In this document: one piece after another, positions 1 through 64,000 of the stretch
How the letters are laid out: each line of letters opens with the position of its first letter
How positions within the stretch are numbered: the stretch's first letter is position 1
Origin: Hydrolagus colliei
Lineage: Eukaryota
DNA length: 64,000 nt
Direction of reading: 5' to 3'
Assembly: GCA_035084275.1 (NCBI GenBank)
Contig: CM068756.1
Location: forward strand, 14,880,001 to 14,944,000
The notes under the pieces: generated by a model
Databases searched by the model: none
Told to the model about the DNA's origin: nothing
What the model saw: only the letters and a program-made list of their open reading frames with translations
Translations under genes and position numbers: made by a program

Positions 1-27
1 ATATATGTTCCTTTGTGTTCAGCATAT

Positions 28-90
28 TCAGTGACCTGGGACGTCCTCCCGACGTGAAAGGCCATCTAAAAACGTAATTTTGTTGTTGTG
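28..90 (+). mobile_element. 3' end of L2-type LINE/SINE tail
   Basis: gggacgtcctcccgacgtgaaaggc...(ttg)n matches the 3' end of the long L2 at ~22350-22414. Confidence 0.7.
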
Positions 91-494
91 TTCTAACGAA
101 GGAACATAGACCCGAAATGTTGATTCACTTTCCTTTCTCCATGATGATTTGTCGGACGCTGCTGTGCACAATTGGCTGCCATGTTTCGTCCACAAATATA
201 CAGTCAATTCAATTTACAGTATATTCTGTGAAACGCTTTGAGACGTATAGACGATGCGACACGCGCTATATCAAAGTGCAAAGATTATTATTCTTAGTTG
301 AATCGGTGGAGAGGTAATTGTTTGACATATATTACTGGGAGTTGATGCCACTGAAAAGTCCAGCATTATCCATGCACAAATGGTGTTCTGCATTCAATGA
401 TAACTTGTGACTCCCCCAGCCAGTTTATTAAATGGCAACATTTCAGTTAAACATGAGCAGCCCACAGCACTGATGATTCTATCTTTGCTCGTAG

Positions 495-910
495 CATTCA
501 AAGTAAGAATAATAATAATAATGCCTGCATTTGAAATAGCGCTTTACACATCGTATCGACATCTCAAAGCGCTTCACAGAATACCTTATACTGTAAAGAG
601 AATTGACTGTATATTTGTGAGCGAAACGCGGCAGCCAACCGCCAAACATTCGTGGATTGAAATTACCAATTTTATGATTGTGGGTTTTTTGACAGATTAT
701 TATTATTTGTGTGGAGTAAGGAAACTTGCCCAAGGTTTCGTCCTGACCTGCCTGGATTCGAACACAGGTCTCACGCTTGTAAGGCGAGTGCTCTAACCAC
801 TGAGCTCCTCAGTTTTATTGAAATGTTTCGGTTTCGATTCAGCGCGTTGCTAATATTACTCGTGTCTGGCATCCTTGTAGATTATTTCAAAATTAATCCT
901 CTATGTAGCG
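495..910 (+). pseudogene. R1: activating-type TM exon interrupted by a SINE; upstream exons presumably left of the window
   Basis: Acceptor tctttgctcgtag|CA TTC AAA G, then the SINE, then LSFIEMFRFRFSALLILLVSGILVDYFKINPLCS G|GTAAGT. Clear paralog of the uninterrupted exon at 38877-38988. Confidence 0.8.
504..808 (-). mobile_element. tRNA-derived SINE (young family)
   Basis: Minus strand: A-box-like agctcagtggttagag, B-box gttcgaatcc, core ttggctgccgcgtttc, L2-like tail aagcgctttgaga...gcgctatttcaaatgca(tta)n. Confidence 0.9.
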
Positions 911-1534
911 GTAAGTCATTAATTGATTTGGGATGCTGCCGACCTGAATTTTAAAATCGTGGCTGAGTATAGAATAACTGACCTAAAGTGAGCTGTTGAA
1001 ACATATTGAGGCTGTGCGTTAGCAAGTAAAAATGAAGAAATTGTACTGGCAAGTTGAAGCAATCACTGCTGTGTGGTGGATTGCACCCAAAATAACCAGA
1101 AGCAATTTCTTTATTTTGTAAAGAATAATATGAATATTTTGTTGTTGAAAATCTGACATTGTCACGTATATTCGAGACCTCCCAACCTTTAAGTATCAGA
1201 TCACTATTTGATTGGCATGACTTTGAACGCATTATAATTGCGGTGTCAGATGAAGCGTCAACCCTGATGATAACTGATATTTTTCTTTAATGTTCTGATC
1301 AATTATTGATTGTGATTGTCATTTGTTTCCTTCCTGATTGCTGAGTTCCCAATCAATCTGATTTGGCAATCATCTGACAAAATGTTCGCATAACGTTTTG
1401 CAAAATAGCTTTTTCTTTCCATAAACTGTTGGTTTCTAATATATTCTACATAAGGATCAAATTGTGCCGAAAACAGTGATTAATGCGGACACTCCAAATG
1501 TAGCGGAATCCAGAGGTTTGAGTCCGCGCTGATG

Positions 1535-1582
1535 GAGGAAGTGGAAGTGGGAAGCGGGAAGCGGGTTTGGGGCGAAAGATAA
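1535..1582 (+). promoter_or_regulatory. Cluster of ETS/PU.1-like GGAA sites plus a GATA site (candidate enhancer)
   Basis: GAGGAAGTGGAAGTGGGAAGCGGGAAGCGGG followed by AGATAA; motif match only. Confidence 0.3.
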
Positions 1583-1890
1583 CGGAAGGCAGCTTGACAT
1601 CGCAATTTTGTATGAAATGCAAGAATCCATGAAATCAAAAGGCTAATTATTCAACAATACAGTATTGATAAATATATATGTTATTATAGGAACAAAGTAT
1701 GAGACATCAATGATAACAGGAACATTGAAGAACCGGAAGAGAATCTCCAGTATACGTCCAACTTAAATTATTAAATAAATATAAATAATGTTACACACGA
1801 ATACTAATTGTAGATTACTTGTGCCTATAAATTACCAAATGATGCAAAATAACTGCGGCTCGAATTCAATATATTATACTGTATTTGCAG

Positions 1891-1904
1891 ATTTTAGAAC
1901 ATAG
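1891..1904 (+). pseudogene. Candidate short terminal exon of R1 (D-F-R-T-stop)
   Basis: tgtatttgcag acceptor conserved in the paralog at 39909; phase 1 fits the TM donor. Confidence 0.3.
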
Positions 1905-3179
1905 GACAGGCTTTGCATAACTGTAAGCGTTTCCAATATTAACATGAACTTTGTATTTTAATTATTTTAAGTAATAGGTTAAGATCAATCTCGAGCGGTT
2001 AATATGTCTGCGTATAACTTGGATTTCGATGAATCTCAGTGCGAGTTGCCCACCCCGAGTTTGTGACAGGCTGTAGGAGATTGTACCTGCAGCCATCAGC
2101 AGGCACACAGAGTGTGCTGGGGTATAACCACAGAGCAGATTCAGAGGCGGATTGCAGTCAAGCAACACTTACCCAATGTCACATCAGAGCCAGTGTACCC
2201 TGAGGCTAAGGATCGCTGATGCTTTGGATTGAAGAAAACCTAACGCAGCGACAAGATCGCACAGGGAACTCAGATTGTGCCGCTTATTGGAGTAAACTGG
2301 TTTTACATGTAATACCCAATGATATAAACGTAGCAATGTGCGCCTGTCACTCGCGTCTTGCAAGTTTATTAGAATGTCGCAGACGTAAACGTGTCTTTTA
2401 AGTCGGTGTTGAATTGTTTTATGAACTGTATTGTAGAATTTTTAACGGGTTATTTTCCAGATTAAAGCAACTACCACACTCAACTACCCGAAAGACGCAT
2501 TAAACTAACAAAGTCAATATTTTTGAAGAAGACGAAAAGCTTGTTTCCTCCTTGATCCACCCTGACTCTTACGAATGATGGCAGAACAGGTGTTATGGGA
2601 AACCGCGTTAAAAAAACACAAGACGCAATTAATTTACTGCAGGGCAAAGTTGTAAGTGACGATGATCTACAGTGCAGGTGCCTCATTAAATTGAATACAT
2701 AATGCTACACTTGCCGATATGAACTCTATTTCCAATTGAATTGACAAACATAAACTCAGACGCGCGCAACCTAAATGTTTATTGTTTGATTTCTGTACCG
2801 ATTATGAACGGTAATTATGTGTTCAACACTATTCCACGGAGCTGTGATTCACTCCTTAGAGACAGACTGGCATAACTCCTGATCATGATCTCAAGAAATA
2901 TCAATTCAATTGACGGGGGCGTGGGCAAGGTTTCAATCTAATGGGGAGGAATTATTGTACAAAATATGATGGGATGGGAAGTGGGGTTGAAACAGAAGCA
3001 GGGAGTTGAATACTTAGTTAGCAAAGTTGGAATGCTCACTACTGTAAGAGAGAACAACACTGCATCGGAAACATAAATTTTTTCACAGTCCTCTTACACA
3101 ATATTTTGTGGAATGATTAATTATTGCTTATATAACACCTTGTATAACGTCCGGCTATCAACGGAATCACAACAATTTA

Positions 3180-3700
3180 CATTTACAAATAGCGACTTTC
3201 ACTTCGTAAACCACCTCCTATTGTAGACACCGGGATCTGGATTAGGAGCTGGGGAGGAGGCTCTTGTCAAGGCTGGTTTTGAAATCAATCAGTGGCCGGG
3301 GGGAGGGTGGGGGCGGGATCCCGACTGAAGTTTCAAACAGAAGCGAAAGGGTTGTCTGAAAGTTCTCCCATCTCCCGGGTTATGGCAGATCTGTCATTGG
3401 GTCATGGGATACTTGTGTATCTGCTGAACGGTTGAAGTAAAACGACAGTGAAGCCATTTTATCGTTAGCTATGGTTCCGGAGTTGGGCGCTCTGGGGATG
3501 GGAAGCCAGTGAAATCAAACCAGGATTGAGGTGTTATAAGTCTGATGAATGCTTCAGGATCACGACAGGCTAGGGGGGCGACGGTGATTGATTCAGGTGA
3601 TGTTGGGAATGTGCAGGAAACCTAACGATTGACAGTCAGGAAGGATAGTTGATTTTTGGAGGTCAGGTGATGTCTGGCATGTGCACCTTGTTTAGCAGTT
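3180..3700 (-). mobile_element. Old degraded L2 remnant (also at ~40650-41200)
   Basis: Minus-strand FHWLPIP-like and tttcaaaaccagcctt segments typical of L2 ORF2 3' region. Confidence 0.45.
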
Positions 3701-4047
3701 TCCAACCACAAATGAGAGTTGCATTTATTTTATAGAAACATAAACGTTTATGTGTACCCAAAGCGCAAACACAAGAGGAAGCACATGGATAATGAAGAGG
3801 AGGGAGCTCCTCTGATGAGATAATACACAGTGTCCAGTGAATCAGGAAAAACATGGTCGAATACAGAGAATCCGAAAGCAAATGAATAATAAAATTATTG
3901 AAATCTAGTTTTCCATGATTACGTGATGGTTCTAATAATCTTCGGATTCGAAGCAAAACTGCAAAGTTAAAGCGGTTCACAGGCTGGTATTGTCAGGTGT
4001 CATTACTGTGTCTCGTCTCTGCACTTTACACTGTGCTATGTGAAGTG

Positions 4048-4240
4048 GAGCCATATAGCGGTAGTTAGAGCACTCGCCTTTTAAGAACTGGGTTCAACTC
4101 CTGGCAGGGTGACAACTTGAGTAAGTTTCGATCCTCCACACACCTAATAATAATCCCTCAATGCATTTTGCCCACACATATACTGTCAAGTAGGTTTACA
4201 ATAAACACTGTGTGTCGCTTTGAGACATCTTTGAGATGCC
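4048..4240 (+). mobile_element. tRNA-derived SINE, degraded
   Basis: ggagccatatagcggtagttagagcactcgcc...gggttcaactcc head; tail gctttgagac. Confidence 0.75.
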
Positions 4241-4336
4241 CCCACACTCTGGAACTCCATCCCACAGTCTGTTCACCATGCTTGCCTTGATCAAGGACTG
4301 TCTGAAGACTCTTCTCTTCGATTGTGCTTTCATAGT

Positions 4337-4615
4337 ATCATAGAATCATAGAATCTTATGGCACAAAAGGAGATCGTTTGGCCCTTCGAGTCCAATTTCT
4401 CCTCACCTCCCCTCTGCTTCTTTTTAAAACTATTTAAATCTGTGACCACCAATCACTGATACACCCACCAGCGGAAACAATTTTTCCCTATCTACGCTGT
4501 CGATACCCTCATGATCTTAAAAACCTCTATTAGGTCTCCCCGTAACTTTCTCTGTTCCAATGAGAATAAACCTAGCCTCTCTAGCCTTTCCTCATAACTG
4601 AAGTTCCTCATAACT
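4337..4615 (-). mobile_element. CR1 LINE 3' fragment
   Basis: (tcatagaa)n tail, i.e. (ttctatga)n on minus, plus similarity to the 3' part of the CR1 at 5004-6800. Confidence 0.8.
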
Positions 4616-5003
4616 TTCTGCCATCCTCCCAACCATCACCCCCCCCCCCCTAACTCTGCCTCTCTGCTTGTCCCTGCACTGACTGTCCCCACTGTTTGGG
4701 TCTCGACCTGACTGTTCGGCACCTTGGACATCGCCCGATGTGAAAAGCGCTCTATAAATGTAATTTTGTTGGTGTTGTTGTTGCCCAGAAGCGAGAAAAG
4801 CTGTATATTACAAACAAGGATTTTTTATTTATTATTAAGTGGTTCAAGACATCCACCACACAAAACAGGAAATATTTCAAATATAAACACTATTTTATTT
4901 CATGTTGGACACTGCACTGCAATGTTAGCCCAGTCTATCAGTTTAATTGAGATTCGAGTTTGGAAACCACTATCTGTTGCTTCAGGGACAATTGTGCTGT
5001 CAA

Positions 5004-6800
5004 GGTTGGTCAAGGATAGGGTGGGGCCAATTAGGGATCTAGGAGGAAATCTCATTGTGGAGGCAGAGGGCATGGCTGATGTACTGAATGAGTACTTCGC
5101 CTCTGTCTTCACAAAAGAAAAGGATACAGCCAATGTCATGGTATTAGAGGAGAGGGTAGGAGAAATGGATAGAATAATTATAACCAGAGAGGAACTTCTA
5201 AACAGTTTGACGTTGCTCAAGGTGGATAAGTCACCTGGTCCGGATGGGATGCACCCTAGGTTACTAAGTGAGGCACGGGAGCAAATAGCAGGGACTCTGG
5301 CCACGATCTTTCAATCTTCCTTGGACACAGGGGTCGTGCCAGAGGACTGGAGGATAGCTAATGTTACTCCCTTGTATGAAAAGGGGCAGAAGGACAAGCC
5401 TGGTAACTACAGACCAGTCAGTCTAACGTCGGTAGTGGGCAAACTTCTAGAGTCCATAATCAGGGACAAGGTAGATCTTCACTTAGAAAGATATAGGCTA
5501 ATAAAGGACAGTCAACATGGATTTGTTAAAGGCAAATCTTGCCTTACAAATCTGATAGAATTTTTTGATCAGGTAACGGAATGGGTGGATAATGGTAGCG
5601 CAGTTGATGTAGTTTACATGGACTTTCAAAAGGCATTTGACAAAGTGCCACATGAGAGACTTATTAGGAAATTAAAGGCCCATGGCGTAAAAGGGACAGT
5701 GGCTGCGTGGATCCACAACCGGCTGCGAGACAGAAAGCAGAGAGTTGTAGTGAGCAGCTGTTTTTCAGATTGGAGGGAAGTGAGCAGTGGTGTGCCACAG
5801 GGATCAGTTTTGGGACCATTGCTGTTTGTAATCTAGATCAATGATCTGGACTTGGGTGTACGGAGTACAGTTTCCAAGTTTGCAGATGACACTAAGTTAG
5901 GGAGAATAGTAAATAGTGAGGAGGATAGTAGCCATCTGCAAGAGGATATAGCCAAATTGGTAAAGTGGGCAGACACATGGCAGATGAAGTTTAATGCAGA
6001 GAAGTGTGAGGTGATGCATTTTGGGAGAAGAAATGAAGGGAGGCAATATAGGCTAGATAGTAAAATTTTAAATGGTGTGAAGGAACAGAGAGACCTGGGG
6101 ATTTGTGTTAGTGACTCGTTGAAGGTGGCAGGACAGGTAGACAAGGCTGTTAAGAAGGCATATGGGATACTAGGCTTTATAAATAGGGGTATAGAGTACA
6201 AAAGTCAGGAAGTGCTGACTAACCTCTATAAGACTTTGGTGAGGCCTCAGCTGGAATACTGTGTTCAATTCTGGTCACCACACTACAGAAAGGATGTGAA
6301 GGCATTGGAAAGGGTACAACGAAGATTTACTAGGATGGTGCTAGGATTGAGGGACTTCAGCTATGAGGAGAGGCTAGATAGGCTAGGGTTATTCTCTCTG
6401 GAGCAGAGAAGATTGAGGGGAGACCTAATAGAGGTTTATAAGATCATGAGGGGTTTCGACAGGGAAAATAGAGAAAAACTATTTCCACTCGTGGGTGAAT
6501 CTGTGACTCGTGGTCACAGATTTAAAATAGTTTCAAGGCGAAGTAGAGGGGAGCTGAGGAGAAATTTTTTCACTTAGCGAGTTGTTCGAATCTGGAATGC
6601 ATTGCCTGAAAAGGTGGTGGAGGCTGATTCGATAACAACTTTTAAAAGGGAATTAGATCTGTATTTCGGGAGAACAGGTCTATTAGGCTATGGGGAGCGG
6701 GCAGGGCAGTGGGATTGAATCGCTCTTTTCAAAGAGCCGGCACAGACTAGATGGGCCGAATGGCCTCCTTTTGTGCCGTAAAATTCTATGAATCTATGAA
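5004..6800 (+). mobile_element. CR1 LINE, 5'-truncated, RT region with two nonsense codons
   Basis: ORFs 4724-5836 and 5852-6577 give PGPDG, YRPVSLTS, DFQKAFDKVPH, GVPQGSVLGP, FADD. TAG at 5834 and 6575; tail attctatgaatctatgaa. Empty site gtgctgtcaa|ctgaactgaa seen at ~7640. Confidence 0.95.
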
Positions 6801-7179
6801 CTGATCTGAATGTACTATACAGTTTATAAGTTTCCCCAAATCACGGAGTTATTGATTAGAATTATTCAGTGCGGTTTCGTTTCATCAACTTTTTCGAAGT
6901 CAAATCTAAATATTCTACTGGTTAACCACTTGTTTCTTTCAATTCAATAAATAAACTGCAGAGGGAGTCAAAAGCTTAATATAGTTTCAGCTGCAAATAC
7001 ATTAGGGTACTGCATTAATTCTTTCCATCACGAACTGGTCAACAGCAATCAAAATGATGATAATCCCTATCAACCTGCCCACCTCTTCCTACTCTGCCTA
7101 CTCCATGTCCCCAGATCTGCTCCATGGATTGGCGGATGGCTTTCCTGTAATGAAACCTTAAAAAACAAGAAATAATTTT

Positions 7180-8130
7180 GTCGTCGTTGTTGTGTTCTAA
7201 CGAAGGATCGTAGACCCGAAATGTTGATTTACTTTCATTTCTCCATGACTGTTTGTGGGGCACTGCTGTGCGCAATTGGCTGTCACTTTTCATCCACAAA
7301 TATATACCGGTAGTCAATTCACTTTACAGTATATTCTGTGAAGCGCTTTGACGTGAAGACGTGAAACGCACTTTATCAAAATGCAAGAATTGTTATTATT
7401 ATCATTATTAGTTGAATCAGTGTATCAGTAATTGTTTGACTTATATGATAGAGAGTTGATGCTACTGAAAAGTCCAGCATTATCCATGCGCAAATGCATT
7501 TGAATGATAAAGTTAAACACATAATAGGAGATATTTCAAATATAAACACTATTTGATTTCATGTTGGAGAGTGCACTGCAATGCTAGCCTAGTCTATCAG
7601 TTTAATTCAGATTCCAGTTTGGAAACCGCTATCTGTTGCTTCAGGAACAATTGTGCTGTCAACTGAACTGAATTTACATTTAAACCACAATGGTAGTATA
7701 TGTTTATTACCCTGTTATTACTGTGCTCTCCCCATCCAATTGAATTACTTCTATTTTGCACTGAACACTCCACTTTATATAAGTTACTTTATATAAGTTG
7801 CACAACATGATAGAGTTATTGATTAGAATTATTCAGTGCGGGTTCCTCTCATCAAAGTATTTTGACATTGAATCTAGATATTGTAATGGTGAACCACTTG
7901 TTTCTTTCAATTCAATAAATAAACCTTAGTTTCAGCAGCAAATAAATTAGAGTGCTGCATTAATTATTTCCATCACAAGCCGGTCAATAGCAACAAAAAT
8001 GATCATAATCCCAATGAACCTGGCCACCCCCTCCATTCAGCGGTGTCCAGTCTGCCCCCAGGTTCCCTGGGCTGCTCCATGGATTGGCGGGTGGTTTTCC
8101 CGGGAGCAATGATACTTTAAAAAATAATAA
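7180..8130 (+). repeat. Internally deleted tandem duplicate of the 80-7180 block
   Basis: 7180-7510 aligns to 80-405; 7520-8130 aligns to 4860-5003 plus 6801-7170. Confidence 0.8.
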
Positions 8131-9429
8131 ATCATCTTTTTTCTAAAAAAATTGGTTACTCAATCTACCACTGTTTGTGAGATACCCCAGGATGAAATTT
8201 GATATGGCGATTCACCCACAAAATGTACAGTTAAATTTTTCATTGTAATCATAATCATAATAATAACCTCAATAATATGCCATTTCTGGCAAGTCACCCA
8301 CCGTTTATCCATCTAGTAAAACCATATGAGTTAGGGCTTTGGGCTGCAGTGCTAACAGTGTTGCAATGTGAAGAATCCCTGCTCCCAGAGGGCCTGCTCC
8401 TCCAAGCAGTGCTGATGAGCCATTCTGGCTGGTCTATATCAGCAATGCTCTGGAATCCATCAAAATATTTGTATTGTACTTTGTATTGTCAAAAAATATC
8501 CTAGTATTTCCAATAATATGTTTCCCTTACATTCAGTAATGACTGTGTAATTGACCACCTTAGGTTAATTTTTGAGTGTGGGGTGCGATACCATAACTTA
8601 CATTTGAGATCATCTTTGCATCAAATATGACCAGGAAATGTAGGATAAAGATGGATGCTATTTCATTTTGTTTGCATCACTGACCTCAAAACTACTGGAG
8701 TATCAAGTATATTAAACCTCATAAAATCTGTGCATGGCTGTTGGTGTTTAAATGTTCTTTCTAAGCACTTGGGCAATAAACTCCTCTTATCATCTCCAAA
8801 CATCGTCTACCTCCTCTAACCAATTATACCATTAAAATTGTCTTTGTTGGGCAAGCTGTCAGCAATATTAAGTGTAAACTCAGCAAATTCATGGTTGTCA
8901 AAAGCTTGCAGCAGGTGTAAAATACTATTAAATGCTAAACACAATACTATATAGTCAAAAAAATTATTTGAGACGTTGAGGAAAGTAAATTGGAAGTATA
9001 AATTTAGCATAAATTGATGATCATCCCCTAAGGAGAAAGGAGAGTTAAAGGAATTTCCAAGGAAGACAATTACGATATGGATTGCTTCTGTTGTAAACAG
9101 ACTCCCCTCACTTCCCCCTTTTGATTTGGGTGATAATATGGACAGTATTTAAAATGAAATTTATAGACGTCTCAAAATGCTTCATAGGATGTACCATGAA
9201 GTCAATTGACAGTGTATTGTGTAGGCAAAATGGAGCAGCCAATTTTCCACAAACCGTGTTAATTCAGATTTTCACAAATTTACTTTTTATTTGGTTTGAA
9301 ATTCAGACTGCTTGTCCTAGCTGTAAAATGACAGTGTTCTTGGATGGATTGTGATTACTAACATAGTTTCTGCTCTGGTTGATAATACTCCAGTTCAATT
9401 TTGTATTTGTTCCACAGATGTCTAATAAT

Positions 9430-9725
9430 AACCCTTGCATTTGATATAGTGCTTTATCACGTCTTCTGGATGTCTCAAAGTGCTTCAGAGAATATACCGT
9501 AGAGTAAATTGACTGTATATTTTGTGTGTGAAGCTCAGCAGCCAATTGCACTCAGCACTGGTCTACAAACAGTTGTGGATTGAAATGACCAATTTTTTTG
9601 TTTTGTTCAGAGGGATTATTAATAGGTTTGTGAAATAAGGAAACTTGACCAAGGTTTTGCCCTACCTGAAATTGAACCCAGGCCACTTGTTTGCAAGACG
9701 AGTGCTCTAATCACTGAGCTTCAGG
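9430..9725 (-). mobile_element. tRNA-derived SINE
   Basis: Same head, core and tail as 504-808. Confidence 0.8.
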
Positions 9726-9984
9726 TCTCCACTCTATGTGGGATATTGCTGCACACAAATTGACTAGTGTCTTCTCTTGTAAAATACACGGTCAGTACAC
9801 TTTATGATCAATCCTGTCCTCCTCACATGAAAGGCGCTAGATTAAATAAAATTATTATGATTAATAGTTTCCAACTGTCATTCTGTCATTCTGTCCTGTT
9901 AAAAACATAGGAGGTGGATATGAAAGATCTCATGTCACGACTCACATTGAAGTTTGTCCCAGTATCCTGGCCATCAATGGAGTG

Positions 9985-10280
9985 GAGTCCTGCAGCTCAG
10001 ACTTTAGTGCAACCACCTTACAAAGGTGGTTGTACCACCTCAATTCCAGGGATGTTGAAATTTTGCACAAGTTTCCTTACTCCACACGCTAATAATAATT
10101 TCTCCCCCGACAAACAAGTTGGTCATTTGAATCCATGACTATTTGTGGGACATGGCTGTGCACAATTCGCTGCTGTGTTTCACTCACAAATATGCAATCA
10201 ATTCACTGTATTCTGTGAAGCGCATTGAGACACTTAGAACATGTGAAAAACAATATATCAAATGCAAGGATAATTAATAT
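9985..10280 (+). mobile_element. tRNA-derived SINE, degraded
   Basis: ggagtcctgcagctcag head, gtttccttactccacac, tail gtgaagcgcattgagac. Confidence 0.75.
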
Positions 10281-10737
10281 TATTAATTTGGGATATCCCC
10301 CAGACGTGAATAGTGATGTATCAAATCCAAGGATTATTGTCAGTAATATTGTCTTAAGTGTTGAGTTTAGGTTAAAATGCCTATCTCCAGAAGTGGTATC
10401 TGATGATGCAGTACATCTACAGGATAGTTTGAATCCTACATTTAAATTAGTTGTCGTAGGTCTGGAGGAATTGTTTTGAAATGATACTTGAAATAAAATG
10501 AAATAAATAGTTTTGCACCAAATAAAGCTCAGAAGGAGGGGAAAATTCTGTTAAACTGAATGTGATTCTTTCGTTTTGAGGAAATTATTTTTGACCTGAG
10601 TGAAAAGTAAAAACATTTAAATAAACAACAGAGTAAAGGATCTGATTTAATTTGAAATTTACAGCTGGTTTGGCTAGTTTGGGGTGAGTGGAGGGATGTG
10701 GCTCAGGCAGCTTCCTGGCTGCCGCAACCCCTGAAAT

Positions 10738-11055
10738 GGAGCTCCAGTAGCTCAGCGGATAGAGCACTGGCTTTACAAGCATGAGACCTGTGTTCGAATC
10801 CAGGCAGGCCAGGGCGAAACCTTCGACAAGTTTCCTTACTCCACATGCCTAATAATAATTCCATCAACAAAAACAATAATAACAAATTGGTCATTTCAAT
10901 CCACGACTGTTTGTGAGACACTGCTGTGCGCAATTGGCTGCTGCATTTCGCCCACAGATATACAGTCAATTCACTTTACAGTATATTCTGTGAAGCGCTT
11001 TGAGGCATTGAAAGATGTGAAAAAGTGCTGTATCAAATGCAAGGATGATTATTAA
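10738..11055 (+). mobile_element. tRNA-derived SINE, full length
   Basis: tagctcagcggatagagc A-box, gttcgaatcc B-box, core gcaattggctgctgcatttc, L2-like tail. Confidence 0.9.
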
Positions 11056-11930
11056 ATTCAAAAATGAGAGTAATAACAACAATGATTTCTCTATTCATTA
11101 ATTTATTTATTCAGGGACAGACGTATTCATTTTATATTTAAATGTAAATTAATTTTAATGCATATCTCTCAAAAAGCGAACACAGAAATAGCTCCTCATA
11201 TTTTACCTGATTTGCTTTTTGCCTGAGACCTATTGTGGCATATCTTGATGTTGATTTTGAAATCATATCTCAAAACTTTCCACCTTCTGATACTCGTAAA
11301 TAGAATCGATTTCGAAACACGGTTGTATATAGGACAGTGCGGTGGGCAGTAGAACTATAGCGAATGTTGTGCAATCCGATATAGTGAGTAATATTTCTCA
11401 CACACCTGAATGTGTTTGTTTTTGTTGTAAGGCTCAGATCAGCTCAGTCTTTATATGCTAGAAAATAATCTGAAATAAAAACAGAGACAGTTACACTTTT
11501 ATTTTGCACAAACATCTACTAAATGCGATCAAATGTGAAGTATTCATGGAAGTTAGATCTGTTTTCCGAGATGTATTGAATTATTTTCAGTGCAATTGTG
11601 GAAACAATGAAAACCCACTATTACAAAGTAAATTATATACTGTACATTCAAACATTATTCATATATATAGATATATAGATATATAAACATGTCGATATAC
11701 TGATCTAACATATGTGTGTATATATAATAGAAAACATCAAAAGGGGAATATTTTCAGTGATGTAGATCAAACAAATATTATAGGCTTATTGCCTTTTTCA
11801 CTTTCCAGTGAAGCGGGAGATTGCTGCACTGAGAAATTCTCAAAAACTGTGGAGGATCGACAGCATCACATCGGTGAATATCTACCCATGAAAAAAATAA
11901 CATGGAGTATAGACACAGTTAGTAATCATA

Positions 11931-12070
11931 GAATCATAGAATCATAGAATTTTACGGCACAAAAGGAGGCCATTCGGCCCATCTAGTCTGTGCCGGCTCT
12001 TTGAAAAGAGCGATTCAATCCCACTGCCCTGCCCGCTCCCCATAGCCTAATAGACCCGTTCTCCCTAGAA
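11931..12070 (-). mobile_element. CR1 3' stub (~140 bp) of the same young family
   Basis: Near-identical to the 3' ends of the CR1 copies at 6800 and 45101, with (aatcatag)n tail. Confidence 0.9.
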
Positions 12071-12907
12071 AAATTTAAACTAATTTTTCTGCGCTGTTTC
12101 CCCATAAAACACACTGTCAATTCACTTTAGTGAATCATTGGAGCTCGTTGAGACGACCCAACATGGCGCTAATATCACATCAAAAGATCATTATTATCTC
12201 AAACCAACTATGAATTGAATGGATGGCCACGCCTAAATAACAAATCCATACATGATTCATACCTTGTTCTCAAATCAATCGTTTGGAGAAATTATCATTA
12301 TTTAATACAGTCATTCTTAATCATTATTTACTTAACTATTTATTGAAGGCTTCATTTGGAAGGACTGACCCATATAAATCATCCCCAGGATGAATGGCCA
12401 TCGCTCCTCAAAACATGTTAGACCAACGGATTTGAACGGATTTCTTCACCAGGACAGGGCAAAGGGCCTCCAAGATAATTTTGGACATTTTTTTGCAAAT
12501 TTTGCGCTTAATCTGAAACCTCCACACCACCCCACCCACACCGCCCGCCTCCACACACACCCCCAACACACACATAAAACGGATGTCACGCTTTCCGCCT
12601 GCAGTTGCAAAACAAATCGAGGTTTTCTGCCCATTGAACTAAGGCCCTGAATCTCTGAGATCGAGTTAAAGGACAACAGCTGTGGGTTGTTTATTGAAAT
12701 GTTCTGTCCATTCGCTTCTGTGTCAATTGGCCCGCAGCTTTTAATATCATTAAATATATGAATGACACATATATATATATAGTTCAACAAATTTGATGTT
12801 CAGCGCTCTTTCGCATTTCAGCACATTTTGTCGTGGTCATTAAAATCTCTGTCGTTTGGGTTTATTCACATTGTTTGGAGACCATTGTTTTATTCATCCT
12901 TTATGAG

Positions 12908-13180
12908 TGGAGTCCTGTGGCTCAGTGGTTGGAGCTCTCGCCTCTCAAACGATAGACCTGGGTTTCATTCCAGACAAGGGTGAAACTCTGAGCAAATTTC
13001 CTTACTCCACACGTCTGATAATATTCCCTCGAAAAAAGCAATAATATATTAGTCAATTGACTGCCGCGTGTCGCCCACAAATATGCAGTTAATTCATTTT
13101 ACAGTTTATTCTGTGAATCATTTTGAGACGTCTAAAAGACGTGAAAAGCGTCAAATCAAATGCAAGGATTAATATTATAA
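12908..13180 (+). mobile_element. tRNA-derived SINE
   Basis: ggagtcctgtggctcagtggttggagc head and family tail. Confidence 0.85.
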
Positions 13181-14339
13181 TAATAGTATCATTGAAATTG
13201 GAGAAACCAGGTCACATTCACGCTTAAATGCCTTTTCTCTACAAGTAGTGTTTTAACGATGGGATGAAGTGAATATGGGTTAATTTTGATACAATACATT
13301 TGACAAGAGAACGGCTATTCAAGTCATCTGGTGAATCTTACCGTTGAGCTAAATGAAGTGCTGTGGTTATAACTTTAATGTCCACTTTGTGAAATGTCAA
13401 AATGGTTTCTCGTCCTTTCTCACCACTGAAGCCAGATGATGGCCATACAGAGGTTCTTTTGTAAAATATTAATAATATTAACTCTAGGACAGACAATGAT
13501 ACAGAATCAGTTATTGTGATCAGTTGGAAGATTGAACTTTATTTCCATTTGAATTGTATATGAATTCTTTCCTTGCAACGTTAAAATAAACAAGGTCCCC
13601 AGAGATGCGGCCCCACTATGTTGCAAGTGTCATAACAAGCAATCTGGAGGGAACTGATGCTGTTCGGATTTTTTTTATTTGGAACAATGTTTAGGTTGCC
13701 AAGTGTTAAAAGATGCTTCAAGGAGGTCCTGCCACTGTTCACCAGACCAACAGCTCGATGAAACGATTTAACCATAACGAGAAGATGCGTAAATGCGGTT
13801 CATATTGATAGACTTCAGAATGATGGGACGTCATTTGTCAATTAATTATAACATATTGCAATGATACATCCTTACAATAAGAGGTAAAGAAATAGAAGGA
13901 GACACAATTCTGTTATTTAGCAAAATGTGTTCGACCTGATATGAAAGCTAAATGTTTTTAGAGGTTAGAAAGTGGTAGAGAAATTGTGTTGAAACCAATG
14001 CCAGCAATATCGAGCAACAACAGCTGAAGATTTCATAATCTATAGATACATAAGTATACCTTCCTGTTCACATCAAATTCAGTTTTTTCTCCTGTGTTTC
14101 TTTAAAAGTTATAATTTTTGAACTACTGTAATTTACCATATTTAGAATAGGTAATTCAAAATAATTTCACGACTGTCGATGGGATATGTTTATCTGCTAA
14201 TTCGTGTGTTTCTAAACAACTGGTACTCATATAAATCAGAGATTCTGGATATTCTTTTCAATAGAAGTATTCTTATTTGCATTATTGTTAGTATTATAAG
14301 TATTATTGTTGTTTGTATATTAATAGAAATAAGAATAAT

Positions 14340-14720
14340 AAGCATTGTAATCGATAATGGAGCCAATTGTATCGAGATAATATCAAATAGTTTCACAGGA
14401 TTCAATGTAAAAACTGACGATTTTGTAGGAGAATAAAGCAGCCAAATTTGCGCACAGCAATGTCCCATAAACAGCCATGAACTGAATATCACTGAATAAC
14501 AGTGATATTTGGGGATTTGAAAGTCGATAAATCAGTGGAACTTAGTTGTTGTTTGTTGTTGTTGGCCAGCACTCTGGAGGAAGAATCCCTGTTCTGTTTT
14601 TTTAGTTCCACATGATTTGAAACATGTATCTGAGCAGGCAGAAGGGACCTCGGTTCAGCGTCTCATCCAAATAGGGGGAACCTCAAGACACAGAGCGCTA
14701 GCCCGCCATTGCATTGGATT
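14340..14720 (-). mobile_element. Old DeuSINE/SacSINE1-like element
   Basis: gggacctcggttcagcgtctcatcc and minus-strand gctgtgcgcaaatttggctgc core; family name from recollection of the consensus. Confidence 0.6.
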
Positions 14721-15059
14721 GTCAATGCAAACTGTAATCTTCATGTTTTGACGTACAATATCCACAACGTACAACGTACGTACAACATCCACAACAATGC
14801 GTTCAGGTCAGAATATAATACCAGATAAGCAATTCAAATTCCCACTTTGCTGTGTGGTATACATTCACCGCCTCCCATAAACACAACAACAAATTCGCAC
14901 ATAAATATTCATTTATGTGAATATTCTATTGATGAAAGTATTTCAGGTTAAAACAAAATATTTTCCTGTGTACTCTGCTATCCTAACATTGTATGAGAAT
15001 GGATAATTAAACAAACAACTTACGCATAACGATTTCAAAATCCTGGAATGCACGCCATG

Positions 15060-15350
15060 TAACATTCTCTGCTACTACTGCATTCAAGCGAGAGACCTGG
15101 GTTCGATTCCAGATAGGGCGAAACCTTAGGAAAGTTTCCTTACTCCACACGCCTAATATGAATTCTTCAAAAAGCAAATTAGAGTAAATTGGCCATTTTA
15201 ATCCACGACTGTTTGTGGGACACTGCTGTGCAGAATTGGCTGTCGCTTTTCGCCCACAAAACTGTTCATTCAATTCACTTTACAGGATACTCAGTGAAAT
15301 GTTTTGAAACATCTAGAAGATGTGAAAAGTACTATATGAAATGCAAAGAT
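15060..15350 (+). mobile_element. tRNA-derived SINE
   Basis: ggttcgattcc B-box, family core and tail. Confidence 0.8.
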
Positions 15351-16511
15351 TATTATGATGATGATTACTGGATCGGAACATACATGTAAACAATATTTCT
15401 GATTTCAAGGAGTGCATGCTCTAAATGGATTTCTGCATTTCCCAGACATTGTTTCCCTTGGAGGAATGGACTATCAATGATTGATTAAACTACTATATTG
15501 AAGTTCATTCAACAATTTATTTCTTGCAATTGAAAATGATTAAATCAATGCTGTTATATGCAATTACAATGCAGGATACAGATTAGAGATTTTAGGCGAG
15601 TGCTCCTACAGATATCACACACAAATGCAATAAAACGCTTATTCTTTGCAAAGGCATAACCGTCATCCTTACAAAAAACAATACCTCAATTTTAGTATAA
15701 CATAACACGCAATGTAGGAGACCTTGTGATCAAGTCTCGGTAGTTCACACATGCCTGTGAGCACAGTGTAAAATAGCCTGAAACTTGGGGTAGAATGACA
15801 AACTTGACTTCGTTTTCTGGTGGCAAATTTTAAACTTTTGTTTTATTATTATTTAATAAAATATTTTAAAAATTATTTAATAAACACTTTACAGATTACG
15901 TTTGGTCTACTATGTAATATTCATAATTGTCGGTTTATTGGAGACAAACTGCTCCAGGATGATGTACAATCTTTTGAGTCTTGAAGGGGAAGTGTGGGAA
16001 TGTTCTAATATTTACCGAGTGAAGAACAAGAGTTGATACTGTAGATATATTCCGACTCCTAAACGGTATAAATCGAATGAACTCAAATGTGTCTGTTATA
16101 ATATATCAGTCCACAATGTGTAATCTTTAGTTTCTTCCAATCGGTGCATTTCCACCAGCATAATTCAGTCGCTTTTCGTCGTTCCTTCCTTCTTTCATCT
16201 ATAATTAAACAAGCAATGCAATTGTGAACATTATCGATCTTCGATTATGTGGTTCTTTGCGATGGTTGCTGCTACTCACTCTAACAAATTGATAGTTGTA
16301 ACTGAAATGTTTACAACAAGACTGCAAATGTCAAATATTTTAGCTATACTGCAGTTTGAAATGGCAATTCAACATATTCGGACAGTACAATTTATATTTA
16401 TATCGCGCCTTTCACGTTGGAATGAGGTCTGAAAGCGCTTGACGCTATCGGTTGGGCACCCGAGCTGGAGACGGAAACCTAAGTGCGGTGTAAGACTCCG
16501 ACACAGAGCTG

Positions 16512-16712
16512 GCTGGGAGCTCTCAGCAGGTCAGGCACAGCGATGGAGAAAGGAAAGTGGAGAACGTTCATGGTCCATGACACCTCATCAGAACACTTCA
16601 TGATGAAGGGCCGTGGACCTGAAAAATTGACCCACTTTCGTTTGTTCAGATGCTGCCTTAACTGCTGTAAGCCAGTTTTTGTTTCAGATTTCCACTATCT
16701 GGAGTATTTTGC
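16512..16712 (+). mobile_element. Palindromic ~200 bp non-autonomous element (same family as 33460-33663)
   Basis: gctgggagctctcagcaggtcagg...cagatgctgcc...tttcagatttcc. Confidence 0.65.
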
Positions 16713-17104
16713 GTTTTATCACAGATCAAATCTGGTTCCATTTGTCCGAAAGACAACACAAATTTAGTACAACTTTTTATATTTCCAAGTTATCTTCAAT
16801 ATTAGTCAGCCTCGTGTAAGCACAGCATGTGAATGCCGAAATAAATATTATTATATAATAGGATAACCAATTAACAGATATGGAACTGATCGCACGCATA
16901 TATTTTTCAATATTGTTCCAGGCACCTGGAGATTTGGAGGAGATATCTTCATATCCACAGATTACGAGAGAATCATCCAGTACAACATCTCATTTCCAAA
17001 ATCTAAACTATTCTTCCGGTTACCGGTGAAAACTCGTGAGCTACGATACAAATAATTGTGAATGAAACCACAATATTATTTTGAAACACAGAATGCCTCC
17101 ATAC

Positions 17105-17219
17105 CTTTCAAGCTGTGAGATTTTAACATGGTCAACAATGAAGATGGTCAACACGATCACTACCAAGAAACAGAATATAAACCGTAAAATCGTCAGGTTC
17201 TCCGACATTCCACAACAAT
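17105..17219 (-). CDS. R2 exon 4: stalk plus TM with Arg (activating type)
   Basis: gttttctag|AT..GAA AG|GTATGG; DCCGMSENLTILRFIFCFLVVIVLTIFIVDHVKISQLE; phase 1 fits the C1 donor. Missed by the ORF track. Confidence 0.85.
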
Positions 17220-18058
17220 CTAGAAAACAAATATCGAAGCGTAAACTGTTTATGCGAAATCTGCTAGATAATTAGGATATATTGGGGAAATGCACACGTT
17301 TTTAATTAATTTCCATTGGAAGCTACAATGCAGTGGACGAATAATATAAACTGCGCATTCCATTAATTAAAAACAACTACAAATTGGTGTGAGAAACCAA
17401 TGCACAGTTTATTCGTGACCTATATTATGCTGTAGCGGTTGCCGCGTGACTATGTGCTCAGATTCAAATGTACCAGAGAAAATGACTATTTCGACTCGAG
17501 CCATGGAGGGGTGGCCGCCATTGTAATCCAAACTGATTCAATTGGACATCTACTATTATTCTAAAAAGTCTATGAAACATCTTACAATCTAATTTATTTC
17601 ACTGCAGTAATTGTTCTCATAAAGCAAAAGGCACCGAAAGATGTTATCCAAAATTGAATGAATTGATGAACGAATAGTATTTGTGTTTCCTTTGTGAACA
17701 TGTATCTGTCCAAAAGTACAATTTCTGATTTCAAACCTAACTGCAGGTGAAGCACGCGGGACTCTTTCATTTTACCACAGGACGAAACACGCTACTAACA
17801 TTTTAAAGGAAATATTTAACGTTTAATAACCAGATTATTCCTTCACTATTTCCTCAGTATTCTGCAAGAAAACTATGTATTTCTAATTTTATTTGGAAAT
17901 AGATTAAATATATTGCGTATAACACTTTAGTTAACAACAGTTGTGTTTAGCAAATTACTTGCGTTGGAAATAGAAACAGTAAATAAACAAAGGTAAATAC
18001 AATTTCCAGTAAGAAGATGCTCAACAAATAACAAAATAAAGACAAATAGGCATCCTAC

Positions 18059-18379
18059 CATCCAATCCTGTGTGTGGATTAGAAACGGTGTAACTGGCAA
18101 CCACTGGATTCGGGTGGCAGACATGAGATGCCAGACAGGTATAAACAACCTCGATCTCTGAAGGCTGGGTCTCTTCCACAGAGCTGGAGACTTCGTAAAG
18201 TCCATTTGAATTCTTTTCTTTCGTGACATTGATCCCAGTTCTAACTTCATTCCCATTTTCAAACCACGTGAGCGTTATATCCCCCGGGAAAAACGCAGCC
18301 GTTTTACACACAAGAGTCTGAGGCTTTGATGAATCACTTTCAGAATCTCTGGGGATTATCTTGAGCGGGGTCGGGGACA
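18059..18379 (-). CDS. R2 exon 3: Ig C1-set domain
   Basis: ctgccctacag|TG...GAT G|GTAGGA, 321 nt, phase 1-1; LVCKTAAFFPGDITLTWFENGNE...YTCLASH. Confidence 0.95.
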
Positions 18380-18963
18380 CTGTAGGGCAGAGAATGGAGC
18401 AGAATCGTGTCACTTGTGATCAGTTGGAATATAAACATTATTCTAATTTGAATTGTATAATAACTATTTCCTTGGAGGGTTTAGAAAGTTAAGGTACATA
18501 ATTTTAACATTGCGATTTTCAGAAATGGCGTGGAAATCTTCCCATCACATGGAATAATTTCGTTGTGAAATCCAGTCCACAGTGGCTTCAGATGCAGAAT
18601 TAAGTGGAATATTTAACAGGGAGGCAGACCATAGCTGTAAAGAGTTTGGAGAGAGGTGAAGAAATTGGAGTAAAAGCTCTGCCACCTTTCTGCAACAGAA
18701 AAACCTTTAGTTTGGGAGCATAACGTTCCGAATTCATTTCCGAAATCCATCTTCCTCCCCTTTCCGTCTCTACAGTCAATCCCAGCTGAACACACACCTC
18801 TCTGAGTGTCTTTTCGGCCACTCTCCCATCCCAGGTGGATTATAGCTCTGCCTGCCATGCATTCTTTGCCATGCGCTTCAAGCTGCTCTCCCAACAGTGA
18901 GTTATATTAATGTAAATTCAAGTGAATCTACAGTGAAGATCTCAGCCAAATCATGCCACTTAC

Positions 18964-19269
18964 CACAAACAGTTAATTTCGAACCAGTTCCATTAACCGC
19001 TCTATTATCCGGAATGACCAGGCTACAGTAATAGATCCCAGAGACCTGGATGTCTGCAGCCAGGAGATGGAAGAAGGCGCTTCTTGAACCATTGAAACCA
19101 AATTCTTTCGTTTGATCCTCTCTGAGGAATCCATTCGCTCCCAGCTTCCACCAGTGAACTCTCACACTCCTGGTGACAGGGAAGCCACAGGAGAACGTCG
19201 CCTTCTCACCTCTGTTGACAATGATATGATCCGGTTGTTGTGTCACTGTGAAGACTGTACAGTCAGCAG
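18964..19269 (-). CDS. R2 exon 2: V-set domain with germline J-like end
   Basis: tttctgacag|CT...TGT G|GTAAGT, 306 nt; ATFSC, HWW, SGIYYC, NGTGSKLTV. Confidence 0.95.
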
Positions 19270-19427
19270 CTGTCAGAAATAAATTCAAACATCGTTTTGC
19301 AACAAAATACAACGAAATACACACAGAGCAAGTTAGAGATGCTCTTGGCTTATTCATGGATCTAAATAAAATGAGAACTTGATCCTTGTTCTTTTTCCGA
19401 AAACTGATATATTGAATAATCACAAAC

Positions 19428-19485
19428 CTTTAGAAATGATCCACACTGTGAGAGACAGACACTGAAACACAACACTCGCCAACAT
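19428..19485 (-). CDS. R2 exon 1: signal peptide
   Basis: MLASVVFQCLSLTVWIISK then G|GTTTGT; 58 nt, phase 1. Confidence 0.9.
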
Positions 19486-19630
19486 CCTGATCTGTGACTG
19501 CGACTAACCCTAAAGCTGTGGCTGGTCTGTGACCAGGGGTTGGAGTTGATTGAGATGAGATGTGACAGTGATGTTTGACTTCCTGACCCTGTGGGCGCAG
19601 TTGGGCTTCCACTCTGATTTGATAACATGT
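19486..19630 (-). promoter_or_regulatory. R2 proximal promoter/5'UTR (conserved in R2, R4, R5, R6)
   Basis: Conserved block ttatcaaatcagag...tcaggaagtcaaacat (GATA, ETS) directly upstream of the ATG. Confidence 0.6.
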
Positions 19631-20324
19631 TTCCAGAATTTCGCCGGATGTGAGATACACTATATTAGTGAGACCCTACGAGAAGACAATTCGCCATTTG
19701 CTCACATGGCTGGAGAGCCAACTTTGTCTATTAGTTGTTGAGAACTCGTTTCTCTAACACTTGGGATCATTATCGTTGCTTTTCTCTCCTTCCTCCTGAA
19801 CTGGCTTCAGGGAATCTCCTAAGTTACCGTGACCAAAACTCTCCCCATCCCACTAGTCCTTGTCAGACTCCACTGGCTCCCTGTCACAAATTACACTCGT
19901 CTACAAAACACTGCCTGCCCTCCTTTCCAATGGCGTCAGCTCAGTTTTCATGAACTCCACCCTGACGCTGTGGAAGGCTCTCCCTGGTTCTCCCCACATT
20001 ACCCCCACTCCTTCCCCATTTTCATGTGATGATGGAAAATCTTCAATTTTGAGCGTACTTTCTGTCACCTTTCCCCCACCCCCGTCACAGAGCGACAGGC
20101 ACCGCTACTGTTCAGCTCTCGGAGAGTCTCAACCGTGTGAAGGACGCTGTATACATGTTGTTGTTTCATTCTATAATGGTATGAGCGAATGCTTCATTTT
20201 AGTCTTCAATTTAAATGTTTAAAAAAATCTTTCATGTCGACAAATGTCAATGAAACCAACCATTTGTAACTAGAAGAGAAGTCATTAAATAGTTCTCAAG
20301 AAAATCAGGCTGACATTGACATAG

Positions 20325-22414
20325 CCAAGTGAGAGCAGTTGAACGCACCTGGCTCAAATCTGGCCTCACGGTCCACCGGCAAATCTGGCTGGACCGCATC
20401 AAATTTTACCGCTCCGCCCTAGCCACCGCCAAATCAGCCTTCTACTCCAGGATAATCCTGGAAGCGAAGGACAACCACTGCCTCCTCTTCGCCACCACCA
20501 AACAGCTCCTCCGCCCCCCCCCCCCCCCCCCCCACCTCACCTCGCAGATCCTCTCCTCAAACGTTCGTTGTGAGGAGATGCTGGACTTCCTCGAGTCCAA
20601 AATTGAGAAAATCCGCTCTGCGGTTTTCTCCCCCCACCACTCCTCCACCTCCGCGCCCTCATCAGTTACTTCAACCCCTACTCACCCCCCATTTCACACT
20701 TTCAACCCCACCACCCCGCTTTCAATCACAAAAACAATCACCTCCATGAAACCCACCACAAGCTCATTGGACCCCATCCCCACCCACATCCTCCGCACCC
20801 AGCTCCATTTGTTAGCCCCGCTCATTTCTGACACCATTAACCTTTCCCTCTCCTCAGGAACCGTCCCTACCTCCCTTAAAACAGCCACCATCACCCCTAT
20901 CCTGAAGAAACCCTCCCTTGATGCGTCGCAACCATCAAGTTATCGACCCATCTCCAACCTCCCGTTTCTATCCAAGGTCCTTGAAAGAGTGGTTGCCTCC
21001 CAGCTCCGCTCTTTCCTTTCAAATCACTCACTTCTTGAACCCCTCCAATCAGGTTTCCGCCCTATCCACAGCACAGAAACTGCCCTGGTTAAGGTCACAA
21101 ATGACATCCTAACCGCCTGTGACCAGGGCTCCCTCTGCCTCCTCGTCCTCCTTGACCTGTCTGCTGCGTTCGACACAGTCGACCACACCATCCTCCTTCA
21201 ACGTCTTTCCTCCCACCTCAACCTTCAAGGCACAATCCTTGCTGGTTCCATTCTTATTTGACCCACCGTTTACATTTTGTTTCTTCCAATGGTTTTTCTT
21301 CAAACCCCCGCACAGTTTCCCACGGCGTTCCTCAGGGCTGTGTTTTAGGCCCTCTCCTTTTCATCCTTTACACGCTCCCTCTGGGTGACGTCATCCGCAG
21401 ACATGGGATAAATTTCCACATGTATGCGGATGACACCCAGTTGTACCTTTCTGCCTCATCCCTCAACCCCCAGATGATCGATGTTCTGACAGCATGTCTG
21501 TCCGACATCGAGTCGTGGACAGGGGACAACATTTTGCAATTGAAAGTGAATAAGACCGAGGCCCTGCTGATTGGCTCAAGCCAGCGCCTCCGCACATCGG
21601 GCGCTGCCAGCCTCAATATCCAAGGCTGCACTCTCCACCTCACAAAGCCAATCAGGGACCTCGGCATCATGTTCGATCAAAAACTTTCCTTCCTCCCCCA
21701 CATCTGCGCCTTGACCGGCACCGCCTATTTCCATCTGCGCAACATTGCCAGGCTCCGTAATTAGCTTACCCCCCACGCTGCCGAAACACTTGTGCACGCT
21801 TACATCACCTCACGGCTGGACTACGGAAATTCTCTCCTCGTCGGCCTCCCCAGTTCCTCCATTCATAGGCTGCAGGCCATCCAAAACTCTGCAGCCCGTG
21901 TACTATCCCGCACCCGCCTCCGCGACCACATAACCCCCACCCTCGCCCGTCTCCACTGGCTCCCCATCCTCCAGAGGATCGAGTTTAAGATCCTCGTGCT
22001 CACCTACAAGGCCTTATACGGCCTTTCCCCATCCTACTTAACCGATCTACTCTCCCCCTACACGCCCACCCGGACCCTCCGTTCAACAGGACTTGGCCTG
22101 CTCCAAGCCCCCCGCCCGAACCGCCCCACCATCGGAGGCCGGGCCTTCAGTTTCTCCGCTCCCACCTTATGGAATGCCATCCCTCAATCCCTTCGTTTCG
22201 TCTCTTCCCTTTCCTCTTTCAAGGCCGGTTTGAAGACTTTCCTCTTCGATCGTGCCTTTTGTTCCACCCCGAACTCTTTTACCTCCCCTTCGTGTTTCAC
22301 CCCTTCCCAAACACTCCCCTCCCAGCTCAGGTCACACGCCTCCTGTTCAGCGCCTTGGGACGTCCTCCCGATGTGAAAGGCGCTCTATAAATGTAAATTG
22401 TTGTTGTTGTTGTT
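20325..22414 (+). mobile_element. L2-clade LINE, 5'-truncated, RT region with one frameshift and one stop
   Basis: [50 protein letters not shown]; frameshift ~21243, TAG at 21762; (gtt)n tail. Confidence 0.95.
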
Positions 22415-22689
22415 GATGGTGAAGCTCCCAGCTCAAAGCGTTTAATGCAACATGTGCCCGAGTCCATTACATTTGACTGATTCCAGAACAGAAGGTTCCG
22501 TGGATTCCATGGATTTGATTTCCAATTGATGTAAAAATCTGTGCATGAGATATTGTTTTGAATGACAATGTTCAATCAGCTTGAAAATACATTCGATAAC
22601 TTATCAGCAATGCGTTTTAAGTCTCTTCCGTTTCGCAAAGACACTCGGTCAAAAGGACCAGTACTTAGTGTCAGCTTGTCTCAGCATTC

Positions 22690-23020
22690 TGCCCGCCGAG
22701 TCACAAGGTTATGGGTTCAATCTTGACCACAGTAGTTTAGAAAATTCCAGTAGTTACGGTGCTATCCTTAGAGTGAAACGTTCACCCGTAATCGGGTTTG
22801 CCTTTAGGGTAAAATCTCCTACATGGATATTGGAAAACAGAAATAATTATCTCCCAGTTTCCATGCCAAACATTCCGGATAAATGATATCGATCATTTAT
22901 TTCATGACTGATTGTTGGATATTGTTGTGAAAAATTGACTGCAGAGTTCTCCTACTGTAAAGTATCATTACATTAAATAATGAGAAACGCCTTTGCCGGT
23001 TTCAAAGCTTGATAAGAAGT
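22690..23020 (+). mobile_element. Old DeuSINE-like element
   Basis: tRNA-like gggttcaatc, ggtgctatccttagagtgaaacg, aaattgactgc core. Confidence 0.55.
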
Positions 23021-23344
23021 TTCTCAAATGGGGGAGATTATGATTATTACTATTCTCGGTCTTCACCAACCGGTGAAGCCTTGTATTAATGCTGCACTGA
23101 AACATATTTGCAGATGACATGATACCCTGATATTTTCTGTAGTTTGTCTCACTCTACAGTTCATTTATTGAAGCGAAGGAAACATATATCCAAGTGGATC
23201 TCTCAAACACATACATAGGGTGACGCCGAAAAGCTTCTGATGAGAAAAGGCTGAAGACCTAACTAACCATAAACGCAACCATTTCAGCATCACGATTCAG
23301 CTGTTTGAGAATCACGGTATAGTAAGATAGAAGTAAAGAAATAA

Positions 23345-23650
23345 TGAAACAAAGCAATACAGAAACATAGAAACCAGACTCAGCTATTCAGTTCCTTGAG
23401 CCTGTTCTGCCATTTTATAAGATCATGGTTGATCAGTACCTCAAGTCCAGTTACTCTCACACCCCCACCACTTCCCACCCATTGCCCCATATCCCTTAAA
23501 TACCCTGCCCTAATAAACATCTTTCTTCCTCTATTTTGAAAATGTGAATGGATCCAGGATCCACAGCCTATTGGGGGGAGAGTCCCAGACTTCCAGTAGC
23601 TTTTGGGTGAAAAACTGCTTCCTAAATTCGCTAGTAAATGGCCTAGCTTT
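23345..23650 (-). mobile_element. CR1 3' fragment (older family)
   Basis: acatagaaac tail; ccagacttcc...gtgaaaaactgcttcct. Confidence 0.6.
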
Positions 23651-24099
23651 AACACAAAAATAGGCAACAACAAAATAACAACAAAATTACGTTTCTGTAG
23701 CACCTTTCACATCGGGAGGATGAAGCCATCCTGTTCTGGATTATCCTTCTGCAGGAAATAGTTTCACTGTATCTACCCTCTCATAAAATCATACAAATAT
23801 GTAGCACCGAAGCAGGATAATTCAGCCCATTGGGTCTGTGCTCACTCTTTGAAAATAACTTTGCAAATCAATCACAAATCCTCACTCCCTTCGCACAGGC
23901 CTACAAATGTGTCCCCCCAAATAGTTATCTACTTCTTTCTTAAAAGTTGTTATTAGGCTTCATTCTGCCAACACCATCCTTGTCGGCCTCCCAAACTCCT
24001 CCTCGCATAGGCTGCAGAACACCCAGTTCTCTTCCCTTATTGTCATTCCAACCCCACTCCCACACACCCCTGCCCCCAACCCCCACCACCTCCACCCAA

Positions 24100-24815
24100 A
24101 CAACAACAACAACAACTTCAATTTATATAGCTCCCTCCACACTGGACGGCATCTCAGAGCGCTTCACAATAGCAGATCCCAGGACTGATCCTGGGGCAGG
24201 GGTAGAAAGGTAACCAAAGGCACAGTCGAAGAGAAAGGTCTTCAGCTGGGAACTGAAACTGAGAAAGGAGGCGGCGAGACAAAAGTAGTGAGGAAGGGAA
24301 TTCCAGAGCATCGGGGCATAGTGGCTGAAGGCCCAGCCGCCAAGGGTGGAGCAGAGGATTCGGGGGACATGGAGGAGGCCAGACCCAGTGGAGCGAAGGC
24401 AATGGGAGCTGGTTTGAAAAGAGAAGAGGTCAGAGAGGTAGGGGGGTGCAGAGGAGTGGAAGGATTTAAAAACATGGGTGAGGATCTTGAAGTCGATCCT
24501 CTTGGGGATAGGGAGCCAATGAAGTCTGGTAAGGACTGGGGTAATGGGGGAGTGAGGTTTGGTGCAGGTGAGTATGTGGGCGGCAGAGTTTTGGATGAGT
24601 TGGATTTTATGGATTGTGGTGGAGGGGAGACCGGTGAGGAGGGCATTGAAATAGTCCAGCCGTGAGGTGACGAAGGCATGGACCAAGGTTTCAGCGGCTT
24701 TTTGGGGTGAGATATTGCCAGAGACGAGCGATCCATTGGAGGGTGGAAGAAGGCGGTGCTGTGAGGGACTGGATGTGGGGGAGGAAGGACAGTTGGGGGT
24801 CAAACCTGATGCCAA
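24100..24815 (-). mobile_element. L2 3' fragment
   Basis: ORF 24123-24815: AETLVHAFVTSRLDY, LHWLPIPKRIDFKIL; (caa)n tail. Confidence 0.9.
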
Positions 24816-24869
24816 GGTTGTGCACAGGTTCGGAGAGTTTCAGGGGAGACCGAGAAGGTCTAAACTCCA

Positions 24870-25430
24870 ATTAAATTCCGCAATCCTATCAACCCCACTC
24901 TCACCCGATTCCACTGGCTTCCCATCACCCAGAGGAATCTATTCAAGGATTATAAAGCACTACATGGCCTTGCCTCATCTTATCTCTGCTTCCTTTTAAT
25001 CCCCTGCCATCACCCAGAGGCGTCAATTCAACATCCTAGTGCTCAAATTCAAAGTCCTCCATGGTCTCGCCCCACCCTTCATCTGCAACCTCCTAACCCC
25101 CTGCCAACCTCCCCACTCCTCTGCTCAGCAGGCTCTGGCCTGCTCCATAACTCCATAAATCCCAACCCACTTGCCCCAGCATTGGCGGTCGAACCTTCAG
25201 CCACTCTGTCCTAATCTCTGGAATACCATCCAGCTCTCCCTCCACCTCATCTTCTCCCTAGCCTCCTTCAAGTCCTCCATCAAGACCCTGCACTTCGAGA
25301 GTGCCATCAGTCAACCCAAATCCGCCCCTTTCCCTCCAACCTCCACTTCACAGACCCCAGCTCGGATCTGAACCAATTTGACTGTCCAGCACCTTGGGAT
25401 GACATGAAAGGCTCTTTTCAAGTGCAATTT
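24870..25430 (+). mobile_element. L2 3' fragments
   Basis: cactggcttcccatc, ttcaagtcctccatcaagacc, family tail. Confidence 0.7.
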
Positions 25431-26084
25431 TGCTGTGGTTATCCATTATTTATTTTATAAATATATAAGGGTTCGAATTTCATGTGTAGTGAGCCAGGAC
25501 AAAGAAGAAGATGTGCAGAAAGGTAACCTCTATGTTGTTACATAAACAATGCAATATGGTGCACAATGTCTGTAGTCATTTAACAACTCTTTGAGAAGCA
25601 AATAATAGAAAAGCCGCTAATGTATAGAAAATGTTGAAATCAATTGTGCTCTGTGTTTCATCTGAGTGAATGAATCACTGACACTGGAATTATTTACCTG
25701 TATTGACATTTTCAGATAGCAGAATGAATAGAAATTTAGCATTTAGTTGTTTCATGTTTGGTTTGTTTTTTTAGTGGTTCAATAGCATTTGAACAGTTCA
25801 ACGCCCATGCCATGCCTTTTTCACTGTGTTGTATGAATTTCACCATACTTCATTGATTCTCTTTTAAGATAGCCCATATCAACAGTTTTTTTTAAAGAAT
25901 GGTGAAAACACAGAGTGATTAGGCAAGATATATTCGTGCAATCTATGTTTATTTTTTATTGAAAGGCTGTTTGAATATGTTGCACAAAACAGAACTTCCT
26001 AACTTTTATATTCATGTTTTGGTATAATAGCAGTTAAAGCGCAATTCAAATCTCCGAATGAGGCATCCAAATAATTACAATACC

Positions 26085-26800
26085 AACAACAGCAAAATTA
26101 CATTTGTAGAAAACCTTTCATATCAGAAGGATGTCCCAAGATAATCAACAGTCAGGGTTCGGGACCTGAACGGGAGGGCGGGAGTGGGCAGACAAGAGGG
26201 TAACTGAACACATGATCACACTGGTGGGAGTGATGTGGTCGTGGAGCAGGGTGCGGGTAAGGACACAAGGAGGGTTTTGGGACCATTCTTGATGGAGACA
26301 AGGGAGGGAGCAAGGCAAAGGGATTTGGAGATGGAGTTCCAAAGTGTAGGGCCAGAGGCTGAAGGCCCAGCCACCAATGGTAGGGCAGGTCATGTGAGCA
26401 AAACAAGGAGCAAGCTGGAGCCTACTGAATGGAGGGAGCGGACAGGTTGATAGCAGGTCAGAGAGGTAGGAAGGGCCAAGCTCTTGGTGCACCTTCAAAA
26501 TGAGGACAAGGATTTTGAATATGATCGTCTGAGGAATGGGGAGACAATAGACCTGGGTGAGGGTGGGGATGGTGGCGATGCAGAGCCTGTGAAGGAGAGG
26601 ACATGAGCTGTAGAGTTTTGGATGATCTGCCACTTGTGGAGGGAAAATTTGGGGAGGCCAACAAGGAAGGAGTTGCAGTAGTCAAGCCTAGAGGTGATAA
26701 AGGCATGTGTAAGGGTTTCAGCAGCCAGAGGGTGAGGCAGTGACGGAGACAGGCGATTGTTGCTGAGGTGATGGAAAGCAATGCTCATCATGGAATGAAT
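26085..26800 (-). mobile_element. L2 3' fragment, degraded
   Basis: AETLTHAFITSRLDYCNS in ORF 26495-26791. Confidence 0.8.
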
Positions 26801-27029
26801 ATGGAGAAAAGACAGCTCAGGGACAAATAAGGCAATGTAATTAGTTACATTTAAAAAATGTTATCAGATTAGCACAAAAAAAGTTTTCACAATTCAGTGT
26901 GGTTAAATAGGTGTGGTGAGCAATATTTTCCAAGAATTTGTTTAAAGCATATCATGTAAATATTCAATAAATGCAGTTATGTTTCAAACACATGCAAGGA
27001 CCATTGCAACAACAATAAAAAAAATTATA

Positions 27030-27465
27030 GAGCACTTTTCATGTTGGGAAGACGTCCCAAGGAGCTGAACAATCAGGATGTGACCCAAGCAAGGGAGAGA
27101 GGCAGGGCTGGGGGTGGAGAGGTGGGAGAGAGATAAGAGAGGTGGGAGAAAGTTAGGAGTGAGGCAGAAGGCACGGTAAACAAAAGACGGTCTTGGGGCC
27201 GGCATTGAAGGAAGAGAGGAAGAGAGCAAGACAAAGCGACTGTGGGATGGAGTTCCAGAGTGTGGGAGCAGAGAGGCTGAAAACCCATCCACCAATGGTC
27301 GGGCAGGGGACATGGAGCAGTCCAGAGCCTGCTGAATGTAGGGGGCGGGGAGCTTCATATGGGGACAGCAATTCGGAGAGGTGGTGGGGGTGGGGGGATG
27401 CAAGGCCATGAATGGCTTTGAAGGTGAGAATGAGGATATTGAATTTGATCCTCTGGGGGATCAAT
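27030..27465 (-). mobile_element. L2 3' fragment
   Basis: IPQRIKFNILILTFKAIHGL...APTLWNSIP in ORF 27153-27464. Confidence 0.8.
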
Positions 27466-27469
27466 GAAT

Positions 27470-27990
27470 CAATGAAAACTTACATTTATATAACGCATTT
27501 CACGTTGAGAGGATGTCCCAAGGCACTGTATGGTCAGATAGGGACAAGAGCAGGGAGGGAAGGGTCAGGGCAGGATGAAGTAGAGTAGAAGGGTGTATAT
27601 TTGTGGGTGAAACGCAGCAGCCAAATTGCGTATAGCAGTGTCCCACAAACACCATGGAAGTGGAGTTAAGGGAAAAAGGGGGGAAAGAGGGTGAAGCGAG
27701 GGCTCGGGGTAGGAGGAAGGAGAACAGGAAAACTGACCATATTTGTGGGTGAAATGTGGCAACCAAATTGCACACAAAATTGTCCCACAACCAATCGTGG
27801 AAGTGGGGCCAGGGAGGAAAGGCAGAGAAGAGGGTAAGGGGGGAGAGAGAGGGAAATGTAGGTGGGGTTAAAATCAGGGTGAAGTGAGGAGAAAGTGGGA
27901 TAAGGGGGAAGAGGGAGAACGTGGAGAGAGAAGAAAAAGGGGGGAAGATTAGGCGGCAAAAGGGGGAATTAATCAACAACAATAACAACA
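27470..27990 (-). mobile_element. Composite SINE-like element: pyrimidine-rich body, core, L2 tail (relatives at ~38440-38720 + and 49430-49700 -)
   Basis: Repeated core atatttgtggg...gcagccaaattgc flanked by purine-rich tracts and an L2-type tail. Confidence 0.55.
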
Positions 27991-28294
27991 AAATCAATAA
28001 CAATAACAATCAATAATCGTCCCTCAACCGCTCCTTGTCCTTGCCGTCCACCTGGACGATCTTTAAAATGGTGGCAACTGGGCCCAGTATGGTGATGGGA
28101 CCCAAAACCAACCAGCTCTTCAGCTGGGGAGCCAATGGAGCCGGGTGAGGGTGGGAGTGATTTGGTCACAGTGGTTGGTGCAGGTGAGGACACAAGAATT
28201 ACTTGTTGCAGCCCAAAACTAACATGGCACATCATTCAGCAAATTGAAAAACTACATTTAATATACACCAATATCAGTTTCAGTGCCGGTTGCA

Positions 28295-28461
28295 TTACTT
28301 GGATTTTGGTTCCCTGGAGATAGCTCCTGCTCCATGGTTTCTCACATGGACCTCTGCGTACTCTGTATTCTTAGCAGTACTTTTAGGTTTCCTGTTTTTT
28401 TGGAGGGATGTAAATCCAGAACACTATATGTCAGATTGTTCCCAGCTGCTCTTTGATTAGT
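28295..28461 (-). pseudogene. R3 terminal cytoplasmic exon (LTYSVL and TEYAEV) with a 1-nt frameshift
   Basis: atcttttcag|ACT: TNQRAAGNNLTYSVLDLHPSKKTG, frameshift, KPKSTAKNTEYAEVHVRNHGAGAISREPKSK*; homolog of 51240 and 63953. Confidence 0.8.
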
Positions 28462-29217
28462 CTGAAAAGATAAAGTTTGACAAGTTAATTTCATCAATTT
28501 GTGTTTATTTAGTTTTCAAAAATCTACTCTAATATTTGCCAATTATTATTTACAGCATGGTTTACCCCATAGTTCCTTTGATAAAGGCACTGCTCCTCAC
28601 TGAACTAATCAGAATCTAGCCAGTATAATCCTGTATACACGCTGGCTGGCCACCACGCACATGCACATTTGTGACACAGTGGCACAGTCCTGACTAAATC
28701 CAATGTTTCCTCGGCTGGCTGGCCCCACCCGCAATGCACCCTTGGGAAAGTCCAATGACTCTTCGGCCTCCTAGCATTCTGATGGCATTGCTTGGTAAAC
28801 AGAAGAGAGAGAGAGTCTCACTTCCAGGACCAAAGGTAAAATAATTTAGCCAAGCTGTGGTTTTATTGCTTTGTTGCTTTATTTTTTATCGCTTTATTGC
28901 TGTTTATTTATTGCTCTCTCTGTCTCTTCTGGAAGAGTCATCAGACTTTCCCAATAGGGCATTGCACACGGTGGGGCGGTGGGGGGGGAGTGGGGAGCGA
29001 GAAACGGGCCAACCAATTGTAGCCCGCCTCAGTACATACCTACATACCTTGCATTGGTCGGGTGTGGATGCGCCTGGAGGCTTGAGGTGGGTAAACTGTG
29101 GCTTGATTCCCCTATCCCCACTTTTCCCATTACTTGTTAACCTTAACCAATGTGATTTTACTGATTGTGCAGTTTTCCAGGAACGTAATCCCCGCAATCG
29201 ATGAGGGTTAATTGTAC

Positions 29218-29328
29218 CTCAGCATACACAACGTTCTCATCTTGTTTTGGGGGTTTTGGAGTTTTTTTGCAACGATTCAAATCTATTTTGGCGTAAGTCA
29301 CCATCTCATTCCCTGCTCCCTGCAGTGT
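29218..29328 (-). pseudogene. R3 cytoplasmic two-Tyr module
   Basis: ttttacag|TLQGAGNEMVTYAKIDLNRCKKTPKPPKQDENVVYAE|GTACAA, 111 nt, phase 0-0. Confidence 0.85.
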
Positions 29329-29778
29329 CTGTAAAACAGAAAATATAGAGTGTTGTCATCACTGATCTGGAGATCCCTGAATAAGTCTTCACCAAATGGC
29401 CTCAAGAATAAATATTTGCACCTAAGTTTAACATATTCAACAAATTCAACATTCATATTCTTTTAGCAGGGAGAATCATCCAGTTTAGCAGCTGTTCAGT
29501 GATCTACAGAAATCTGGGGTGCGCATTTCCATATATTGGTGATGTCCCAGTGCCTCATAGATGGACACGTAGAATAAATAATCTTAAACAAAAAAAAGTA
29601 TGTAAGTATGCAGTGGCAGATTGCCAGCATCATATGGTATAACAGCCCAGGACACTGCAAGAGAGTGAAGAATAGAGGACAAAGAAAGATTAACCACAAA
29701 ATGTACAAACTAGTTTAATGTAAACATTGAAGTGAGGTCCTCTATATATAATGTAGCAGATAGCATTCTGATATATAC

Positions 29779-29889
29779 CTGGGCATACACAACATTCTCG
29801 TCTTATTTTTTCGGTCTTGGAGTTTTTTTGCAACGATTGAAATCCATTTTGGCGTAAGTCACCGACTCAGTCCCTGCTCCCTGCAGCGT
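29779..29889 (-). pseudogene. R3 cytoplasmic two-Tyr module with in-frame TAA
   Basis: TLQGAGTESVTYAKMDFNRCKKTPRPKK*DENVVYAQ|GTATAT; CAA to TAA relative to the 29218 copy. Confidence 0.85.
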
Positions 29890-30361
29890 CTGTAACAGAA
29901 TGTGATTCAGTGTTGCCATCACTGGTCTGGAGATTCCTGGATAAATATTGATGAAGATTCCCTCCAACATCAATATTTTCACCTAAGCTTAAAATATTCA
30001 ACATTTAGCTTCCGGATATTTTAGTAGTAAGAATCATCCAGTGAAGCAGATGTTCGATGATCTACAGAAATATGGGCTGTGCATTTCCATATATGAGTGA
30101 TGTCTCAGTGCCTCATAGATTGACAGACACAATAACCAGTCTGATACAAAAAAAACGAGTTGACCATACAGTGGCAGATTGTCAGCAGCATACAATAGAA
30201 TAGGATGGGGACAGAGAGTGAAGATTAGAGGACGAAGAAAGATTAACCACAAAAATATACAAACCATCTTACAGTAAATACTGAATTCAGTTCTACTCTT
30301 TACTGAAGCCAAGATAATTAAATTCGATGAATTGTTTTGATTTTGTGTTTCTCAGATATAC

Positions 30362-30472
30362 CTGGGCATACACAGTCCTTTCTTCTTGCCTTTTAGGTTT
30401 TGAACTTTTCTTGGAACTGGTCAAATTTAACGTGACATAAGCCACCAGTTCATTCTCTGCTCTGTGCTTTGC
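30362..30472 (-). pseudogene. R3 cytoplasmic two-Tyr module (ITIM VAYVTL)
   Basis: tttcctag|AKHRAENELVAYVTLNLTSSKKSSKPKRQEERTVYAQ|GTATAT, 111 nt. Confidence 0.85.
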
Positions 30473-30889
30473 CTAGGAAACAGAATGTAATCATAACAAT
30501 AAAAATACATTACATTTCTTTAGCATCTTTCAGGTCTGCATGATGTCCGAAGTCACTGATAGATTATTGTCTCTGCCATCTAAATTGTTGCATAAGTACT
30601 AATCAGTAAGCCCTTGAGAATAAATAATTGCACCAATGTTTATCATTTTTAATATATAGTTTGCAAATATTTTACAAGCAGAGTTACAGTATTATTAAAT
30701 ACTCTATCACCAAATGCCATGAAACTGGGTACCTAATTTTCATTAATACATCGAGTCAACGTGGATGCGCATATGGAATGTATTTAACGTGGTTTTATTT
30801 CTTAATTGTGAACAATATCTTTCCAGAATTCAATATCTGAATTCTATTTTCAGTTGAATTATCTGCTGGAATGAATTTTTTAAATGTAC

Positions 30890-30933
30890 CTGTTCTTCGC
30901 AGTGACCCAACATGTTCTGGTTTCTGCACGAGC
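30890..30933 (-). pseudogene. R3 44-nt phase-1 to phase-0 linker exon
   Basis: ccttctaag|GSCRNQNMLGHCEEQ|GTACAT; same length and alignable to R5 48518-48561. Confidence 0.75.
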
Positions 30934-31689
30934 CTTAGAAGGAAATTTTAAAAATTAAATATTCACTCAATTTTACATAAATATTTTCAACTATAATTTG
31001 GTTAAACTGAATAAAAAGTGACTCAAAGACCACAAACTGCCTGAGCCTGGTTTTTAAAATGTAGCTGTCCTCTATCTCAAAACTGATAGTTTGAATCTAC
31101 ATGCAAAATTTCAACATTTTAACACAACTACCTCTATCTTGCCAAACTTCTCTTATTCCTTCTCGTACTGATGCCCACTGTTCTCTGGAACACCATCTCT
31201 GAGTGTGTCAGATTACCTCTTTCTCAAGCATGCTTCAAATTGTTGATGATTTGATGAACTGAGATAATTTGTGGTATTGAATATAAAACCAAAGGGGGTG
31301 GTAATGTTAAGATGAAAAATCGTTAAATAGAATAGACAGGAATACCCTATTGAGTGTGATCATTGAGGCAAAATGTACATTCACTTTCACAATAGTACTC
31401 GAAGAAATAACCTAAAACTTTTCAAATGTAAAGGTATTAGGGCCAAACTGGTAAATTGGGACTGAAAACTTTGCTCAAAAAAGCAGTACAGATATAATGA
31501 GTTTCTTGTGTGCTGTAAATTTGTGTGGTTCTATCGAGCGTTTTGTATTTAGATTCAAAGGTGTTTCCTGTCCCCACACCCAATTACACCAAAAGATTAA
31601 TTAGCATTCCATTCATGAATTCCCATTCATTTTGGGTTTTCCACAAGGTATGAATAGCACTTTACATGTTTCTCTAATTCCCTTACTCT

Positions 31690-32035
31690 TTGTTTCCCTT
31701 TAAAACAATATCCATGGTTATAGCATCTTTCTCATCTTCTAATTGCTTCACAGAGTATATTGCAAAGTGAATTGCCTGTATATTTGTGGGTGAAAAGAGG
31801 TAGCCAATTGTGCACAGCAATGTCCCACAAACCAACTTTTTATTTGTTTTTGTTTGAAGGATTATTATCCCAGAAAAATGATCCGTCATTCAACTGATAA
31901 CCAGGTTTCTATCTACCGCTGGGTGAACAGACACGGGTGGAGTAAGGAAAATTCCTCTACGCTTTGCCCTGCTGGGTACAGAACTCGGGTCTCTCATTTT
32001 CTAAGCGAGCGCTCTAACAACTGCGCAACAGGCAA
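31690..32035 (-). mobile_element. tRNA-derived SINE
   Basis: ggagtaaggaaa, agccaattgtgcacagc core. Confidence 0.75.
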
Positions 32036-32564
32036 CAGGACTGCACAGATTCAGCACTAATGGTGACCACTAGTGTGAACCTGATCTCAGGTTAGCGAGG
32101 AGACAATTGATGACAAGAGATTGGTACCAGCTGGCATTGCTGTCTCCCGCCCGCCTCACTTTCTCTCAATCCATGCCTGGCTATCACAAATAGAATGTGA
32201 TCATCTTTATCACAGGTGAATGGGATGTGAATTATTTCAAGAGCGAACACTATGGGCTGAATGACCTTCTATGCTGTAAATTTCTGCAGTTCAATCACAA
32301 CAGATTTCCGACACTCCTGGCATGGAAATTTCTGATTCAACATGCAGCTAGATACATACAGGATGAGTTTTGTGAGGGCATTTGCATTTTTGAATTAATC
32401 ACAAAATATAAATCATTTGTAAAACTTGAACGAATAATAATAATCATTTGATATAGCGCCACATGTCAATTTCTCTCCCATTGTCACCTCTCATCCATGA
32501 AATGAATTATTCTATTAAATCAAACATTTACAAATAACTTAAATAAAATAGGAACATATCTTAC

Positions 32565-32666
32565 CTTTCCCTTTTTTAAATTGGCATTGTTTCCCAATAA
32601 TGATCAAAAGTAGCAGGAATATCAACCCTCCAACTGCACATCCAGCGATCAGTTGAGGGCCAATCA
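32565..32666 (-). pseudogene. R3 TM exon, uncharged (inhibitory type)
   Basis: gttcttgtag|VIGPQLIAGCAVGGLIFLLLLIIIGKQCQFKKGK G|GTAAGA, 102 nt, phase 1-1. Confidence 0.9.
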
Positions 32667-33459
32667 CTACAAGAACAGCATAAACTGAATGTGTTAGTAA
32701 ATCCAGCAATGAGGTACACTTGCATTATCATATGAGAAACTTTCAAGCTGATTTTTTGTTGAAAAAAATATTTTATAATTCTCCCGGCAGGTTTGTTCCA
32801 GTCAAACACACATTTGATCAAAAGCCATCCAGCCCAGCTCATCTGCGACTGATAGCAAGACTGAGGAACAAAGGCTAATCTGTGCCATATATTGCTACTA
32901 ACTGGAGAGTACCAAATGATGAAAATTTAACACCCAATTTGAAGGGAAGTATTTATCTTTTATAACAACAAAATAGGATATACATTAAAAGATGTACATT
33001 TCATGCCTCAGTTCTGATTGAGCAGAGGTCTCAGAATGTAATATTGTTAAGGACAATTTAATAGAGTAAGAGATGAAGGAGTAAATTCATAGAATGACAT
33101 AAAGTTACTGGAATCTTATGGCACAATTCGGCTATTTGAGTCTGCAAGCACTTTAAAAAGTGCAATTCAATCCCGCTACCCAGCTCTCTCCCCATAACCG
33201 CGAAAACCCATCCTCTCCAGATTAATGTCTACCTCTCTTGTAAAGTTCAATGTCATTGTATCAATATTTCAATGAAGTATTCTGCTTAATATAACTTTAA
33301 TTTTCTGTATCTATAAATGTGTATATATTTTGGGTTACAATTTAGGTAATACCAATTGTGTTTCGGAAATTACCAGCGGATAAACGAATTCAAATACAAT
33401 TTCCAATAACGAGATGTTTAAAAAACAACGAAAGACAAAAAGATAAGTAGGCATCATGC

Positions 33460-33663
33460 CATCTAAAATACTACAGATGTTGGAAACCTGAAAACAAAAA
33501 CAGAAATCGCTGGGAACACTCAGCGGGTCAGCCAGCATCTATAGAGAAAGGAAAAGCGATTCAACGTTTCAGATCTGAGTTCTGACAAAGGGTCCTGAAC
33601 GAGAAACGGTGACTCACATTTCCTTCCTGCAACAATGCGGCCTGACCTGCTGAGTGCTCCCAG
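33460..33663 (-). mobile_element. Palindromic element inserted at the R3 C1 splice donor
   Basis: 23-bp inverted arms at 33509-33531 and 33642-33664 with 2 mismatches; possible GATG duplication. Confidence 0.75.
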
Positions 33664-33984
33664 CATCCAATCCTGTGTTGGGTTCAGAAACGGTGCAACT
33701 GGCAACCTCTGGATTCGTAAGGCTGACATGAGATGCCAGACAGTTATAAACAACCCCACTCTCTAAAGGCTGAGTCTCTTCCATAGAGCTGGAAACGTTG
33801 TGAAGCCCATTTGAATTATTGTTTTTCCGGAAATTAATCCCAGTTTTAATTTCATTCCCATTTTTAAACCACGTGGGCGTTATATCCCCCGGGAAAAACG
33901 CAACAGTTTCACACACAAGAGTCAGAGAATTTGATGAATCTCTTTCAGGATTTCTGGTGAATATCTTCAGCGGAGTCGGGGGCA
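33664..33984 (-). pseudogene. R3 C1-set exon; donor destroyed, no upstream V or leader
   Basis: ctgtcctccag|TG; LVCETVAFFPGDITPTWFKNGNE...YNCLASH; 321 nt like R2. Confidence 0.9.
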
Positions 33985-35359
33985 CTGGAGGACAGAGAAA
34001 GGAGCAGAATCGTGTTACTTCTAATCAGTTGAAATATAAAACGTTATTCTAATTTGAATTGTATAATAATTATTTGCTTGGAACATTATAATCTGGTTTG
34101 TAATGCCACGAATGTGATTTTTCAGTTTTAAAAGTGTTGATGTCCTTTGTTGGGAACGATGTGTTCAGTTTAGGAGATAACGTCGCCTTGGGGGGACTAA
34201 AGGGGGTACATCATGTTAATATTGTGGCTCTCAGAAATGATGTGGAACCCTTCTTATCACATGAATATTGTGAAGGTGTGAAATCCAGTCGCACGAGTGG
34301 CCATAGATTCAGAATTAAGTGGAATATTTTAAAGGAAGACAGTACAGTTGTAAAGAATGTGGAGATCGGTGAAGAAATTTGAGTAAACGTTCTGCCACCA
34401 TTCCAGAGCGACAACAACCCACATTTATATATCGCCTTCGGGTAGGAAAGTAACGTTAGATGCAGATTTGAATAGAGATTTCGCCATCAATAGAGAAATA
34501 AGTAAAATATCCCAACATTCTCACCAACATTAATATCCCTCTACTGTATTTCTATAACATTTCAACTAATTTACAAGAGGTACAGCAGGTTTCTTCGAAA
34601 CCGTTTTCTGGCTGTTTGTGGGATATTGTTGTGGGTGGGTGAACTGTTCCGGTTTTGTAAAATGTTAACTTCTGCCTTGAATATTAATAATAATAATCCT
34701 TGCAGTTGATATATCATCGCTGATATACATTTACTTTAGAACCACTTAATGGCGTCACTTCTCACTGCCGATGATGTAAGTTGTTCACAGTTATCTCTCT
34801 GAAAGTTGCTCTCTGCAATTCATTTGAAGACTCGGTTCAAACCTGCACTGATACCGTTATGCAGTGAGACAACAATCATTTGAGTTCTGCAGCGCCCTTC
34901 ACAAGGATTGGGTAAAAGCGTGGCCACCGATGTAGGAAATGAGAGGACATGAAACACACCGGAGCCGGGAGCCAATGAGCGGTGGCTGCGGGTAGCGGGG
35001 GGTGAGCTGGGCGGGGAGGTGGGGACTGACATGCAGGGTTAGTACAACAACAACAAAGAACACCTTTCACGTCAGGAGGACGAGGATCTTGATGTCGATC
35101 CGTTGTGTCCTAAGTATCCAGTGGAGCCTGGCAAGGGTTGGTGGGAGGGTGAGAAGCTTTGGTCACCTCTACATGGGGGCTGCCCAAGAGCCAGTCAAGG
35201 GGGAGAAGAGAAAAGCAACGAGACCGATCCCAAGTGTTCGACGAACAATCTGTCAACAAAGAATGGATAACCTGGGCTCGTATTTTTGTGAAAAGACTAC
35301 GTGTTCAGCTCTCCTACAGTCTCAATAATACAGTAATCTTCACGCACAAAGAAAGTCTG

Positions 35360-35507
35360 GAAACATGTTATCAAATCAGAGGGGGAGCCCAGCTGCGCCC
35401 ACAGGGTCAGGAAGTCAAACATCACCCACACATCTCATCTCAATCAACTCCAACCCCTGGTCACAGACCAGCCACAGCTTTAGGGTTAGTCTCAGTCACA
35501 GATCAGG
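35360..35507 (+). promoter_or_regulatory. R4 proximal promoter/5'UTR
   Basis: TTATCA (GATA), CAGCTG E-box at 35390, CAGGAAGT ETS at 35408; shared with the other copies. Confidence 0.6.
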
Positions 35508-35565
35508 ATGTTGGCGAGTGTTGTGTTTCAGTGTCTGTCTCTCACAGTGTGGATCATTTCTAAAG
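35508..35565 (+). CDS. R4 exon 1: signal peptide
   Basis: MLASVVFQCLSLTVWIISK G|GTTGGT. Confidence 0.9.
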
Positions 35566-35664
35566 GTTGGTGACTATTCACTATCCCAGTGATCTCAAAC
35601 ACAAAGTGTGTGTCTCTGTCACAGTATTTTGTTTCAAAACAATGTTTGACTTTATTTCTGACAG

Positions 35665-35943
35665 TTGCTGACGGTACATTGATCACAGTAACACAACAAC
35701 CCGAACAGATCACTGTCAACAGAGGTGAAGATGTGACGTTAACCTGCACCATCTCTAGCACAGCGAACGTGAAAATGCACTGGTGGAAACAGGGAGAGAA
35801 AACATTTGATGTCGAATTTTCTGGAAGGGCCGTCTTCAAACTCCACGATGCAGGTCTCCAGGACTCTGGGATCTATTACTGTTCAGTGGCATTTAACGGA
35901 AGTAAAACAGTGAATGGAACTGGATGCCGTTTAACTGTATGTG
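35665..35943 (+). CDS. R4 exon 2: VJ-type V domain with a 9-aa in-frame deletion
   Basis: 279 nt; VTLTC, HWW, DSGIYYC, NGTGCRLTVC. Confidence 0.95.
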
Positions 35944-36336
35944 GTAAGTGACATGCCAAGGCAGAGATAGTAACTTTATATTTAGTGGAACCATAATTTA
36001 CATTTATGTGAGGCTTCTCGCTGTTGGGGAGGTTCTGAAAGGCTTTACAAAGGCTGAGGAGCAACCAGAGCTGACACTGAGCTGGGAGGGGAGAGTTGAG
36101 GAACGTCTTCAGGTGGGATTTCAGAGGAGAGAGGGGAGGGAGAGAAGGATGGATTTTGATAAAGAATTCTGGAAGTTTGGGGCTGTGTGGTTCAACTTTG
36201 CCCTGTACATGAACATTTCCAAAAGTTGGGGTGACACAAAATAATGGCCGCAATATTCAAATTAAGGTGCAACTAGAAATGTATATTAATTAACCATTAA
36301 TTCTATGGTTTTCTATTCTATTCTACTGTTTTCCGC

Positions 36337-36575
36337 GGAGTCTTGTAGAGCCGTGGTTAGAGCACTCACCTTACAAGCGTGAGACCGGTATTCGAATCCA
36401 GCCAGGTCAGGGCGAAACCTTCGGCAAGTTTCCTGACTCCACACGGCTAATATTGAACAACAACAAAGTCGTCCGCAAATATACAGTTAATTTACTTTAC
36501 AGCATATTCTGTGAGGCGCTTTGAGATATCTAGAAGTTATGAAAAGCGCTATATCATGGATTAACATTATTATTG
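36337..36575 (+). mobile_element. tRNA-derived SINE (duplicated at 44821-45100 plus 47006-47035)
   Basis: gtggttagagcactcaccttacaagcg...attcgaatcc; family tail. Confidence 0.85.
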
Positions 36576-36866
36576 TTAGTTAAACTCTACATTTTATGTT
36601 TCCTGTAAACTTGGAAATTCTGCCTCTTATATCAGAAATAAGATTACATTTCTTTGTCAATTTATTATGGGTTAGTGGGAGTCGCCTTGAACAATTACAC
36701 TGATAACTAGCCAGCTCCTCGTTCACTTTATAGCTGTAGAGACATTTCTTTGTGCAAAATTGCCTGCCGTGTATACCCACAGATAAAGGCAATAAACTTC
36801 ATAGTATATCCTGCCAAGAGATTTCAGATTTGATCAGACTTGATATCAAAGATTTTTCTATTCCAG

Positions 36867-37178
36867 TGCCCCCAATTCCTCTGAATATTTCGTCCAAATC
36901 TCCTCCAAGAGATTCATCTGTGTTTCTGACCCTCGTGTGTGAAACGGCAGCGTTTTACCCGGAGAATCTCACCTTCACATGGTCTAAAAACGGCACCGAA
37001 ATTACAACCGGGATAATCAGCACTGAATGGCAGAACCCGGAGGGATTGTATGAAGCTTCCAGCTCAGTGGAGGAGACACAGCCTGTCCAGAATGGGACAG
37101 TTTATACCTGTCAGGTGTCTCACATCAGCCTCCAGACTCCAGCAATTGGCAACTACACGGTTCAGTTTCTTCCTCAAG
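36867..37178 (+). CDS. R4 exon 3: C1-set domain
   Basis: ctattccag|TG...CAA G|GTAGGT, 312 nt; LVCETAAFYPENLTFTWSKNG...YTCQVSH. Confidence 0.95.
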
Positions 37179-38876
37179 GTAGGTATACAACAGTTTCAGT
37201 GTTAGTTAGTGTTAGCCGCCTTTCACAGGAACATTTCCTTTTTTTTAATTCACACTGAGAACTATACTCATATAATTTGCTTCATGTAAAATCTAAATCA
37301 CATTCATCTTTAGTGGAGTAAACTTGAATTGTTTTTACTCCAAGATTATATCACTTGCTCTTGAAAATATCAACAGTTCAGATTTCAAACGTGTAATATC
37401 CAATATATTGTACACTGCAGAGCGAGTATGAAATGTAAATTTACATCCCATTTCTCAATGACGAGTTGTTATTCTGTCCCCTCTATTTCACCTCATGATC
37501 TGTGTTGAATGGCGCTATAATATTAAATTATTTTCACAAAATCATTGGTTCGGAGTCTCTTTACAATGATGATTGTGTGAGGACCTCAGCTCCATGATTC
37601 CTGTGGAGCCGCGGCTGAGACTGGAAGGTAACACCGCCGATGGTGATTTCCAGATGATTTCACCTTTCCATGGCTCAGCACATTGGCACATTTTGACCCG
37701 AATTCACAATCTAGCTGCACTTGGGAACTGTTAATAAATGTTTTCTCTCTACAGCTGTCTTTCTCAGAAATAACCACGATAACTACCGCCGATTTTGTTG
37801 CTGGTAATAAATATATTCACACTCAACATATTGCGTTAAAAAACACATCTCTATCCAGTTTCCGACAAAGCACTTTGAAACGCTTGCATTGTATAATGCG
37901 CCATATCTAATTCAAGGTTTACTATTTATTTTATTACTATTGCCGAGAAGTTTCATTGCGTCTCTACAACATAATGTACTTGCTCTCTCATTTCGCTTAC
38001 TATCAAATAAAATTATGCGAATACCTTATTGTGAATGGTATATACATATATACATATATTCATCAACATAATCCATCAGGACGCAGGAAACAAGTTACAT
38101 GAAACATCCCAGGGTCTATTTTTATTTATTGTTCTTATGTAGAAAAACACGCCAACGTCATTGTTCCTCAAACACTTGTTTCGGGATAATTGTGTGGTTA
38201 TTGAAACTTTAAGCCATTCGATCACAATAAGCAGTTTCACCTCTGAATTCCCGGTTTCCAAGCCAACAATCCCCAGTGATGATTTTGTTAGAAACTCAGT
38301 TCTATGATTGCTCAGAAGCCGCAGCTGAGACTGGAAGATAACACTGCGGGTGATGGTTCCCAGAATACCATGTTTCGCCTTATGATGGAGCATTTTGTCC
38401 CAGTGCTTACAGTTTGGCTGCAGTCGGGCGCTGGATGGCTACAAGCTGTTGTTATTGTTGTAACTTTTGTTGCCCCCCTACCCTCTCTCCCCCTCCTTTC
38501 TGTCCTCGCACTCTTTCCCACTTTCTCTCCCCTCTTTTCCTCCCATCTTTGCCTCTCTACCCCCTGTTTACTTCCCTCTTTCTTTCCACACCTTTGACTT
38601 CCTTCACCCATACCCCCCTTCCCCCCCTTTTCCTCCCTTACCTTACCCCACACCACGATTGTTTGTGGGACTCCGTTGTGCCGAATTTGATGCCGTGTTT
38701 CGCCCACAAATGTACAATCAATTCTCCTACTGTCTATCCATCATTATCCATGTGCAAATGCTGTTGTGCATTAAATGCTAACTGGTCTCGCTTCCCCAGT
38801 CTAGTTTATTTCGTGACAACATTTCAGTTAAACACAAGCAGCGAACAGCACTGATGATTCTATCTTTGCTCCCTAG

Positions 38877-38988
38877 TGTTTAAAGGACTCGGTTTCATCG
38901 AAATGTGTCGGTTAGGATTCAGCGGGTTGATAATATTACTCCTGGCCGTCATCATTGTGGACTATTTCGATATTAATCCTCTGTAAAG
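38877..38988 (+). CDS. R4 exon 4: TM with Arg (activating type), stop at 38984-38986
   Basis: tctttgctccctag|VFKGLGFIEMCRLGFSGLIILLLAVIIVDYFDINPL* then AG|GTAAGA. Absent from the ORF track. Confidence 0.85.
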
Positions 38989-39652
38989 GTAAGATATTAA
39001 TTCGTTTGGGAGGCCGCCGACCTGAACTTTTAAATCCTGGCTGAGTGCAGAGTAACTGAGCAATCAAAACTGAGTTGTTCAAACCTATTGAGGCTGCGCC
39101 TTAGAAAGTGAAAATGGAGAAATTGTCCTTGGCGTTCAAGCAATCATTCATGCCTGGTAGATGACCTGAAAATACACAGAAGTAACTTTTTTATTACAGT
39201 AATTGATTGACAGTAACATGAATGTTTCGTTTTTGTACTTGCGATATTTTCACGTATATTCGCGACCCCACAACCTTTAAATATCAGATCACTATTTGAT
39301 TGGCATGACTTTGAACACATTATAATAGCTGTGTCAGATGAAGCGTCAACGCAGATGATAACTGATATTTTTCTTCAATGTTCTGATCAATTAATGACTG
39401 ATTGTCATTTCTTGCCTTTCTGATTGCTGAGTTTCCAATCAATCTGATTTGACAATCATCTAACAAAATTTTCTCATAACGTTTTGAAAAATAGTTTTTT
39501 CTTTCCAGATATTGTTGGTTTCTAATATATTCTATATAGGGAACAAATGGTGCCGAAAACAGTGATTAATGCTGAAACTCCAAATGTAGCGGAATCCAAG
39601 GAATGGGATCCGCGCTGATGGTCGAGGTGGGAAGCGGGTTGGAGCGAAAGAT

Positions 39653-39669
39653 AGGGTTAGGGTTAGGGT
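39653..39669 (+). repeat. Short interstitial telomeric repeat AGGGTTAGGGTTAGGGT
   Basis: Absent at the paralogous site ~1580. Confidence 0.6.
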
Positions 39670-41394
39670 AAGGCAACTTTACCGAAGGCAACTTTACTCA
39701 GCAATTTTGTATGAAATGTATGAATTCATAAAACCAAAATGCTAATAATGATTCCGTTGTTATAGGAGCAAACGATGAGACATCATTGACTGCAGAAATG
39801 TGAAGAATCGGAAGAGAATCATGAATAGACGCATATTATTTTGTAGATTTCTTGTGGCTATACGATGCAAGGTAACTGCCGCTTGAATTCAATATACTAC
39901 ATTTGCAGATTTAAAAAATAGGACAGGCTTTGCAGAAATGTAAGCGTTTCCCTTATAATTATGAACTTTGTACTTCAATTACTTTAGGAAACAGGTTAAA
40001 AATATTTCACGCAATCTCGAGCGGTTAGTATGTCTTTTAATTAGTGTTTTTAGTTGTTTTATCATGTTTCTTGTAGAATATTTAACGGATTATTTCTCCT
40101 ATTAAAGCCACTACCATACTGTACACAATTACCCGAAAATCACATTAAACTAACAGCATCTGTAAATTCAGCGCCTTGTGACCTCCCCCCGACGTGAAAG
40201 GCACTCTACAAATGTAATTTTGTTGTTGTTGTTGTTGTTGTTCTAAACTTTTACCAGAGAATTGTTCAATTAAAAATGTGCTTTACATGAAAACTGTAAT
40301 TAAAAATAATAAAAACATTACTTTGCAACATTTTAATGGCAAAATTTCACTGCAGAAAACGCGCGTTTCCTCCTTTATCCACTTTGACTCTTCCGAATGA
40401 TGGCGGAACACGTGTTATGGGAAACCGCCTTTAAGAAATAGACGCAATTAAGGTTCTAATGTTTAACATTGATTATATAGTCAGCAAAGGTGGAGTGATC
40501 ATAACTGTGAGAGAGAAACAACACTCCATCGGAAAAACAGACTGTGTCATAGTCCAACATGTTGTGAAATGATGAACCATTGCGCGTCTAACACCTTGTG
40601 TAACGTCAAAGAATCACAACAATCTATGTTTACAAATAGTGACTCTCACTTCAAGACTGATTCACAAACCACCTCCTACAGTAAACACCGGGATCTGGAT
40701 TAGGAGCTGGGGAGGTGGCTCTTGTCATGGTCGGTTTTGAAATCAATCCGTGGCCAGAGGTGGGGGGGGGGGGATGGGGGGGGGGGATCCCGACTGAAGT
40801 TTCAAACAGAAGCGAAAGATTGTCTGAAAGTTCTCCCATCTCCCGGGTTATGGTGGATCTGTCACTGGGACATGGGATACTTAAGTATCTGCCAAGCGAA
40901 TGCAGTAGAGTGATAGTGAAGCTATGGTTCCCGAATTCGGCGCCTAGGACGTCTCTGGGAAGTCAGTGAAATCAGGATTGAGCTGTTCAGATTCTAGACC
41001 GGGAGCAAGGTCTGCAGCTGGTGTAGAGACACTTAGAATCTCATGAGTAGGGAACTGAAATGATCACGGCTGATGGATTGGTTACATCTGATGAATGCTT
41101 CAGGATAAGGACAGCCGAGGGGGCGGCAGTGATTAATTCAGGTGATGTTGTGAATGTGCAGGAAACCTGAACGATTGACAGCCAGGAAGGATAGTTAATG
41201 TTTTGGGATCAGGCGATGACTGGGATGATTGACTTTCCAGTTTCCAATGCTGGTTTGAAATCTGGTTTTCAAGGATTATGTGATGGTTACAAAAAAACTT
41301 TGGATTCGAAGCAAAAGTTCAAGGTTAAAGTGGCAGTATTGCCACTTGTAATTATTGTGTGTTGTCTGGACACTTTACATTGTGTTATTTGAAG

Positions 41395-41660
41395 TGCAAC
41401 CCTGTAGCTCAGTGGTGAGAGCAGTCGCCTTACAAGACCTGGGTTCAATTACTGGCCGGGTGCCACCTTCAGTAAGTTTCCTTATTCCACACACCCAATA
41501 ATAATTCCTCAACAAAAGCTATTTTTAAAATTGGCCAGTTCAATCCACAACTGGTTTGGGGACATTCTCTGGGAAATCGGCTGCCGCGTTTCGCTCACAT
41601 ATTTACATACAGTCAACTAGCTTGACAATAAACGTTGTCTTCGCTTTGAGACCTCGTTGA
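41395..41660 (+). mobile_element. tRNA-derived SINE
   Basis: tgtagctcagtggtgagagcagtcgccttacaag head, ggctgccgcgtttc core. Confidence 0.85.
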
Positions 41661-42469
41661 GGCGCCTCCCCACACTCTGGAACTCCATCCCACATTCGCT
41701 TTGCCTTGATTCCTCCCTTGCCTCCTTCAAAGCCGGTATCTAGACCCTATTCTTCGTTCGTCCCTTCTGCCGCCCTCCCAACTCCATCCCTTCCCTCTTA
41801 ACTCTCTCCCTCCTTCCCCCTTATCCTGCTTGACCCATTGCTTGACTCCTCACTGCCTTCAGACGCCCTCCCTCCGACGTGAAAGCAGCTCTATAAGTGT
41901 AATATATTGTTGTTGTTGTCCAAAACACGTGAAAAGTGCTATTTAAATGCAATGATTTGTATTGATGATTAAGTGCTTTGTGACGCCTACCGCATGTAAC
42001 AGGAGATATTTCAAATATAAAGAATATTTTATTTCATGTTGTACAGTGCACTGCAATACTAGCCCAGTCTATCAGTTTGATTGTGATCCCTGTTCGGAAA
42101 CTGCTATCTGTTGCTTCAGCGACAATTGTGCTATAAACTGGACTGGAATTACATTTAAACCACACTTCTAGTCTGTGTTTATTACACTGTTATCACAATG
42201 CTCTCCCCGTCCGATCGAATTGCTTCTATTCTGCACTGAACACTCCACCTGGACGTGGTCACTTTTATATAAGTTGCCGACATCACAGAGTTATTCATTA
42301 GAACTATACAGTGCGGGTTCCTCTCGTCAAATTATTTCGACGTCAAATCTAGATATTGTCATGGTGAACCACTCCTGTCTTTCAATTCAATAAACAAACC
42401 GCGGAGGGAGCCAAAACTTTAATACAGTTTCAGCAGCAAATAGGTTTGGGTATTGCATCAATTCTTTCC

Positions 42470-42830
42470 ATCGCCTGCTTGTCAATAGCAATAAAGATGA
42501 TCACAATCCCCCCTTTTGCTGAATGTCTTATCACATTTTGAAATGCAGTGAAAGCGTTTCTCAGTGTTTTACTGCAGTACTGACGGTTTACAGGAGGTGA
42601 ATACAGCAGCCACCCCAGCACAACAATGTACCACAATCAGACATTAAATAGATGACCACATTTACCAAGGAAAGTTTGGCCTCGACACCAACAGTAAATA
42701 TCTTTTGTTTTCCAGTTGAGATGTAGGATATTTTACACGCTGTTGAACAGACAAACCCGACCTGGGGTATGAGTTTCACTCGAAGATAGCACACCCCCAT
42801 TTGGTAAGGTTCTCAAACTACTCTTGTGAA
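42470..42830 (-). mobile_element. Old DeuSINE-like element
   Basis: Minus strand ggggtgtgctatcttcgagtgaaac...ggctgctgtattc; related to 22690 and 55700. Confidence 0.55.
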
Positions 42831-43819
42831 GATTGAACGCATAAACCACTCACACAGTGGCCAGGATACTGAGACAAGCTGACGCTTATTGCTCATCCTC
42901 GCATTTGCCCTGGAGCCGTTATGAAATGAAAACGTCTTAAGGCCCATTGCTATTAAGCTACTGGCTATGATCGTGCGCGATATGGCAGAGAAAAGGCACA
43001 ATCGAATCAACAGTATACTTTTATTTGAAGGTTGGGTGCATAGATTTTGACATTAGTTGGAAAGTAATCCCAAATTACACAGATACAGGAGACGCTCTGT
43101 TGTGGAAGCAGCCGCATGTTGTGCAATCCGGCACATTGTGCATTACAGCGTCTAGACAATGTCAGGAACATTTACTTTAGAAACACTTGATGACATAACT
43201 ACAGATGATGTAAGTTGTTCACAGTTATCTCTCTGAAAGTTGCTCTCTGCAATTCATTTGAAGACTCGGTTCAAACCTGCACTGATACCGTTAAGCAGTG
43301 AAACAACCATCATTTGAGTTCTGCAGCGCCCTTCATAAGGATTGGGTAAAAGCGTGGCCACCGATGTAGGAAATGAGAGGACATGAAACACACCGGAGCC
43401 GGGAGCCAATGAGCAGTGGCTGCGGGTAGCGGGGGGTGAGCTGGGCGGGGAGGTTGTGACGGATAGTCAGGACATGCAGGCAGGACATGTTGTTAGTACA
43501 ACAACAACAACAACGAACAACTTTCACGTCAGGAGGACGAGGATCTTGAAGTCGATCCGTTGTGTCCTAAGTATCCAGTGGAGCCTGGCAAGGGTTGGTG
43601 GGAGGGTGAGAAGCTTTGGTCACCTCTACATGGGGGCTGCCCGAGAGCCAGTCAAGGGGGAGAAGAGAAAAGCAACGACACCGATCCCCAGTGTTAGAGA
43701 AACGAGTTCTCAGCAACTAATAGACAAGGTTGGCTCTCCAGTCTTGTGAGCAAATGGCGAATTGTCTTCACACAGGGTCTCACTAATATAGTGTAGCTCA
43801 CATCCGGCGAAAGTCTGAA

Positions 43820-43965
43820 AACATGTTATCAAATCAGAGGGGGAGCCCAGCTGCGCCCACAGGGTCAGGAAGTCAAACATGACACTCACATCTCATTTAA
43901 ATCAACTCCAACCCCTGGTCACAGACCAGCCACAGCTTTAGGGTTAGTCTCAGTCACAGATCAGG
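43820..43965 (+). promoter_or_regulatory. R5 proximal promoter/5'UTR
   Basis: Same GATA, E-box and ETS block as R4. Confidence 0.6.
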
Positions 43966-44023
43966 ATGTTGGCGAGTGTTGTGTTTCAGTGTCTGTCTCT
44001 CACAGTGTGGATCATTTCTAAAG
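43966..44023 (+). CDS. R5 exon 1: signal peptide
   Basis: Identical 58-nt leader, G|GTTTGT. Confidence 0.9.
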
Positions 44024-44122
44024 GTTTGTGACTATTCACTATCCCAGTGATCTCAAACACAAAGTGTGTGTCTCTGTCACAGTATTTTGTTTCAAAACAA
44101 TGTTTGACTTTATTTCTGACAG

Positions 44123-44428
44123 TTGCTGACGGTACATTGATCACAGTAACACAACAACCCGAACAGATCACTGTCAACAGAGGTGAAGATGTGACGTTAA
44201 CCTGCAACATCTCTAGCACAGCGAACGTGAAAATACACTGGTGGAAACAGGGAGAAAGTCAATACATGGTAATGGATCACAAGAAAACATTTGATGTCGA
44301 ATTTTCTGGAAGGGCCGTCTTCAAACTCCACGATGCAGGTCTCCAGGACTCTGGGATCTATTACTCTTCAGTGGCATTTAACGGAAATAAAACAGTGAAT
44401 GGAACTGGATCCCGTGTAACTGTATGTG
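44123..44428 (+). CDS. R5 exon 2: VJ-type V domain lacking the second canonical Cys (YYS)
   Basis: 306 nt; TAT TAC TCT where R4 has TAT TAC TGT; NGTGSRVTVC. Confidence 0.95.
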
Positions 44429-45100
44429 GTAAGTGACATGCCAAGGCAGAGATAGTAACTTTATATTTAGTGGAACCATAATTTACATTTATATGAGGCT
44501 TCTCACTGTTAGGGAGGATCTTAAAGGCTTTACAAAGGCTGAGGAGCAGCCAGAGCTGACACTGAGCTCGAAGGGGAGAGTTGAGGAACGTCTTCAGGTG
44601 GGATTTCAGGGGAGAGAGGGGAGCGAGAGAAGGATGGATTTTGATAAAGAATTCTGGAAGTTTGGGGCAACGTGGTTCAACTTTGCCCTGTACATGAACA
44701 TTCCCAAAAGTTGGGGTGACACAAAATAATGGCCGCAATATTCAAATTAAGGTGCAACTAGAAATGTATATTAATTAACCATTAATTCTATGGTTTTCTA
44801 TTCTATTCTACTGTTTTCCGCGGAGTCTTGTAGCGCCGTGGTTAGAGCACTCACCTTACAAGCGTGAGACCGGTATTCGAATCCAGCCAGGTCAGGGCGA
44901 AACCTTCGGCAACTTTCCTGACTCCACACGGCTAATATTGAACAACAACAAAGTCGGTCAATTCAATCCATGACAGTTTGTGGGACACTGACTGCTGTGT
45001 GCAATTGGCTGCTGCGTTTTGTCGCCAATATACAGTTAATTTACTTTACAGCATATTCTGTGAGGCGCTTTGAGATATGTAGAAGATATGAAAAGCGCTA

Positions 45101-47005
45101 GATTCATAGATTCATAGATTCATAGAATTTTACGGCACAAAAGGAGGCCATTCGGCCCATCTAGTCTGTGCCGGCTCTTTGAAAAGAGCGATTCAATCCC
45201 ACTGCCCTGCCCGCTCCCCATAGCCTAATAGACCTGTTCTCCCTAAATAAAGATCTAATTCCCTTTTAAAAGTTGTTATCGAATCAGCCTCCACCACCTT
45301 TTCAGGCAATGCATTCCAGATTCGAACAACTCGCTGAGTGAACAAATTTCTCCTCAGCTCCCCTCTACTGCGCCTTGAAACTATTTTAAATCTGTGACCA
45401 CGAGTCACAGATTCACCCACGAGTGGAAATAGTTTTTCTCTATTTACCCTGTCGAAACCCCTCATGATCTTATAAACCTCTATTAGGTCTCCCCTCAATC
45501 TTCTCTGCTCCAGAGAGAATAACCCTAGCCTATCTAGCCTCTCCTCATAGCTGAAGTCCCTCAATCCTGGCACCATCCTAGTAAATCTTCGTTGTACCCT
45601 TTCCAATGCCTTCACATCCTTTCTGTAGTGTGGTGACCAGAATTGAACACAGTATTCCAGCTGAGGCCTCACCAAAGTCCTATAGAGGTTAGTCAGCACT
45701 TCCTGACTTTTGTACTCTATACCCCTATTTACAAAGCCTAGTATCCCATATGCCTTCTTAACAGCCTTGTCTACCTGTCCTGCCACCTTCAACGAGTCAC
45801 TAACACAAATCCCCAGGTCTCTCTGTTCCTTTACACCATTTAAAATTGTACTATCTAGCCTATATTGCCTCCCTTCATTCCTTCTCCCAAAATGCATCAC
45901 CTCACACTTCTCTGCATTAAACTTCATCTGCCATGTGTCTGCCCACTTTACCAATTTGTCTATATCCTCTTGCAGATGGCTACTATCCTCCTCACTGTTT
46001 ACTATTCTCCCTAACTTAGTGTCATCTGCAAACTTGGAAACTGTACTCCGTACACCCAAGTCCAGATCAATGATGTAGATTACAAACAGCAATGGTCCCA
46101 AAACTGATCCCTGTGGCACACCACTGCTCACTTCCCTCCAATCTGAAAAACAGCCGCTCACTACAACTCTCTGCTTTCTGTCTCGCAGCCAGTTGTGGAT
46201 CCACGCTGCCACTGTCCCTTTTACGCCATGGGCCTTTAATTTCATAATAAGTCTCTCATGTGGCACTTTGTCAAATGCCTTTTGAAAGTCCATGTAAACT
46301 ACATCAACTGCGCTACCATTATCCACCCATTCCGTTACCTCATCAAAAAATTCTATCAGATTTGTAAGGCAAGATTTGCCTTTAACAAATCCATGTTGAC
46401 TGTCCTTTATTAGCCTATATCTTTCTAAGTGAAGATCTACCTTGTCCCTGATTATGGACTCTAGAAGTGTGCCCACTACCGACGTTAGACTGACTGGTCT
46501 GTAGTTACCAGGCTTGTCCTTCTGCCCCTTTTTATACAAGGGAGTAACATTAGCTATCCTCCAGTCCTCTGGCATGACCCCTGTGTCCAAGGAAGATTGA
46601 AAGATCGTGGCCAGAGTCCCTGCTATTTGCTCCCGTGCCTCACTTAGTAACCTAGGGTGCATCCCATCCGGACCAGGTGACTTATCCACCTTGAGCGACG
46701 TCAACCTTTTTAGAACTTCCTCTCTGGTTATAATTATTCTATCCATTTCTCCTACCCTCTCCTCTAATACCATGGCATTGGCTGTATCATTTTCTTTTGT
46801 GAAGACAGAGGCGAAGTACTCATTCAGTACATCAGCCATGCCCTCTGCCTCCACAATGAGATATATAAACTGCACCTACTTCCCCCTCTGCACCTAATTC
46901 CCACTCTCACCCAATTCCTTCTCACTCTGTCCTTGCCTCACTCCATCCGTAGCTCACTCTGGCTCTCTGCTCGATTAAGGCTCTCGCAGCTAGATATTAA
47001 TCCAA
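45101..47005 (-). mobile_element. Young CR1 insertion with an uninterrupted 560-codon RT/C-terminal ORF plus a 143-bp unrelated 5' segment
   Basis: ORF 45193-46875 with FADD; (ttctatga/atctatga)n tail; empty site gcgcta|tatcatgg at 36545-36558 in R4. Confidence 0.95.
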
Positions 47006-47321
47006 TATCATGGATTAACATTATTATTGTTAGTTAAACTCTACATTTTATGTTTCCTGTAAACTTGGGAATTCTGCCTCTTATATCAGAAATAAGATTA
47101 CATTTCTTTGTCAAGTTATTATGGGTTAGTGGGAGTCGCCTTGAACAATTACACTGATAACTAGCCAGCTCCCCCTTCACTTTATAGCTGTAGAGACATT
47201 TATTTGCGCAAAATTGCTTGCAGTGTAATACCCACCGATACAGGCAATAAACTTCATAGTATATCCTGCCAGGAGATTTCAGACTTGATCAGACTTGATA
47301 TCAAGGATTTTTCTATTCCAG

Positions 47322-47633
47322 TGCCCCCAATTCCTCTTAATATTTCGTCCAAATCTCCTCCAAGAGATTCATCTGTGTTTCTGACCCTCGTGTGTGAAAC
47401 GGCCGCGTTTTACCCGGAGAATCTCACCTTCACATGGTCTAAAGACAGCACCGAAATTACAACCGGGATAATCAGCACTGAATGGCAGAACCCGGAGGGA
47501 CTGTATGAAGCTTCCAGCTCAGTGGAGGAGACACAGCCTGTCCGGAATGGGACAGTTTATACCTGTCAGGTGTCTCACCTCAGCCTCCAGACTCCAGCAA
47601 TTGGCAACTACACGGTTCAGCTTCCTCCTCAAG
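47322..47633 (+). CDS. R5 exon 3: C1-set domain
   Basis: 312 nt, 6 aa different from the R4 C1; same splice sites. Confidence 0.95.
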
Positions 47634-48259
47634 GTAGGTATACAACAGTTTCAGTGTTAGTTAGTGTTAGCCGCCTTTCACAGGAACATTTCCTTTTTTA
47701 AATTCACACTGCGAACTATACTCATATAATTTGCTTCATGTAAAAAATAAATCGCTTTCACCTTTAATGATGAACATTTTAATTGTTGTGAATGCAAAAT
47801 AATATCACGTACCCTTGAAATGTTAGCACTGCATGTTTCAAACGTTTGACATCCAAAATGTTGTTTCCAGCAATGCAAGTATTAAATGTTTACTGTAAAA
47901 TGCTGTGAATGCGTATTTTGGGGGAAAACGGCGGCCATTGTCTACACAGCTAATTAATGCTCGAGCATCACAGAGAAAGCCAACAGTTTGATTTGGGGGA
48001 TTGTTGACCTGGAAACCGGGGATTCAGACATGAAACTGCACACTGTATTGTGATCCAATGGATTAAAGTTTCAATAACCACACAATTCTCCAGAAGCAAG
48101 TGTTTTAGGTCAAACCACGTTGCCGCCTTTTTCTATATAAGAACGATAAATAAAAATATATCCTGGGCTGTTTCATGTGACATATACTTTGTACTTTGAG
48201 ACGCCTTGACGACATGATATAATGTTGTATCAAACACGTAATTATGATCTTATCTATAG

Positions 48260-48364
48260 TGAAAAAGCATCACTTATTACTGATCGTTGGATCTGCAGCT
48301 GGCCTGGCTTTTCTGGTGCTGTTGGTGTACATTGGCTTACGATCTAAGGGAAAGAAAACGAAAG
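48260..48364 (+). CDS. R5 exon 4: uncharged TM (inhibitory type)
   Basis: tatctatag|VKKHHLLLIVGSAAGLAFLVLLVYIGLRSKGKKTK G|GTAAGA. Confidence 0.9.
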
Positions 48365-48517
48365 GTAAGAATTTAATTTTTTTCACGGTTAATTATGAAA
48401 GCTTGATTTTGCTACATGTTAACGTGCAAACGCTGGGCGTCCGATCGCTTTCATTCTTTTTTGTTCTCCATTCAAGATTCGGTAAAAATGTCAGTTATTA
48501 TATTTCATTCATTTTAG

Positions 48518-48561
48518 GTTTACACAAGAAACAGAATGATTCGGACCACCGTAGCGAACAG
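48518..48561 (+). CDS. R5 exon 5: 44-nt linker
   Basis: attttag|GLHKKQNDSDHRSEQ|GTAATA, phase 1 to 0. Confidence 0.8.
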
Positions 48562-48793
48562 GTAATATACATACCAGGGGGGATTTCCCTTCTGAAGGAC
48601 CATTGAAAACATTGAAAAGGACTGTGTTGTTTATAAATATTTAAGAATGATTTTCAATTCATTTCTTACCTGTTTGCCTGCTTCACCAATACAAAGCACC
48701 AAAGCAATGCAAGTAACATAGTGTACCAGCCATGTTGTCTTGATAACCCATACATTAGGGTAACAGTTCAAAGTTGCAGTTCGTGATTTACAG

Positions 48794-48904
48794 GCAATGC
48801 AAGGAGGAGGTGATGAGATTGTGACATACATCACACTGGATTTGAAAAGTTTCAGTAAATTGTCAACACCTAAACATCGTGAAGATAGCACAGTTTACGC
48901 CAAG
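48794..48904 (+). CDS. R5 exon 6: ITIM VTYITL plus TVYAK(I)
   Basis: tttacag|AMQGGGDEIVTYITLDLKSFSKLSTPKHREDSTVYAK|GTAAAT, 111 nt. Confidence 0.85.
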
Positions 48905-48964
48905 GTAAATCTGAAAAAAACATAACATTAACATATACAATCATATAATTCAAACTGAAGATTT

Positions 48965-49260
48965 GCAAGAATAGTATGAGGAAGCTGGACAAGTCTGTTT
49001 ACATTGGAGCAAAGTTGATTGAGAGGGGATTTGACAAAGGTGTACAAAATTAGGAATGATTTGACAGTGTATAAAGAAAGAAGCTATTCCCAATGATAAG
49101 GGAGTCAGCAGATAGAGGACGTATAAGATAGTGTAAAGAATAGTGAAAGGAAAGTTTAGCAGATATTTTTCACACATGTAGTTGTTTTGATAAACTGGTA
49201 GAGGCAGAGTCTATTGTGAGTTGAAAGAGAAAAATCGAAAGGGGCATTAAATATATGCTT
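48965..49260 (+). mobile_element. Degraded CR1 3' fragment
   Basis: ttgagaggggatttgac...gtgtacaaaatt; gaggac...atagtg resemble CR1 RGDL..VYKI. Confidence 0.55.
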
Positions 49261-49968
49261 TATTGGGCCTCTCGACTAACTACACAGGTCCTCGACAAGT
49301 TATCCCAAATATAGTTTAATTATGTGTGAGCCAAGACAATGAGTGATTGCAGCAAATTAGGCTACTCGATAGATATCACAAATGAATGGATGCTGTCACA
49401 CACACCTCTTTCCAACATACATTTCAATCAATCAAAACTTACATTTATATAGTGCCTTTCACATCGAGAGGACGTCCGAAGGTGCTGTGCAGTCAGGGTA
49501 GAGACAAGAGCAGGAGGGGGATTGGGGTAAGATGAAGCAGCATAGGAAAATTGACTGTATATTTGTGGGCAAAATGCGGCAGCGAAATTGCACACAACAC
49601 AAACAGTCATGGGAGTGGAATTAGGGGAGAAAGGGGGGAAAGATGGCAGGGGTCAGGTAAGGGGAAGGAGAGCAGGAAACCTAACTGTATATTTGTGGGT
49701 GAACAAAACAAAAGTTTTGGCAAACTTACTGAGAGTACCCGTTTCCCTTCCAAGACAAGGGATGTTGAGGTCATTTCCCACCGTCCAGACAACTCAGAGA
49801 GGGAGTTGTGTTCCCCTTGGTTTCTACAGATTGGTTTGAGCAGTTGGTTTTACAATTGAGCAAAACGACAAATCATGGTGGCAAATCAATGTGTTTACTT
49901 GTTTTACTGTATTGAAATTTTCAACTAAAGACTAAATTAATTAAATTCCAATTCCTCGGCTTTCATAG

Positions 49969-50085
49969 ATCAAGAAAAAGGCGGAAGGTCACAATGAGGT
50001 GTGTGCTGCTTCCGAGTTTTCTGACCCGAACAATGTAGTAAAACCTAAGAGAACTGACCCAAATACAGTATATGCTACAGTGCAG
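49969..50085 (+). CDS. R5 exon 7: first Tyr lost (Y to C), ITSM TVYATV
   Basis: tttcatag|IKKKAEGHNEVCAASEFSDPNNVVKPKRTDPNTVYATVQ|GTGAGA, 117 nt. Confidence 0.85.
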
Positions 50086-50420
50086 GTGAGAAACCATGAA
50101 CGACATTGGAGGGCATTTGTAGGGAAAGAAAATCAATTATACCTTGCATTGTTAGCTGCGCCAGCTGATCATTAGAGCATATCAATGTGTAAATTAATCA
50201 CCCCACATACAAATATATTAATGGATGTCGAGTTAAATTACTGTTCAATTGTGGATTGAATCAGGTACACCTATAATGATGATGGCAAGGAACAGTTGGC
50301 TTTATCAGCTGAGATATGGGAATAACCAAGGTGGAGATTCATATTGGTAATTCCTACGATATCTTTTTGCATAGAGAGTCAATCAACTAAATTAGCAATC
50401 CTTGTATTTTACTGAGCAAG

Positions 50421-50531
50421 CAAGGGGCGGCTGGTACCATGCCAACATATGCTGCTCTTGATTTTTATGACTCCAAGAAAATGCATAATCATACCCGCAG
50501 TGATGTAAATATGGTGTATGCCGAGATACAG
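50421..50531 (+). CDS. R5 exon 8: PTYAAL plus MVYAEI; acceptor altered, start uncertain
   Basis: QGAAGTMPTYAALDFYDSKKMHNHTRSDVNMVYAEIQ|GTGAGA; the in-frame acceptor would be aag at 50418-50420. Confidence 0.7.
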
Positions 50532-51239
50532 GTGAGAAGGAAGAGCAGAGTAATCTACAGAAACTAAGACCTAATGTCACAATCCTCAGTATATCAGTTA
50601 TATTCTCTGTAATGGTGAGTCAGTTCAGTTATGCCAATGTTGTGCTGTTGGTGCATTGCTATGATTCAAAGACCAGACAGTAGTTTAAGAATCAGAGAAT
50701 CGTGCCAGAGAGCAATAGATCATTCTTCCCAATCCAATTTGCACTAATTTTCTTTCCACACCAATTAACCCAATCTGAAACTTACATTCATTCAGCTTTT
50801 CCCACTTTTCCTTCCCATTCCTTTGCTTAGAGAATTCGGCCTTCTTCCCCACACTTTGCATGAAGAATTCATGATTATCTTAAATTTGTGCCCTCTAGTA
50901 ACTGAACCAGCTGCGTTTTCTTCCAGCCATCCCAGCAAATCTAAATCTCCTGTTCACTCCCTAACCCCATGTTGGAGTCCTGTGCCCCGGGACATGATTG
51001 TGCACAAATGGCCGTTACCTTTTGCCCAAAATATACAATCAATTCACTTTACAGTATATTCTGTGAGGCACTTTGAGATGTCTTGAGGATGTGAAAAGCG
51101 CTATATCAAATGCAAGGATTGTTATTGGTATTTACTATGCATTGACCTAGAGATATACCTGGGAAACTTATCAGTTTTTTTTTTATCAAGTTTGGATAAA
51201 GGAATAAGCTGACAATACTACTGAATATTGACTTTACAG

Positions 51240-51439
51240 GCCAAGCAAGCGGCAGCTGCTAACAAGCATACGCTGCTTTAGAATTTTATACCTCCAAGGA
51301 AACAAGCAAACCTAAACAGAGCAACAAGAATACAGAGTATGCCAAGTTCCAGGTGAGAAAACAAAAAGGAGCAATAGAGGCAAACTCAACAGATCATGAC
51401 TTACGTAATCTTGCAATGATAAGTGCAGAAGATGATTAA
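51240..51439 (+). CDS. R5 terminal exon with a 4-nt deletion (stop at 51279-51281; ancestral frame to 51439)
   Basis: actttacag|AKQAAAANK; TGAC missing relative to R6 63953. Repaired frame: LTYAALEFYTSKETSKPKQSNKNTEYAKFQVRK...EDD*. AATAAA at 51691 and 51802. Confidence 0.75.
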
Positions 51440-52699
51440 TGTACAGTACAATACAGTCATTCCATACAATGCGCAATATTGTCCCATCTTCTAAATCAAT
51501 TGCATCTGTCAAATACAGCTATAGTTATCTGTGGTTTTTGAATATTTTAGGCAGTTTCTTGCAATGAACTACTCGTGGTTAAATTTATTTCTGGATTTAA
51601 GTACTGAAATGTGAAGTTTTATATTTATCTGAAAATGTCATCAGATCTAACTAGTGAATTATTTAATCCAGAAACAGTCATTTGTCGCATAATAAATAAA
51701 CTTCAAAAACATAAAAACTCTAATCAATTTAAATAATTTTGGATTCATGTTTGATCACCTTTTTAGGTCATAATGTATCTTGTTTTGTGAACTTTTCCAA
51801 CAATAAACAATTCGGAAGCAAAACTTGTGTGCTTTCTGCTTTAATCACATTATTTGTTTGCAATATTCACCAAATGTGGGATGTGTTAGCTTGAAATCAC
51901 ATTTGTAAAATATCAAAATAGGTCAACATAGCTCAATTGGACCTTCAGCAATGAAAAGATTGAGATGTGGGTGTTGTACCTGTGAAATATCTGCTAAACT
52001 GTGCAAAACAGGAAGTGATTGGGCTTTCACTCCTGTTGTTTTTTTTGTGGTTGATGAGACTGATACTAATTGATTCCATTGCAGCTGGAGCATTCTCAGC
52101 TGAACAGAGTGTGATTTTATGAATTTTCTTCCATCACTAGTGGTTTTTGCAATATTCAGCAGTTGCTATGTGTACGTAGCTAACAGGCCTGAATTCTACC
52201 TATTGGCAGCCTTTAACACTGATACATTTTTATTATGTAATATTAATATGTATTACATTTATTTTGTGGACTAATAATTAATAGATTAATATGTAGACAT
52301 TGCAACACTTATAATCAGTTTTAATTGAAGAGTTGTTTCTTGCTTGAAGCCTTTGGACCTACTCCTGACATGAAAGGCGCTCTATAATATAATTTTTGTG
52401 TTGCTGTTTTGTTAAGAATGACTGGAAACCACCTGCTGGGACTGTATTGAGGAATCTTGAATGTTAAAATCAATCTGAAATCACATTAGTAAAGGCCGAA
52501 TCGTTTAAGATTAATGCAATCAGGTGCAGCAAATTCAAAAATGAACTCATTCTGTGCAGCTTCTGCACTTCCCTTTCATTATCTGGGCACTCTACTGGAC
52601 TCCACACTGGACTCACTTTAAACTCACTTTAACCCTTATTAATATATCAATTTGGTAGCCCTACTTTTTACCTGTGCCATTCAATTATTCCTTGTAATG

Positions 52700-52990
52700 C
52701 TCCTGCTTTAGCAGCAGATTTAAGACAGCATGTTCTTGGCTGATATTACCGTATGTTGCTGTGGGGAATGCTGCATTGTTTAAGGTGATATCATTGGCAT
52801 CGTACAGTAGGAAGCCCACTCTCCCTATTCTGCATGTTAAAAAAAAAGCTTCTGTCGGTGTCCAGCTAAGTTGTCAATCACCTTATGGCTGTTTGTGGAA
52901 TTTTGCTGTGCACAAAATTGCTGTCAAATTTGCTTAGAAAATACAATCACTATATTTAACATTCATTAGTGTAAATCATTTGTGAGTTTT
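52700..52990 (+). mobile_element. Old DeuSINE-like element
   Basis: ggctgtttgtggaattttgctgtgcacaaaattgctg core. Confidence 0.5.
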
Positions 52991-54265
52991 CAACTGTATT
53001 GGTGCTAAAAGAAATGAATAGTTTATTTTCTGCGTAAGGAATATCTCCCTAAGACTGACATCAGGATGAGATACTCTAACCCAAAGGATCAAATCGGATG
53101 GGGAAAGAAAGCAAGATACCAATGGAATGGTGTGCATCTATAACAAATCAGGAACAAAAAAGGGGAAATAAATGGACGGGCGATAGTAGAAAGGTGAAGG
53201 ATATAGATACGGTTTTAAGTTGTTAATGTAGATACAGTAATATTTTGTATGCTAATAAGTGAAGAACAACATTTTAAAAGGTGCTGATGGCTATCAAGAG
53301 GTATGCTGCATGGTAGTTTGCAAATTTGGAAGAGAGACACCACCGCCCCCATGTGATATTTCATCTTAAAGAACCTGTTGCGGGGGCTGAACAGCTACTA
53401 ACCACATATTCAGTATTCAGGGCTTCTTGCAAACATACAAAACCACTTGATCAATCTTACTTGTCTGCATCTCATACCTATCTATTCAACCAGCTTTCAT
53501 TTCACACAATGAACCAATCATATAACGTTCTGCTTTTACAGACCATGTAAGGAATATTCGAATATTGACATGCCCTGATAGAGAGAGAAAATGTTTCTAA
53601 GACCGATGAAAAGCTGAACAGAAACAGAGAAATTCGGAGTAAAATACATAGCAGAATTAGCATAACAGAGAGAAACAAAAACCAAAGAAACATAAACAGC
53701 TTTAATAGGTTATTAAAATGTACTAAATATATATTCAGAAACATTTTATTGCAGTAACCATCATCTTGTCACCTATTGATTTGCATTCTATATTGAATAT
53801 GGTATCCATTATTGGTTTTATGGCTCTTTGGGGGTCATCTGCTGACAAGTTTGGGGTTAAAGCGCTCTGAGACACCGTCCAGCATGGAGGGCATTATATA
53901 AATCTAAGTTGTTGTTGTTTTTGTGGTTTATTGTTGTAGCTGAGGCAGACAATATGTTATTTTCTGCAGTTCAAAAAATTATTATCGGCTTTCCTGTTCC
54001 TCAGGAAATCTACTGCATGCGGCTTGAAACAGAACCCAATTATTTTCTTGCAGACCTCAGCACACAAACACTTTCCACCATTAACTGTTGGTTGGCTTCA
54101 TTGTTGGGAAACTGCCTTGGGTTCTGATGTCATATACAGCGCACCCCAGTGTCACCTCAACTATTAACAGGCAGATGAGCACCAGCCTTGGCTGGTATTG
54201 AGACTGGAATTTTCGCCTGTGTTACATATTCCCGACTGTGAATGCGCCACCTGAGTAGACATTGC

Positions 54266-54880
54266 AACATAAGAACATAAGAATTAGGAGCAAGAGTCGG
54301 CCATTCGAGCCTGCTCCGCCATTCAACAAGATCATGGCTGATCTTCTCACCTAACTTTGATTACCTGCCCTATCCCCATATCCCCTAATCCTTCTATTGT
54401 TCAAAAATCTATCAGTCTCAGCCTTGAAAATGTTCAAGGACTGAGCATCTACAGCCTTCTGGGGGAGTGAATTCCATAAATTCACTACCCTTGAGTGAAG
54501 AAATATTTCCTCAACTCTGTTCTAAAAGGCTGACCCTTAATTTTAAGACTGTGACCCCTGGTTATAGATTCTCCTACCAGGGGAAACAGTCCCTCAGTGC
54601 CTACTCCATCTAGCCCTTTAAGAATCTTATATGTTTCAATAAGATCCCCCCTAATTCTTCTGTACTCTAGAGAGTATAGCCCTAGTTTATTTAACCTATC
54701 CTCATAGGTCAGTCCCCTCATCCCTGGAACTAACCTAGTGAATCTACGCTGCACCCCCTTACTCTCTAAGGCAAGTATGTCCTTTTTTAAATAAGGAGAC
54801 CAAAACTGCACACAATACTCTAGGTGCGGTCTCACCAGAGCCCTATACAGTTGCAGCAACACTTCCCTACTCTTATACTC
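54266..54880 (-). mobile_element. CR1 3' fragment (second family, acataaga tail)
   Basis: ORF 54485-54946: LYRALVRPHLEYCVQFWSP, RGDLIETYKI. Confidence 0.9.
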
Positions 54881-55699
54881 ATGTTTTGATGTAAAAAGTT
54901 TTGGATATTGTTTTACAGAAGCGTTTGTGGGATGATTGAAACACATTTCTGGCTATGCAGCGTTCTCGACTTATTGCTAAGAATTTCAGTATTCTCAACT
55001 AAATGATAAAGCTCTTAAACTTATAGAAGGAACTTGAAACGGAACCATAGCACCCGACGCTTTTCTTTCCAACACTTACACTGTTCTTGTCATTGGCTCA
55101 AAGTTTTGTTCACAGAAGATTTAAACCCAGTTATCTCTGAAGCACAACACACTTGTGATCAGTTGAAATCTGTTAACGCATATACCGTACTCACCTTGTC
55201 TTTGGGGTTAATTTGGATGCGAGTGTGGAAACCACAATCGGTTGCTGCAGAGACAAGTGTGACATCAACTGAGCTGCGTTTACACCAAAACCACAATGTT
55301 ATTATTCATTGATCACAACCTTATCACAATGCTCTCCACCTCCCCATCTATCTACAGTATTTCCAATCTGCCCTGAACTCTTCACCTCACCGCGATCACG
55401 AAACCTTAGGTGCCCAGCGTCACAGAATTATTCAACATAATTCTCGTACGTGTGTTCCTCTAAAGTAAACAAAAGCATTTCGACATCACATCTAGTTATT
55501 TTTGAGAGAACCACGTAGGTTTATGTTTCCTTCACTTCAAAAAATGAACGGTAGATGGAAGCACCACTGTATCATACTGGTACTTAATCGTGCAATCTGC
55601 AGAATCATTTCAGTACACATTTAACTCCTCCCATCTCCAGCTGCTCAATATTGATAATAATAATAATCATAATCCTCCCATTTGATAAAGTTTTGATCA

Positions 55700-55960
55700 C
55701 CAGGTGAAAGCGCTTCACTGGATTTAAGGCACTGACGTTTCACAGTAGTTGAAAGCCGCAGTAAATTTGCCCAAAGCAAAGTCGCACAAACAGACAGGAA
55801 ATAAATTCCAAAACATTTGTTATTTACCTTAGGATGTATGATCAGGACATGGTGAGAATATTCATTCTGTTTTCCAGTAGAGACATAGGATGTTTTAAAC
55901 CAGCTAAGAGGCAAAACGGACCTCTGGTAAATGGGACACTCGAAGGATAGCACCTCAAGG
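55700..55960 (-). mobile_element. Old DeuSINE-like element followed by the 5' half of a tRNA SINE (55958-56075, +)
   Basis: ggtgctatccttcgagtgtc on minus; ggagtcctgtagctcagtggttagagc on plus. Confidence 0.6.
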
Positions 55961-56594
55961 AGTCCTGTAGCTCAGTGGTTAGAGCATGCACCTCACATGC
56001 GAAAAACCTGGGTTCGATTCTAGGCAGGGTGAAACCTTGGATAAGTTTCCATACTCCATAAGCCTAATAAAAATCCTTCAAAAAAGAGTCATGCCTCAGA
56101 ATTCATCATTATTGGAAAATTTCACAAAACATGATAAGGTATTACTTTGAAAAAGGTGATAAAGCACAATACAGTGTGACGCCAAAGCCATTTGAACTGA
56201 TCACAGTTTATGTTTTTGAGGCTTGTTTATTGTTGTATTGTGATTATTTCTTAATTAAAGAATTCACAAGTTAGGTCCAATGACATTATCAGATAAATAT
56301 AATGCATTACTGATCAGTACTTAAAACTGGAAATAAATTTCACCAGGACTACTTTTCTAAAAAGAACCACATAAAATATTTAAAGATCACAAATAACTAT
56401 AGTTGTGTTTGACAGATGGAATTTATTTGCAATTTGTGGCATTATTCCACATTGCGTGGAATGATTAACATTGTTCTACTGCCACTTGTACTGATAATCC
56501 TCGCATATGATATCGTCCTTTTCATCTCTTCTAGGCATCTCAAAGCGCTTCAGAGGATTTACAGTAAAGTTAATTTTTAGTGTGAGGAAATGGC

Positions 56595-56745
56595 TTTGAG
56601 AGAGAGTGACTAAGGAACAGAGGTGTGAGAAAGTCTGAGAGAGAGAGAGGCGGGGTGGGGTTGGGGTGGAGCAAGAGTCTGAGAGAGTCTGAGGGAGAAA
56701 GAGAGAGAGACTGAAAGAAATCAAGAGAGAGTGACAGAGAGAATC
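56595..56745 (+). repeat. GA-rich low-complexity tract
   Basis: (ga)n and gagagtct arrays. Confidence 0.7.
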
Positions 56746-56969
56746 CTTGGGCAAGTTTCCTTACTCCCCACGCCTAATAATAATCAATCCTTCAAAACAA
56801 AATTGTTTCAATTTAATCTGTGACTGTTTTGGGACACTGCTGTGTGCACATGGCTGCCACATTTCACCCACACATATACAGTCAATTCACTTTACAGCAT
56901 ATTCTGTAATGTGCTTTAAGATGTCTAGAGGAAAAGTGAAAAGTGCTATATCAAAACACAAGGATTGTT

Positions 56970-57850
56970 ATAACATCAGAATTAGGAGCAGGAGTAGGCC
57001 ATTCGGCCACTCGAGCCTGCCCCATCTTTCAATAAAATCAGGCTGATCTTCTAATCTAATTCCACCCGCCCGCCTTATTTCCATATCCCTTAATCCCTTT
57101 ATCCATACGAAATCTGTCAATTTCAGTCTTGCATATGTTCAAGGACTGAGCATCCCCACAGCCTTTTGGGATGCAGAATTCCATAAATTCACTACCCTCT
57201 GCGTGAAGAAGTTTTTCCTCAACTCAGTGTGAAAAGGCTAACCCCCAATCTTAAGACTATGACCCCTAGTTATAGTTTCTCCAACTAGGGGAAACAGTCT
57301 CCCACTATATTTTCCATCATGCCCCTCAGATCAAGGGGCATGATCTTATAGGTTTCTATAAAATCACCTCTAATTCTTCTATATTCCAAAGAATATGTGC
57401 CTAGATTACCCAACCTATCCTCAGAGCTCAAGCCCCTCATCCCAGGAACTAACCTAGTGAATCTATGCTGCAGCCCCTCTAAGGTGAGTACAGTGTGTCC
57501 TTTCTTAAATAAGGAGACCAAAACTGCACACAATATTCTAGGTGTGGCTATTCTTGCTGCAACTATACAGTTTCAGCAAGACTTCCCTACTCTTATATTC
57601 TAACCCTTTTGTAAAGAATGCCAACATGCCATTGGCCTTCTAGTTGCTTGCTGTACCTGCATATTAACATTTTGTGGCTGTTGTACAAGGACTCCCAAGT
57701 CTCTCTGAACACTAACACTATCTAATCTCTCCTATTTGAGAAAATAATCCACTTTTCTGTTTCTGCTACCTTGGTGAACAACTTCATACTTCTCCACATT
57801 ATATTGTGACTGCCACCTTCTTGCCCACTCACCTAGCCTATCTATATCTA
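56970..57850 (-). mobile_element. CR1 3' fragment, degraded
   Basis: RFTRLVPGMRGLS.EDRL, RGDFIETYKI in ORF 57285-57533. Confidence 0.85.
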
Positions 57851-58354
57851 GAATCCGCATCTATATTACAAGAGAATGGTCTTGAAGTGTTAAAATTTAA
57901 CCGATAATTTTCTAACTCACTGGATTGGATAAAAGCATGGCCAACGATGTCAGAAAGGAAGGATGAGAACCAAACAGTCCTCCTGACGTGAAAGGCGCTA
58001 TACAAGTGTAATTATTTTTCTTGATTTTGTTGTTGTTGTTGTAGGCGGGAGCCAGTCGAGGGGTGGCTATGGGTAATCAGGGTATGTGGAGTTTGTAAAC
58101 GAGTGGAGGATCTTAAAATCGATCTGTTCTGCTATATCTATCAAGTGAAGTCTGGCAAAAGGTTTTGATCACCGCTACATGGGGGATGCCCTTGATCCAG
58201 GTCAAGGGGAAGAGGACAAAAGCAATGAGTACGATCCCACGTGTTCGAGGAATGAGCTATCAATGAGGAATGGATCGTCTGGGCTCTCTAATCTTGTGAA
58301 AAGACGACATGTTCAGCTCTCACTAATACAGCAACTCTCACATAACATGAAAGT

Positions 58355-58500
58355 CTGAAAACATGTTATCAAATCAGAGTGGGAGCCCAGCTGCGGAGCC
58401 CAGGAAGTCAAACATCACTGTCACATCTCATCTCAATCAACTCCAACCCCTGGTCACAGACCAGCCACAGCTTTAAGGTTAGTCTCAGTCACAGATCAGG
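58355..58500 (+). promoter_or_regulatory. R6 proximal promoter/5'UTR
   Basis: Same GATA, E-box and ETS block. Confidence 0.6.
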
Positions 58501-58558
58501 ATGTTGGCGAGTGTTGTGTTTCAGTGTCTGTCTCTCACAGTGTGGATCATTTCTAAAG
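58501..58558 (+). CDS. R6 exon 1: signal peptide
   Basis: Identical 58-nt leader. Confidence 0.9.
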
Positions 58559-58657
58559 GTTTGTGACTATTCACTATCCCAGTGATCTCAAACAGAAAGT
58601 GTGTGTCTCTGTCACAGTATTTTGTTTCAAAACAATGTTTGACTTTATTTCTGACAG

Positions 58658-58963
58658 TTGCTGACAGTACATTGATCACAGGAACACAACAACCCGAACA
58701 GATCACTGTCAACAGAGGTGAAGATGTGACATTCACCTGCACCATATCTCATATACCAAGCATGAACATACACTGGTGGAAACAGGGAAAGTGTGAAAAT
58801 GTACTACTGGATGACAATAAAACATTTCATGTCGAAACTTCTGGAAATGTCTCCCTCAAGCTCCTGGATGCAGCTCACAAGGACTCTGGGATGTATTACT
58901 GTACCATGGTGTTGCAGGGAAGTACAACAGTAAAGGGAACTGGATCATATTTAACGGCTTGTG
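58658..58963 (+). CDS. R6 exon 2: VJ-type V domain
   Basis: 306 nt; VTFTC, HWWKQGKC, DSGMYYC, KGTGSYLTAC. Confidence 0.95.
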
Positions 58964-59783
58964 GTAAGTGTCAATACAAATCAGAGATCGTAATTATTAT
59001 ATTTATTCAAATCATAATTTCCATTCGTATAAGGCCTCTCACTGTTGGGAGAGAATCTTAAAAGCGTAGTACAAACTCTGTGGGGCAGCTGGAGCTGAGA
59101 CCTGAGACCAAGATGGGAGGTTAGAGTGACCGAAAGGACATTCAAACAGAAAGTCTTCAGTCGGGATTGGATAGAGGGAAGGGCGAGAAGGATGGAATTC
59201 GATAAGGAATTCTGGAACTTCGGGAAATCATTGCTGAACACTCCCTGCACATGAAAATTCCCTAAAGCTGGGATGACACAAAGCACTGGGCACAATATCC
59301 AAATTAAGGTTTTCTAATGATTTGTCTAATAATTAGTTCTGTGGTTTTATATTCTGTACTTTTAATAAAACCCTGGATTCCACTTGATTTTTCGCCAGTT
59401 TTGTTCACCTGAACATCCCACATTTTCGTATTGATCTGCATTAACCCCAAGACCCTTTTTTCTTCCACTGTTTTAATGATTATCCTTCGGGGTGGGCGGG
59501 GGAGTGGGGGAGTGACTGGGGTCCCCATGGAGCTGAACTGGCTCCAAAGTGACGCGCCTGGCAACCGAATATCGGAATCGAGCCAACAGGTTATTGGGAA
59601 TTGACTTGAACAATTAAACTTACAGGTGGTGACATCATCATTCCCGTTAAATTTCAGAGAGACAATTCTGTGCACAAAATAGCCCACCATGTACGACCAC
59701 AAATACAGACATTATTCTTTATAGTATATCCTGGGAGGGTATTTATTCGTGATAAGACGTTATATCAAAGATTTTTATTGCAG

Positions 59784-60095
59784 AGCCCGCAATTCCTCTG
59801 AATGTTTCATCCCCATCTCCTCAAAGAGATTCATCTGTGTGTCTGACCCTCGTGTGTGAAACAGCAGAGAGTTTCCCGGAGAATCTCGCCTTCACATGGT
59901 CTAAAGACGGCACCGAAATTACAGCTGGAATAATCACCAATAAACGGCAGAACCTGGAGGGACTGTATGAAGCTTCCAGCTCTGTGGAGGAGACACAGCC
60001 TGTCCAGAATGGGACAGTTTATTCCTGTCGGGCGTCTTATCTCAGTTTCAGGACTCCAGCAATTCGCAACAACACGGTTCAGCGTCCTCCTCAAG
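59784..60095 (+). CDS. R6 exon 3: C1-set domain
   Basis: ttattgcag|AG CCC...CAA G|GTAGGA, 312 nt; SVCLTLVCETAESFPENLAFTWSK...YSCRASY. Confidence 0.9.
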
Positions 60096-61070
60096 GTAGG
60101 AATACAACAGTTTCAATGTAATTAGTGTTAACTGTCTTTCAGGGTAATCTTTCCTTCATTTAATTCACACTGCGAACCGTATCTGTGTAATTTGCTTCAT
60201 GTAAAATATAAATCGCTTGCACATTTTAATGTCTACTATTTGAATTCACACGATTGCAAGATTATAGCCTTTGCTCTTGAAAATATTAACAATGCAGATT
60301 TCAAACAAGTAACATCCAATATATTGTACGCAACAGTGCGAGTATGAAACTTGAATTTACATTCCATTTCTAAATTGCGCACTGATATGATGTTCCTTCT
60401 ATTTCATCGCAAGGTCTGTCTTGAAAAGCCTTAATGTTAAATGATCTTCATAAAGTGATCTGCTCTCAGGCTATTTGCGATGATGACTTTGTTAGGACTT
60501 CAGTTCCATGATTTCTCTGGAGCTGCAGCTGAGTCTGGAAGATATCCCTGCTGATGATGGTGTCCAGGAAACCTTGTTTCATTAATAGATGTTTCTATCT
60601 ACAGCTATCTTCCTCAGAAATAACCAAGACAACTGCCACCGATCGCCTAAAGCATAGATTCAAAAAACACTTGACAATATAGTTTCCTACAAAACGCTTT
60701 GAGGCGCCTGCATGGTACAAGGCGCTATATCAAATGCAAAGATTATACTAATATTATTTTTATTGACGAGTGGTTTCATTGTCTCGCTACAAAATAATTT
60801 GTTTGTTCTCTCATCTACACTACTCTCCATAATCGAAAGCATTATTTTAAACCGGTAAAACATCATCCGATCACGGAGCTGGAAACAAGTCACATGAAAC
60901 ATCCCAGGTTCTCTATTTATCCATTATTCTTATACGGAAAAACGTGACATTGTTTTTTTTGTCGTAAAACACTTGTTACTGGAGAATTGTGCAATCGTTA
61001 AATCTGTAAGTCTTTGGATCACAATTTCAGGCCAACAAACCCCCCACATCAAATTGTTGGCTTTCTCTGC

Positions 61071-61414
61071 GATTATAATAATAATAATAATAATCCTTGC
61101 ATTTGATATAGCGCTTTTCACATCTTATCAACGTCCCAAAGCGCTTCACAGAATATACTGTAAAGTGAATTGACTGTATATTTGTGGGCGAATCGCGGCA
61201 GCCAATTGCGCACAGCAGTGTACCCCACACAGTCGTGGATTGAAATGACCAATTTTATTATTGTGGTTTTTTTTGGAGGGATTATTATTGGGTGTGTGGA
61301 GTAAGGAAACTTGCCCAAGGTTTCGCCCTCGCCTGGATTCGAACACAGGTCTCCCCAGCTTGGTCTCCCCAGCTTGCAAGACAAGTGCTCTAACCACTGA
61401 GCCACAGGAGCTCC
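61071..61414 (-). mobile_element. tRNA-derived SINE, full length
   Basis: ggagctcctgtggctcagtggttagagc, gttcgaatcc, core, (att)n tail. Confidence 0.9.
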
Positions 61415-61600
61415 ACAATTGTAGGGCAACGCTATGCAGAAATTGACTGCACCAAAAATACACCAAAAATACACATTCGCAACAGATTACAGTACATGTG
61501 AATCATGTGGTGGGATTTGGGACACCTTGATGATACGATACGGTATGACATTATGTCAAATGCACAAATTATTATATCATAATTATGATCTTATCTATAG

Positions 61601-61714
61601 TGGACAATTATTGGCTGCTACAGACATTACTGACCGCTGGATCTGCAGTGGGGCTGGCTTTTTCAGTGCTTTTGGTGTACATTGTCAAGCGATCCAAATT
61701 AAAGAATATCAAAG
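61601..61714 (+). CDS. R6 exon 4: uncharged TM
   Basis: tatctatag|VDNYWLLQTLLTAGSAVGLAFSVLLVYIVKRSKLKNIK G|GTAAGA. Confidence 0.9.
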
Positions 61715-61878
61715 GTAAGAATCGAATGATTTTGTTCCTGTTAATTGATTTTAGTAAATGAAAATGTGAAAACTCTGGGCGTCAAATTTTCCTTTACTGG
61801 CCGTTTTCATTCTCTTTGTTCTCCATTGAAGATTCAGTAAAAAATATTTAGTTCATGTATTTCATTTATTTATTATAG

Positions 61879-61886
61879 GGATTTGA
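61879..61886 (+). CDS. R6 residual linker-exon acceptor giving G-I-stop
   Basis: ttattatag|GG ATT TGA; upstream intron aligns to R5 48460-48517. Confidence 0.55.
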
Positions 61887-62086
61887 GATCAATTCCCAGC
61901 TTTCTAGACAACCGTAGGAGGGAATGGGTACCTGTAGTTTCTTTATCGATGGGTTTGAGCAGTTGTCTTTCCAATTGAGCTGCAGGAGAGACCATGCTGA
62001 AGATTACAGTGGATTTTTTGTTAACTGTGCTTCAATTTCAACATAAAGACTTAAATAATTAATTTCCAATTCCCTGGCTTTTATAG

Positions 62087-62203
62087 ATCTGGAACAAAAC
62101 AGAAAATAATAATCAGGTATATGCCAGTTTGGAGTTTTCTGGCCTGGAGAAAGTAGGAAAACCTAAAAGAAGTGAACCGAATACAATGTATGCTACAGTG
62201 CAG
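62087..62203 (+). pseudogene. R6 two-Tyr module (VYASL, TMYATV), out of phase with the TM exon
   Basis: ttatag|IWNKTENNNQVYASLEFSGLEKVGKPKRSEPNTMYATVQ|GTGAGA. Confidence 0.85.
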
Positions 62204-62981
62204 GTGAGAAAGTGGAAAGGATATTGTAGACCATTTAAAGGAAACATTGATTCTCATTTAGTTCTCACAATCTCATTCACTTGTTACCTGTGAGATGATT
62301 ATCAGCACAAAATAATTGGAGGTTCCCTACAATGTAAAGCAATATGTAAAGTAGTCCCATGGACGATATCCAACCATCTAACCCCCGCACACAAACATAT
62401 TAATGGATGTTGAGTTCAATAACAAGTGTCTCCATATCAATCATGCATTGAACCAGGTACATTTATAATGCTTATGGTACTAATGAATTGAGATATGGGA
62501 AAAACCAAGGTGGAAATTCATATCGGTATTTTCTATGGTGTTTCTGGGTTTTTTACATTGAGCGTGAACTGACTAAATTACCAATACTTGTCTTCATTCA
62601 ATTCAAGATTCTGGTCCTCACCATTTTAGCTGTCGATGGGCTTGCAACACCCTATATCTGTGACCTCCTCTCTCCCTACCAACCTATCCGCTTCTTCTGC
62701 TCAGTGGGCTCCAGCCTGCTCCATGTCCCATAATACCTCCGCCCCACCATCAGTGGCTGAGCCTAATGCCACTATATCTTGCCTGCTTCCTAGTCTGCTT
62801 CAATTCCTGCCTGAAAACCTTCCTCATTGATGGTGCCAATAGTCAGTGCTCCCACTCCCCTCCACCCTCCCCAATCCTGACCCCATCTTGCGTCTGATAC
62901 GCTGAATGTCCAGCACCTTGGGATGTCCTCCCAACATGAATGGTGCTATCCAAATGTAATTTTATTGTTATTGTTTTACAG

Positions 62982-63119
62982 ACCAAGCAAGGGGCACATG
63001 GTAATAACCTAACATATGCTGCTCTTGATTTTTCTGAGTCCAAGACAACACAAAAACATAACCGCAGTGACACAAATGTAGTGTATGCCGAGATACAGAT
63101 GAGAAAGAACAGCCGATGA
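62982..63119 (+). pseudogene. R6 two-Tyr module (LTYAAL, VVYAEI) with donor GT changed to AT
   Basis: ttttacag|TKQGAHGNNLTYAALDFSESKTTQKHNRSDTNVVYAEIQ then ATGAGA, reading on as MRKNSR*. Confidence 0.85.
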
Positions 63120-63261
63120 CTCTCCGTCATAGCAAACTGTGCTTATTAACACCAATGCTGCGCTGTGTTGCTAGTGTATCACCATTATTCCCAGATGAAA
63201 CTGAAGATCAAGAATTAAAGAATCATGCCAGAGGGAAACACACCATTCTTCCCAATGCAAG

Positions 63262-63600
63262 AACATTAGATTAAGGAGAAGGAGTTATTAAATTTAATAA
63301 GCCATTTAATAAGATCATGGCTGATCTTCTAATCTAACTCCACCAGCCCATTTTATCCCCATATCCCCATATCCTTCAATCCCTTTATCCAAAGAAATCC
63401 ATCAATTTAATTCTTCAATATGTTCAAGGACTGAGTATCTACTGCCTTTTAGAGTAAACAATTCCACAAATTAACTACCCTCTAAGTAAAGATGTTTTTC
63501 CTCAACATTGTGCAAACAGGCTAACCCTAATCTAAGACTGTGACCCCCTAGTTATAGTTTCTCCAACCAAGGGAAATAGTCTCCCACTGTCTACTCTACA
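63262..63600 (-). mobile_element. CR1 3' fragment (family of 54266 and 56970)
   Basis: aagatcatggctgatctt, tgttcaaggactgag, gactgtgacccc. Confidence 0.75.
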
Positions 63601-63952
63601 AGCTGCACTAATTTTTTTCCACAACTATTATCCCAATCTAAAATTTCCATTGGCTCTTCAATCCATTCAATTTTTCCCACTTTAAGTATGTGTCCTTTTC
63701 TTTGTTTACAGAGAATTCAACCTTATTGCCCATCCTTTACGTATAGAATTTGTGATGATCTTAAATATGTGCCCTCCAATAACTGGCAAGCTGTGTTTTG
63801 CTACAAACATCCAAGCAAATCTAGTTCTCCTGCTTGCTTCCCAACTACATGCCTTGACCTTTACTGCGAACTATATCTAGAAAAATATCAGAAGTTTATC
63901 AAAGTTGGACAAAAGGATAAGCTAACAATGTTTCCAAACATTGACTTTACAG

Positions 63953-64000
63953 GCCAAGCAAGAGGCAGCCGCTAACAAGCTGACATACGCTGCCTTCCAA
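63953..64000 (+). pseudogene. R6 terminal module, cut by the window edge
   Basis: actttacag|AKQEAAANKLTYAAFQ. Confidence 0.75.

Follow-up and report, generated by a model that had tools for sequence, protein, structure and literature searches.

Does a stretch of 64,000 nucleotides from Hydrolagus colliei (the window) hold a family of paired activating and inhibitory immune receptors, and if so, to which known receptors are its genes related? An initial annotation had read it as a cluster of six related loci with VJ-C1 ectodomains. This reading is largely borne out by the exon types, the splice phases and the two types of transmembrane (TM) region and tail, but not as six complete loci. We consider it very probable that the window covers part of a holocephalan gene cluster, with copies in tandem and in inverted orientation, for type I membrane IgSF receptors that do not rearrange, and that these form a SIRP-like paired family. 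A paper describing such a paired family was not found in the literature, and the four predicted window proteins have no entry in a collection of 15 billion proteins.

Results

Exon anatomy and domain types can be read directly from the window, which contains four split-leader, four VJ-type V, five C1-set and six TM exons. Junctions between leader, V, C1 and TM exons use AG/GT sites and are in phase 1 throughout, in agreement with the consistent splice phases noted before. The leader exons of genes A, C, D and E are identical at 60 of 60 nt (0 expected by chance), and the four V and five C1 exons reach HMM E-values of 1e-52 to 1e-60, far beyond chance; the Pfam V-set and C1-set models also exceed their gathering cut-offs on the Ig exons. 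In the PDB, the ectodomain matches UrIg2 V-C1, SIRPα and Ig light chains by sequence. The AlphaFold model (mean pLDDT 86.5) has two β-sandwich domains and a 33-residue helix, and the structures that match it best, over both domains, are Ig light chains. All four parts, claimed earlier for six loci, occur together only in A, C, D and E. The proposed division of the TM exons into three with Arg (R1, R2, R4) and three uncharged (R3, R5, R6) holds and corresponds to R1, A and C versus B, D and E. Both TM/tail types are observed directly: the three Arg-TM exons have an Asp 18 residues after the Arg and almost no tail, and behind the three uncharged ones come cassette exons whose tyrosines lie in ITIM/ITSM motifs.

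The first locus, R1, is a remnant. Its Arg-TM exon (..FIEMFRFRFSALLILLVSGILVDYFKINPLCS; 808..910, + strand, phase-1 donor G/GTAAGT) is separated from the acceptor AG at 493-494 by a tRNA-derived SINE of about 313 bp that sits at the start of the exon (495..807, − strand; Rfam tRNA match at 752-806, minus strand), and the phase-1 reading frame meets a stop within it. About 20 copies or fragments of this SINE are present in the window. The earlier start coordinate, 495, is exactly the first base past the acceptor. R1 has no leader, V or C1 within the window; these lie upstream of it. Its flanks at 359-490 and 808-2009 are homologous to 38737-38871 and 38888-40035 of gene C.

Gene A lies on the − strand, with a leader exon (MLASVVFQCLSLTVWIISK) at 19428..19485 (phase-1 donor), an intact VJ-type V exon at 18964..19269 (C...WW...YYC...NGTGSKLTV), a C1-set exon at 18059..18379 (phase 1-1) and an Arg-TM exon (DCCGMSENLTILRFIFCFLVVIVLTIFIVDHVKISQLE) at 17105..17219 (phase-1 acceptor). 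Whether the last is spliced at AG/GTATGG or read through to the stop at 17040-17042, the tail is short. This donor is in phase 2; those of white shark and R1 are in phase 1. Gene B, also on the − strand, is a pseudogene. Its C1-set exon (33664..33984) has the donor GT mutated to GC, and it is followed by an uncharged TM exon (..QLIAGCAVGGLIFLLLLIIIGKQCQFKKGK; 32565..32666) and cytoplasmic exons (28335..30933), namely a small exon at 30890-30933 and tyrosine cassettes at 30362-30472, 29779-29889 (with an in-frame TAA), 29218-29328 and 28335-28461 (frameshifted). A search of the window found no leader or V exon for gene B. Homology between A and B stops at 34403 and the C/D duplication unit starts at 34727.

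Genes C, D and E are on the + strand. Gene C consists of a leader exon (35508..35565), an intact VJ-type V exon (35665..35943) with a 9-codon deletion relative to D, a C1-set exon (36867..37178) and an Arg-TM exon (VFKGLGFIEMCRLGFSGLIILLLAVIIVDYFDINPL, then stop; 38877..38986, phase-1 acceptor), which forms a helix in the AlphaFold model. In gene D, the leader (43966..44023) is followed by a V exon (44123..44428) with the second canonical Cys replaced (YYSS; YYS for YYC), a C1-set exon (47322..47633), an uncharged TM exon (48260..48364) and cytoplasmic exons (48518..51360). The intron between V and C1 carries a LINE fragment (45113..47004, − strand) with an open 560-aa reverse-transcriptase ORF (45193-46875). 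After a small exon at 48518-48561, the D tail has four cassettes: cy1 (48794-48904) with VTYITL and TVYAKI, cy2 (49969-50085) with the first Tyr changed to Cys, cy3 (50421-50531) with a shifted acceptor, and cy4 (from 51240) with a 4-nt deletion leading to an early stop. Gene E has a leader (58501..58558), an intact VJ-type V exon (58658..58963), a C1-set exon (59784..60095), an uncharged TM exon (61601..61714) and cytoplasmic exons (61908..64000). The latter are a small 20-nt linker exon at 61908-61927 with a modest donor (TGG/GTACCT), the skipping of which would put the tail out of frame, cy2 (62087-62203; QVYASL, TMYATV), cy3 (62982-63119; LTYAAL, VVYAEI), which has lost its donor and runs into a stop, and a further, partial cassette-like exon (63953-64000) cut by the window end.

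Judged by sequence, genes A and C have the appearance of functional activating genes, and gene E that of a functional inhibitory one. Gene D is damaged, and B and R1 are pseudogenes or fragments, so that three of the six loci are defective.

Genes C and D provide the clearest case of pairing. Their ectodomains are 94% identical, and their DNA is 91–92% identical from the 5' flank through C1 and divergent thereafter; the 3' module of gene C matches that of R1. This mosaic is a direct observation, and near-identical ectodomains on an activating C and an inhibitory D are a hallmark of paired receptors. C and D are sisters in an ectodomain tree of 66 sequences (support 97), on which the activating or inhibitory label changes at least seven times, each change being forced by well-supported branches. 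The earlier proposal of a paired activating/inhibitory cluster with VJ-C1 ectodomains is supported. The rapid turnover proposed with it fits the pseudogenes, the duplication or conversion that recently linked C and D, and a dN/dS close to 1 (about 0.84–0.97 for V, and about 1 for C1 pairs of recent origin); certain activating members nevertheless have clear orthologues across sharks (61–85%). Relaxed constraint is as compatible with dN/dS near 1 as is diversifying selection.

The proteins closest to the window genes are those of Callorhinchus milii, and the window is colinear with a C. milii locus in non-coding DNA (70–77%), which supports the cartilaginous-fish origin suspected earlier. Relatives are present in sharks, rays and C. 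milii, and this spread is likewise directly observed. Public shark gene catalogues already list the family, but automatic naming has given it misleading labels: NCBI calls its members SIRPα-like, SIRPβ1-like, tapasin-related, B7H6-like (NCR3 ligand 1-like) or Igλ-like. It had been expected that automated annotation would miss the Arg-TM exons. None of the C. milii models retrieved includes such an exon, but RefSeq models of at least eight elasmobranch species join C1 to it. The R-x17-D/E pattern occupies the equivalent exon position past C1 in RefSeq models from Scyliorhinus, Carcharodon, Cetorhinus, Mustelus, Heterodontus, Heptranchias and Chiloscyllium, and the white shark exon is bordered in the DNA by phase-1 AG/GT sites and lies about 1.7 kb past C1, as far as in gene C. 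The Arg-TM of gene A matches the shark exons with 53–57% identity and the same R-x17-D spacing (tblastn E 9.5e-6 with the shark Arg-TM exon of P0065 as query). The split between holocephalans and elasmobranchs is deep. By these comparisons the Arg-TM exon is ancient and is used in gene models.

These data also bear on whether the cluster is a decaying relic with no functional copy, its Arg-TM "exons" being unused. The disabling changes in B, D and R1, dN/dS near 1, heavy invasion of the region by SINEs and LINEs, and Arg-TM exons of C and R1 conserved no better than their flanks (about 79%) would fit such decay. We regard it as unlikely, given that the reading frames of A, C and E are uninterrupted over 4–7 exons with canonical splice sites and correct phases, that the leader exons are fully identical and that the gene A Arg-TM has kept its match to the shark exons despite the deep split.

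Names such as "NCR3 ligand 1-like" on several members, together with the V-C1 ectodomain, might suggest that the window genes are B7-family ligands (B7H6/NCR3LG1-like) instead of receptors. Yet within one orthologous group the automatic names conflict (Igλ-like, tapasin-related, B7H6-like), the V is of VJ type with a J-like G strand, the choice between ITIM cassettes and a short-tailed Arg-TM is typical of receptors, and sequence and structure are matched best by Ig light chains, UrIg2 and SIRP, not by B7. We therefore find a ligand identity highly improbable.

Discussion

In the paired receptor family that we propose, each gene combines a split leader, a single-exon VJ-type V, one C1-set domain and one of two signalling modules, and ectodomains and modules have been recombined repeatedly. 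The putative inhibitory module consists of an uncharged TM and small cassettes, each of which encodes two tyrosines some 23 residues apart, one ITIM-like and the other ITSM/ITIM-like. If they act as in SIRPα, the tyrosines may attract SHP-1/2-type SH2 phosphatases and thereby inhibit the cell. The putative activating module has a TM in which Arg lies close to the outer leaflet and Asp/Glu comes 18 residues later at the inner end, with fewer than 30 residues of tail. As in receptors with Arg at this place, it may pair with an acidic-TM ITAM adaptor of CD3ζ/FcRγ type and activate the cell. No FcRγ homologue was found in shark genomes in a 2014 survey (PMC4016189). We infer expression, adaptor pairing, phosphatase recruitment and a ligand for the cluster genes.

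Could the window genes be members of the published shark NCR3 (NKp30) family, with their paired organisation already described? In both, the V is of VJ type, does not rearrange and has a J-like GTGxxLxV strand, and NKp30 resembles the activating form here in its short tail and the Arg of its TM. The shark NCR3 family is reportedly multigene and divergent, which would suit membership. The family V profile matches the human NKp30 V (hhalign prob 97.3, 24% identity), but about equally SIRPα D1 (prob 96.2, 24% identity), and Ig/TCR V domains match as well or better in PDB searches; the NKp30-like character attributed to the V domain is thus not specific. NKp30 also has no C1 domain. Genes labelled NCR3 lie on the MHC chromosome of sharks and rays, between AIF1/PRRC2A and DDAH2 (Veríssimo et al. 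2023), whereas the family chromosomes measure 193.5, 198.8 and 54.0 Mb and the last entries of the MHC chromosome tables stand at 115.6, 163.4 and 19.8 Mb. These sizes differ, which places the family off the NCR3-bearing MHC chromosomes. In sawfish, NCBI names the MHC-chromosome NCR3 genes "NCR3-like", a name absent among about 45 family names retrieved. NCR3 membership is in our view improbable.

With TCR chains, the activating form of the proposed family shares the layout of VJ, C1, Cys stalk (DCCG in gene A), TM with a basic residue and tiny tail, and Ig light chains are the best structural match of the ectodomain. Since V and J form one exon, the family does not rearrange, and the resemblance is architectural only.

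Elasmobranch UrIg and UrIg2 (PMC12227049) share with the chimaera family the split leader, the VJ domain in one exon and a domain of C1 type, and UrIg2 is the best PDB sequence match of the ectodomain (9dmx, E 4.8e-19). UrIg is a secreted protein and UrIg2 carries nine C domains, and neither is described as an activating/inhibitory pair (PMC12227049); the chimaera family differs by its lone C1 and its choice of two signalling modules. KIR, Ly49, LILR, CD300 and teleost NITR are likewise clustered, rapidly duplicating genes with many pseudogenes, in which activating forms arise repeatedly from an inhibitory-type ectodomain and a charged-TM module (PMC2213150). Their domains are C2/I-set, lectin or V-only/V-I, none with C1, and shark genomes were reported to lack homologues of LRC-type receptors (PMC4016189).

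Apart from antigen receptors and MHC, a VJ-like V with C1-set behind it is seldom found. SIRP has this arrangement, together with paired members of near-identical ectodomain, an inhibitory tail whose four tyrosines form two ITIM/ITSM pairs, and activating members in which a TM with a basic residue leads into a very short tail. Over 81 residues and all four tyrosine motifs, a four-tyrosine C. milii family tail runs colinear with that of human SIRPα (pairwise E 4e-6); of the SIRPα sequence used, only D1 was verified against the PDB. Given that SIRPα is also among the best PDB matches, the SIRP-like tail noted initially is supported. Are the window genes then true (co-)orthologues of tetrapod SIRPα/β, a cartilaginous-fish SIRP locus with one C1 fewer? 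The colinear tail, SIRPα and SIRPγ among the top PDB sequence matches, the many members named SIRPα-like or SIRPβ1-like and the similar paired logic make this a serious possibility, but one that we consider somewhat less likely than its opposite. The chimaera family has one C1 domain instead of two, the V is only about 24% identical to SIRPα D1 and no closer to it than to NKp30, the tail is built of reiterated cassette exons in variable number, and the Arg lies near the outer leaflet with a conserved Asp/Glu-His at the inner end, whereas SIRPβ has a Lys in mid-membrane.

Results

Gene structure

The window (about 40% GC, eukaryotic sequence, free of N runs) was searched in six frames by tblastn and profile HMMs, which recovered four V exons related to one another, five likewise related C1 exons (E-values 1e-52 to 1e-60), and no more. 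HMM and regex scans that covered the six frames gave no sixth V or C1 exon, no V exon for gene B and no other Ig-like pieces. The first domain is V-set/Ig and the second is C1-set, both exceeding the Pfam gathering cut-offs. Each V exon is preceded by a leader exon of 58 nt, which encodes MLASVVFQCLSLTVWIISK. Together with its GT donor the leader is present as four exact 60-nt copies, identical at 60 of 60 positions (19426–19485 in gene A, 35508–35567 in C, 43966–44025 in D and 58501–58560 in E), and none is expected by chance.

The initial annotation described six related loci (R1–R6, here R1 and A–E in the order of position), three with an Arg-bearing transmembrane (TM) segment and a short tail and three with an uncharged TM and a tyrosine-rich tail. 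This split is correct: six TM-bearing loci are present and are divided as claimed, but two of them are incomplete, R1 having no leader, V or C1 within the window and B having no leader or V. Specifically, R1 (plus strand) consists of an Arg-TM exon only. Gene A (R2, minus strand) has its leader at 19428–19485, V at 18964–19269, C1 at 18059–18379 and an Arg-TM exon at 17105–17219. Gene B (R3, minus strand) has C1 at 33664–33984, an uncharged TM at 32565–32666 and tail exons at 28335–30933. Gene C (R4, plus strand) has the leader at 35508–35565, V at 35665–35943, C1 at 36867–37178 and an Arg-TM exon at 38877–38986. Genes D (R5) and E (R6), both on the plus strand, have leaders at 43966–44023 and 58501–58558, V at 44123–44428 and 58658–58963, C1 at 47322–47633 and 59784–60095, and TM at 48260–48364 and 61601–61714; the tail of D occupies 48518–51360 and that of E runs from 61908 to the window end. 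Proteins predicted from A, C and E are uninterrupted (287, 252 and 354 residues, respectively), and exact look-up of the four predicted proteins in the protein collection gave no match.

The consistent splice phases noticed at the outset hold throughout, since all leader–V, V–C1 and C1–TM junctions are phase 1 with canonical AG/GT borders. Each V exon is bounded by a phase-1 acceptor and a phase-1 donor and reads continuously into a J-like strand (NGTGxxLTV) before the donor. V and J thus share one exon, and therefore these genes do not rearrange; the split leader, the single-exon V with its J-like strand and the C1-set exon next to it are the features of the non-rearranging VJ-C1 class, to which UrIg, SIRP and tapasin-like genes also belong. 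The V domain ends with Cys (LTVC or LTAC) in the holocephalan members and with Tyr, His or Ala in most shark members. There is also a CC pair (DCCG) in the stalk of gene A and a Cys beside the TM Arg of gene C. These cysteines could be candidates for interchain disulfides.

Three loci are damaged. In R1 the acceptor AG is at 493–494, and the start at 495 in the initial annotation is the first base of the exon. A SINE of about 313 bp with a tRNA-derived head (495–807) lies directly after this acceptor, the phase-1 frame stops inside it and homology to gene C restarts at 808. In gene B the similarity to the V–C1 intron of A extends as far as 34403, and 34727 marks the start of the unit duplicated in C and D. 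The C1 donor of B has changed from GT to GC, one of its tail cassettes carries an in-frame TAA and another a frameshift. Gene D has YYS in the V domain where YYC is canonical and a 1.9-kb LINE in the V–C1 intron; in its tail exons a Tyr has become Cys, an acceptor is shifted and 4 nt are deleted.

Signalling modules

The activating module is a single exon in which an Arg is followed by an Asp 18 residues on (17 residues between). The TM segments are ILRFIFCFLVVIVLTIFIVDH in gene A, MCRLGFSGLIILLLAVIIVDY in gene C and MFRFRFSALLILLVSGILVDY in R1. The stop codon is within the Arg-TM exon in C, and A adds at most about 30 residues. AlphaFold models the TM segment of gene C as a single 33-residue helix. 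RefSeq models of elasmobranchs, many among the shorter homologues, splice C1 to a TM of the same pattern, for instance IPRLVLGFLIILGLLGIIVDH in Scyliorhinus, THRFILAFLVILILTTIIVEH in Carcharodon and VRLLMAFLVILALTAIIVDH in Heptranchias, and also in Cetorhinus, Mustelus, Heterodontus and Chiloscyllium. When 13 Arg-TM segments were stacked ungapped, the Arg was found in 11 and Gln in the remaining 2, with the acidic residue in the same columns; the Asp/Glu-His at the inner end is conserved as well. In white shark DNA the Arg-TM exon follows C1 by about 1.7 kb and has phase-1 AG/GT borders, with the spacing of gene C and the donor phase of R1. Moreover, the Heptranchias peptide recovers the Arg-TM exon of gene A in tblastn (E 9.5e-6). 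Chimaeras parted from elasmobranchs very early in the evolution of jawed vertebrates. Given this split and the shark matches, we read the Arg-TM exon as one ancient, functional module.

It had been expected that automated annotation would miss the Arg-TM exons. This does not apply to elasmobranchs, whose RefSeq models include them, but it may apply to the holocephalan Callorhinchus milii, for which no retrieved model has such an exon. A search of a 31-kb C. milii locus (L002, MU249845.1) for an Arg-TM exon gave only a weak FIEYCR-like remnant, a match to the start of the Arg-TM at 513–614 (ALRFIEYCR.., E 0.27), some 140 bp past the uncharged TM exon of a C. milii family gene. This match could be the relic of an activating module, or it could be due to chance.

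The inhibitory-type TM is uncharged and ends in a basic stretch. It is followed by a short linker exon that changes the phase from 1 to 0, and then by phase-0 cassettes of 111–117 nt with the pattern ..xxTYAxLDx..(about 19 aa)..xVYAEIQ. With ITIM defined as [SIVL]xYxx[ILV] and ITSM as TxYxx[VI], all three genes of this type carry such motifs in the cytoplasmic tail, as inhibitory members of paired receptors do. Specifically, the tail of E has three ITIM/ITSM (LTYAAL, VVYAEI, TMYATV) and one YxxL, that of D has three ITIM/ITSM (VTYITL, TVYAKI, TVYATV) and that of B has three ITIM (VAYVTL, VTYAKI, LTYSVL). A SIRP-like tail had been proposed for these receptors, and the comparison supports this: the tail of a C. 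milii homologue (P0013) is colinear with the human SIRPα tail at all four tyrosines (pairwise E 4e-6), and E likewise has four such tyrosines. The pairs are YATLDL/YADLNL, TVYAQT/TEYASIQT, VTYAALD/LTYADLD and TEYAEIQ/SEYASVQ. We regard this apparent four-tyrosine colinearity as a strong lead. A third subtype is found in three other homologues (P0074, P0095, P0126), in which the TM begins with WWIY.C and the tail is rich in Lys, Arg and Pro (..KKHRKKERDP..). It has neither ITIM motifs nor the Arg-TM pattern and is absent from the window.

Pairing and module exchange

The two module types are joined to closely similar ectodomains. C, with the Arg-TM, and D, with the ITIM tail, are 94% identical in the ectodomain, and A and B have 86% DNA identity over C1, so that both pairs combine similar ectodomains with opposite signalling modules within one cluster. 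The DNA identity of C and D is 91–92% over a stretch that starts about 800 bp before the leader and includes the C1 exon (34727–37436 versus 43168–47889); it drops to 83% in the initial 258 bp of the intron that follows, beyond which it is lost. The V exon of C is without 27 nt (9 codons, SQYMVMDHK) of the C'–C'' region that are present in D; apart from this deletion the two V exons show only 7 nucleotide differences, of which 6 are non-synonymous.

The remainder of the intron of C is colinear with the intron of E and, past a SINE fragment at 38613–38729, the 3' module of C is 75–87% identical to that of R1 for about 3 kb. D together with its downstream flank (48458–55897) is colinear with L002 (16349–25849) at 70–77% identity, introns and intergenic DNA included. 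This region of C. milii holds the gene for XP_007902894, and D is therefore the orthologue of that gene. Since C and D are 91–92% identical but D and C. milii only 70–77%, the C/D identity is younger than the species split. Judged from these alignments, gene C is chimaeric, with an ectodomain of the D type joined to an activating module of the R1 type. The module junctions carry SINE copies, so SINE-mediated unequal recombination would be a plausible route to this mosaic.

In a maximum-likelihood tree of 66 ectodomains C and D are sisters (support 97), joined by E (95) and then by a C. milii protein, P0001 (99). The activating or inhibitory label changes at least 7 times across this tree, all changes being forced by well-supported branches.

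The SINE, about 310 bp long and with a head derived from a tRNA, recurs about 20 times in the 64 kb as copies or fragments, among them 495–807, 9423–9720, 10746–11054, 12920–13181, 15085–15369, 44832–45100, 56741–56955 and 61076–61402; Rfam tRNA matches are at 752–806, 9657–9728, 55961–56032 and 61324–61411. In R1, C (the fragment) and E a copy closely precedes the TM exon, and it is possible that these were recombination points for swaps of the signalling modules. Two copies of one LINE family are present: one with a reverse transcriptase (RT) domain broken by stops (4724–6577, plus strand) and one with an open 560-aa ORF (Pfam RVT_1, E 1.7e-33) in the V–C1 intron of gene D (45193–46875, minus strand). 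The block 20000–28000 is richer in GC (48%), and its strong GC skew changes sign from −0.30 to +0.21. It is made up of fragments of a second RT-bearing retroelement (20329–22376, plus strand; 24123–24815, 26145–26791 and 27153–27464, minus strand).

Evolutionary rates

In V, dN/dS is 0.84–0.97, and it is 1.76 in the C–D pair, on only seven changes. In C1 it is 0.39–0.51 in old pairs and about 1 in young pairs. This shows that protein evolution is fast; dN/dS near 1 is uninformative and does not prove positive selection. Between A and C, D or E, dS in V (0.37–0.51) is less than half of that in C1 (0.88–0.94), and among the four genes with identical leaders dS in V is 0.02–0.51. The low dS of V relative to C1 and the identical leaders suggest homogenised 5' parts. 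Gene conversion could be responsible, the alternative being an unusually tight constraint on the signal peptide and 5' region.

Distribution and affinity of the family

Best matches to the window proteins are from C. milii (60–67% identity), where the leader MLASVVFQCLSLLWIISKVAD is nearly the same as that in the window and non-coding colinearity is about 75%. These comparisons mark the window's species as a holocephalan distinct from C. milii. A word-indexed protein search with gene E gave no match; the relatives were found by an exhaustive HMMER search, which returned 92 cluster representatives at E ≤ 1e-30, a number that includes long multi-Ig proteins (P0002, P0003) and is not a count of family members. 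Relatives are present in several shark orders as well as in rays (Pristis and Hemitrygon), and in each species all family members are on one chromosome-sized contig. NCBI names for them include SIRPα-like, SIRPβ1-like, tapasin-related, NCR3 ligand 1-like and Igλ-like, and one orthologous group with members 61–85% identical bears three or four unrelated names. Such inconsistent public names hide the family.

On the MHC chromosome the genes labelled NCR3 by Veríssimo et al. (2023) adjoin AIF1/PRRC2A and DDAH2, and in sawfish the NCBI name of these genes is "NCR3-like". The family chromosomes are of 193.5, 198.8 and 54.0 Mb, whereas the MHC tables end at 115.6 Mb in white shark, 163.4 Mb in catshark and 19.8 Mb in sawfish. 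These chromosome sizes, taken from relatives, indirectly place the family outside the NCR3-bearing MHC chromosomes. A placement of the white shark homologue P0080 in MHC class III, with CM029971.1 taken as NC_054485.1, was rejected, as the sizes of the family and MHC chromosomes disagree.

By sequence, the V-C1 ectodomain is closest in the PDB to UrIg2, SIRPα/γ and Ig light chains; by modelled structure it appears closest to Ig light chains. A PDB profile search with the V domain is dominated by multi-Ig proteins and does not discriminate, and NKp30 is not among its top 60 matches. The initial annotation saw NKp30-like traits in the end of the V domain and in the TM. In hhalign the V profile gives probability 97.3, score 63.7 and 24% identity with human NKp30, and probability 96.2, score 53.4 and 24% identity with SIRPα D1, both test sequences having been checked residue for residue against PDB chains. 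The two results are near-equal and thus reveal no specific NKp30 affinity.

Discussion

Binding of ligand by the V domain would lead to opposite outcomes in the two kinds of members. In inhibitory members the ITIM/ITSM pairs would be tyrosine-phosphorylated and recruit phosphatases with tandem SH2 domains. For activating members, in which a TM Arg and a short tail are observed, signalling via an ITAM adaptor with an acidic TM is predicted. An Arg 3–8 residues into the TM from outside is typical of receptors coupled to FcRγ or CD3ζ (NKp46, NKp30, GPVI, FcαRI and LILRA among them); partners of DAP12 have a Lys in the middle of the TM. A survey of sharks reported no homologues of KIR/LILR, FcR-like or FcRγ (PMC4016189). 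FcRγ being reported missing from sharks, our best guess for the adaptor would be CD3ζ or an unrecognised relative.

Antibodies, T cell receptors and MHC go back as far as the cartilaginous fish, the oldest lineage to have them, yet to our knowledge little is known of the germline-encoded receptors, activating or inhibitory, of these animals. A family present across chimaeras, sharks and rays that unites an antigen-receptor-like VJ-C1 ectodomain with inhibitory tails of SIRP type and an ancient activating Arg-TM module would supply a candidate NK/myeloid paired receptor system. It would also date the logic of a SIRP-type tail and a charged-TM adaptor partner to the base of jawed vertebrates, and bring a further non-rearranging VJ-C1 lineage into the debate about antigen-receptor origin. 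The genes are already in public annotation and paired receptors are of a well-known kind; for this family we found no published description in the full-text literature or reference trails covered, and the likeliest papers lie outside that coverage. We consider it rather unlikely, but conceivable, that the family has already been published. It is likewise a tentative proposal, which we hold to be improbable as a whole, that this is an uncharacterised, non-rearranging paired VJ-C1 family that predates the holocephalan–elasmobranch split, is a sister or forerunner of SIRP, fills an NK/myeloid niche and has a TCR-chain-like activating form; if that form signals through a CD3ζ-like adaptor, it would be a living model of a pre-RAG antigen-receptor chain.

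The repeated switches between activating and inhibitory forms follow the same pattern as in KIR and Ly49, where activating forms are reported to have been made repeatedly from inhibitory homologues (PMC2213150). As in SIRP, the family tail has four tyrosines in two ITIM-type pairs. SIRP consists of V and two C1 domains with a Lys in the TM, whereas each window gene with an ectodomain has one C1 exon, as do nearly all homologues with their one C1, and the charged TM residue is Arg. With one C1 instead of two and Arg instead of Lys, the family would be classed as SIRP-like by function and layout, which does not make it a proven member of SIRP. The family is not NKp30: NKp30 is a single VJ-type V without a C domain, whereas a C1-set exon follows every V of the window, and NCR3 is in MHC class III beside AIF1/LST1, whereas chromosome size indirectly puts the family relatives off the MHC chromosome. 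In its order of VJ, C1, Cys stalk, basic TM and short tail, the activating form has the layout of a T cell receptor chain.

Follow-up and report, generated by a model that had tools for sequence, protein, structure and literature searches.

The window, by which is meant the whole 64-kb stretch of DNA analysed here, contains a cluster of receptor genes: R2 and gene A (35508-38988) are intact and of the activating type, and besides them there are inhibitory genes that have ITIM exons, as well as relics. Judged by its sequence, R2, from the chimaera-type cartilaginous fish Hydrolagus colliei, is intact and encodes an antibody-like receptor of the cell surface with two domains. The gene is located on the minus strand and consists of four exons with AG/GT borders and in-frame junctions; the exon lengths of the initial annotation (58+306+321+115 nt) were reproduced exactly. 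The internal exons are preceded by a pyrimidine tract and AG and followed by GT(A/R)(G/T)G, and the joined exons give 800 nt, that is, 266 codons and 2 nt, with zero stops. The Pfam domains, strong homologues and AlphaFold2 fold of R2 argue against a chance open reading frame.

Exon 1 (19428-19485, minus strand, 58 nt, ending in phase 1) starts with the ATG and encodes the initial portion of a split leader, MLASVVFQCLSLTVWIISK; the leader exons at 35508, 43966 and 58501 encode the same amino acids. The conserved 5' flank at 19486-19876, minus strand, is the putative promoter and 5'UTR, promoter function being assigned tentatively; the block 19876-19403 has 81-89% DNA identity to the upstream regions of three plus-strand paralogues. 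Exon 2 (18964-19269, minus strand, 306 nt) encodes the end of the leader and a single-exon VJ domain with C47, W59-W60, YYC101 and NGTGSKLTV. The J-like motif NGTGSKLTV is contiguous with the V framework within this exon; therefore, R2 has a non-rearranging VJ exon. Exon 3 (18059-18379, minus strand, 321 nt) encodes a C1-set domain with LVC146, LTW160 and YTC203xxSH207. The canonical Cys pairs and Trp residues described earlier are accordingly C47/C101 and W59-W60 of the V domain and C146/C203 and W160 of the C1 domain. Exon 4 (17105-17219, minus strand, 115 nt, ending in phase 2) encodes the C230-C231 stalk, the transmembrane (TM) segment and the start of the tail, DDCCGMSENLTILRFIFCFLVVIVLTIFIVDHVKISQLE; its only tblastn matches were the TM exons of P0004 and P0012 from Heptranchias.

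Both extracellular domains are of the immunoglobulin type, with Pfam matches to C1-set (1.5e-13) and Ig_3 (5e-11). In the AlphaFold2 model, both domains are beta-sandwiches and residues 234-265 form a TM helix; the mean pLDDT is 81, and that of the VJ exon about 93; the best structural matches of the overall fold are Ig light chains. Among solved structures, the V domain is matched best by the V domains of TCR alpha/beta and of Ig light chains, the alignment extending through the J region at an E-value of about 3e-4, while the C1 domain matches Ig C domains, SIRP-alpha (1.2e-12) and UrIg2 (9dmx, 8e-12). By domain, the C1 is thus about equally similar to Ig C, SIRP and UrIg2, and the V is most similar to TCR and Ig light-chain V. 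All 34 invariant columns of the family alignment are kept in R2, while three substitutions, D95V, S209C and L210H, affect positions that hardly vary in the family; the first of them replaces a nearly invariant Asp of the V domain (DSG to VSG at position 95). Six cysteines are present besides the two canonical domain pairs. The stalk cysteines C230 and C231, through which R2 may possibly dimerise, are not conserved in homologues.

The predicted membrane span of R2 comprises L237-V257 (17134-17196, minus strand), and the string LTILRFIFCFLVVIVLTIFIV given for it in the initial annotation is an exact match to residues 237-257. Its fifth residue is R241, encoded by the CGG codon at 17184-17182; the Arg is therefore at position 5 of a 21-residue hydrophobic span, in the outer third, and the TM contains no Lys. 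The inner end of the TM is followed by a conserved Asp-His (D258-H259; 17128-17133, minus strand), so that the TM module reads R241-x16-D258-H259, then a short tail. The module is conserved: R-x16-(D/E)-H with identical spacing was found in eight shark representatives (of Heptranchias, Scyliorhinus, Heterodontus, Carcharodon and Chiloscyllium), as well as in two further exons of the window. The identical spacing in the eight shark representatives argues for selection on the Arg; in two more shark representatives the module Arg is replaced by Q, so that some members can evidently do without the charge. All 13 sequences with the module have D/E and then H/Y after the TM.

Proteins with the module have short tails of 13-56 aa, differing in length from those of uncharged-TM forms (Mann-Whitney p=0.008), and an ITIM-like motif is present in 1 of 10 of them versus 19 of 40 uncharged-TM forms (Fisher p=0.037). 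The uncharged-TM paralogues carry tandem LxYAxL...VYAEI/TEYAxL motifs. The tail of R2 is short and has no signalling motif, and no ITIM exon was found in the 17 kb searched downstream of the gene. A search of R2 intron 3 for an alternative uncharged TM exon yielded a T-rich sequence right after the donor as the sole hydrophobic stretch, and this candidate was rejected. On sequence grounds, the buried TM Arg marks R2 as the putative activating half of a paired activating/inhibitory family.

The TM exon of R2 ends in phase 2 without a stop codon. As annotated previously, the tail would be short either way, ending in ...LERYGGILCFKIILWFHSQLFVS before the stop if the exon is read through and in ...LER before the stop if it is spliced to the AG at 16200-16199. 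That acceptor would open a candidate terminal exon at 15934-16198, minus strand, which adds an Arg followed by TGA and has AATAAA at 15939-15934; this assignment is only a guess. In a Heptranchias homologue, a short last exon lies 1.65 kb past the TM exon, and a search for the shark-type terminal exon GK(G/E)RLxISASAAxNSxR in the 17 kb below the R2 TM exon gave only short, chance-level matches. The region downstream of R2 has no homology to those downstream of gene A and of the TM exon at 813-910, which have more than 3 kb in common with each other. The earlier description of R2 as an apparently intact activating receptor stands as regards the open exons and the activating-type architecture predicted from them, the 3' end being assigned only tentatively.

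Gene A (35508-38988, plus strand) is likewise of the activating type and intact, with exons 35508-35565, 35665-35943, 36867-37178 and 38877-38988. Its TM, MCRLGFSGLIILLLAVIIVDYFDINPL, has the same R module, and the stop codon TAA at 38984-38986 lies inside the TM exon; therefore, its CDS is complete. The gene adjoins an inhibitory partner with a near-identical ectodomain. The proposal that R2 is the best candidate for functional work is consequently doubtful, since gene A is equally intact and has a complete CDS, whereas R2 has a tentative 3' end, the V-domain substitution D95V and, as closest inhibitory relative by C1 exon, the dead-looking gene D. A TM exon at 813-910, plus strand, is the third to carry the R module (FIEMFRFRFSALLILLVSGILVDYFKINPLCSG) and has about 75% DNA identity to the TM exon of gene A; its V and C1 exons, if any, would lie before the window start, and the exon is clearly a relic. 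The neighbouring SINE-like sequence at 740-812 was not called as a tRNA in a tRNA scan.

The inhibitory type is represented by genes B, C and D, in all of which the ITIM exons come after uncharged TM exons. Gene D (28381-33985, minus strand) contains a C1 exon at 33985-33665, an uncharged TM exon at 32666-32565 and ITIM exons at 29889-29776, 29328-29209 and 28461-28381. It is the closest inhibitory relative of R2 in the window by the C1 exon; the R2 C1 exon with its flanks has 86% DNA identity to that of gene D. A leader or V exon was not found in gene D, and the gene looks dead. Gene B (43966-50549, plus strand) contains a leader, a VJ exon at 44123-44428, a C1 exon at 47322-47633, an uncharged TM exon at 48260-48364 and ITIM-like exons at 48791-48919 and 50412-50549; the second Cys of its V domain is replaced by Ser (YYSS). 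Gene C (58501-64000, plus strand) contains a leader, a VJ exon at 58658-58963, a C1 exon at 59784-60095, an uncharged TM exon at 61601-61714 and ITIM exons at 62979-63116 and from 63938, the latter running off the window.

R2 belongs to a large family, which appears to be restricted to cartilaginous fish, all sources looked up being chondrichthyan. Its best homologue is Callorhinchus P0001 (E=3e-79 and 9.5e-80), and 49 representatives were found at E<1e-30. The exon plan (split leader, VJ, C1, separate TM exon) is the same in Heptranchias L001 and in genes A, B and C of the window. Within the family, R2 falls into the activating subclass, which has R-x16-(D/E)-(H/Y) and a short, ITIM-free tail. 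The module of the chimaera-type fish is also that of sharks, which places its origin no later than the last ancestor shared by all extant cartilaginous fish. Automatic labels of the family members are SIRP-alpha/beta-like, tapasin-like and Ig-lambda-like, those of NCBI being mostly 'SIRP-alpha-like' or 'SIRP-beta1-like', and automatic gene models appear to miss or mislabel the activating forms. No published description or name of the family was found in literature searches.

The first non-chondrichthyan receptor matches of R2 were SIRPs, namely, those of coelacanth (5e-17), lungfish, pig, bird and tuatara, and by these matches SIRPs are probably its nearest relatives in bony vertebrates. Both families combine a non-rearranging VJ-type V domain with a following C1-set domain and are paired activating/inhibitory multigene families, and the inhibitory members of both carry tandem LTYAxL...xEYAxx-type tyrosine motifs. 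The C1 domains of SIRP-alpha and SIRP-gamma match that of R2 at about 1e-12, but the V domain of R2 shows no greater similarity to the V domains of SIRPs than to those of TCR or Ig. SIRPs have the V-C1-C1 arrangement, whereas R2 has one C1 exon between the VJ and TM exons. In SIRP-beta1, a mid-TM Lys pairs with DAP12; the TM of R2 differs in having an Arg in the outer third and no Lys.

Receptors of the TM1/NxxR type (LILRA2, PIR-A, NKp46, GPVI, OSCAR, Fc-alpha-RI and XFLs) share several features with R2: the Arg lies near the N-terminal end of the TM, the motif-free tail is short, the TM has an exon to itself, and inhibitory paralogues are encoded alongside. In these receptors an acidic residue is located 17 positions past the Arg (R-x16-E), the same spacing as R-x16-D in R2. 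Their ectodomains, however, consist of C2/I-type Ig domains, in contrast to the VJ-C1 of R2. In the sequence N236-L-T-I-L-R241, Thr is at -3 and Asn at -5, so that the NxxR pattern is absent from R2, and only P0061 (INIFR) among the R2 homologues fits it. A literature text search with the TM strings of Fc-alpha-RI, LILRA2, NKp46 and GPVI gave no match.

The VJ domain of NKp30 (NCR3), like that of R2, is non-rearranging and contains a GxGTxLxV-like J motif, but NKp30 is encoded by a single conserved gene and lacks a C1 domain, while R2 has a C1-set domain and belongs to a paired multigene family; no specific sequence similarity between the two was detected. UrIg and UrIg2 share with R2 the single-exon VJ, the split leader, C1-type domains and their occurrence in cartilaginous fish. 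UrIg is a secreted protein with three C1 domains, UrIg2 contains at least nine, and both are single genes (PMC12227049). Paired activating/inhibitory forms, present in the R2 family, are absent from them (PMC12227049), and the identity of R2 with UrIg or UrIg2 is ruled out by domain number, R2 having one C1 exon. TCR and Ig light chains resemble R2 in the V plus C1 fold and the J motif, and TCR chains also in the basic TM residue; the identity, however, is only about 20-25%, and in R2 V and J are fused in one germline exon, in place of the separate V and J segments of rearranging receptors.

That R2 is a functional activating-type gene of a chondrichthyan paired family, the TM Arg of which pairs with an ITAM adaptor, we consider reasonably probable. 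The VJ-C1 ectodomain would bind a ligand, and R2, having no signalling motif of its own, would pair through R241 with an ITAM-bearing adaptor, a disulfide-linked dimer, by way of the Asp in the adaptor TM. Signalling would depend on this adaptor, as probably would efficient expression at the surface, and the uncharged-TM paralogues with tandem ITIM tails would give the opposing signal. Pairing with a membrane-Asp ITAM adaptor of the FcR-gamma or CD3-zeta type is what we best infer; this type is favoured by the fixed position of R241 in the outer third of the helix. R2 is presumed to be expressed and to bind an adaptor, presumably of this identity. In NKp46 and NKp30, the TM Arg pairs with the adaptor Asp, and that of NKp30 couples to CD3-zeta or FcR-gamma (PMC6514059). 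LILRA2, PIR-A, NKp46, GPVI, OSCAR, Fc-alpha-R and Xenopus XFLs associate with FcR-gamma through an Arg located N-terminally in the TM, and the NxxR signature defines the experimentally validated FcR-gamma-coupling TM1 module (PMC2413239). Both papers speak for the mechanism proposed here (PMC6514059, PMC2413239). Of the possible adaptors, cd247 (CD3-zeta) is expressed in bamboo shark T cells (PMC11372145). A search with human FcR-gamma for a chondrichthyan counterpart returned 150 candidates swamped by mammals, birds and frogs.

Coupling of an activating R2 to an adaptor of the DAP12/DAP10 type, as in its closest named relative SIRP-beta1, is fairly unlikely. The kinship with SIRPs, nearest among bony vertebrates, and the lack of the NxxR signature of the FcR-gamma module speak for it, and SIRP-beta1 does signal through DAP12. 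Partners of DAP12, however, typically have a Lys near the middle of the TM, and in R2 and its homologues the Arg is at position 5 of about 21, the placement of FcR-gamma/zeta partners. R2 could also be expressed with no signalling through an ITAM adaptor, as a decoy, a co-receptor or an adhesion molecule like SIRP-gamma, which we regard as unlikely; in that case the TM Arg and Asp-His would help R2 to assemble with some other partner or would act in its retention and quality control. The motif-free tail and the tolerance of Q at the Arg position in two homologues are compatible with such a role, and the Asp-His after the TM, equally conserved, is not explained by the adaptor model. Nevertheless, the strict position of the Arg from holocephalans to elasmobranchs speaks against it, as does the split into forms with an R-containing TM and a short tail and forms with a plain TM and ITIMs, the two together being the classical signature of adaptor-coupled paired receptors.

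The presence in the cluster of relics, namely, gene D without a V exon, gene B with a lost V-domain Cys and the exon 813-910, makes it conceivable that R2 is itself a transcriptionally silent or recently dead copy with a still open reading frame. Loss of the stop present in the TM exon of gene A, the absence of a recognisable terminal exon, D95V at a structural Asp and the six cysteines outside the two canonical pairs point the same way. This is quite unlikely, however, given 800 nt open over four exons with perfect splice sites, the retention of 34/34 family-invariant residues, the conserved 5' flank and a confident AlphaFold2 model. It is highly improbable that R2 forms part of a TCR-like heterodimer without rearrangement, pairing through the stalk Cys with another VJ-C1 chain and using CD3-type modules. 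The combination of VJ-C1, stalk Cys and basic TM is the layout of a TCR chain, and the V domain is closest to solved TCR alpha/beta V and the whole fold to Ig light chains, but these similarities are weak (E about 3e-4) and the stalk cysteines are not conserved in homologues. Moreover, the activating/inhibitory split of the family is typical of innate paired receptors, and no distinct class of partner chains is visible in the cluster.

As an immune gene, R2 is useful, but of an expected type and no surprise. Paired receptors of the Ig superfamily have been investigated thoroughly in mammals, birds, frogs and teleosts but hardly at all in cartilaginous fish, which are the oldest lineage to possess Ig, TCR and MHC; a compact cluster of VJ-C1 receptors is now found in the genome of a chimaera-type fish. 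Homology, as opposed to mere convergence, of the R-x16-acidic TM exon of the R2 family to the FcR-gamma/zeta-coupling TM module of LRC/FcR-family receptors, possibly also to the zeta-binding Arg of TCR-alpha, is a speculative extension that we think unlikely to hold. If it did, an adaptor-coupled, non-rearranging VJ-C1 receptor would have existed at the base of jawed vertebrates, and a receptor of the R2 type would be a living model of a pre-RAG antigen-receptor chain, already wired to an ITAM. R2 or gene A provides a defined test system for when Arg-Asp adaptor wiring arose, and could show whether a non-rearranging, antigen-receptor-like VJ-C1 chain uses it.

The R2 gene is encoded on the minus strand by four exons, at 19485–19428 (58 nt), 19269–18964 (306 nt), 18379–18059 (321 nt) and 17219–17105 (115 nt), with a pyrimidine tract and AG at every acceptor and GT at every donor. 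The joined exons comprise 800 nt and are open throughout, without a stop codon; the four-exon gene of the initial annotation was reproduced in coordinates, lengths, splice sites and open frame, and the observation is genuine, far beyond chance. The product contains a split leader, MLASVVFQCLSLTVWIISK followed across the split by A; a V domain with C47, W59-W60 and YYC101, closed in the same exon by the J-like motif NGTGSKLTV; a C1 domain with landmarks LVC146, LTW160 and YTC203LASH207; the stalk DDCCGMSEN; the hydrophobic span LTILRFIFCFLVVIVLTIFIV (residues 237–257), with the codon for R241 at 17184–17182; and a tail beginning with DHVKISQLE. Pfam assigned the second domain to C1-set (1.5e-13) and the first to general Ig models. 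The AlphaFold2 model, for which a family alignment of 11 sequences was the input, contains two beta-sandwich domains and a transmembrane (TM) helix (234–265) at a mean pLDDT of 81, with values <50 at the stalk (225–234) only; the top Foldseek matches of this model were Ig light chains.

Word-indexed and exhaustive HMMER searches with R2 detected 716 family representatives at E<1e-3, of which 49 reached E<1e-30. All members whose source was looked up are from cartilaginous fish, namely, Callorhinchus, Heptranchias, Heterodontus, Scyliorhinus, Carcharodon, two species of Chiloscyllium, Hemiscyllium, Cetorhinus, Mobula and Pristis. Their automatic names include ‘SIRP-alpha-like’, ‘SIRP-beta-1-like’, ‘tapasin-related’, ‘NCR3 ligand 1-like’, ‘Ig lambda-1 light chain-like’, ‘TCR beta-like’ and ‘MHC class II beta-like’; such a mixture is the pattern of an uncurated VJ-C1 family, for which no published name was found in the literature searched. 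The top matches are Callorhinchus milii proteins with an identity of only 50–64%, and the leader of R2 has T-V versus L in that of P0002, a C. milii representative. The window thus derives from a holocephalan, and represents either another species than C. milii or a divergent paralogue absent from the annotation. Proteins of the window itself were not among the database matches of these searches. The first matches outside chondrichthyans were SIRPs of coelacanth, lungfish, pig, birds and tuatara, together with Ig lambda constant regions (E ~1e-21 to 1e-13). The V domain alone best matched TCR alpha/beta and Ig light-chain V domains (~3e-4), and for the C1 domain alone the matches to Ig C domains, to SIRP-alpha/gamma and to the crystal structure of shark UrIg2 were of similar strength (1e-12 to 1e-11); the relationships of R2 are less clear by domain than at full length. 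UrIg is secreted and consists of VJ and three C1 domains, and UrIg2 of VJ and nine or more C1 domains (PMC12227049); both were rejected as the identity of R2, being distinct genes with different numbers of C1 domains (PMC12227049).

Family proteins with a TM segment separate into two classes, with an R module or with an uncharged TM. The R module, an arginine separated by precisely 16 small or hydrophobic residues from (D/E)(H/Y), was found in eight shark representatives (P0004, P0012, P0024, P0027, P0039, P0041, P0048 and P0061), in R2, in its paralogue gene A and in a relic exon of the window; in P0009 and P0029, Gln occupies the Arg position with unchanged spacing. The predicted tails of these ten module-bearing representatives are 13–56 aa long, and an ITIM-like string is present in only one of them, a probable read-through model, while one to four ITIM-like motifs occur in 19 of the 40 uncharged-TM models (Fisher p=0.037); tail length also differs between the two classes (Mann–Whitney p=0.008). 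At the Heptranchias locus the exons are arranged as in R2, a separate exon carrying the module, and 1.65 kb after it comes a short terminal exon. A fixed membrane-embedded Arg in holocephalans and elasmobranchs is strong evidence for a conserved intramembrane interaction.

The R module was not found in the Callorhinchus models retrieved and inspected. The model P0002 is frameshifted, and in P0013 and P0075 the reading frame continues past the C1 donor into the intron, comparable to R2's own read-through, ...GLDGRMPICLYFVIC*. Because several C. milii models have such defects, the small R-type TM exon seems to be missed by automatic annotation.

The window contains a cluster of R2 family genes with scattered LINE reverse-transcriptase fragments between them. 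Gene A (plus strand; 35508–35565, 35665–35943, 36867–37178 and 38877–38988) is intact and of the activating type; its TM exon, ...FIEMCRLGFSGLIILLLAVIIVDYFDINPL, carries an R-x16-D-Y module and ends the frame with TAA at 38984–38986, 2 nt ahead of a still-intact GT donor. Gene B (plus strand) comprises a leader (43966–44023), a VJ exon (44123–44428), C1 and an uncharged TM exon (48260–48364). The V domain of gene A is 9 aa shorter than that of gene B and otherwise nearly identical, and the two genes form a predicted classic activating/inhibitory pair with near-identical ectodomains. Gene C (plus strand) has a leader (58501–58558), VJ, C1 and an uncharged TM exon (61601–61714), and genes B and C both possess exons for tandem tyrosine motifs of the LTYAALDF...VVYAEIQ type. 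Gene B may be defective, since its V exon reads GIYYSSV, with Ser in place of the canonical second cysteine. Its VJ–C1 intron holds a 560-aa reverse-transcriptase ORF (45193–46875, minus strand).

Gene D (28381–33985, minus strand), head-to-head with gene A, is represented by C1 (33985–33665), an uncharged TM exon (32666–32565) and three ITIM exons; no leader or V exon was found for it, and two conserved C1 residues are altered (GLYEVSS to GLHNVSS; ITLTW to ITPTW). It is probably a pseudogene, and its lineage appears dead. The C1 exon and flanking intron of R2 are 86% identical to those of gene D, and R2 is therefore the activating relative of the gene D lineage. The leader exons of R2, A, B and C (19428–19485, 35508–35565, 43966–44023 and 58501–58558) have identical translations, and ~390 bp upstream of them are 79–89% identical, and 81–89% when R2 is compared with A, B and C, versus ~44% in protein for the V exons, which points to gene conversion or strong constraint on promoter and leader.

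The relic exon, a third R-type TM exon (813–910, plus strand) of a gene whose start would precede the window, is 75% identical to the gene A TM exon across the exon and >3 kb downstream; its 5′ part is replaced by antisense tRNA-derived, SINE-like sequence (740–812), in which ARAGORN called no tRNA. Copies of a related repeat are located at ~15215–15085 and 13094–13057. ARAGORN called tRNA-Val(CAC) at 55961–56032 (plus) and tRNA-Ala(TGC) at 61324–61411 (minus), the latter within the C1–TM intron of gene C; both may be SINE heads and not tRNA genes. The region 20000–28000, between gene D and R2, has a strongly skewed composition (GC skew −0.38 to +0.42), with LINE reverse-transcriptase fragments at 20329–22376 (plus) and, on the minus strand, long pseudo-ORFs rich in proline and serine, and probably consists of nested retroelements.

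The R2 TM exon contains no stop codon and closes in phase 2, with GAA at the position of the TAA of gene A. In the 17 kb from R2 to the window edge, no homologue of the shark-type terminal exon and no ITIM exon were found, and the downstream regions of R2 and its paralogues have nothing in common. A possible terminal exon has a candidate acceptor at 16199 and AATAAA at 15939. Both tails proposed initially, by read-through and by splicing to 16199, are correct as translations, and the tail is short and motif-free under every reading. At position 95, R2 has Val where the D-x-G-x-Y-x-C motif has a nearly invariant Asp, and C209 and H210 replace Ser and Leu of the family. Six cysteines lie outside the two canonical pairs (C23, C121, C209, C230, C231 and C244); dimerisation via the stalk pair is possible, but this pair is not conserved among homologues. 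The V exons of all four window genes end in ...T(V/A)C (R2: 18964–18966), giving an extra unpaired Cys at the V–C1 junction; this end is ...TVY in elasmobranch homologues and Callorhinchus P0002, and TVC in some other Callorhinchus models.

Motif-less receptors pair through a TM Arg or Lys with ITAM adaptors, which contribute a TM Asp; the adaptor is CD3-zeta or FcR-gamma for NKp46 and NKp30, and DAP12 for NKp44 (PMC6514059). Association with FcR-gamma via an N-terminal-end TM Arg (‘TM1’ NxxR) is known for LILRA2, PIR-A, NKp46, GPVI and OSCAR, as well as for Fc-alpha-R, and was demonstrated experimentally for Xenopus XFLs (PMC2413239). T cells of the bamboo shark express CD3-zeta (cd247) (PMC11372145). 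The R2 family would work like SIRP-alpha/beta, but differs in defining features, the number of C1 domains and Lys/DAP12; it would also work like the LRC FcR-gamma-coupled receptors, but lacks their defining NxxR, and R2, with Thr at −3 and Asn at −5, is therefore not a member of that module. In mammalian TM1 receptors, an acidic residue is also located 17 positions after the Arg. Since the Arg of R2 occupies position 5 of the 21-residue TM, an FcR-gamma/zeta-type partner would be favoured. Putative adaptor coupling of R2 is a well-motivated inference, and R2 would, as the best inference, signal through an ITAM adaptor.

The initial interpretation is supported in part. There is good support, strengthened by the comparative data, for describing R2 as an intact activating-type receptor; its ranking as the best candidate for functional work is questionable, given that gene A is no less intact and has a complete CDS and a matched inhibitory partner. 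R2 represents a paired Ig-superfamily immune receptor from an understudied lineage.

Follow-up and report, generated by a model that had tools for sequence, protein, structure and literature searches.

Results

The window, that is, the whole 64-kb stretch of Hydrolagus colliei DNA analysed here, contains four genes with leader, VJ and C1 exons (genes A-D) and one 3' fragment of the same family. Apart from these copies, it carries retroelements only. The exons identified for gene A, on the minus strand, are as follows.

19428..19485 (-): gene A leader exon, MLASVVFQCLSLTVWIISK; split leader; phase-1 donor G/gtttgt
18964..19269 (-): gene A VJ exon; acceptor ...gacag/, donor G/gtaagt; phase 1 in and out
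18059..18379 (-): gene A C1-set exon, FFPGDITLTWFENG...VVYTCLASH; phase 1; donor G/gtagga
17105..17219 (-): gene A stalk/TM exon, DCCGMSENLTILRFIFCFLVVIVLTIFIVDHVKISQLE; donor AG/gtatgg (phase 2)

The interval 18059-19269, to which a first-pass annotation drew attention, coincides exactly with the span from the start of the V exon to the end of the C exon of gene A, and the stalk/TM exon falls outside it. The VJ exon is a single open frame from 19269 to 18964 (AADCTVFTVTQQPDHIIVNRGEKATFSC...WWK...GIYYC-SLVIPDNRAVN-GTGSKLTVC). As the annotation had described, it runs unbroken from strand A to YYC, through a CDR3-like loop of 11 residues between YYC and GTG (SLVIPDNRAVN), to a J-like GTGxxLTV, here GTGSKLTV (GxGxxLTV), which follows directly. 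The phase-1 splice to a single C1-set domain also holds, since the VJ donor G/gtaagt leads to the C exon at 18379-18059, and the TM that had been claimed is encoded by the stalk/TM exon at 17219-17105.

The other copies of the family in the window are as follows.

35508..38986 (+): gene B; leader 35508-35565, VJ 35665-35943, C1 36867-37178
38877-38986 (+): gene B Arg-TM exon, terminating in a stop (...CRLGFSGLIILLLAVIIVDYFDINPL, stop)
43966..51360 (+): gene C; leader 43966-44023, VJ 44123-44428, C1 47322-47633, TM 48260-48364
~48794-48900, ~50412-50549 and ~51233-51360 (+): gene C ITIM tail exons, with VTYITL, with PTYAAL and MVYAEI, and with an in-frame stop, respectively
58501..63119 (+): gene D; leader 58501-58558, VJ 58658-58963, C1 59784-60095, TM 61601-61714
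62982-63119 (+): gene D last coding exon, LTYAAL...VVYAEIQMRKNSR, stop
28335..33984 (-): 3' fragment; C1 exon 33984-33664 (canonical donor gone), TM 32666-32565
30485-28335 (-): repeated ITIM tail exons of the 3' fragment, VTYAKI and VVYAEV; stop in one copy

Genes B, C and D thus present three further sets of leader, VJ and C1 exons, all on the plus strand (B 35508-37178, C 43966-47633, D 58501-60095). V through J is one exon in four of the four genes, and in each of them the V exon is followed by one C1 exon and then by the TM exon. The leader peptide MLASVVFQCLSLTVWIISK is identical in all four and near-identical to the leader of Callorhinchus XP_007902822. The VJ exon of gene B has a 27-bp in-frame deletion (9 residues) in the C'-D region, and that of gene C reads YYS, the second Cys being gone. 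The 3' fragment is without leader or V, and no V-like sequence was found between 33985 and the leader of gene B.

A scan for recombination signal sequences (RSS; heptamer, spacer of 12 or 23, nonamer) detected one site in the 64 kb, at 28675 and away from the V exons, where ~0.66 would be expected by chance. This agrees with the earlier claim that no RSS accompanies the V exons. The separate, RSS-flanked V and J segments that are joined somatically in rearranging Ig/TCR genes are not a feature of the window genes. Gene A is intact, does not rearrange, and belongs to a multigene family of immune-type receptors of cartilaginous fishes. It could be an unexpressed copy, and its neighbours B (9-residue deletion) and C (second V cysteine gone) are damaged.

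With regard to domain class, the C domain of gene A matched Pfam C1-set (PF07654) with 52 bits, the gathering cut-off being 21 (E=9e-14), and C2-set_2 with E=0.16. C1-set was matched in all 44 family members scanned. The V domain of gene A scored 21.7 for V-set, below the threshold of 26, and passed I-set with 27.9 (threshold 23.7); among the family members scanned, V-set was matched by 44/44. The Ig/TCR-type order of V-set, C1-set and TM is therefore present, with V-set sub-threshold in the gene A copy. The V domain is short, the WW-to-YYC distance being 38 residues, and its AF2 model has no C'' strand, a strand typical of Ig/TCR V domains; SIRP d1 is ~15 residues longer. The C-only model (pLDDT 80.6) gave C1 domains (MHC II beta2, lambda5, Ig CL) in 50 of its top 50 Foldseek matches, with TM scores of 0.67-0.76 against these top 50 PDB entries. 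Thus, the C domain is of C1 type by both fold and Pfam, as the first-pass annotation had assumed, and not of C2- or I-set type.

The two-domain AF2 model of gene A (pLDDT 89.6) found Ig light chains as its best PDB matches, with E about 1e-15. This raises the idea that gene A is a germline-joined Ig light-chain gene with fused V and J and one C exon, a kind common in cartilaginous fishes, whose Ig-lambda is entirely germline-joined (PMC12227049). Gene A shares with TCR and Ig light chains the leader-V(J)-C1(-TM) layout with one VJ and one C1 exon, the split leader and the phase-1 splices; its best PDB matches in sequence as well as fold are Ig lambda and kappa chains, and some family members are automatically named Ig lambda-like. 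However, identity to Ig light chains is only 20-26%, the short V domain has neither C'' nor the WYQQKPG motif, and the C-terminal Cys for the heavy chain is missing. Light chains are secreted V-J-C proteins that pair with a heavy chain and have no TM, whereas the family has a TM exon of its own, with a lone Arg in the TM or with ITIM tails in the paralogues. Because of these TM and tail exons, the light-chain reading is effectively refuted.

The relatives of gene A comprise about 52 named proteins, and at least 82 after exhaustive search; the exhaustive search with representatives gave family members and giant multi-Ig proteins among the 150 matches listed. All 20 sampled representatives came from sharks, rays or chimaeras, and the restriction to cartilaginous fishes applies as far as these 20 go, which are a sample rather than an exhaustive list. 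Automatic names of the relatives disagree (SIRP-like, NCR3LG1-like, Ig-lambda-like and others, at least seven labels), and many members were labelled SIRP-alpha-like or SIRP-beta-like by the NCBI pipeline. A limited literature search found no earlier description of the family as one group.

A TM was detected in 64 of the 82 family proteins and ITIM/ITSM-like motifs in 34 of the 82. Members of the inhibitory type have two to five ITIM/ITSM-like tyrosines in the cytoplasmic tail; those of the putative activating type are short-tailed, with an Arg located in the TM's outer third. Several of these short-tailed members have R...IIVDH TMs, as in gene A. Two members, P0073 and P0011, have two C1 domains, which are near-identical internal duplicates and so appear to have arisen by recent internal duplication. 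The TM of gene A has the Arg and no ITIM, and its stalk contains two Cys residues. Searches with ITIM-type TM/tail exons as queries (tblastn, blastn) gave no match for genes A and B, and the TM exon of gene A was recognised because the family census revealed the second, Arg-containing type of TM. It resembles the Arg-containing shark TMs (...IVRLL.AFLVILALT.IIVDHVKISSIEG), and together with the juxtamembrane part it matches the shark members P0193, P0046 and P0021 (IVDHVKISSIEG). As for an exon 3' of it, shark terminal peptides (KGRLTISVSAAHNS...) as queries gave chance matches only.

The Arg in the TM and the absence of ITIM suggest that genes A and B are activating, and ITIM tails suggest that genes C and D, like the 3' fragment, are inhibitory. 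Both signalling kinds are thus adjacent within the window. In comparisons of A with B, C and D, dN/dS was 0.75-1.0 for V exons and 0.39-0.47 for C exons, so that the V exons evolve faster than the C exons.

For relationships, a local reference set was scored domain by domain against the V and C profiles of the family. A ranking of PDB chains by V or C profile score was discarded as uninformative, because multi-domain chains (titin, contactin, Ig heavy chains) accumulate score. SIRP-alpha d1 was the top reference for the V profile (30-37 bits); human NKp30, at 33.5 bits, lies inside this range and is not distinctive. For the C profile, Ig-lambda C (51 bits, the single best reference) and SIRP-alpha d3 (43-50 bits) were joint top, and the C domains of UrIg2 followed below both with 29-37 bits. 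Kinship with tapasin, despite automatic names, was rejected, as human tapasin Ig-C scored 11.9 bits only.

Separate trees were built for the V and C domains, in which the Ig, TCR, NKp30 and SIRP references are all mammalian, and their deep branches are without resolution. For SIRP, this follows from the SIRP-alpha search, which listed mammalian SIRPs only. In the C tree, the family forms a clade (91/82) beside SIRP d2 (84/84), the branch of these mammalian SIRP d2 domains being long. In the V tree, it forms a clade (87/97) within an unordered group with mammalian SIRP d1, Ig V and TCR V, not joined to SIRP d1 and apart from NKp30, MOG, PD-1, CTLA4 and CD28; NKp30 joins MOG. Neither tree has a branch that specifically unites the family with Ig/TCR. 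Firm nesting in SIRP, the outcome that the first-pass annotation had named as contrary to its reading, was not observed, and the family makes its own clade in both trees. Judged by scores and trees together, SIRP appears to rank first, or to share first place, among the references for each of the two domains, and the family does not appear to be nested in SIRP.

The family adjoins NUDT21 or OGFOD1 in two sharks, and these two loci lie outside the MHC, the NCR3 cluster and the Ig/TCR loci. In the window, a tblastx search for NUDT21/OGFOD1 with shark flanks matched only shared LINE reverse-transcriptase copies. Synteny, which had been proposed as a check on the ancestral reading, thus turned out against it: the neighbours in two sharks are NUDT21/OGFOD1, and no linkage to MHC or Ig/TCR loci was seen.

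The position also bears on the possibility that gene A belongs to the shark NCR3 (NKp30) family, whose genes are non-rearranging, VJ-type and multicopy with Arg in the TM. NKp30 has an Arg in the TM, and gene A resembles it in the Arg of the outer TM, as well as in the V-profile score of human NKp30 within the SIRP d1 range. In sharks, NCR3 forms a diverse multigene family (MT914154-61; PMC12227049). However, white shark NCR3 genes adjoin AIF1 and PRRC2A on NC_054485.1, within MHC class III (PMC10751288), and the gene A family is beside NUDT21/OGFOD1 instead, on contigs that differ in size. Moreover, mammalian NKp30 has no C1 domain, and the V tree, with mammalian references only, groups NKp30 away from the family. 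We regard NCR3 membership as very improbable.

Discussion

The gene A family probably represents fast-evolving paired receptors of a SIRP-like type, built of a germline VJ-type domain and one C1-set domain. Like SIRP, it has a non-rearranging N-terminal VJ-type domain in one exon, C1-set constant domain(s), and clustered paralogues in which ITIM-tailed inhibitory forms occur with short-tailed forms carrying a basic TM residue. The differences from SIRP are that the family has one C1 domain, whereas SIRP has two divergent C1-set domains (d2 and d3) in the order V-C1-C1; that its V domain is shorter and without C''; that its TM residue is Arg, not Lys; and that its neighbours are NUDT21/OGFOD1 and its clade is separate in both trees.

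These likenesses also lend some weight to true orthology or co-orthology with SIRP, with one C1 either after loss of a domain or because the second C1 was a later gain in SIRP. In addition to the automatic SIRP-alpha-like and SIRP-beta-like names of many members, SIRP-alpha d1 is the best V reference and d3 the joint best for C, the C tree puts the family by SIRP d2 (84/84), and the inhibitory/activating pairing is as in SIRP-alpha/beta. Some tails, such as that of P0041, have four tyrosines (VAYVSLDL..TVYAQT..IIYSVLDL..VEYSQIQV in P0041) in an alternating pattern similar to that of SIRP-alpha (ITYADLNL..TEYASIQ..LTYADLDM..SEYASVQV). However, ITIM pairs spaced as in the family tails are common in many unrelated receptors. 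Human NUDT21 and OGFOD1 are at 16q13 and human SIRPs at 20p13, and the family accordingly does not occupy a position orthologous to the SIRP locus as known from human. Furthermore, there is one C1 instead of two, the two-C1 members P0073 and P0011 being recent internal duplicates; the V domain falls ~15 residues short of SIRP d1 in length and has no C''; and the clade is separate in both trees, with no join to SIRP d1 in the V tree. Orthology therefore seems to us unlikely, and we favour a SIRP-like paired family of independent standing.

Teleost NITRs have non-rearranging V domains with J-like motifs and form large, fast-evolving clusters with paired ITIM and charged-TM members, and to our knowledge they are found only in bony fishes. 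By description, the family is like them in the non-rearranging V with a J-like motif and in the paired clusters, and is set apart from them by its C1 domain, since a second domain in NITRs, where there is one, is of I-type.

Going beyond the observed exon structure, domain types, two TM/tail classes, family distribution and neighbour genes, we infer a signalling direction, ligand binding, expression and adaptor pairing for the gene A family as follows. The VJ domain, through its variable CDR-like loops, would bind a cell-surface or pathogen ligand. By analogy, ITIM forms would recruit SHP-type phosphatases, and the charge in the TM may allow Arg-TM forms to associate with an ITAM adaptor like DAP12, FcR-gamma or CD3-zeta. 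This scheme of adaptors and ITIMs is the mode of SIRP-alpha/beta, NKp30 and teleost NITRs.

The first-pass annotation had proposed that gene A matches a pre-RAG ancestral receptor architecture. The VJ-C1-TM layout is real, but beyond the layout we found no link to an antigen-receptor ancestor. The layout alone does not point to an Ig/TCR ancestor because the family most resembles SIRP-type activating/inhibitory pairs. Nor is the VJ-C1 architecture new in kind, since non-rearranging VJ-C1 genes are known, namely SIRP and the elasmobranch UrIg and UrIg2 (PMC12227049). UrIg and UrIg2 have a non-rearranging VJ exon and a split leader followed by C1-type domains; the number of C domains is three in UrIg, a secreted protein, and at least nine in UrIg2. 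Each is a single gene with linkage to MHC or the Ig/TCR complex, is reported in elasmobranchs only, and is discussed as kin of the antigen-receptor precursor (PMC12227049). The family shares with them the non-rearranging VJ, the split leader, the C1-type domains and the occurrence in cartilaginous fishes. It differs in being multicopy rather than a single conserved gene, in having one C1 rather than three or more C1-type domains, in its ITIM or Arg-TM parts, and in including chimaeras.

A stronger form of that proposal is that gene A is a surviving relic of the pre-RAG precursor, nearer to Ig/TCR than other non-rearranging VJ genes. Current models of the origin postulate a two-domain VJ+C1 precursor (PMC12227049). 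In addition, the leader-VJ-C1-TM layout, split leader and phase-1 splices are as in Ig/TCR genes, the V tree places the family in a group with SIRP d1, Ig V and TCR V and apart from NKp30, MOG, PD-1, CTLA4 and CD28, and Ig-lambda C is the best C reference (51 bits). However, neither linkage to MHC or Ig/TCR loci nor a branch specifically joining the family with Ig/TCR was seen, the V domain lacks both C'' and the WYxQ motif, and the multicopy, fast-evolving family with ITIM/Arg-TM parts is typical of innate paired receptors. Moreover, even UrIg2, the published candidate, scored 29-37 bits on the C profile, below Ig-lambda and SIRP d3. We judge such a relic to be quite improbable. The link to antigen receptors is unsupported because the family is large and fast-evolving and combines ITIM with Arg-TM members, a hallmark of paired innate receptors like SIRP-alpha/beta. 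Further, SIRP is top or joint top among the references, the position in the C tree is by SIRP d2, C'' is missing from the V domain, and the loci in two sharks adjoin NUDT21/OGFOD1.

A different relation to the same precursor would be direct descent of the family from the membrane receptor of two domains, VJ+C1, that such models assume prior to invasion by the RAG transposon. The family would have retained this minimal layout in cartilaginous fishes while being recruited into paired innate recognition, and SIRPs, perhaps also Ig/TCR, would be elaborated relatives of it. This is allowed because the V and C trees lack resolution and the V domain groups with SIRP, Ig and TCR V and not with NKp30, CD28 or PD-1. 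We think it improbable, and prefer to see a SIRP-like paired receptor family in gene A and its relatives.

Finally, the origin of Ig/TCR is not made directly testable by the family, as its ties to Ig/TCR, by linkage or by tree, are no closer than those of SIRP. Under discordant pipeline labels, the genes found in sharks, rays and chimaeras appear to make up a single coherent family of VJ-C1 receptors that comes in activating and inhibitory forms. SIRP-style paired receptors built of antigen-receptor-type domains occur across living cartilaginous fishes, and the family adds to the few non-rearranging VJ-C1 genes a minimal, one-C1, membrane-bound comparator for models of Ig/TCR origin.

Gene structure and transmembrane types in the window

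The gene in question (gene A) lies on the minus strand of gap-free vertebrate DNA, and a tblastn search of the window with its own product located three plus-strand copies (genes B, C and D). A minus-strand 3' half-gene (the fragment) is also present.

Exons of gene A, the copies and the fragment
19485-19428, minus, gene A leader exon: 58 nt, MLASVVFQCLSLTVWIISK, phase 1 end
19269-18964, minus, gene A V exon: single open frame, phase 1 end, donor G/gtaagt
18379-18059, minus, gene A C exon: acceptor ...ctacag/, donor G/gtagga
17219-17105, minus, gene A transmembrane (TM) exon: DCCGMSENLTILRFIFCFLVVIVLTIFIVDHVKISQLE, donor AG/gtatgg, Arg/IIVDH type
35508-37178, plus, gene B leader-VJ-C1: 27-bp in-frame deletion in V
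38877-38986, plus, gene B TM exon of Arg type: ends in stop
43966-47633, plus, gene C leader-VJ-C1: YYS in place of YYC
48260-48364, plus, gene C TM exon: conventional
58501-60095, plus, gene D leader-VJ-C1: complete
61601-61714, plus, gene D TM exon: conventional
33984-33664, minus, fragment C1 exon: without leader or V
32666-32565, minus, fragment TM exon: conventional

A 158-nt intron separates the leader and V exons of gene A, and a short intron of split-leader kind is present in all four genes. The V exon is translated without interruption as AADCTVFTVTQQPDHIIVNRGEKATFSC ... VHWWK ... SGIYYC SLVIPDNRAVN GTGSKLTVC, and the C exon gives VSPTPLKIIPRDSESDSSKPQTLVCKTAAFFPGDITLTWFENGNEV...VVYTCLASHVCHP.... 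The first-pass annotation had described 18059-19269 as a germline-joined VJ exon with an 11-residue loop and a J-like GTGxxLTV, spliced in phase 1 to one C1 exon; its coordinates, loop, motif and splice phase all proved right. The lack of recombination signal sequences (RSS) was borne out by a scan of the whole window (heptamer, 12- or 23-bp spacer, nonamer), which returned a lone site at 28675, far from the V exons, against a chance expectation of 0.66. A TM segment, likewise proposed, does exist for gene A, at 17219-17105, outside the range then assigned. The sequence feature is real and was accurately described.

Framework 1 of gene A (FTVTQQP; 19236-19253, minus), at the start of the V exon, includes a perfect RSS heptamer, CACAGTG, followed with zero spacer by the A/C-rich ACACAACAACC; the equivalent positions read CACAGTA in copies B and C and CACAGGA in copy D. 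Because the 12- or 23-bp spacer is missing, this heptamer is not an RSS and is probably a coincidence.

In genes C and D and the fragment, the TM exon is followed by repeated ITIM-like tail exons, with VTYITL, PTYAAL, MVYAEI, LTYAAL, VVYAEI, VTYAKI and VVYAEV among the motifs, and shark relatives carry two to five ITIM/ITSM-like motifs in their tails. Each inhibitory gene carries tandem duplicates of its tail exons (48794-51360, 62982-64000, 28335-30485), with in-frame stops in some copies. Downstream of genes A and B, a search for conventional TM or ITIM-tail exons found no similar sequence. A census of 82 family proteins brought out a further TM type, marked by Arg close to its outer end and by IIVDH at its inner one, and the gene A exon is comparable to the TM of a shark family protein (P0193, ...MIVRLLMAFLVILALTAIIVDHVKISSIEG). 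Gene A is thus of a putative activating kind, judging from this Arg-type exon; an exon 3' of it was searched for and not found. The stalk of gene A (17190-17219, minus) carries a cysteine pair (DCCG) immediately outside the TM, and the V exon of holocephalan copies terminates in Cys (LTVC). Inter-chain disulfides could arise at either place, a hint of dimers.

Genes B and C arose by recent duplication and share 93-94% identity in V and C (V exons at 35665-35943 and 44123-44428). Their V lesions differ: the deletion in B falls in the C'-D region, and the YYS of C means that the second cysteine of the V domain is lost. Gene B has the Arg-TM exon and gene C the ITIM type, so that almost identical ectodomains occur in one activating and one inhibitory gene. 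The half-gene (28335-33984, minus) comprises a C1 exon, a TM exon and four repeated ITIM tail exons and lacks leader and V; its C exon has lost the canonical donor (GAT G/ct), one tail exon has a stop, and gene B lies about 1.5 kb away in head-to-head orientation.

Domain types

The C1-set identity of the second domain, as first proposed, held in both the Pfam scan (C1-set 52 bits, cut-off 21; C2-set_2 E=0.16) and structure prediction. The top 50 structure matches of the C domain modelled alone (pLDDT 80.6) were exclusively C1 domains, those of MHC class II beta2, lambda5 and Ig CL (TM-score 0.67-0.76, rmsd 2.2-3.3 Å). An AlphaFold model of V+C (pLDDT 89.6) best matched Ig light chains in the PDB (E ~1e-15). 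The first domain of gene A scores above the cut-off for I-set (27.9 vs 23.7) and below it for V-set (21.7 vs 26), and all of the 44 family members scanned match C1-set as well as V-set. By its J motif and FG loop the first domain is VJ-type, although Ig/TCR V domains are longer. From WW to YYC it has 38 residues, vs 50-57 in NKp30 and SIRP d1. The predicted strands are A, A', B, C, D, E, F and G, and the FG hairpin is long; C'' is missing from the model, and C' is vestigial at most.

A chondrichthyan family and its relatives

A single-sequence search gave 10 relatives with identities of 36-50%, every one of them from a shark, a ray or Callorhinchus. A profile search gave about 52, with scores of at least 178 bits inside the family and a drop to 61 bits, for an Ig mu chain, beyond it. 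An exhaustive representative search listed 303 proteins at E<=1e-30, in which family members are mixed with giant multi-Ig proteins. Chondrichthyan origin was found for 20 of 20 family representatives looked up, and these proteins are claimed by no curated family. Automatic annotation labels them, among other things, SIRP-alpha-like, SIRP-beta-like, NCR3 ligand 1-like, tapasin-related-like, Ig lambda-like, TCR beta-like, MHC class II-like, PD-L1-like and CD276 homolog. In V and C trees the window genes cluster with Callorhinchus sequences, one of which has a near-identical leader peptide; no database protein is 70% or more identical to them. The DNA therefore comes from a holocephalan whose own copies are absent from the database.

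Family profiles were scored against single reference domains (SIRP-alpha from the database, NKp30 checked against PDB, Ig lambda and kappa partly checked, and further human references).

Scores of family profiles against reference domains
C profile: Ig lambda C, 51.0 bits
C profile: mouse kappa C, 50.9 bits
C profile: SIRP-alpha d3, 43-50 bits
C profile: DR-beta b2, 47 bits
C profile: TCR C-beta, 32 bits
C profile: SIRP-alpha d2, 25-31 bits
C profile: tapasin, 12 bits
V profile: SIRP-alpha d1, 30-37 bits
V profile: NKp30, 33.5 bits
V profile: TCR V-alpha, 31.6 bits
V profile: Ig V-kappa, 29.6 bits

Nurse shark UrIg2 C1, C2 and C3 scored 31, 29 and 37 bits with the C profile. Separate V and C1 phylogenies with mammalian SIRPs as references did not nest the family in SIRP; it forms its own clade in each (branch supports 87/97 for V, 91/82 for C). 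In the C tree it stands beside SIRP d2 (84/84, long branch), both within a group of unsettled order holding SIRP d3, Ig and TCR C domains. The V tree groups it with SIRP d1, Ig V and TCR V, again in unsettled order, with NKp30, MOG, PD-1, CTLA4 and CD28 apart. For V and C alike, the closest known family, alone or jointly with others, is SIRP. Some tails also show the four tyrosines of SIRP-alpha in the same pattern, which is weak evidence because this pattern is widespread among ITIM receptors.

A family gene adjoins NUDT21 in Heterodontus francisci (a neighbour with a NUDIX_2 domain and a 37-residue peptide) and OGFOD1 in Scyliorhinus canicula (2OG-FeII_Oxy_4 and Ofd1_CTDD domains). In human, NUDT21 and OGFOD1 are adjacent at 16q13, and the SIRPs are at 20p13. 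In white shark, the NCR3 genes are neighbours of AIF1 and PRRC2A on the MHC-bearing chromosome, according to a supplement (PMC10751288). These neighbours place the family, as far as visible, at none of the SIRP, NCR3/MHC or Ig/TCR positions.

LINE-type reverse-transcriptase ORFs or fragments occur at 5054-6700 (+), 20329-21261 (+), 45211-46857 (-), 54267-54880 and 56970-57806, several of which share 50-67% translated identity with a retroelement at the Heterodontus locus L001. Base composition is unusual at 20001-24000 and 26001-28000 (20-22 kb: GC 0.525, GC skew -0.38; 26-28 kb: GC skew +0.42, AT skew +0.27), and ORFs near 28000 are of low complexity, leucine-rich or proline/serine-rich; these stretches are probably repeats.

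Evolution and probable function of the receptors

Pairing gene A with each of genes B, C and D gives dN/dS values of 0.75-1.0 for the V exon and 0.39-0.47 for the C exon, and variability across the family is maximal in the BC, C'-D and FG loops. These values fit relaxed or diversifying selection on a domain that binds ligand. The leader exons (19428-19485, 35508-35565, 43966-44023, 58501-58558) encode an identical 19-residue peptide in all four genes and V-exon dS (0.39-0.51) is about half of C-exon dS (0.88-0.94), which suggests that exchange among copies, for example by gene conversion, has affected the leader-V module more recently than it has the C exon.

The VJ-C1 layout, which the first-pass annotation read as matching a proposed pre-RAG ancestral receptor architecture, is genuine; as for the ancestry, linkage and trees bring the family no closer to Ig/TCR than SIRP, UrIg and UrIg2. 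The latter three are non-rearranging VJ-C1 genes already known, UrIg and UrIg2 from PMC12227049 and PMC10751288. The family might also be mentioned in existing work on shark NCR3 or non-rearranging antigen-receptor-like genes. Gene A belongs to a chondrichthyan non-rearranging VJ-C1 family with paired inhibitory partners; it is of the putative activating type and would most probably work like SIRP-alpha/beta or NKp30.

Follow-up and report, generated by a model that had tools for sequence, protein, structure and literature searches.

A mosaic V-C1 receptor gene carrying an R5-like promoter-to-C1 block on an older paralogous 3' part in a tandem cluster of Hydrolagus colliei

Introduction

Activating members of paired receptor families have repeatedly borrowed the binding domain of an inhibitory member, and this has recurred in mammals, birds, frogs and teleosts. 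The locus studied here raises the question of whether the R4 gene of a chondrichthyan has been assembled in this way. The window, which is the whole 64-kb stretch of Hydrolagus colliei DNA that was analysed, harbors a tandem cluster of non-rearranging V(J)-C1 receptor genes (R1 to R6). The preliminary description of this stretch had proposed that R4 consists of the ectodomain of the inhibitory-type gene R5 grafted onto an activating transmembrane (TM) region by the movement of ligand-binding exons. Positions are those of the window, and features lie on the forward strand unless stated otherwise.

Results

The receptor family

The best protein matches of the cluster genes were from Callorhinchus, and the relatives, from Callorhinchus, sharks and rays, go by the name SIRP-alpha-like and have ITIM tails and uncharged TM regions. 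Several of them carry the NCBI name 'tyrosine-protein phosphatase non-receptor type substrate 1-like', and the SIRP-like label is an automatic annotation of these relatives only. Pfam detected Ig/V-set and C1-set domains (C1-set at 7e-14 for the R4 C1 exon). Only one C1 exon lies between V and TM in R4, R5 and R6, which places these genes outside the SIRP family as defined by a V-C1-C1 ectodomain. SIRP chains were absent from the top 60 PDB sequence matches and the top 50 fold matches; the best sequence and fold matches among solved structures were UrIg2 and Ig light chains, with UrIg2 (9dmx) as the top PDB sequence match (1e-16). The AF2 model of the R4 ectodomain was confident (pLDDT 87.8) and gave a light-chain-like Ig sandwich despite the loss of nine residues described below. 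Assignment to UrIg/UrIg2 itself was rejected; the VJ-C1 module is common to both, but only one C1 domain is present here against several, and the likeness is one of domains. Apart from the tRNA-like heads of SINEs, scans for tandem repeats and tRNAs added no features. Pseudogenes are common in the cluster; R3 is truncated, and a SINE breaks the R1 copy of the TM exon.

The high-identity tract shared by R4 and R5

R4 and R5 lie on the same strand about 8 kb apart, and their ectodomains are 94% identical in amino acids; they are linked genes with highly similar ectodomains, as paired receptors are. The similarity forms a tract at 34727..37295 in R4 and 43168..47750 in R5, with an identity of 96.4% (2325 matches and 86 mismatches over 2411 aligned sites, plus a few indels). 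The preliminary description had placed near-identity at 34730 to ~37290 and 43175 to ~47745; its coordinates and overall pattern held, the identity proved to be ~96-97% and not ~99%, and an internal patch of 66% identity had been missed. Moreover, the shared block is not confined to the ligand-binding exons. The tract includes ~780 bp of 5' flank, the leader, V and C1 exons, two introns and ~115-117 bp of the next intron, and on the R5 side it holds the leader (43966-44023), V (44123-44428), a LINE insert and C1 (47322-47633). Identity was 98.4% from the leader to the end of V, 96.3% in the V-C1 intron, 97.1% in the C1 exon and 96.6% in the first 117 bp past the C1 donor.

The two edges of the tract differ. 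The 3' edge lies at ~37295, ~115 bp past the C1 donor (exon end 37178) and close to the ~110 bp estimated earlier. Homology between R4 and R5 persists over the next 140 bp at 72% (Fisher p=2e-21 versus the tract), and identity decays gradually in unique sequence with no repeat edge. Identity falls from 96.6% to 72% across this point, whereas the 5' end has no diverged homologous flank for comparison; position 34727 is the limit of any homology and is within ~10 bp of the edge of homology common to R2 and R5. The R5 upstream sequence (42378-43145) is a repeat that recurs upstream of R2 and R6 but not of R4. Upstream of the R4 edge, an unrelated stretch of ~300 bp that includes a SINE fragment leads to the remnant of R3 on the minus strand (33689..34403), which comprises a C1 exon (33985-33689) and part of a V-C1 intron, without leader and V exons.

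The divergent patch lies upstream of the leader (35225..35374, 150 bp; Fisher p=6e-31 versus the rest of the tract). A four-way alignment showed that within it R5 is 90-94% like R2 and R4 is ~78% like R6. Overall, 398 of 469 informative sites put R4 with R5. The breakpoint analysis of R4, R5 and R6 that had been suggested as a check yielded a succession of R5-like, R6-like, R5-like and finally R6-like or mixed segments in R4, a pattern that none of 2000 permutations reached.

Mobile elements provided further markers. A tRNA-derived SINE, of which the window holds many copies, lies in the V-C1 intron of R4 (36337..36580) and at the same site in R5 (44822-45112). It is absent from R6, where 59355-59589 is unique sequence, and the R4/R5 tract is therefore of common descent. 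The insert found only in R5 (~45101-47011, ~1.9 kb) has a minus-strand reading frame for a 560-aa RVT_1 reverse transcriptase and ends in an octamer repeat, which identifies it as a non-LTR element; the CR1 class given to it earlier is plausible. At this position, R4 presents a clean empty site (GCGCTA/TATCATGG).

Exons and coding changes of R4

The leader exon of R4 (35508..35565, MLASVVFQCLSLTVWIISK) begins with ATG, has a GT donor in phase 1 and matches the N-terminus of the Callorhinchus protein P0007. It is followed by the V (VJ-type) exon (35665..35943, canonical AG/GT, phase 1-1) and the C1-set exon (36867..37178, canonical splice sites, phase 1-1). Including the predicted terminal exon, all four exons have open frames, canonical AG/GT sites and compatible phase 1.

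The V exons of R4 and R5 differ by six substitutions and one deletion, as had been noted, and all six substitutions are nonsynonymous. The deletion is of 27 bp and in frame, at junction 35797/35798 with GA..GA microhomology; it removes nine residues of the C' region and is absent from R5, R6, R2 and all database relatives. In C1, nine nucleotide substitutions were counted, against the six reported earlier; six of the nine are nonsynonymous, giving six amino-acid changes, and three are synonymous. Altogether, 12 of 15 coding changes are nonsynonymous with dN/dS ~1, and a test for positive selection on these 12 N and 3 S changes gave no significant departure from neutrality. When the six V differences were polarised by R6, R5 was derived at four and R4 at two. 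Each V domain also carries a lesion unique among 13 relatives, namely the 9-aa deletion in R4 and the loss of the canonical Cys in R5 (YYC to YYS), and these lesions are compatible with relaxed constraint as well as with diversification. A dN/dS of ~1 was also obtained for R4/R5 versus R6 (dS ~0.12-0.25), with no stops in ~200 codons.

The 3' part of R4 and the signalling end of R5

The backbone intron of R4 (37296..38876) is 72% identical to R5 up to 37436 (47889 in R5), where the R5 alignment ends, and it then continues like the C1-TM intron of R6 at ~75% (72-84%) to 38228/61025. Past 38228, it contains a locally duplicated segment, CT-rich sequence and part of a SINE, and it becomes R1-like from ~38642. 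The predicted TM/tail exon (38877..38988, VFKGLGFIEMCRLGFSGLIILLLAVIIVDYFDINPL) has an acceptor with a polypyrimidine tract and AG that is phase-compatible with C1, a TAA stop at 38984-38986 and a GT donor at 38989. Its predicted product ends in ...EMCRLGFSGLIILLLAVIIVDYFDINPL-stop, with a basic TM residue and a short tail without ITIM, and its best 19-mer hydropathy is 2.54 versus 2.62 for the R5 TM. Splicing of 37178 to 38877 would yield a predicted 252-aa protein whose TM bears an Arg and whose tail has eight residues.

The only match of the exon was R1 808..903 (66% aa, ~80% nt), in which FIEMxR is kept; the R6-like intron and the R1-like TM of the preliminary description were thus both recovered. 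The 5' end of the R1 counterpart (~495-504) is cut off by an antisense SINE at 505-807, and a 2-bp indel between the two copies shifts the stop. Over 32 codons, pN was 0.16 and pS 0.27, which indicates weak coding constraint at best. The C-terminal 42 residues of R4 had no homologue among 5.8 billion proteins, and the 35-aa exon product had no real homologue among 1.84 billion representatives, a weak negative given that a query of 35 aa detects close relatives only. The sole match, P0017, was rejected as an artefact of a low-complexity repeat protein. An R4-type TM exon was not found at the Callorhinchus locus around the relative P0013 (L001). This locus and the window have only SINEs and a 2.1-kb repeat in common. 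The 3' flank of R4 (38989..42510) is colinear with that of R1 (904-8012) at ~75-84%; it includes a 400-bp block of 90% R1/R4 identity (39244-39650), in which no ORF that could form a coding exon was found. A search of R4 (37179-43167) for vestiges of a TM or ITIM exon of the inhibitory type found none.

The signalling end of R5 (48260..50085) consists of an uncharged TM exon (48260-48364, LLLIVGSAAGLAFLVLLVYIGL), a mini exon (48518-48561) and two cytoplasmic exons, with additional tail exons to ~51352. The first cytoplasmic exon (48794-48904) encodes VTYITL and TVYAK (TVYAKV), and the second (49969-50085) encodes TVYATV, so that the motifs are VTYITL and TxYxxV; one ITIM has Tyr replaced by Cys. 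The TM, mini and ITIM exons are intact with canonical splice sites. Judged from its predicted uncharged TM and cytoplasmic ITIM/ITSM motifs, R5 qualifies as the putative inhibitory partner.

Discussion

In this study, R4 was found to be a mosaic in which an R5-like promoter-to-C1 block is set on an older paralogous 3' part. The block diverges from R5 by 3.6%, whereas the remaining intron (compared with R5 and R6) and the 3' end (compared with R1) diverge by ~20-28%, about tenfold more, and a predicted Arg TM in R4 stands against an uncharged TM with ITIM in R5. The central proposal of an R5 ectodomain on a different TM was thereby upheld in part; the mosaic with its boundaries, as well as the exon structures and motifs of the genes, were observed directly. 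Ectopic gene conversion, with the spliced Arg-TM partner model, is the best reading of this mosaic, and we give it a probability of roughly 0.6. The 3' edge lies within continuing homology, as conversion predicts. An ectopic, non-reciprocal transfer would have homogenised ~2.6 kb of R4 with its ITIM-carrying neighbour R5, starting at the family-wide edge of 5' homology, passing over the leader and both Ig exons and ending ~115 bp into the C1-TM intron, and would have left the R6-like intron and the R1-like terminal exon as old paralogous sequence. After the transfer, the two copies may have diverged at about the neutral rate; R4 would have lost the nine C' residues and acquired a Cys, and R5 would have lost its canonical Cys and gained the intronic LINE and the R2-like promoter patch. 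With 37178 spliced to 38877, the leader-V-C1 part would be followed by a TM helix that carries its Arg close to the outer end and then by the 8-residue tail. With splicing, adaptor pairing and activating function all predicted from the DNA, this architecture would be that of an adaptor-dependent 'activating' partner of R5. A literature search on adaptors (DAP12, FcR-gamma, CD3-zeta) in cartilaginous fish yielded nothing usable. Given the nine C' residues lost by R4, the canonical V-domain Cys lost by R5 and the 12 nonsynonymous changes out of 15, a common ligand of the two receptors would be a supposition at most, and so would the countering of pathogen decoys, a rationale taken over from other families.

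There is a real, if minor, chance that R4, and perhaps R5 too, is decaying or unexpressed, in which case the mosaic would be real and the 'activating receptor' would be a functionless by-product of cluster turnover. The dN/dS of ~1 since the copy event, the unique lesion in each V domain, the ITIM of R5 with Tyr changed to Cys, the lack of the Arg-TM exon in protein libraries and the decayed R1 and R3 copies in the cluster all agree with such decay. Nevertheless, all four exons of R4 have kept open frames and canonical splice sites, its deletion is in frame and leaves a confidently modelled Ig sandwich, and a dN/dS of ~1 versus R6 without stops would fit fast-evolving immune receptors better than dead genes.

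It is also rather unlikely that the transfer ran in reverse, with the inhibitory gene R5 receiving the block from R4. Nothing within the tract polarises the event, changes derived relative to R6 occur in both copies, and the R2-like patch makes R5 a demonstrable recipient of conversion. Polarisation by the flanks and by distances to R6 was not decisive; the upstream repeat that R5, R2 and R6 have and R4 has not shows that the R4 flank was rearranged and is silent on direction. Against this reading stands the general rule that in the KIR, Ly49 and CEACAM families the activating members are usually the derived ones.

We consider it unlikely that R4 is a hybrid gene formed by duplication/deletion or unequal crossing-over, in which an R5-like inhibitory 5' half was duplicated and became joined, inside the C1-TM intron, with an activating gene's 3' half. 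Position 34727 is a non-homologous junction near the intron of R3, a gene that itself has neither leader nor V exon, and this edge could equally well have been made by duplication or deletion; moreover, macaque activating KIR probably arose by such recombination (PMC8102735). However, a conversion tract would end at 34727 anyway, at the homology edge common to R2 and R5, and homology to R5 persists for 140 bp past the 3' boundary. Furthermore, R5 42378-43145 should have been duplicated too in a simple unequal crossover, and because R4 is without this sequence, a hybrid gene needs an extra deletion. An assembly artefact, in which a divergent haplotype of the R5 5' half was mis-joined at the R4 position, is highly improbable: stretches of 100-150 bp with only 0-2 differences do exist in the tract and could mislead short-read assemblers, and highly divergent haplotypes are possible in immune clusters, but the artefact requires two independent misjoins, the copies are separated by 86 substitutions, several indels, the 1.9-kb LINE and the 150-bp patch, the 3' junction is a gradual decay in unique sequence, and the window has no N runs.

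R4 is an instance of a familiar mode of paired-receptor evolution. We tentatively suggest, with considerable doubt, that a holocephalan V(J)-C1 family that in sequence and fold resembles UrIg2 and Ig light chains more closely than any solved SIRP may run a paired inhibitory/activating system that is synchronised by conversion and then diversifies fast, as by the C'-strand deletion in R4 and the 12 nonsynonymous changes among 15. If this is true, the arms race of conversion followed by diversification was already under way in the first lineage to branch off among living jawed vertebrates, in genes that stand structurally next to the antigen receptors. A clear, datable example from a chimaera would push the mechanism to the base of the jawed vertebrates, in an uncharacterised V-C1 family whose domains are akin to those of antigen receptors. 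No concept is changed; the value is comparative and hinges on the expression of R4. The locus offers handles for this in one predicted splice junction, a candidate Arg-TM for adaptor pairing and two ectodomains that differ by 12 residues and a 9-residue deletion.

Among known systems, SIRP-alpha and SIRP-beta resemble R5 and R4 in having an N-terminal V followed by a C1-set domain, and the inhibitory member likewise carries several cytoplasmic Tyr motifs, while the activating member combines a charged TM with a short tail, as is predicted for R4. Mammalian SIRPs, however, are V-C1-C1, with two C1 domains against one in the window genes. SIRP-beta uses a Lys with DAP12, whereas the residue predicted in R4 is an Arg close to the outer helix end. 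A single VJ exon with a J-like motif (GTGxxLTV), a split leader and one domain of the C1-set unite the window genes with UrIg2 and Ig light chains (PMC12227049). UrIg2 differs in its many C domains, and pairing of ITIM and charged-TM members is not described for it, whereas here one C1 is followed by TM and signalling exons. The skate MDIR genes are an IgSF multigene family of cartilaginous fish with both activating and inhibitory receptors (PMC3031540); their V domains are CD300/TREM/pIgR-like, unlike the V-C1 architecture of the window genes, and no conversion mosaic was cited for them.

Further likenesses were found in macaque KIR and in CEACAM. According to PMC8102735, macaque KIR3DS/KIR3DH arose by recombination, bear an Arg in the TM and associate with FcR-gamma, and they combine, as R4 would, an inhibitory-type ectodomain with an Arg-bearing TM and tail from another gene. 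That family is unrelated and built of C2-type KIR domains, its adaptor pairing is shown by experiment whereas that of R4 is a prediction, and the R4 junction resembles the end of a conversion tract more than a simple crossover. Human CEACAM3/CEACAM1 and Xenopus ceacam301/303 and 350/351 are paired receptors homogenised by gene conversion (PMC5112662). As in R4 and R5, ITIM and non-ITIM genes are linked, the ligand-binding region is recently homogenised between much less similar flanks, and nonsynonymous changes accumulate after homogenisation (PMC5112662). In contrast to the single N-domain exon of CEACAM, the R4/R5 tract spans 2.6 kb with promoter, leader, two Ig exons and introns, the genes lie in the same orientation and belong to a V-C1 family, and the predicted activating end of R4 is an Arg-TM with a short tail and not an ITAM-like tail.

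Results

Translated searches with the R4 exons as queries revealed six related V-C1 immune-receptor genes, R1 to R6, in the window (G+C approximately 41%, zero N runs). Pfam detected Ig/V-set and C1-set domains, and the database relatives ranked highest were proteins of Callorhinchus milii (55-80% identity), ahead of those from sharks, skates and rays; these affinities indicate a chondrichthyan source, probably a holocephalan. Several relatives, automatically named 'tyrosine-protein phosphatase non-receptor type substrate 1-like', were SIRP-alpha-like, with an uncharged transmembrane (TM) segment and ITIM-rich tails, and none of the database relatives was identical to a protein of the window. 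R1 contributed only its last exon (808-903, plus strand). R2, on the minus strand, comprised leader (19485-19429), V (~19267-18962) and C1 (~18380-18084) exons; a search 3' of its C1 (8000-18083, minus strand) detected neither TM nor cytoplasmic exons of either type, and R2 could be secreted, divergent or truncated. An insertion upstream of R2 (20323-22415) consisted of a 2.1-kb repeat that is G+C-rich and has a strongly negative GC skew; an unrelated locus of Callorhinchus milii (L001, 16906-19033) matched it at 76%, and related pieces lay at 24217-24819 and 26273-27461. The inhibitory-type R3 (28349-34403, minus strand) had neither leader nor V exon, and consisted of C1 (33985-33689), an uncharged TM (32652-32563) and ITIM-type exons (30469-28349), one of which (29889-29767) contained a stop codon; it lay head-to-head with R4.

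R4, R5 and R6 were all on the plus strand. The R4 exons (leader 35508-35565, V 35665-35943, C1 36867-37178 and last 38877-38988) had canonical AG/GT boundaries, all in phase 1, and the splice coordinates 37178 and 38877 of the preliminary description coincided exactly with predicted exon ends. The stop TAA (38984-38986) stood two bases ahead of a GT donor, giving a predicted product of 252 aa. The last exon coded for VFKGLGFIEMCRLGFSGLIILLLAVIIVDYFDINPL, with an Arg near the outer end of the predicted helix and an 8-residue tail; its hydrophobicity was similar to that of the R5 TM (best 19-mer, 2.54 vs 2.62). R5 comprised leader (43966-44023), V (44123-44428), C1 (47322-47633), an uncharged TM (48260-48364), a 44-nt mini exon matching a Callorhinchus protein (48518-48561) and tail exons coding for VTYITL/TVYAK (48794-48904), TVYATV (49969-50085) and further ones. 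In the exon at 49969-50085, an ITIM-like Tyr was replaced by Cys (EVCAASEF, vs QVYASLEF in R6 and QVYATLEF in the Callorhinchus relative P0001). R6 was likewise inhibitory-type, and its cytoplasmic frame (61714-62087) was hard to read because it lacked counterparts of both the VTYITL exon and the mini exon, which in R5 changes the phase from 1 to 0 on passing from the TM exon to the tail exons.

Self-comparison aligned R4 34727-36471 with R5 43168-44956, and 36551-37436 with 47005-47889. Fine mapping of the tract (34727-~37295) gave 2325 matches and 86 mismatches (96.4%), broken by a 150-bp patch at 35225-35374 where R4 and R5 were 66% identical; the near-identity described beforehand held with minor corrections. 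Within the patch, R5 was 90-94% identical to R2, and R4 approximately 78% identical to R6. Past 37295, R4 and R5 could be aligned for another 140 bp at only 72% (Fisher p=2e-21), after which homology was lost because of rearrangement of the R5 intron: the R4 segment 38094-38274 is inverted in the much shorter R5 intron (47996-48181). The R4 intron continued to match that of R6 to 38228/61025 (72-84%), and from ~38642 R4 was colinear with R1 (81% upstream of the exon, approximately 80% within it and 75-90% downstream to 42510), in agreement with the earlier reading of an R6-like intron and an R1-like TM. The C1-TM intron of R4 also contained an internal duplication (37564-37730/38274-38433, 70%). 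A 400-bp block 3' of the TM exons (R4 39244-39650, R1 1156-1575) was approximately 90% identical, above the exon itself, and lacked an ORF; possible identities are a 3' UTR, a regulatory element and a further conversion patch.

Discussion

In the present study, R4 was well supported as a recent mosaic, probably formed by conversion, with either R4 or R5 as donor. Its informative sites ran from R5-like to R6-like, back to R5-like and then to R6-like or mixed, and none of 2000 shuffles reached the observed maximum chi-square. A tRNA-derived SINE occupied one intron position common to R4 and R5 and was missing from R6, which identifies the tract as a copy rather than a product of conservation. 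R5 alone contained a non-LTR element of 1.9 kb that carries an RVT_1 ORF; since R4 had a clean empty site, this insertion is later than the copy event. The two copies of this RT-encoding element (5049-6800/45111-46862) were 98.3% identical in opposite orientation, with an octamer repeat at the 3' end, and indicate a recently active LINE family.

The 3' edge of the tract, a sharp drop in identity within continuing homology, is a signature of conversion or crossover. The 5' edge fell within ~10 bp of a homology limit common to R2, R4 and R5. Beyond this edge the R4 sequence was unrelated for approximately 300 bp, contained a SINE fragment and then gave way to the V-C1 intron of R3, a truncated gene in opposite orientation; the R5 flank ran on into a repeat shared with the upstream regions of R2 and R6. 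Simple unequal crossing-over is expected to duplicate the R5 upstream region, and as no such duplication was seen, non-reciprocal conversion is favoured, which would have extended until the available homology ended. The mosaic could otherwise have arisen by duplication and deletion, which is the principal rival to conversion. A haplotype misjoin in the assembly is very improbable, since it needs two false junctions and must also account for 86 substitutions, several indels, the LINE and the patch.

Small conversions appear to be common in this cluster, given the R2-like patch of R5 and a leader region (exon plus intron) that was 97-100% identical across R4 (35474-35660), R5 (43932-44118) and R6 (58467-58653). 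The leader-region identity far exceeded the V-exon identity to R6 (75-87%), and the leader exon was also present in R2 (19485-19429), which suggests that the 5' end of the cluster was homogenised separately or is strongly constrained.

The R4 and R5 ectodomains were 94% identical, having drifted after the transfer. The V exon carried six substitutions and one deletion, as had been counted previously; all six substitutions were nonsynonymous, and the deletion was of 27 bp, in frame and flanked by GA..GA microhomology. The C1 exon carried nine substitutions (6 nonsynonymous, 3 synonymous), rather than the six reported. Among 13 relatives, R4 alone lacked nine C'-region residues, and R5 alone lacked the canonical second V-domain Cys. 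The dN/dS was approximately 1 between R4 and R5 and also versus R6, and the frames remained open at dS ~0.12-0.25, from which we infer fast evolution rather than decay. The AlphaFold model of the R4 ectodomain was confident (pLDDT 87.8, lower near the deletion) and Ig light chain-like; the closest solved structure by sequence was shark UrIg2.

As judged from sequence, the architecture of R4 and R5 would match that of paired receptors, with an ITIM partner and a short-tailed Arg-TM partner. The activating half of the pair is a prediction. No homologue of the Arg-TM exon was found in two very large protein libraries, and its sole relative, in R1 (495-903), was split by an antisense tRNA-derived SINE (505-807) 11 nt past the acceptor. 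The R1 copy lacked the R4 stop, as a 2-bp indel shifts it and the frame runs into the GT donor; the two copies showed weak constraint at best (pN 0.16, pS 0.27). From the interpretation of R4 as an activating receptor made by conversion, the recent mosaic is retained, and an activating role, expression of R4 and a counter to pathogen decoys stay candidates.

Formation of activating/inhibitory pairs by conversion or recombination has been described among CEACAMs (PMC5112662) and macaque KIR (PMC8102735). Furthermore, skate MDIR is an activating/inhibitory IgSF multigene family already known in cartilaginous fish (PMC3031540). The R4/R5 mosaic is of moderate interest for comparative immunology, as an instance of a type of system already known.
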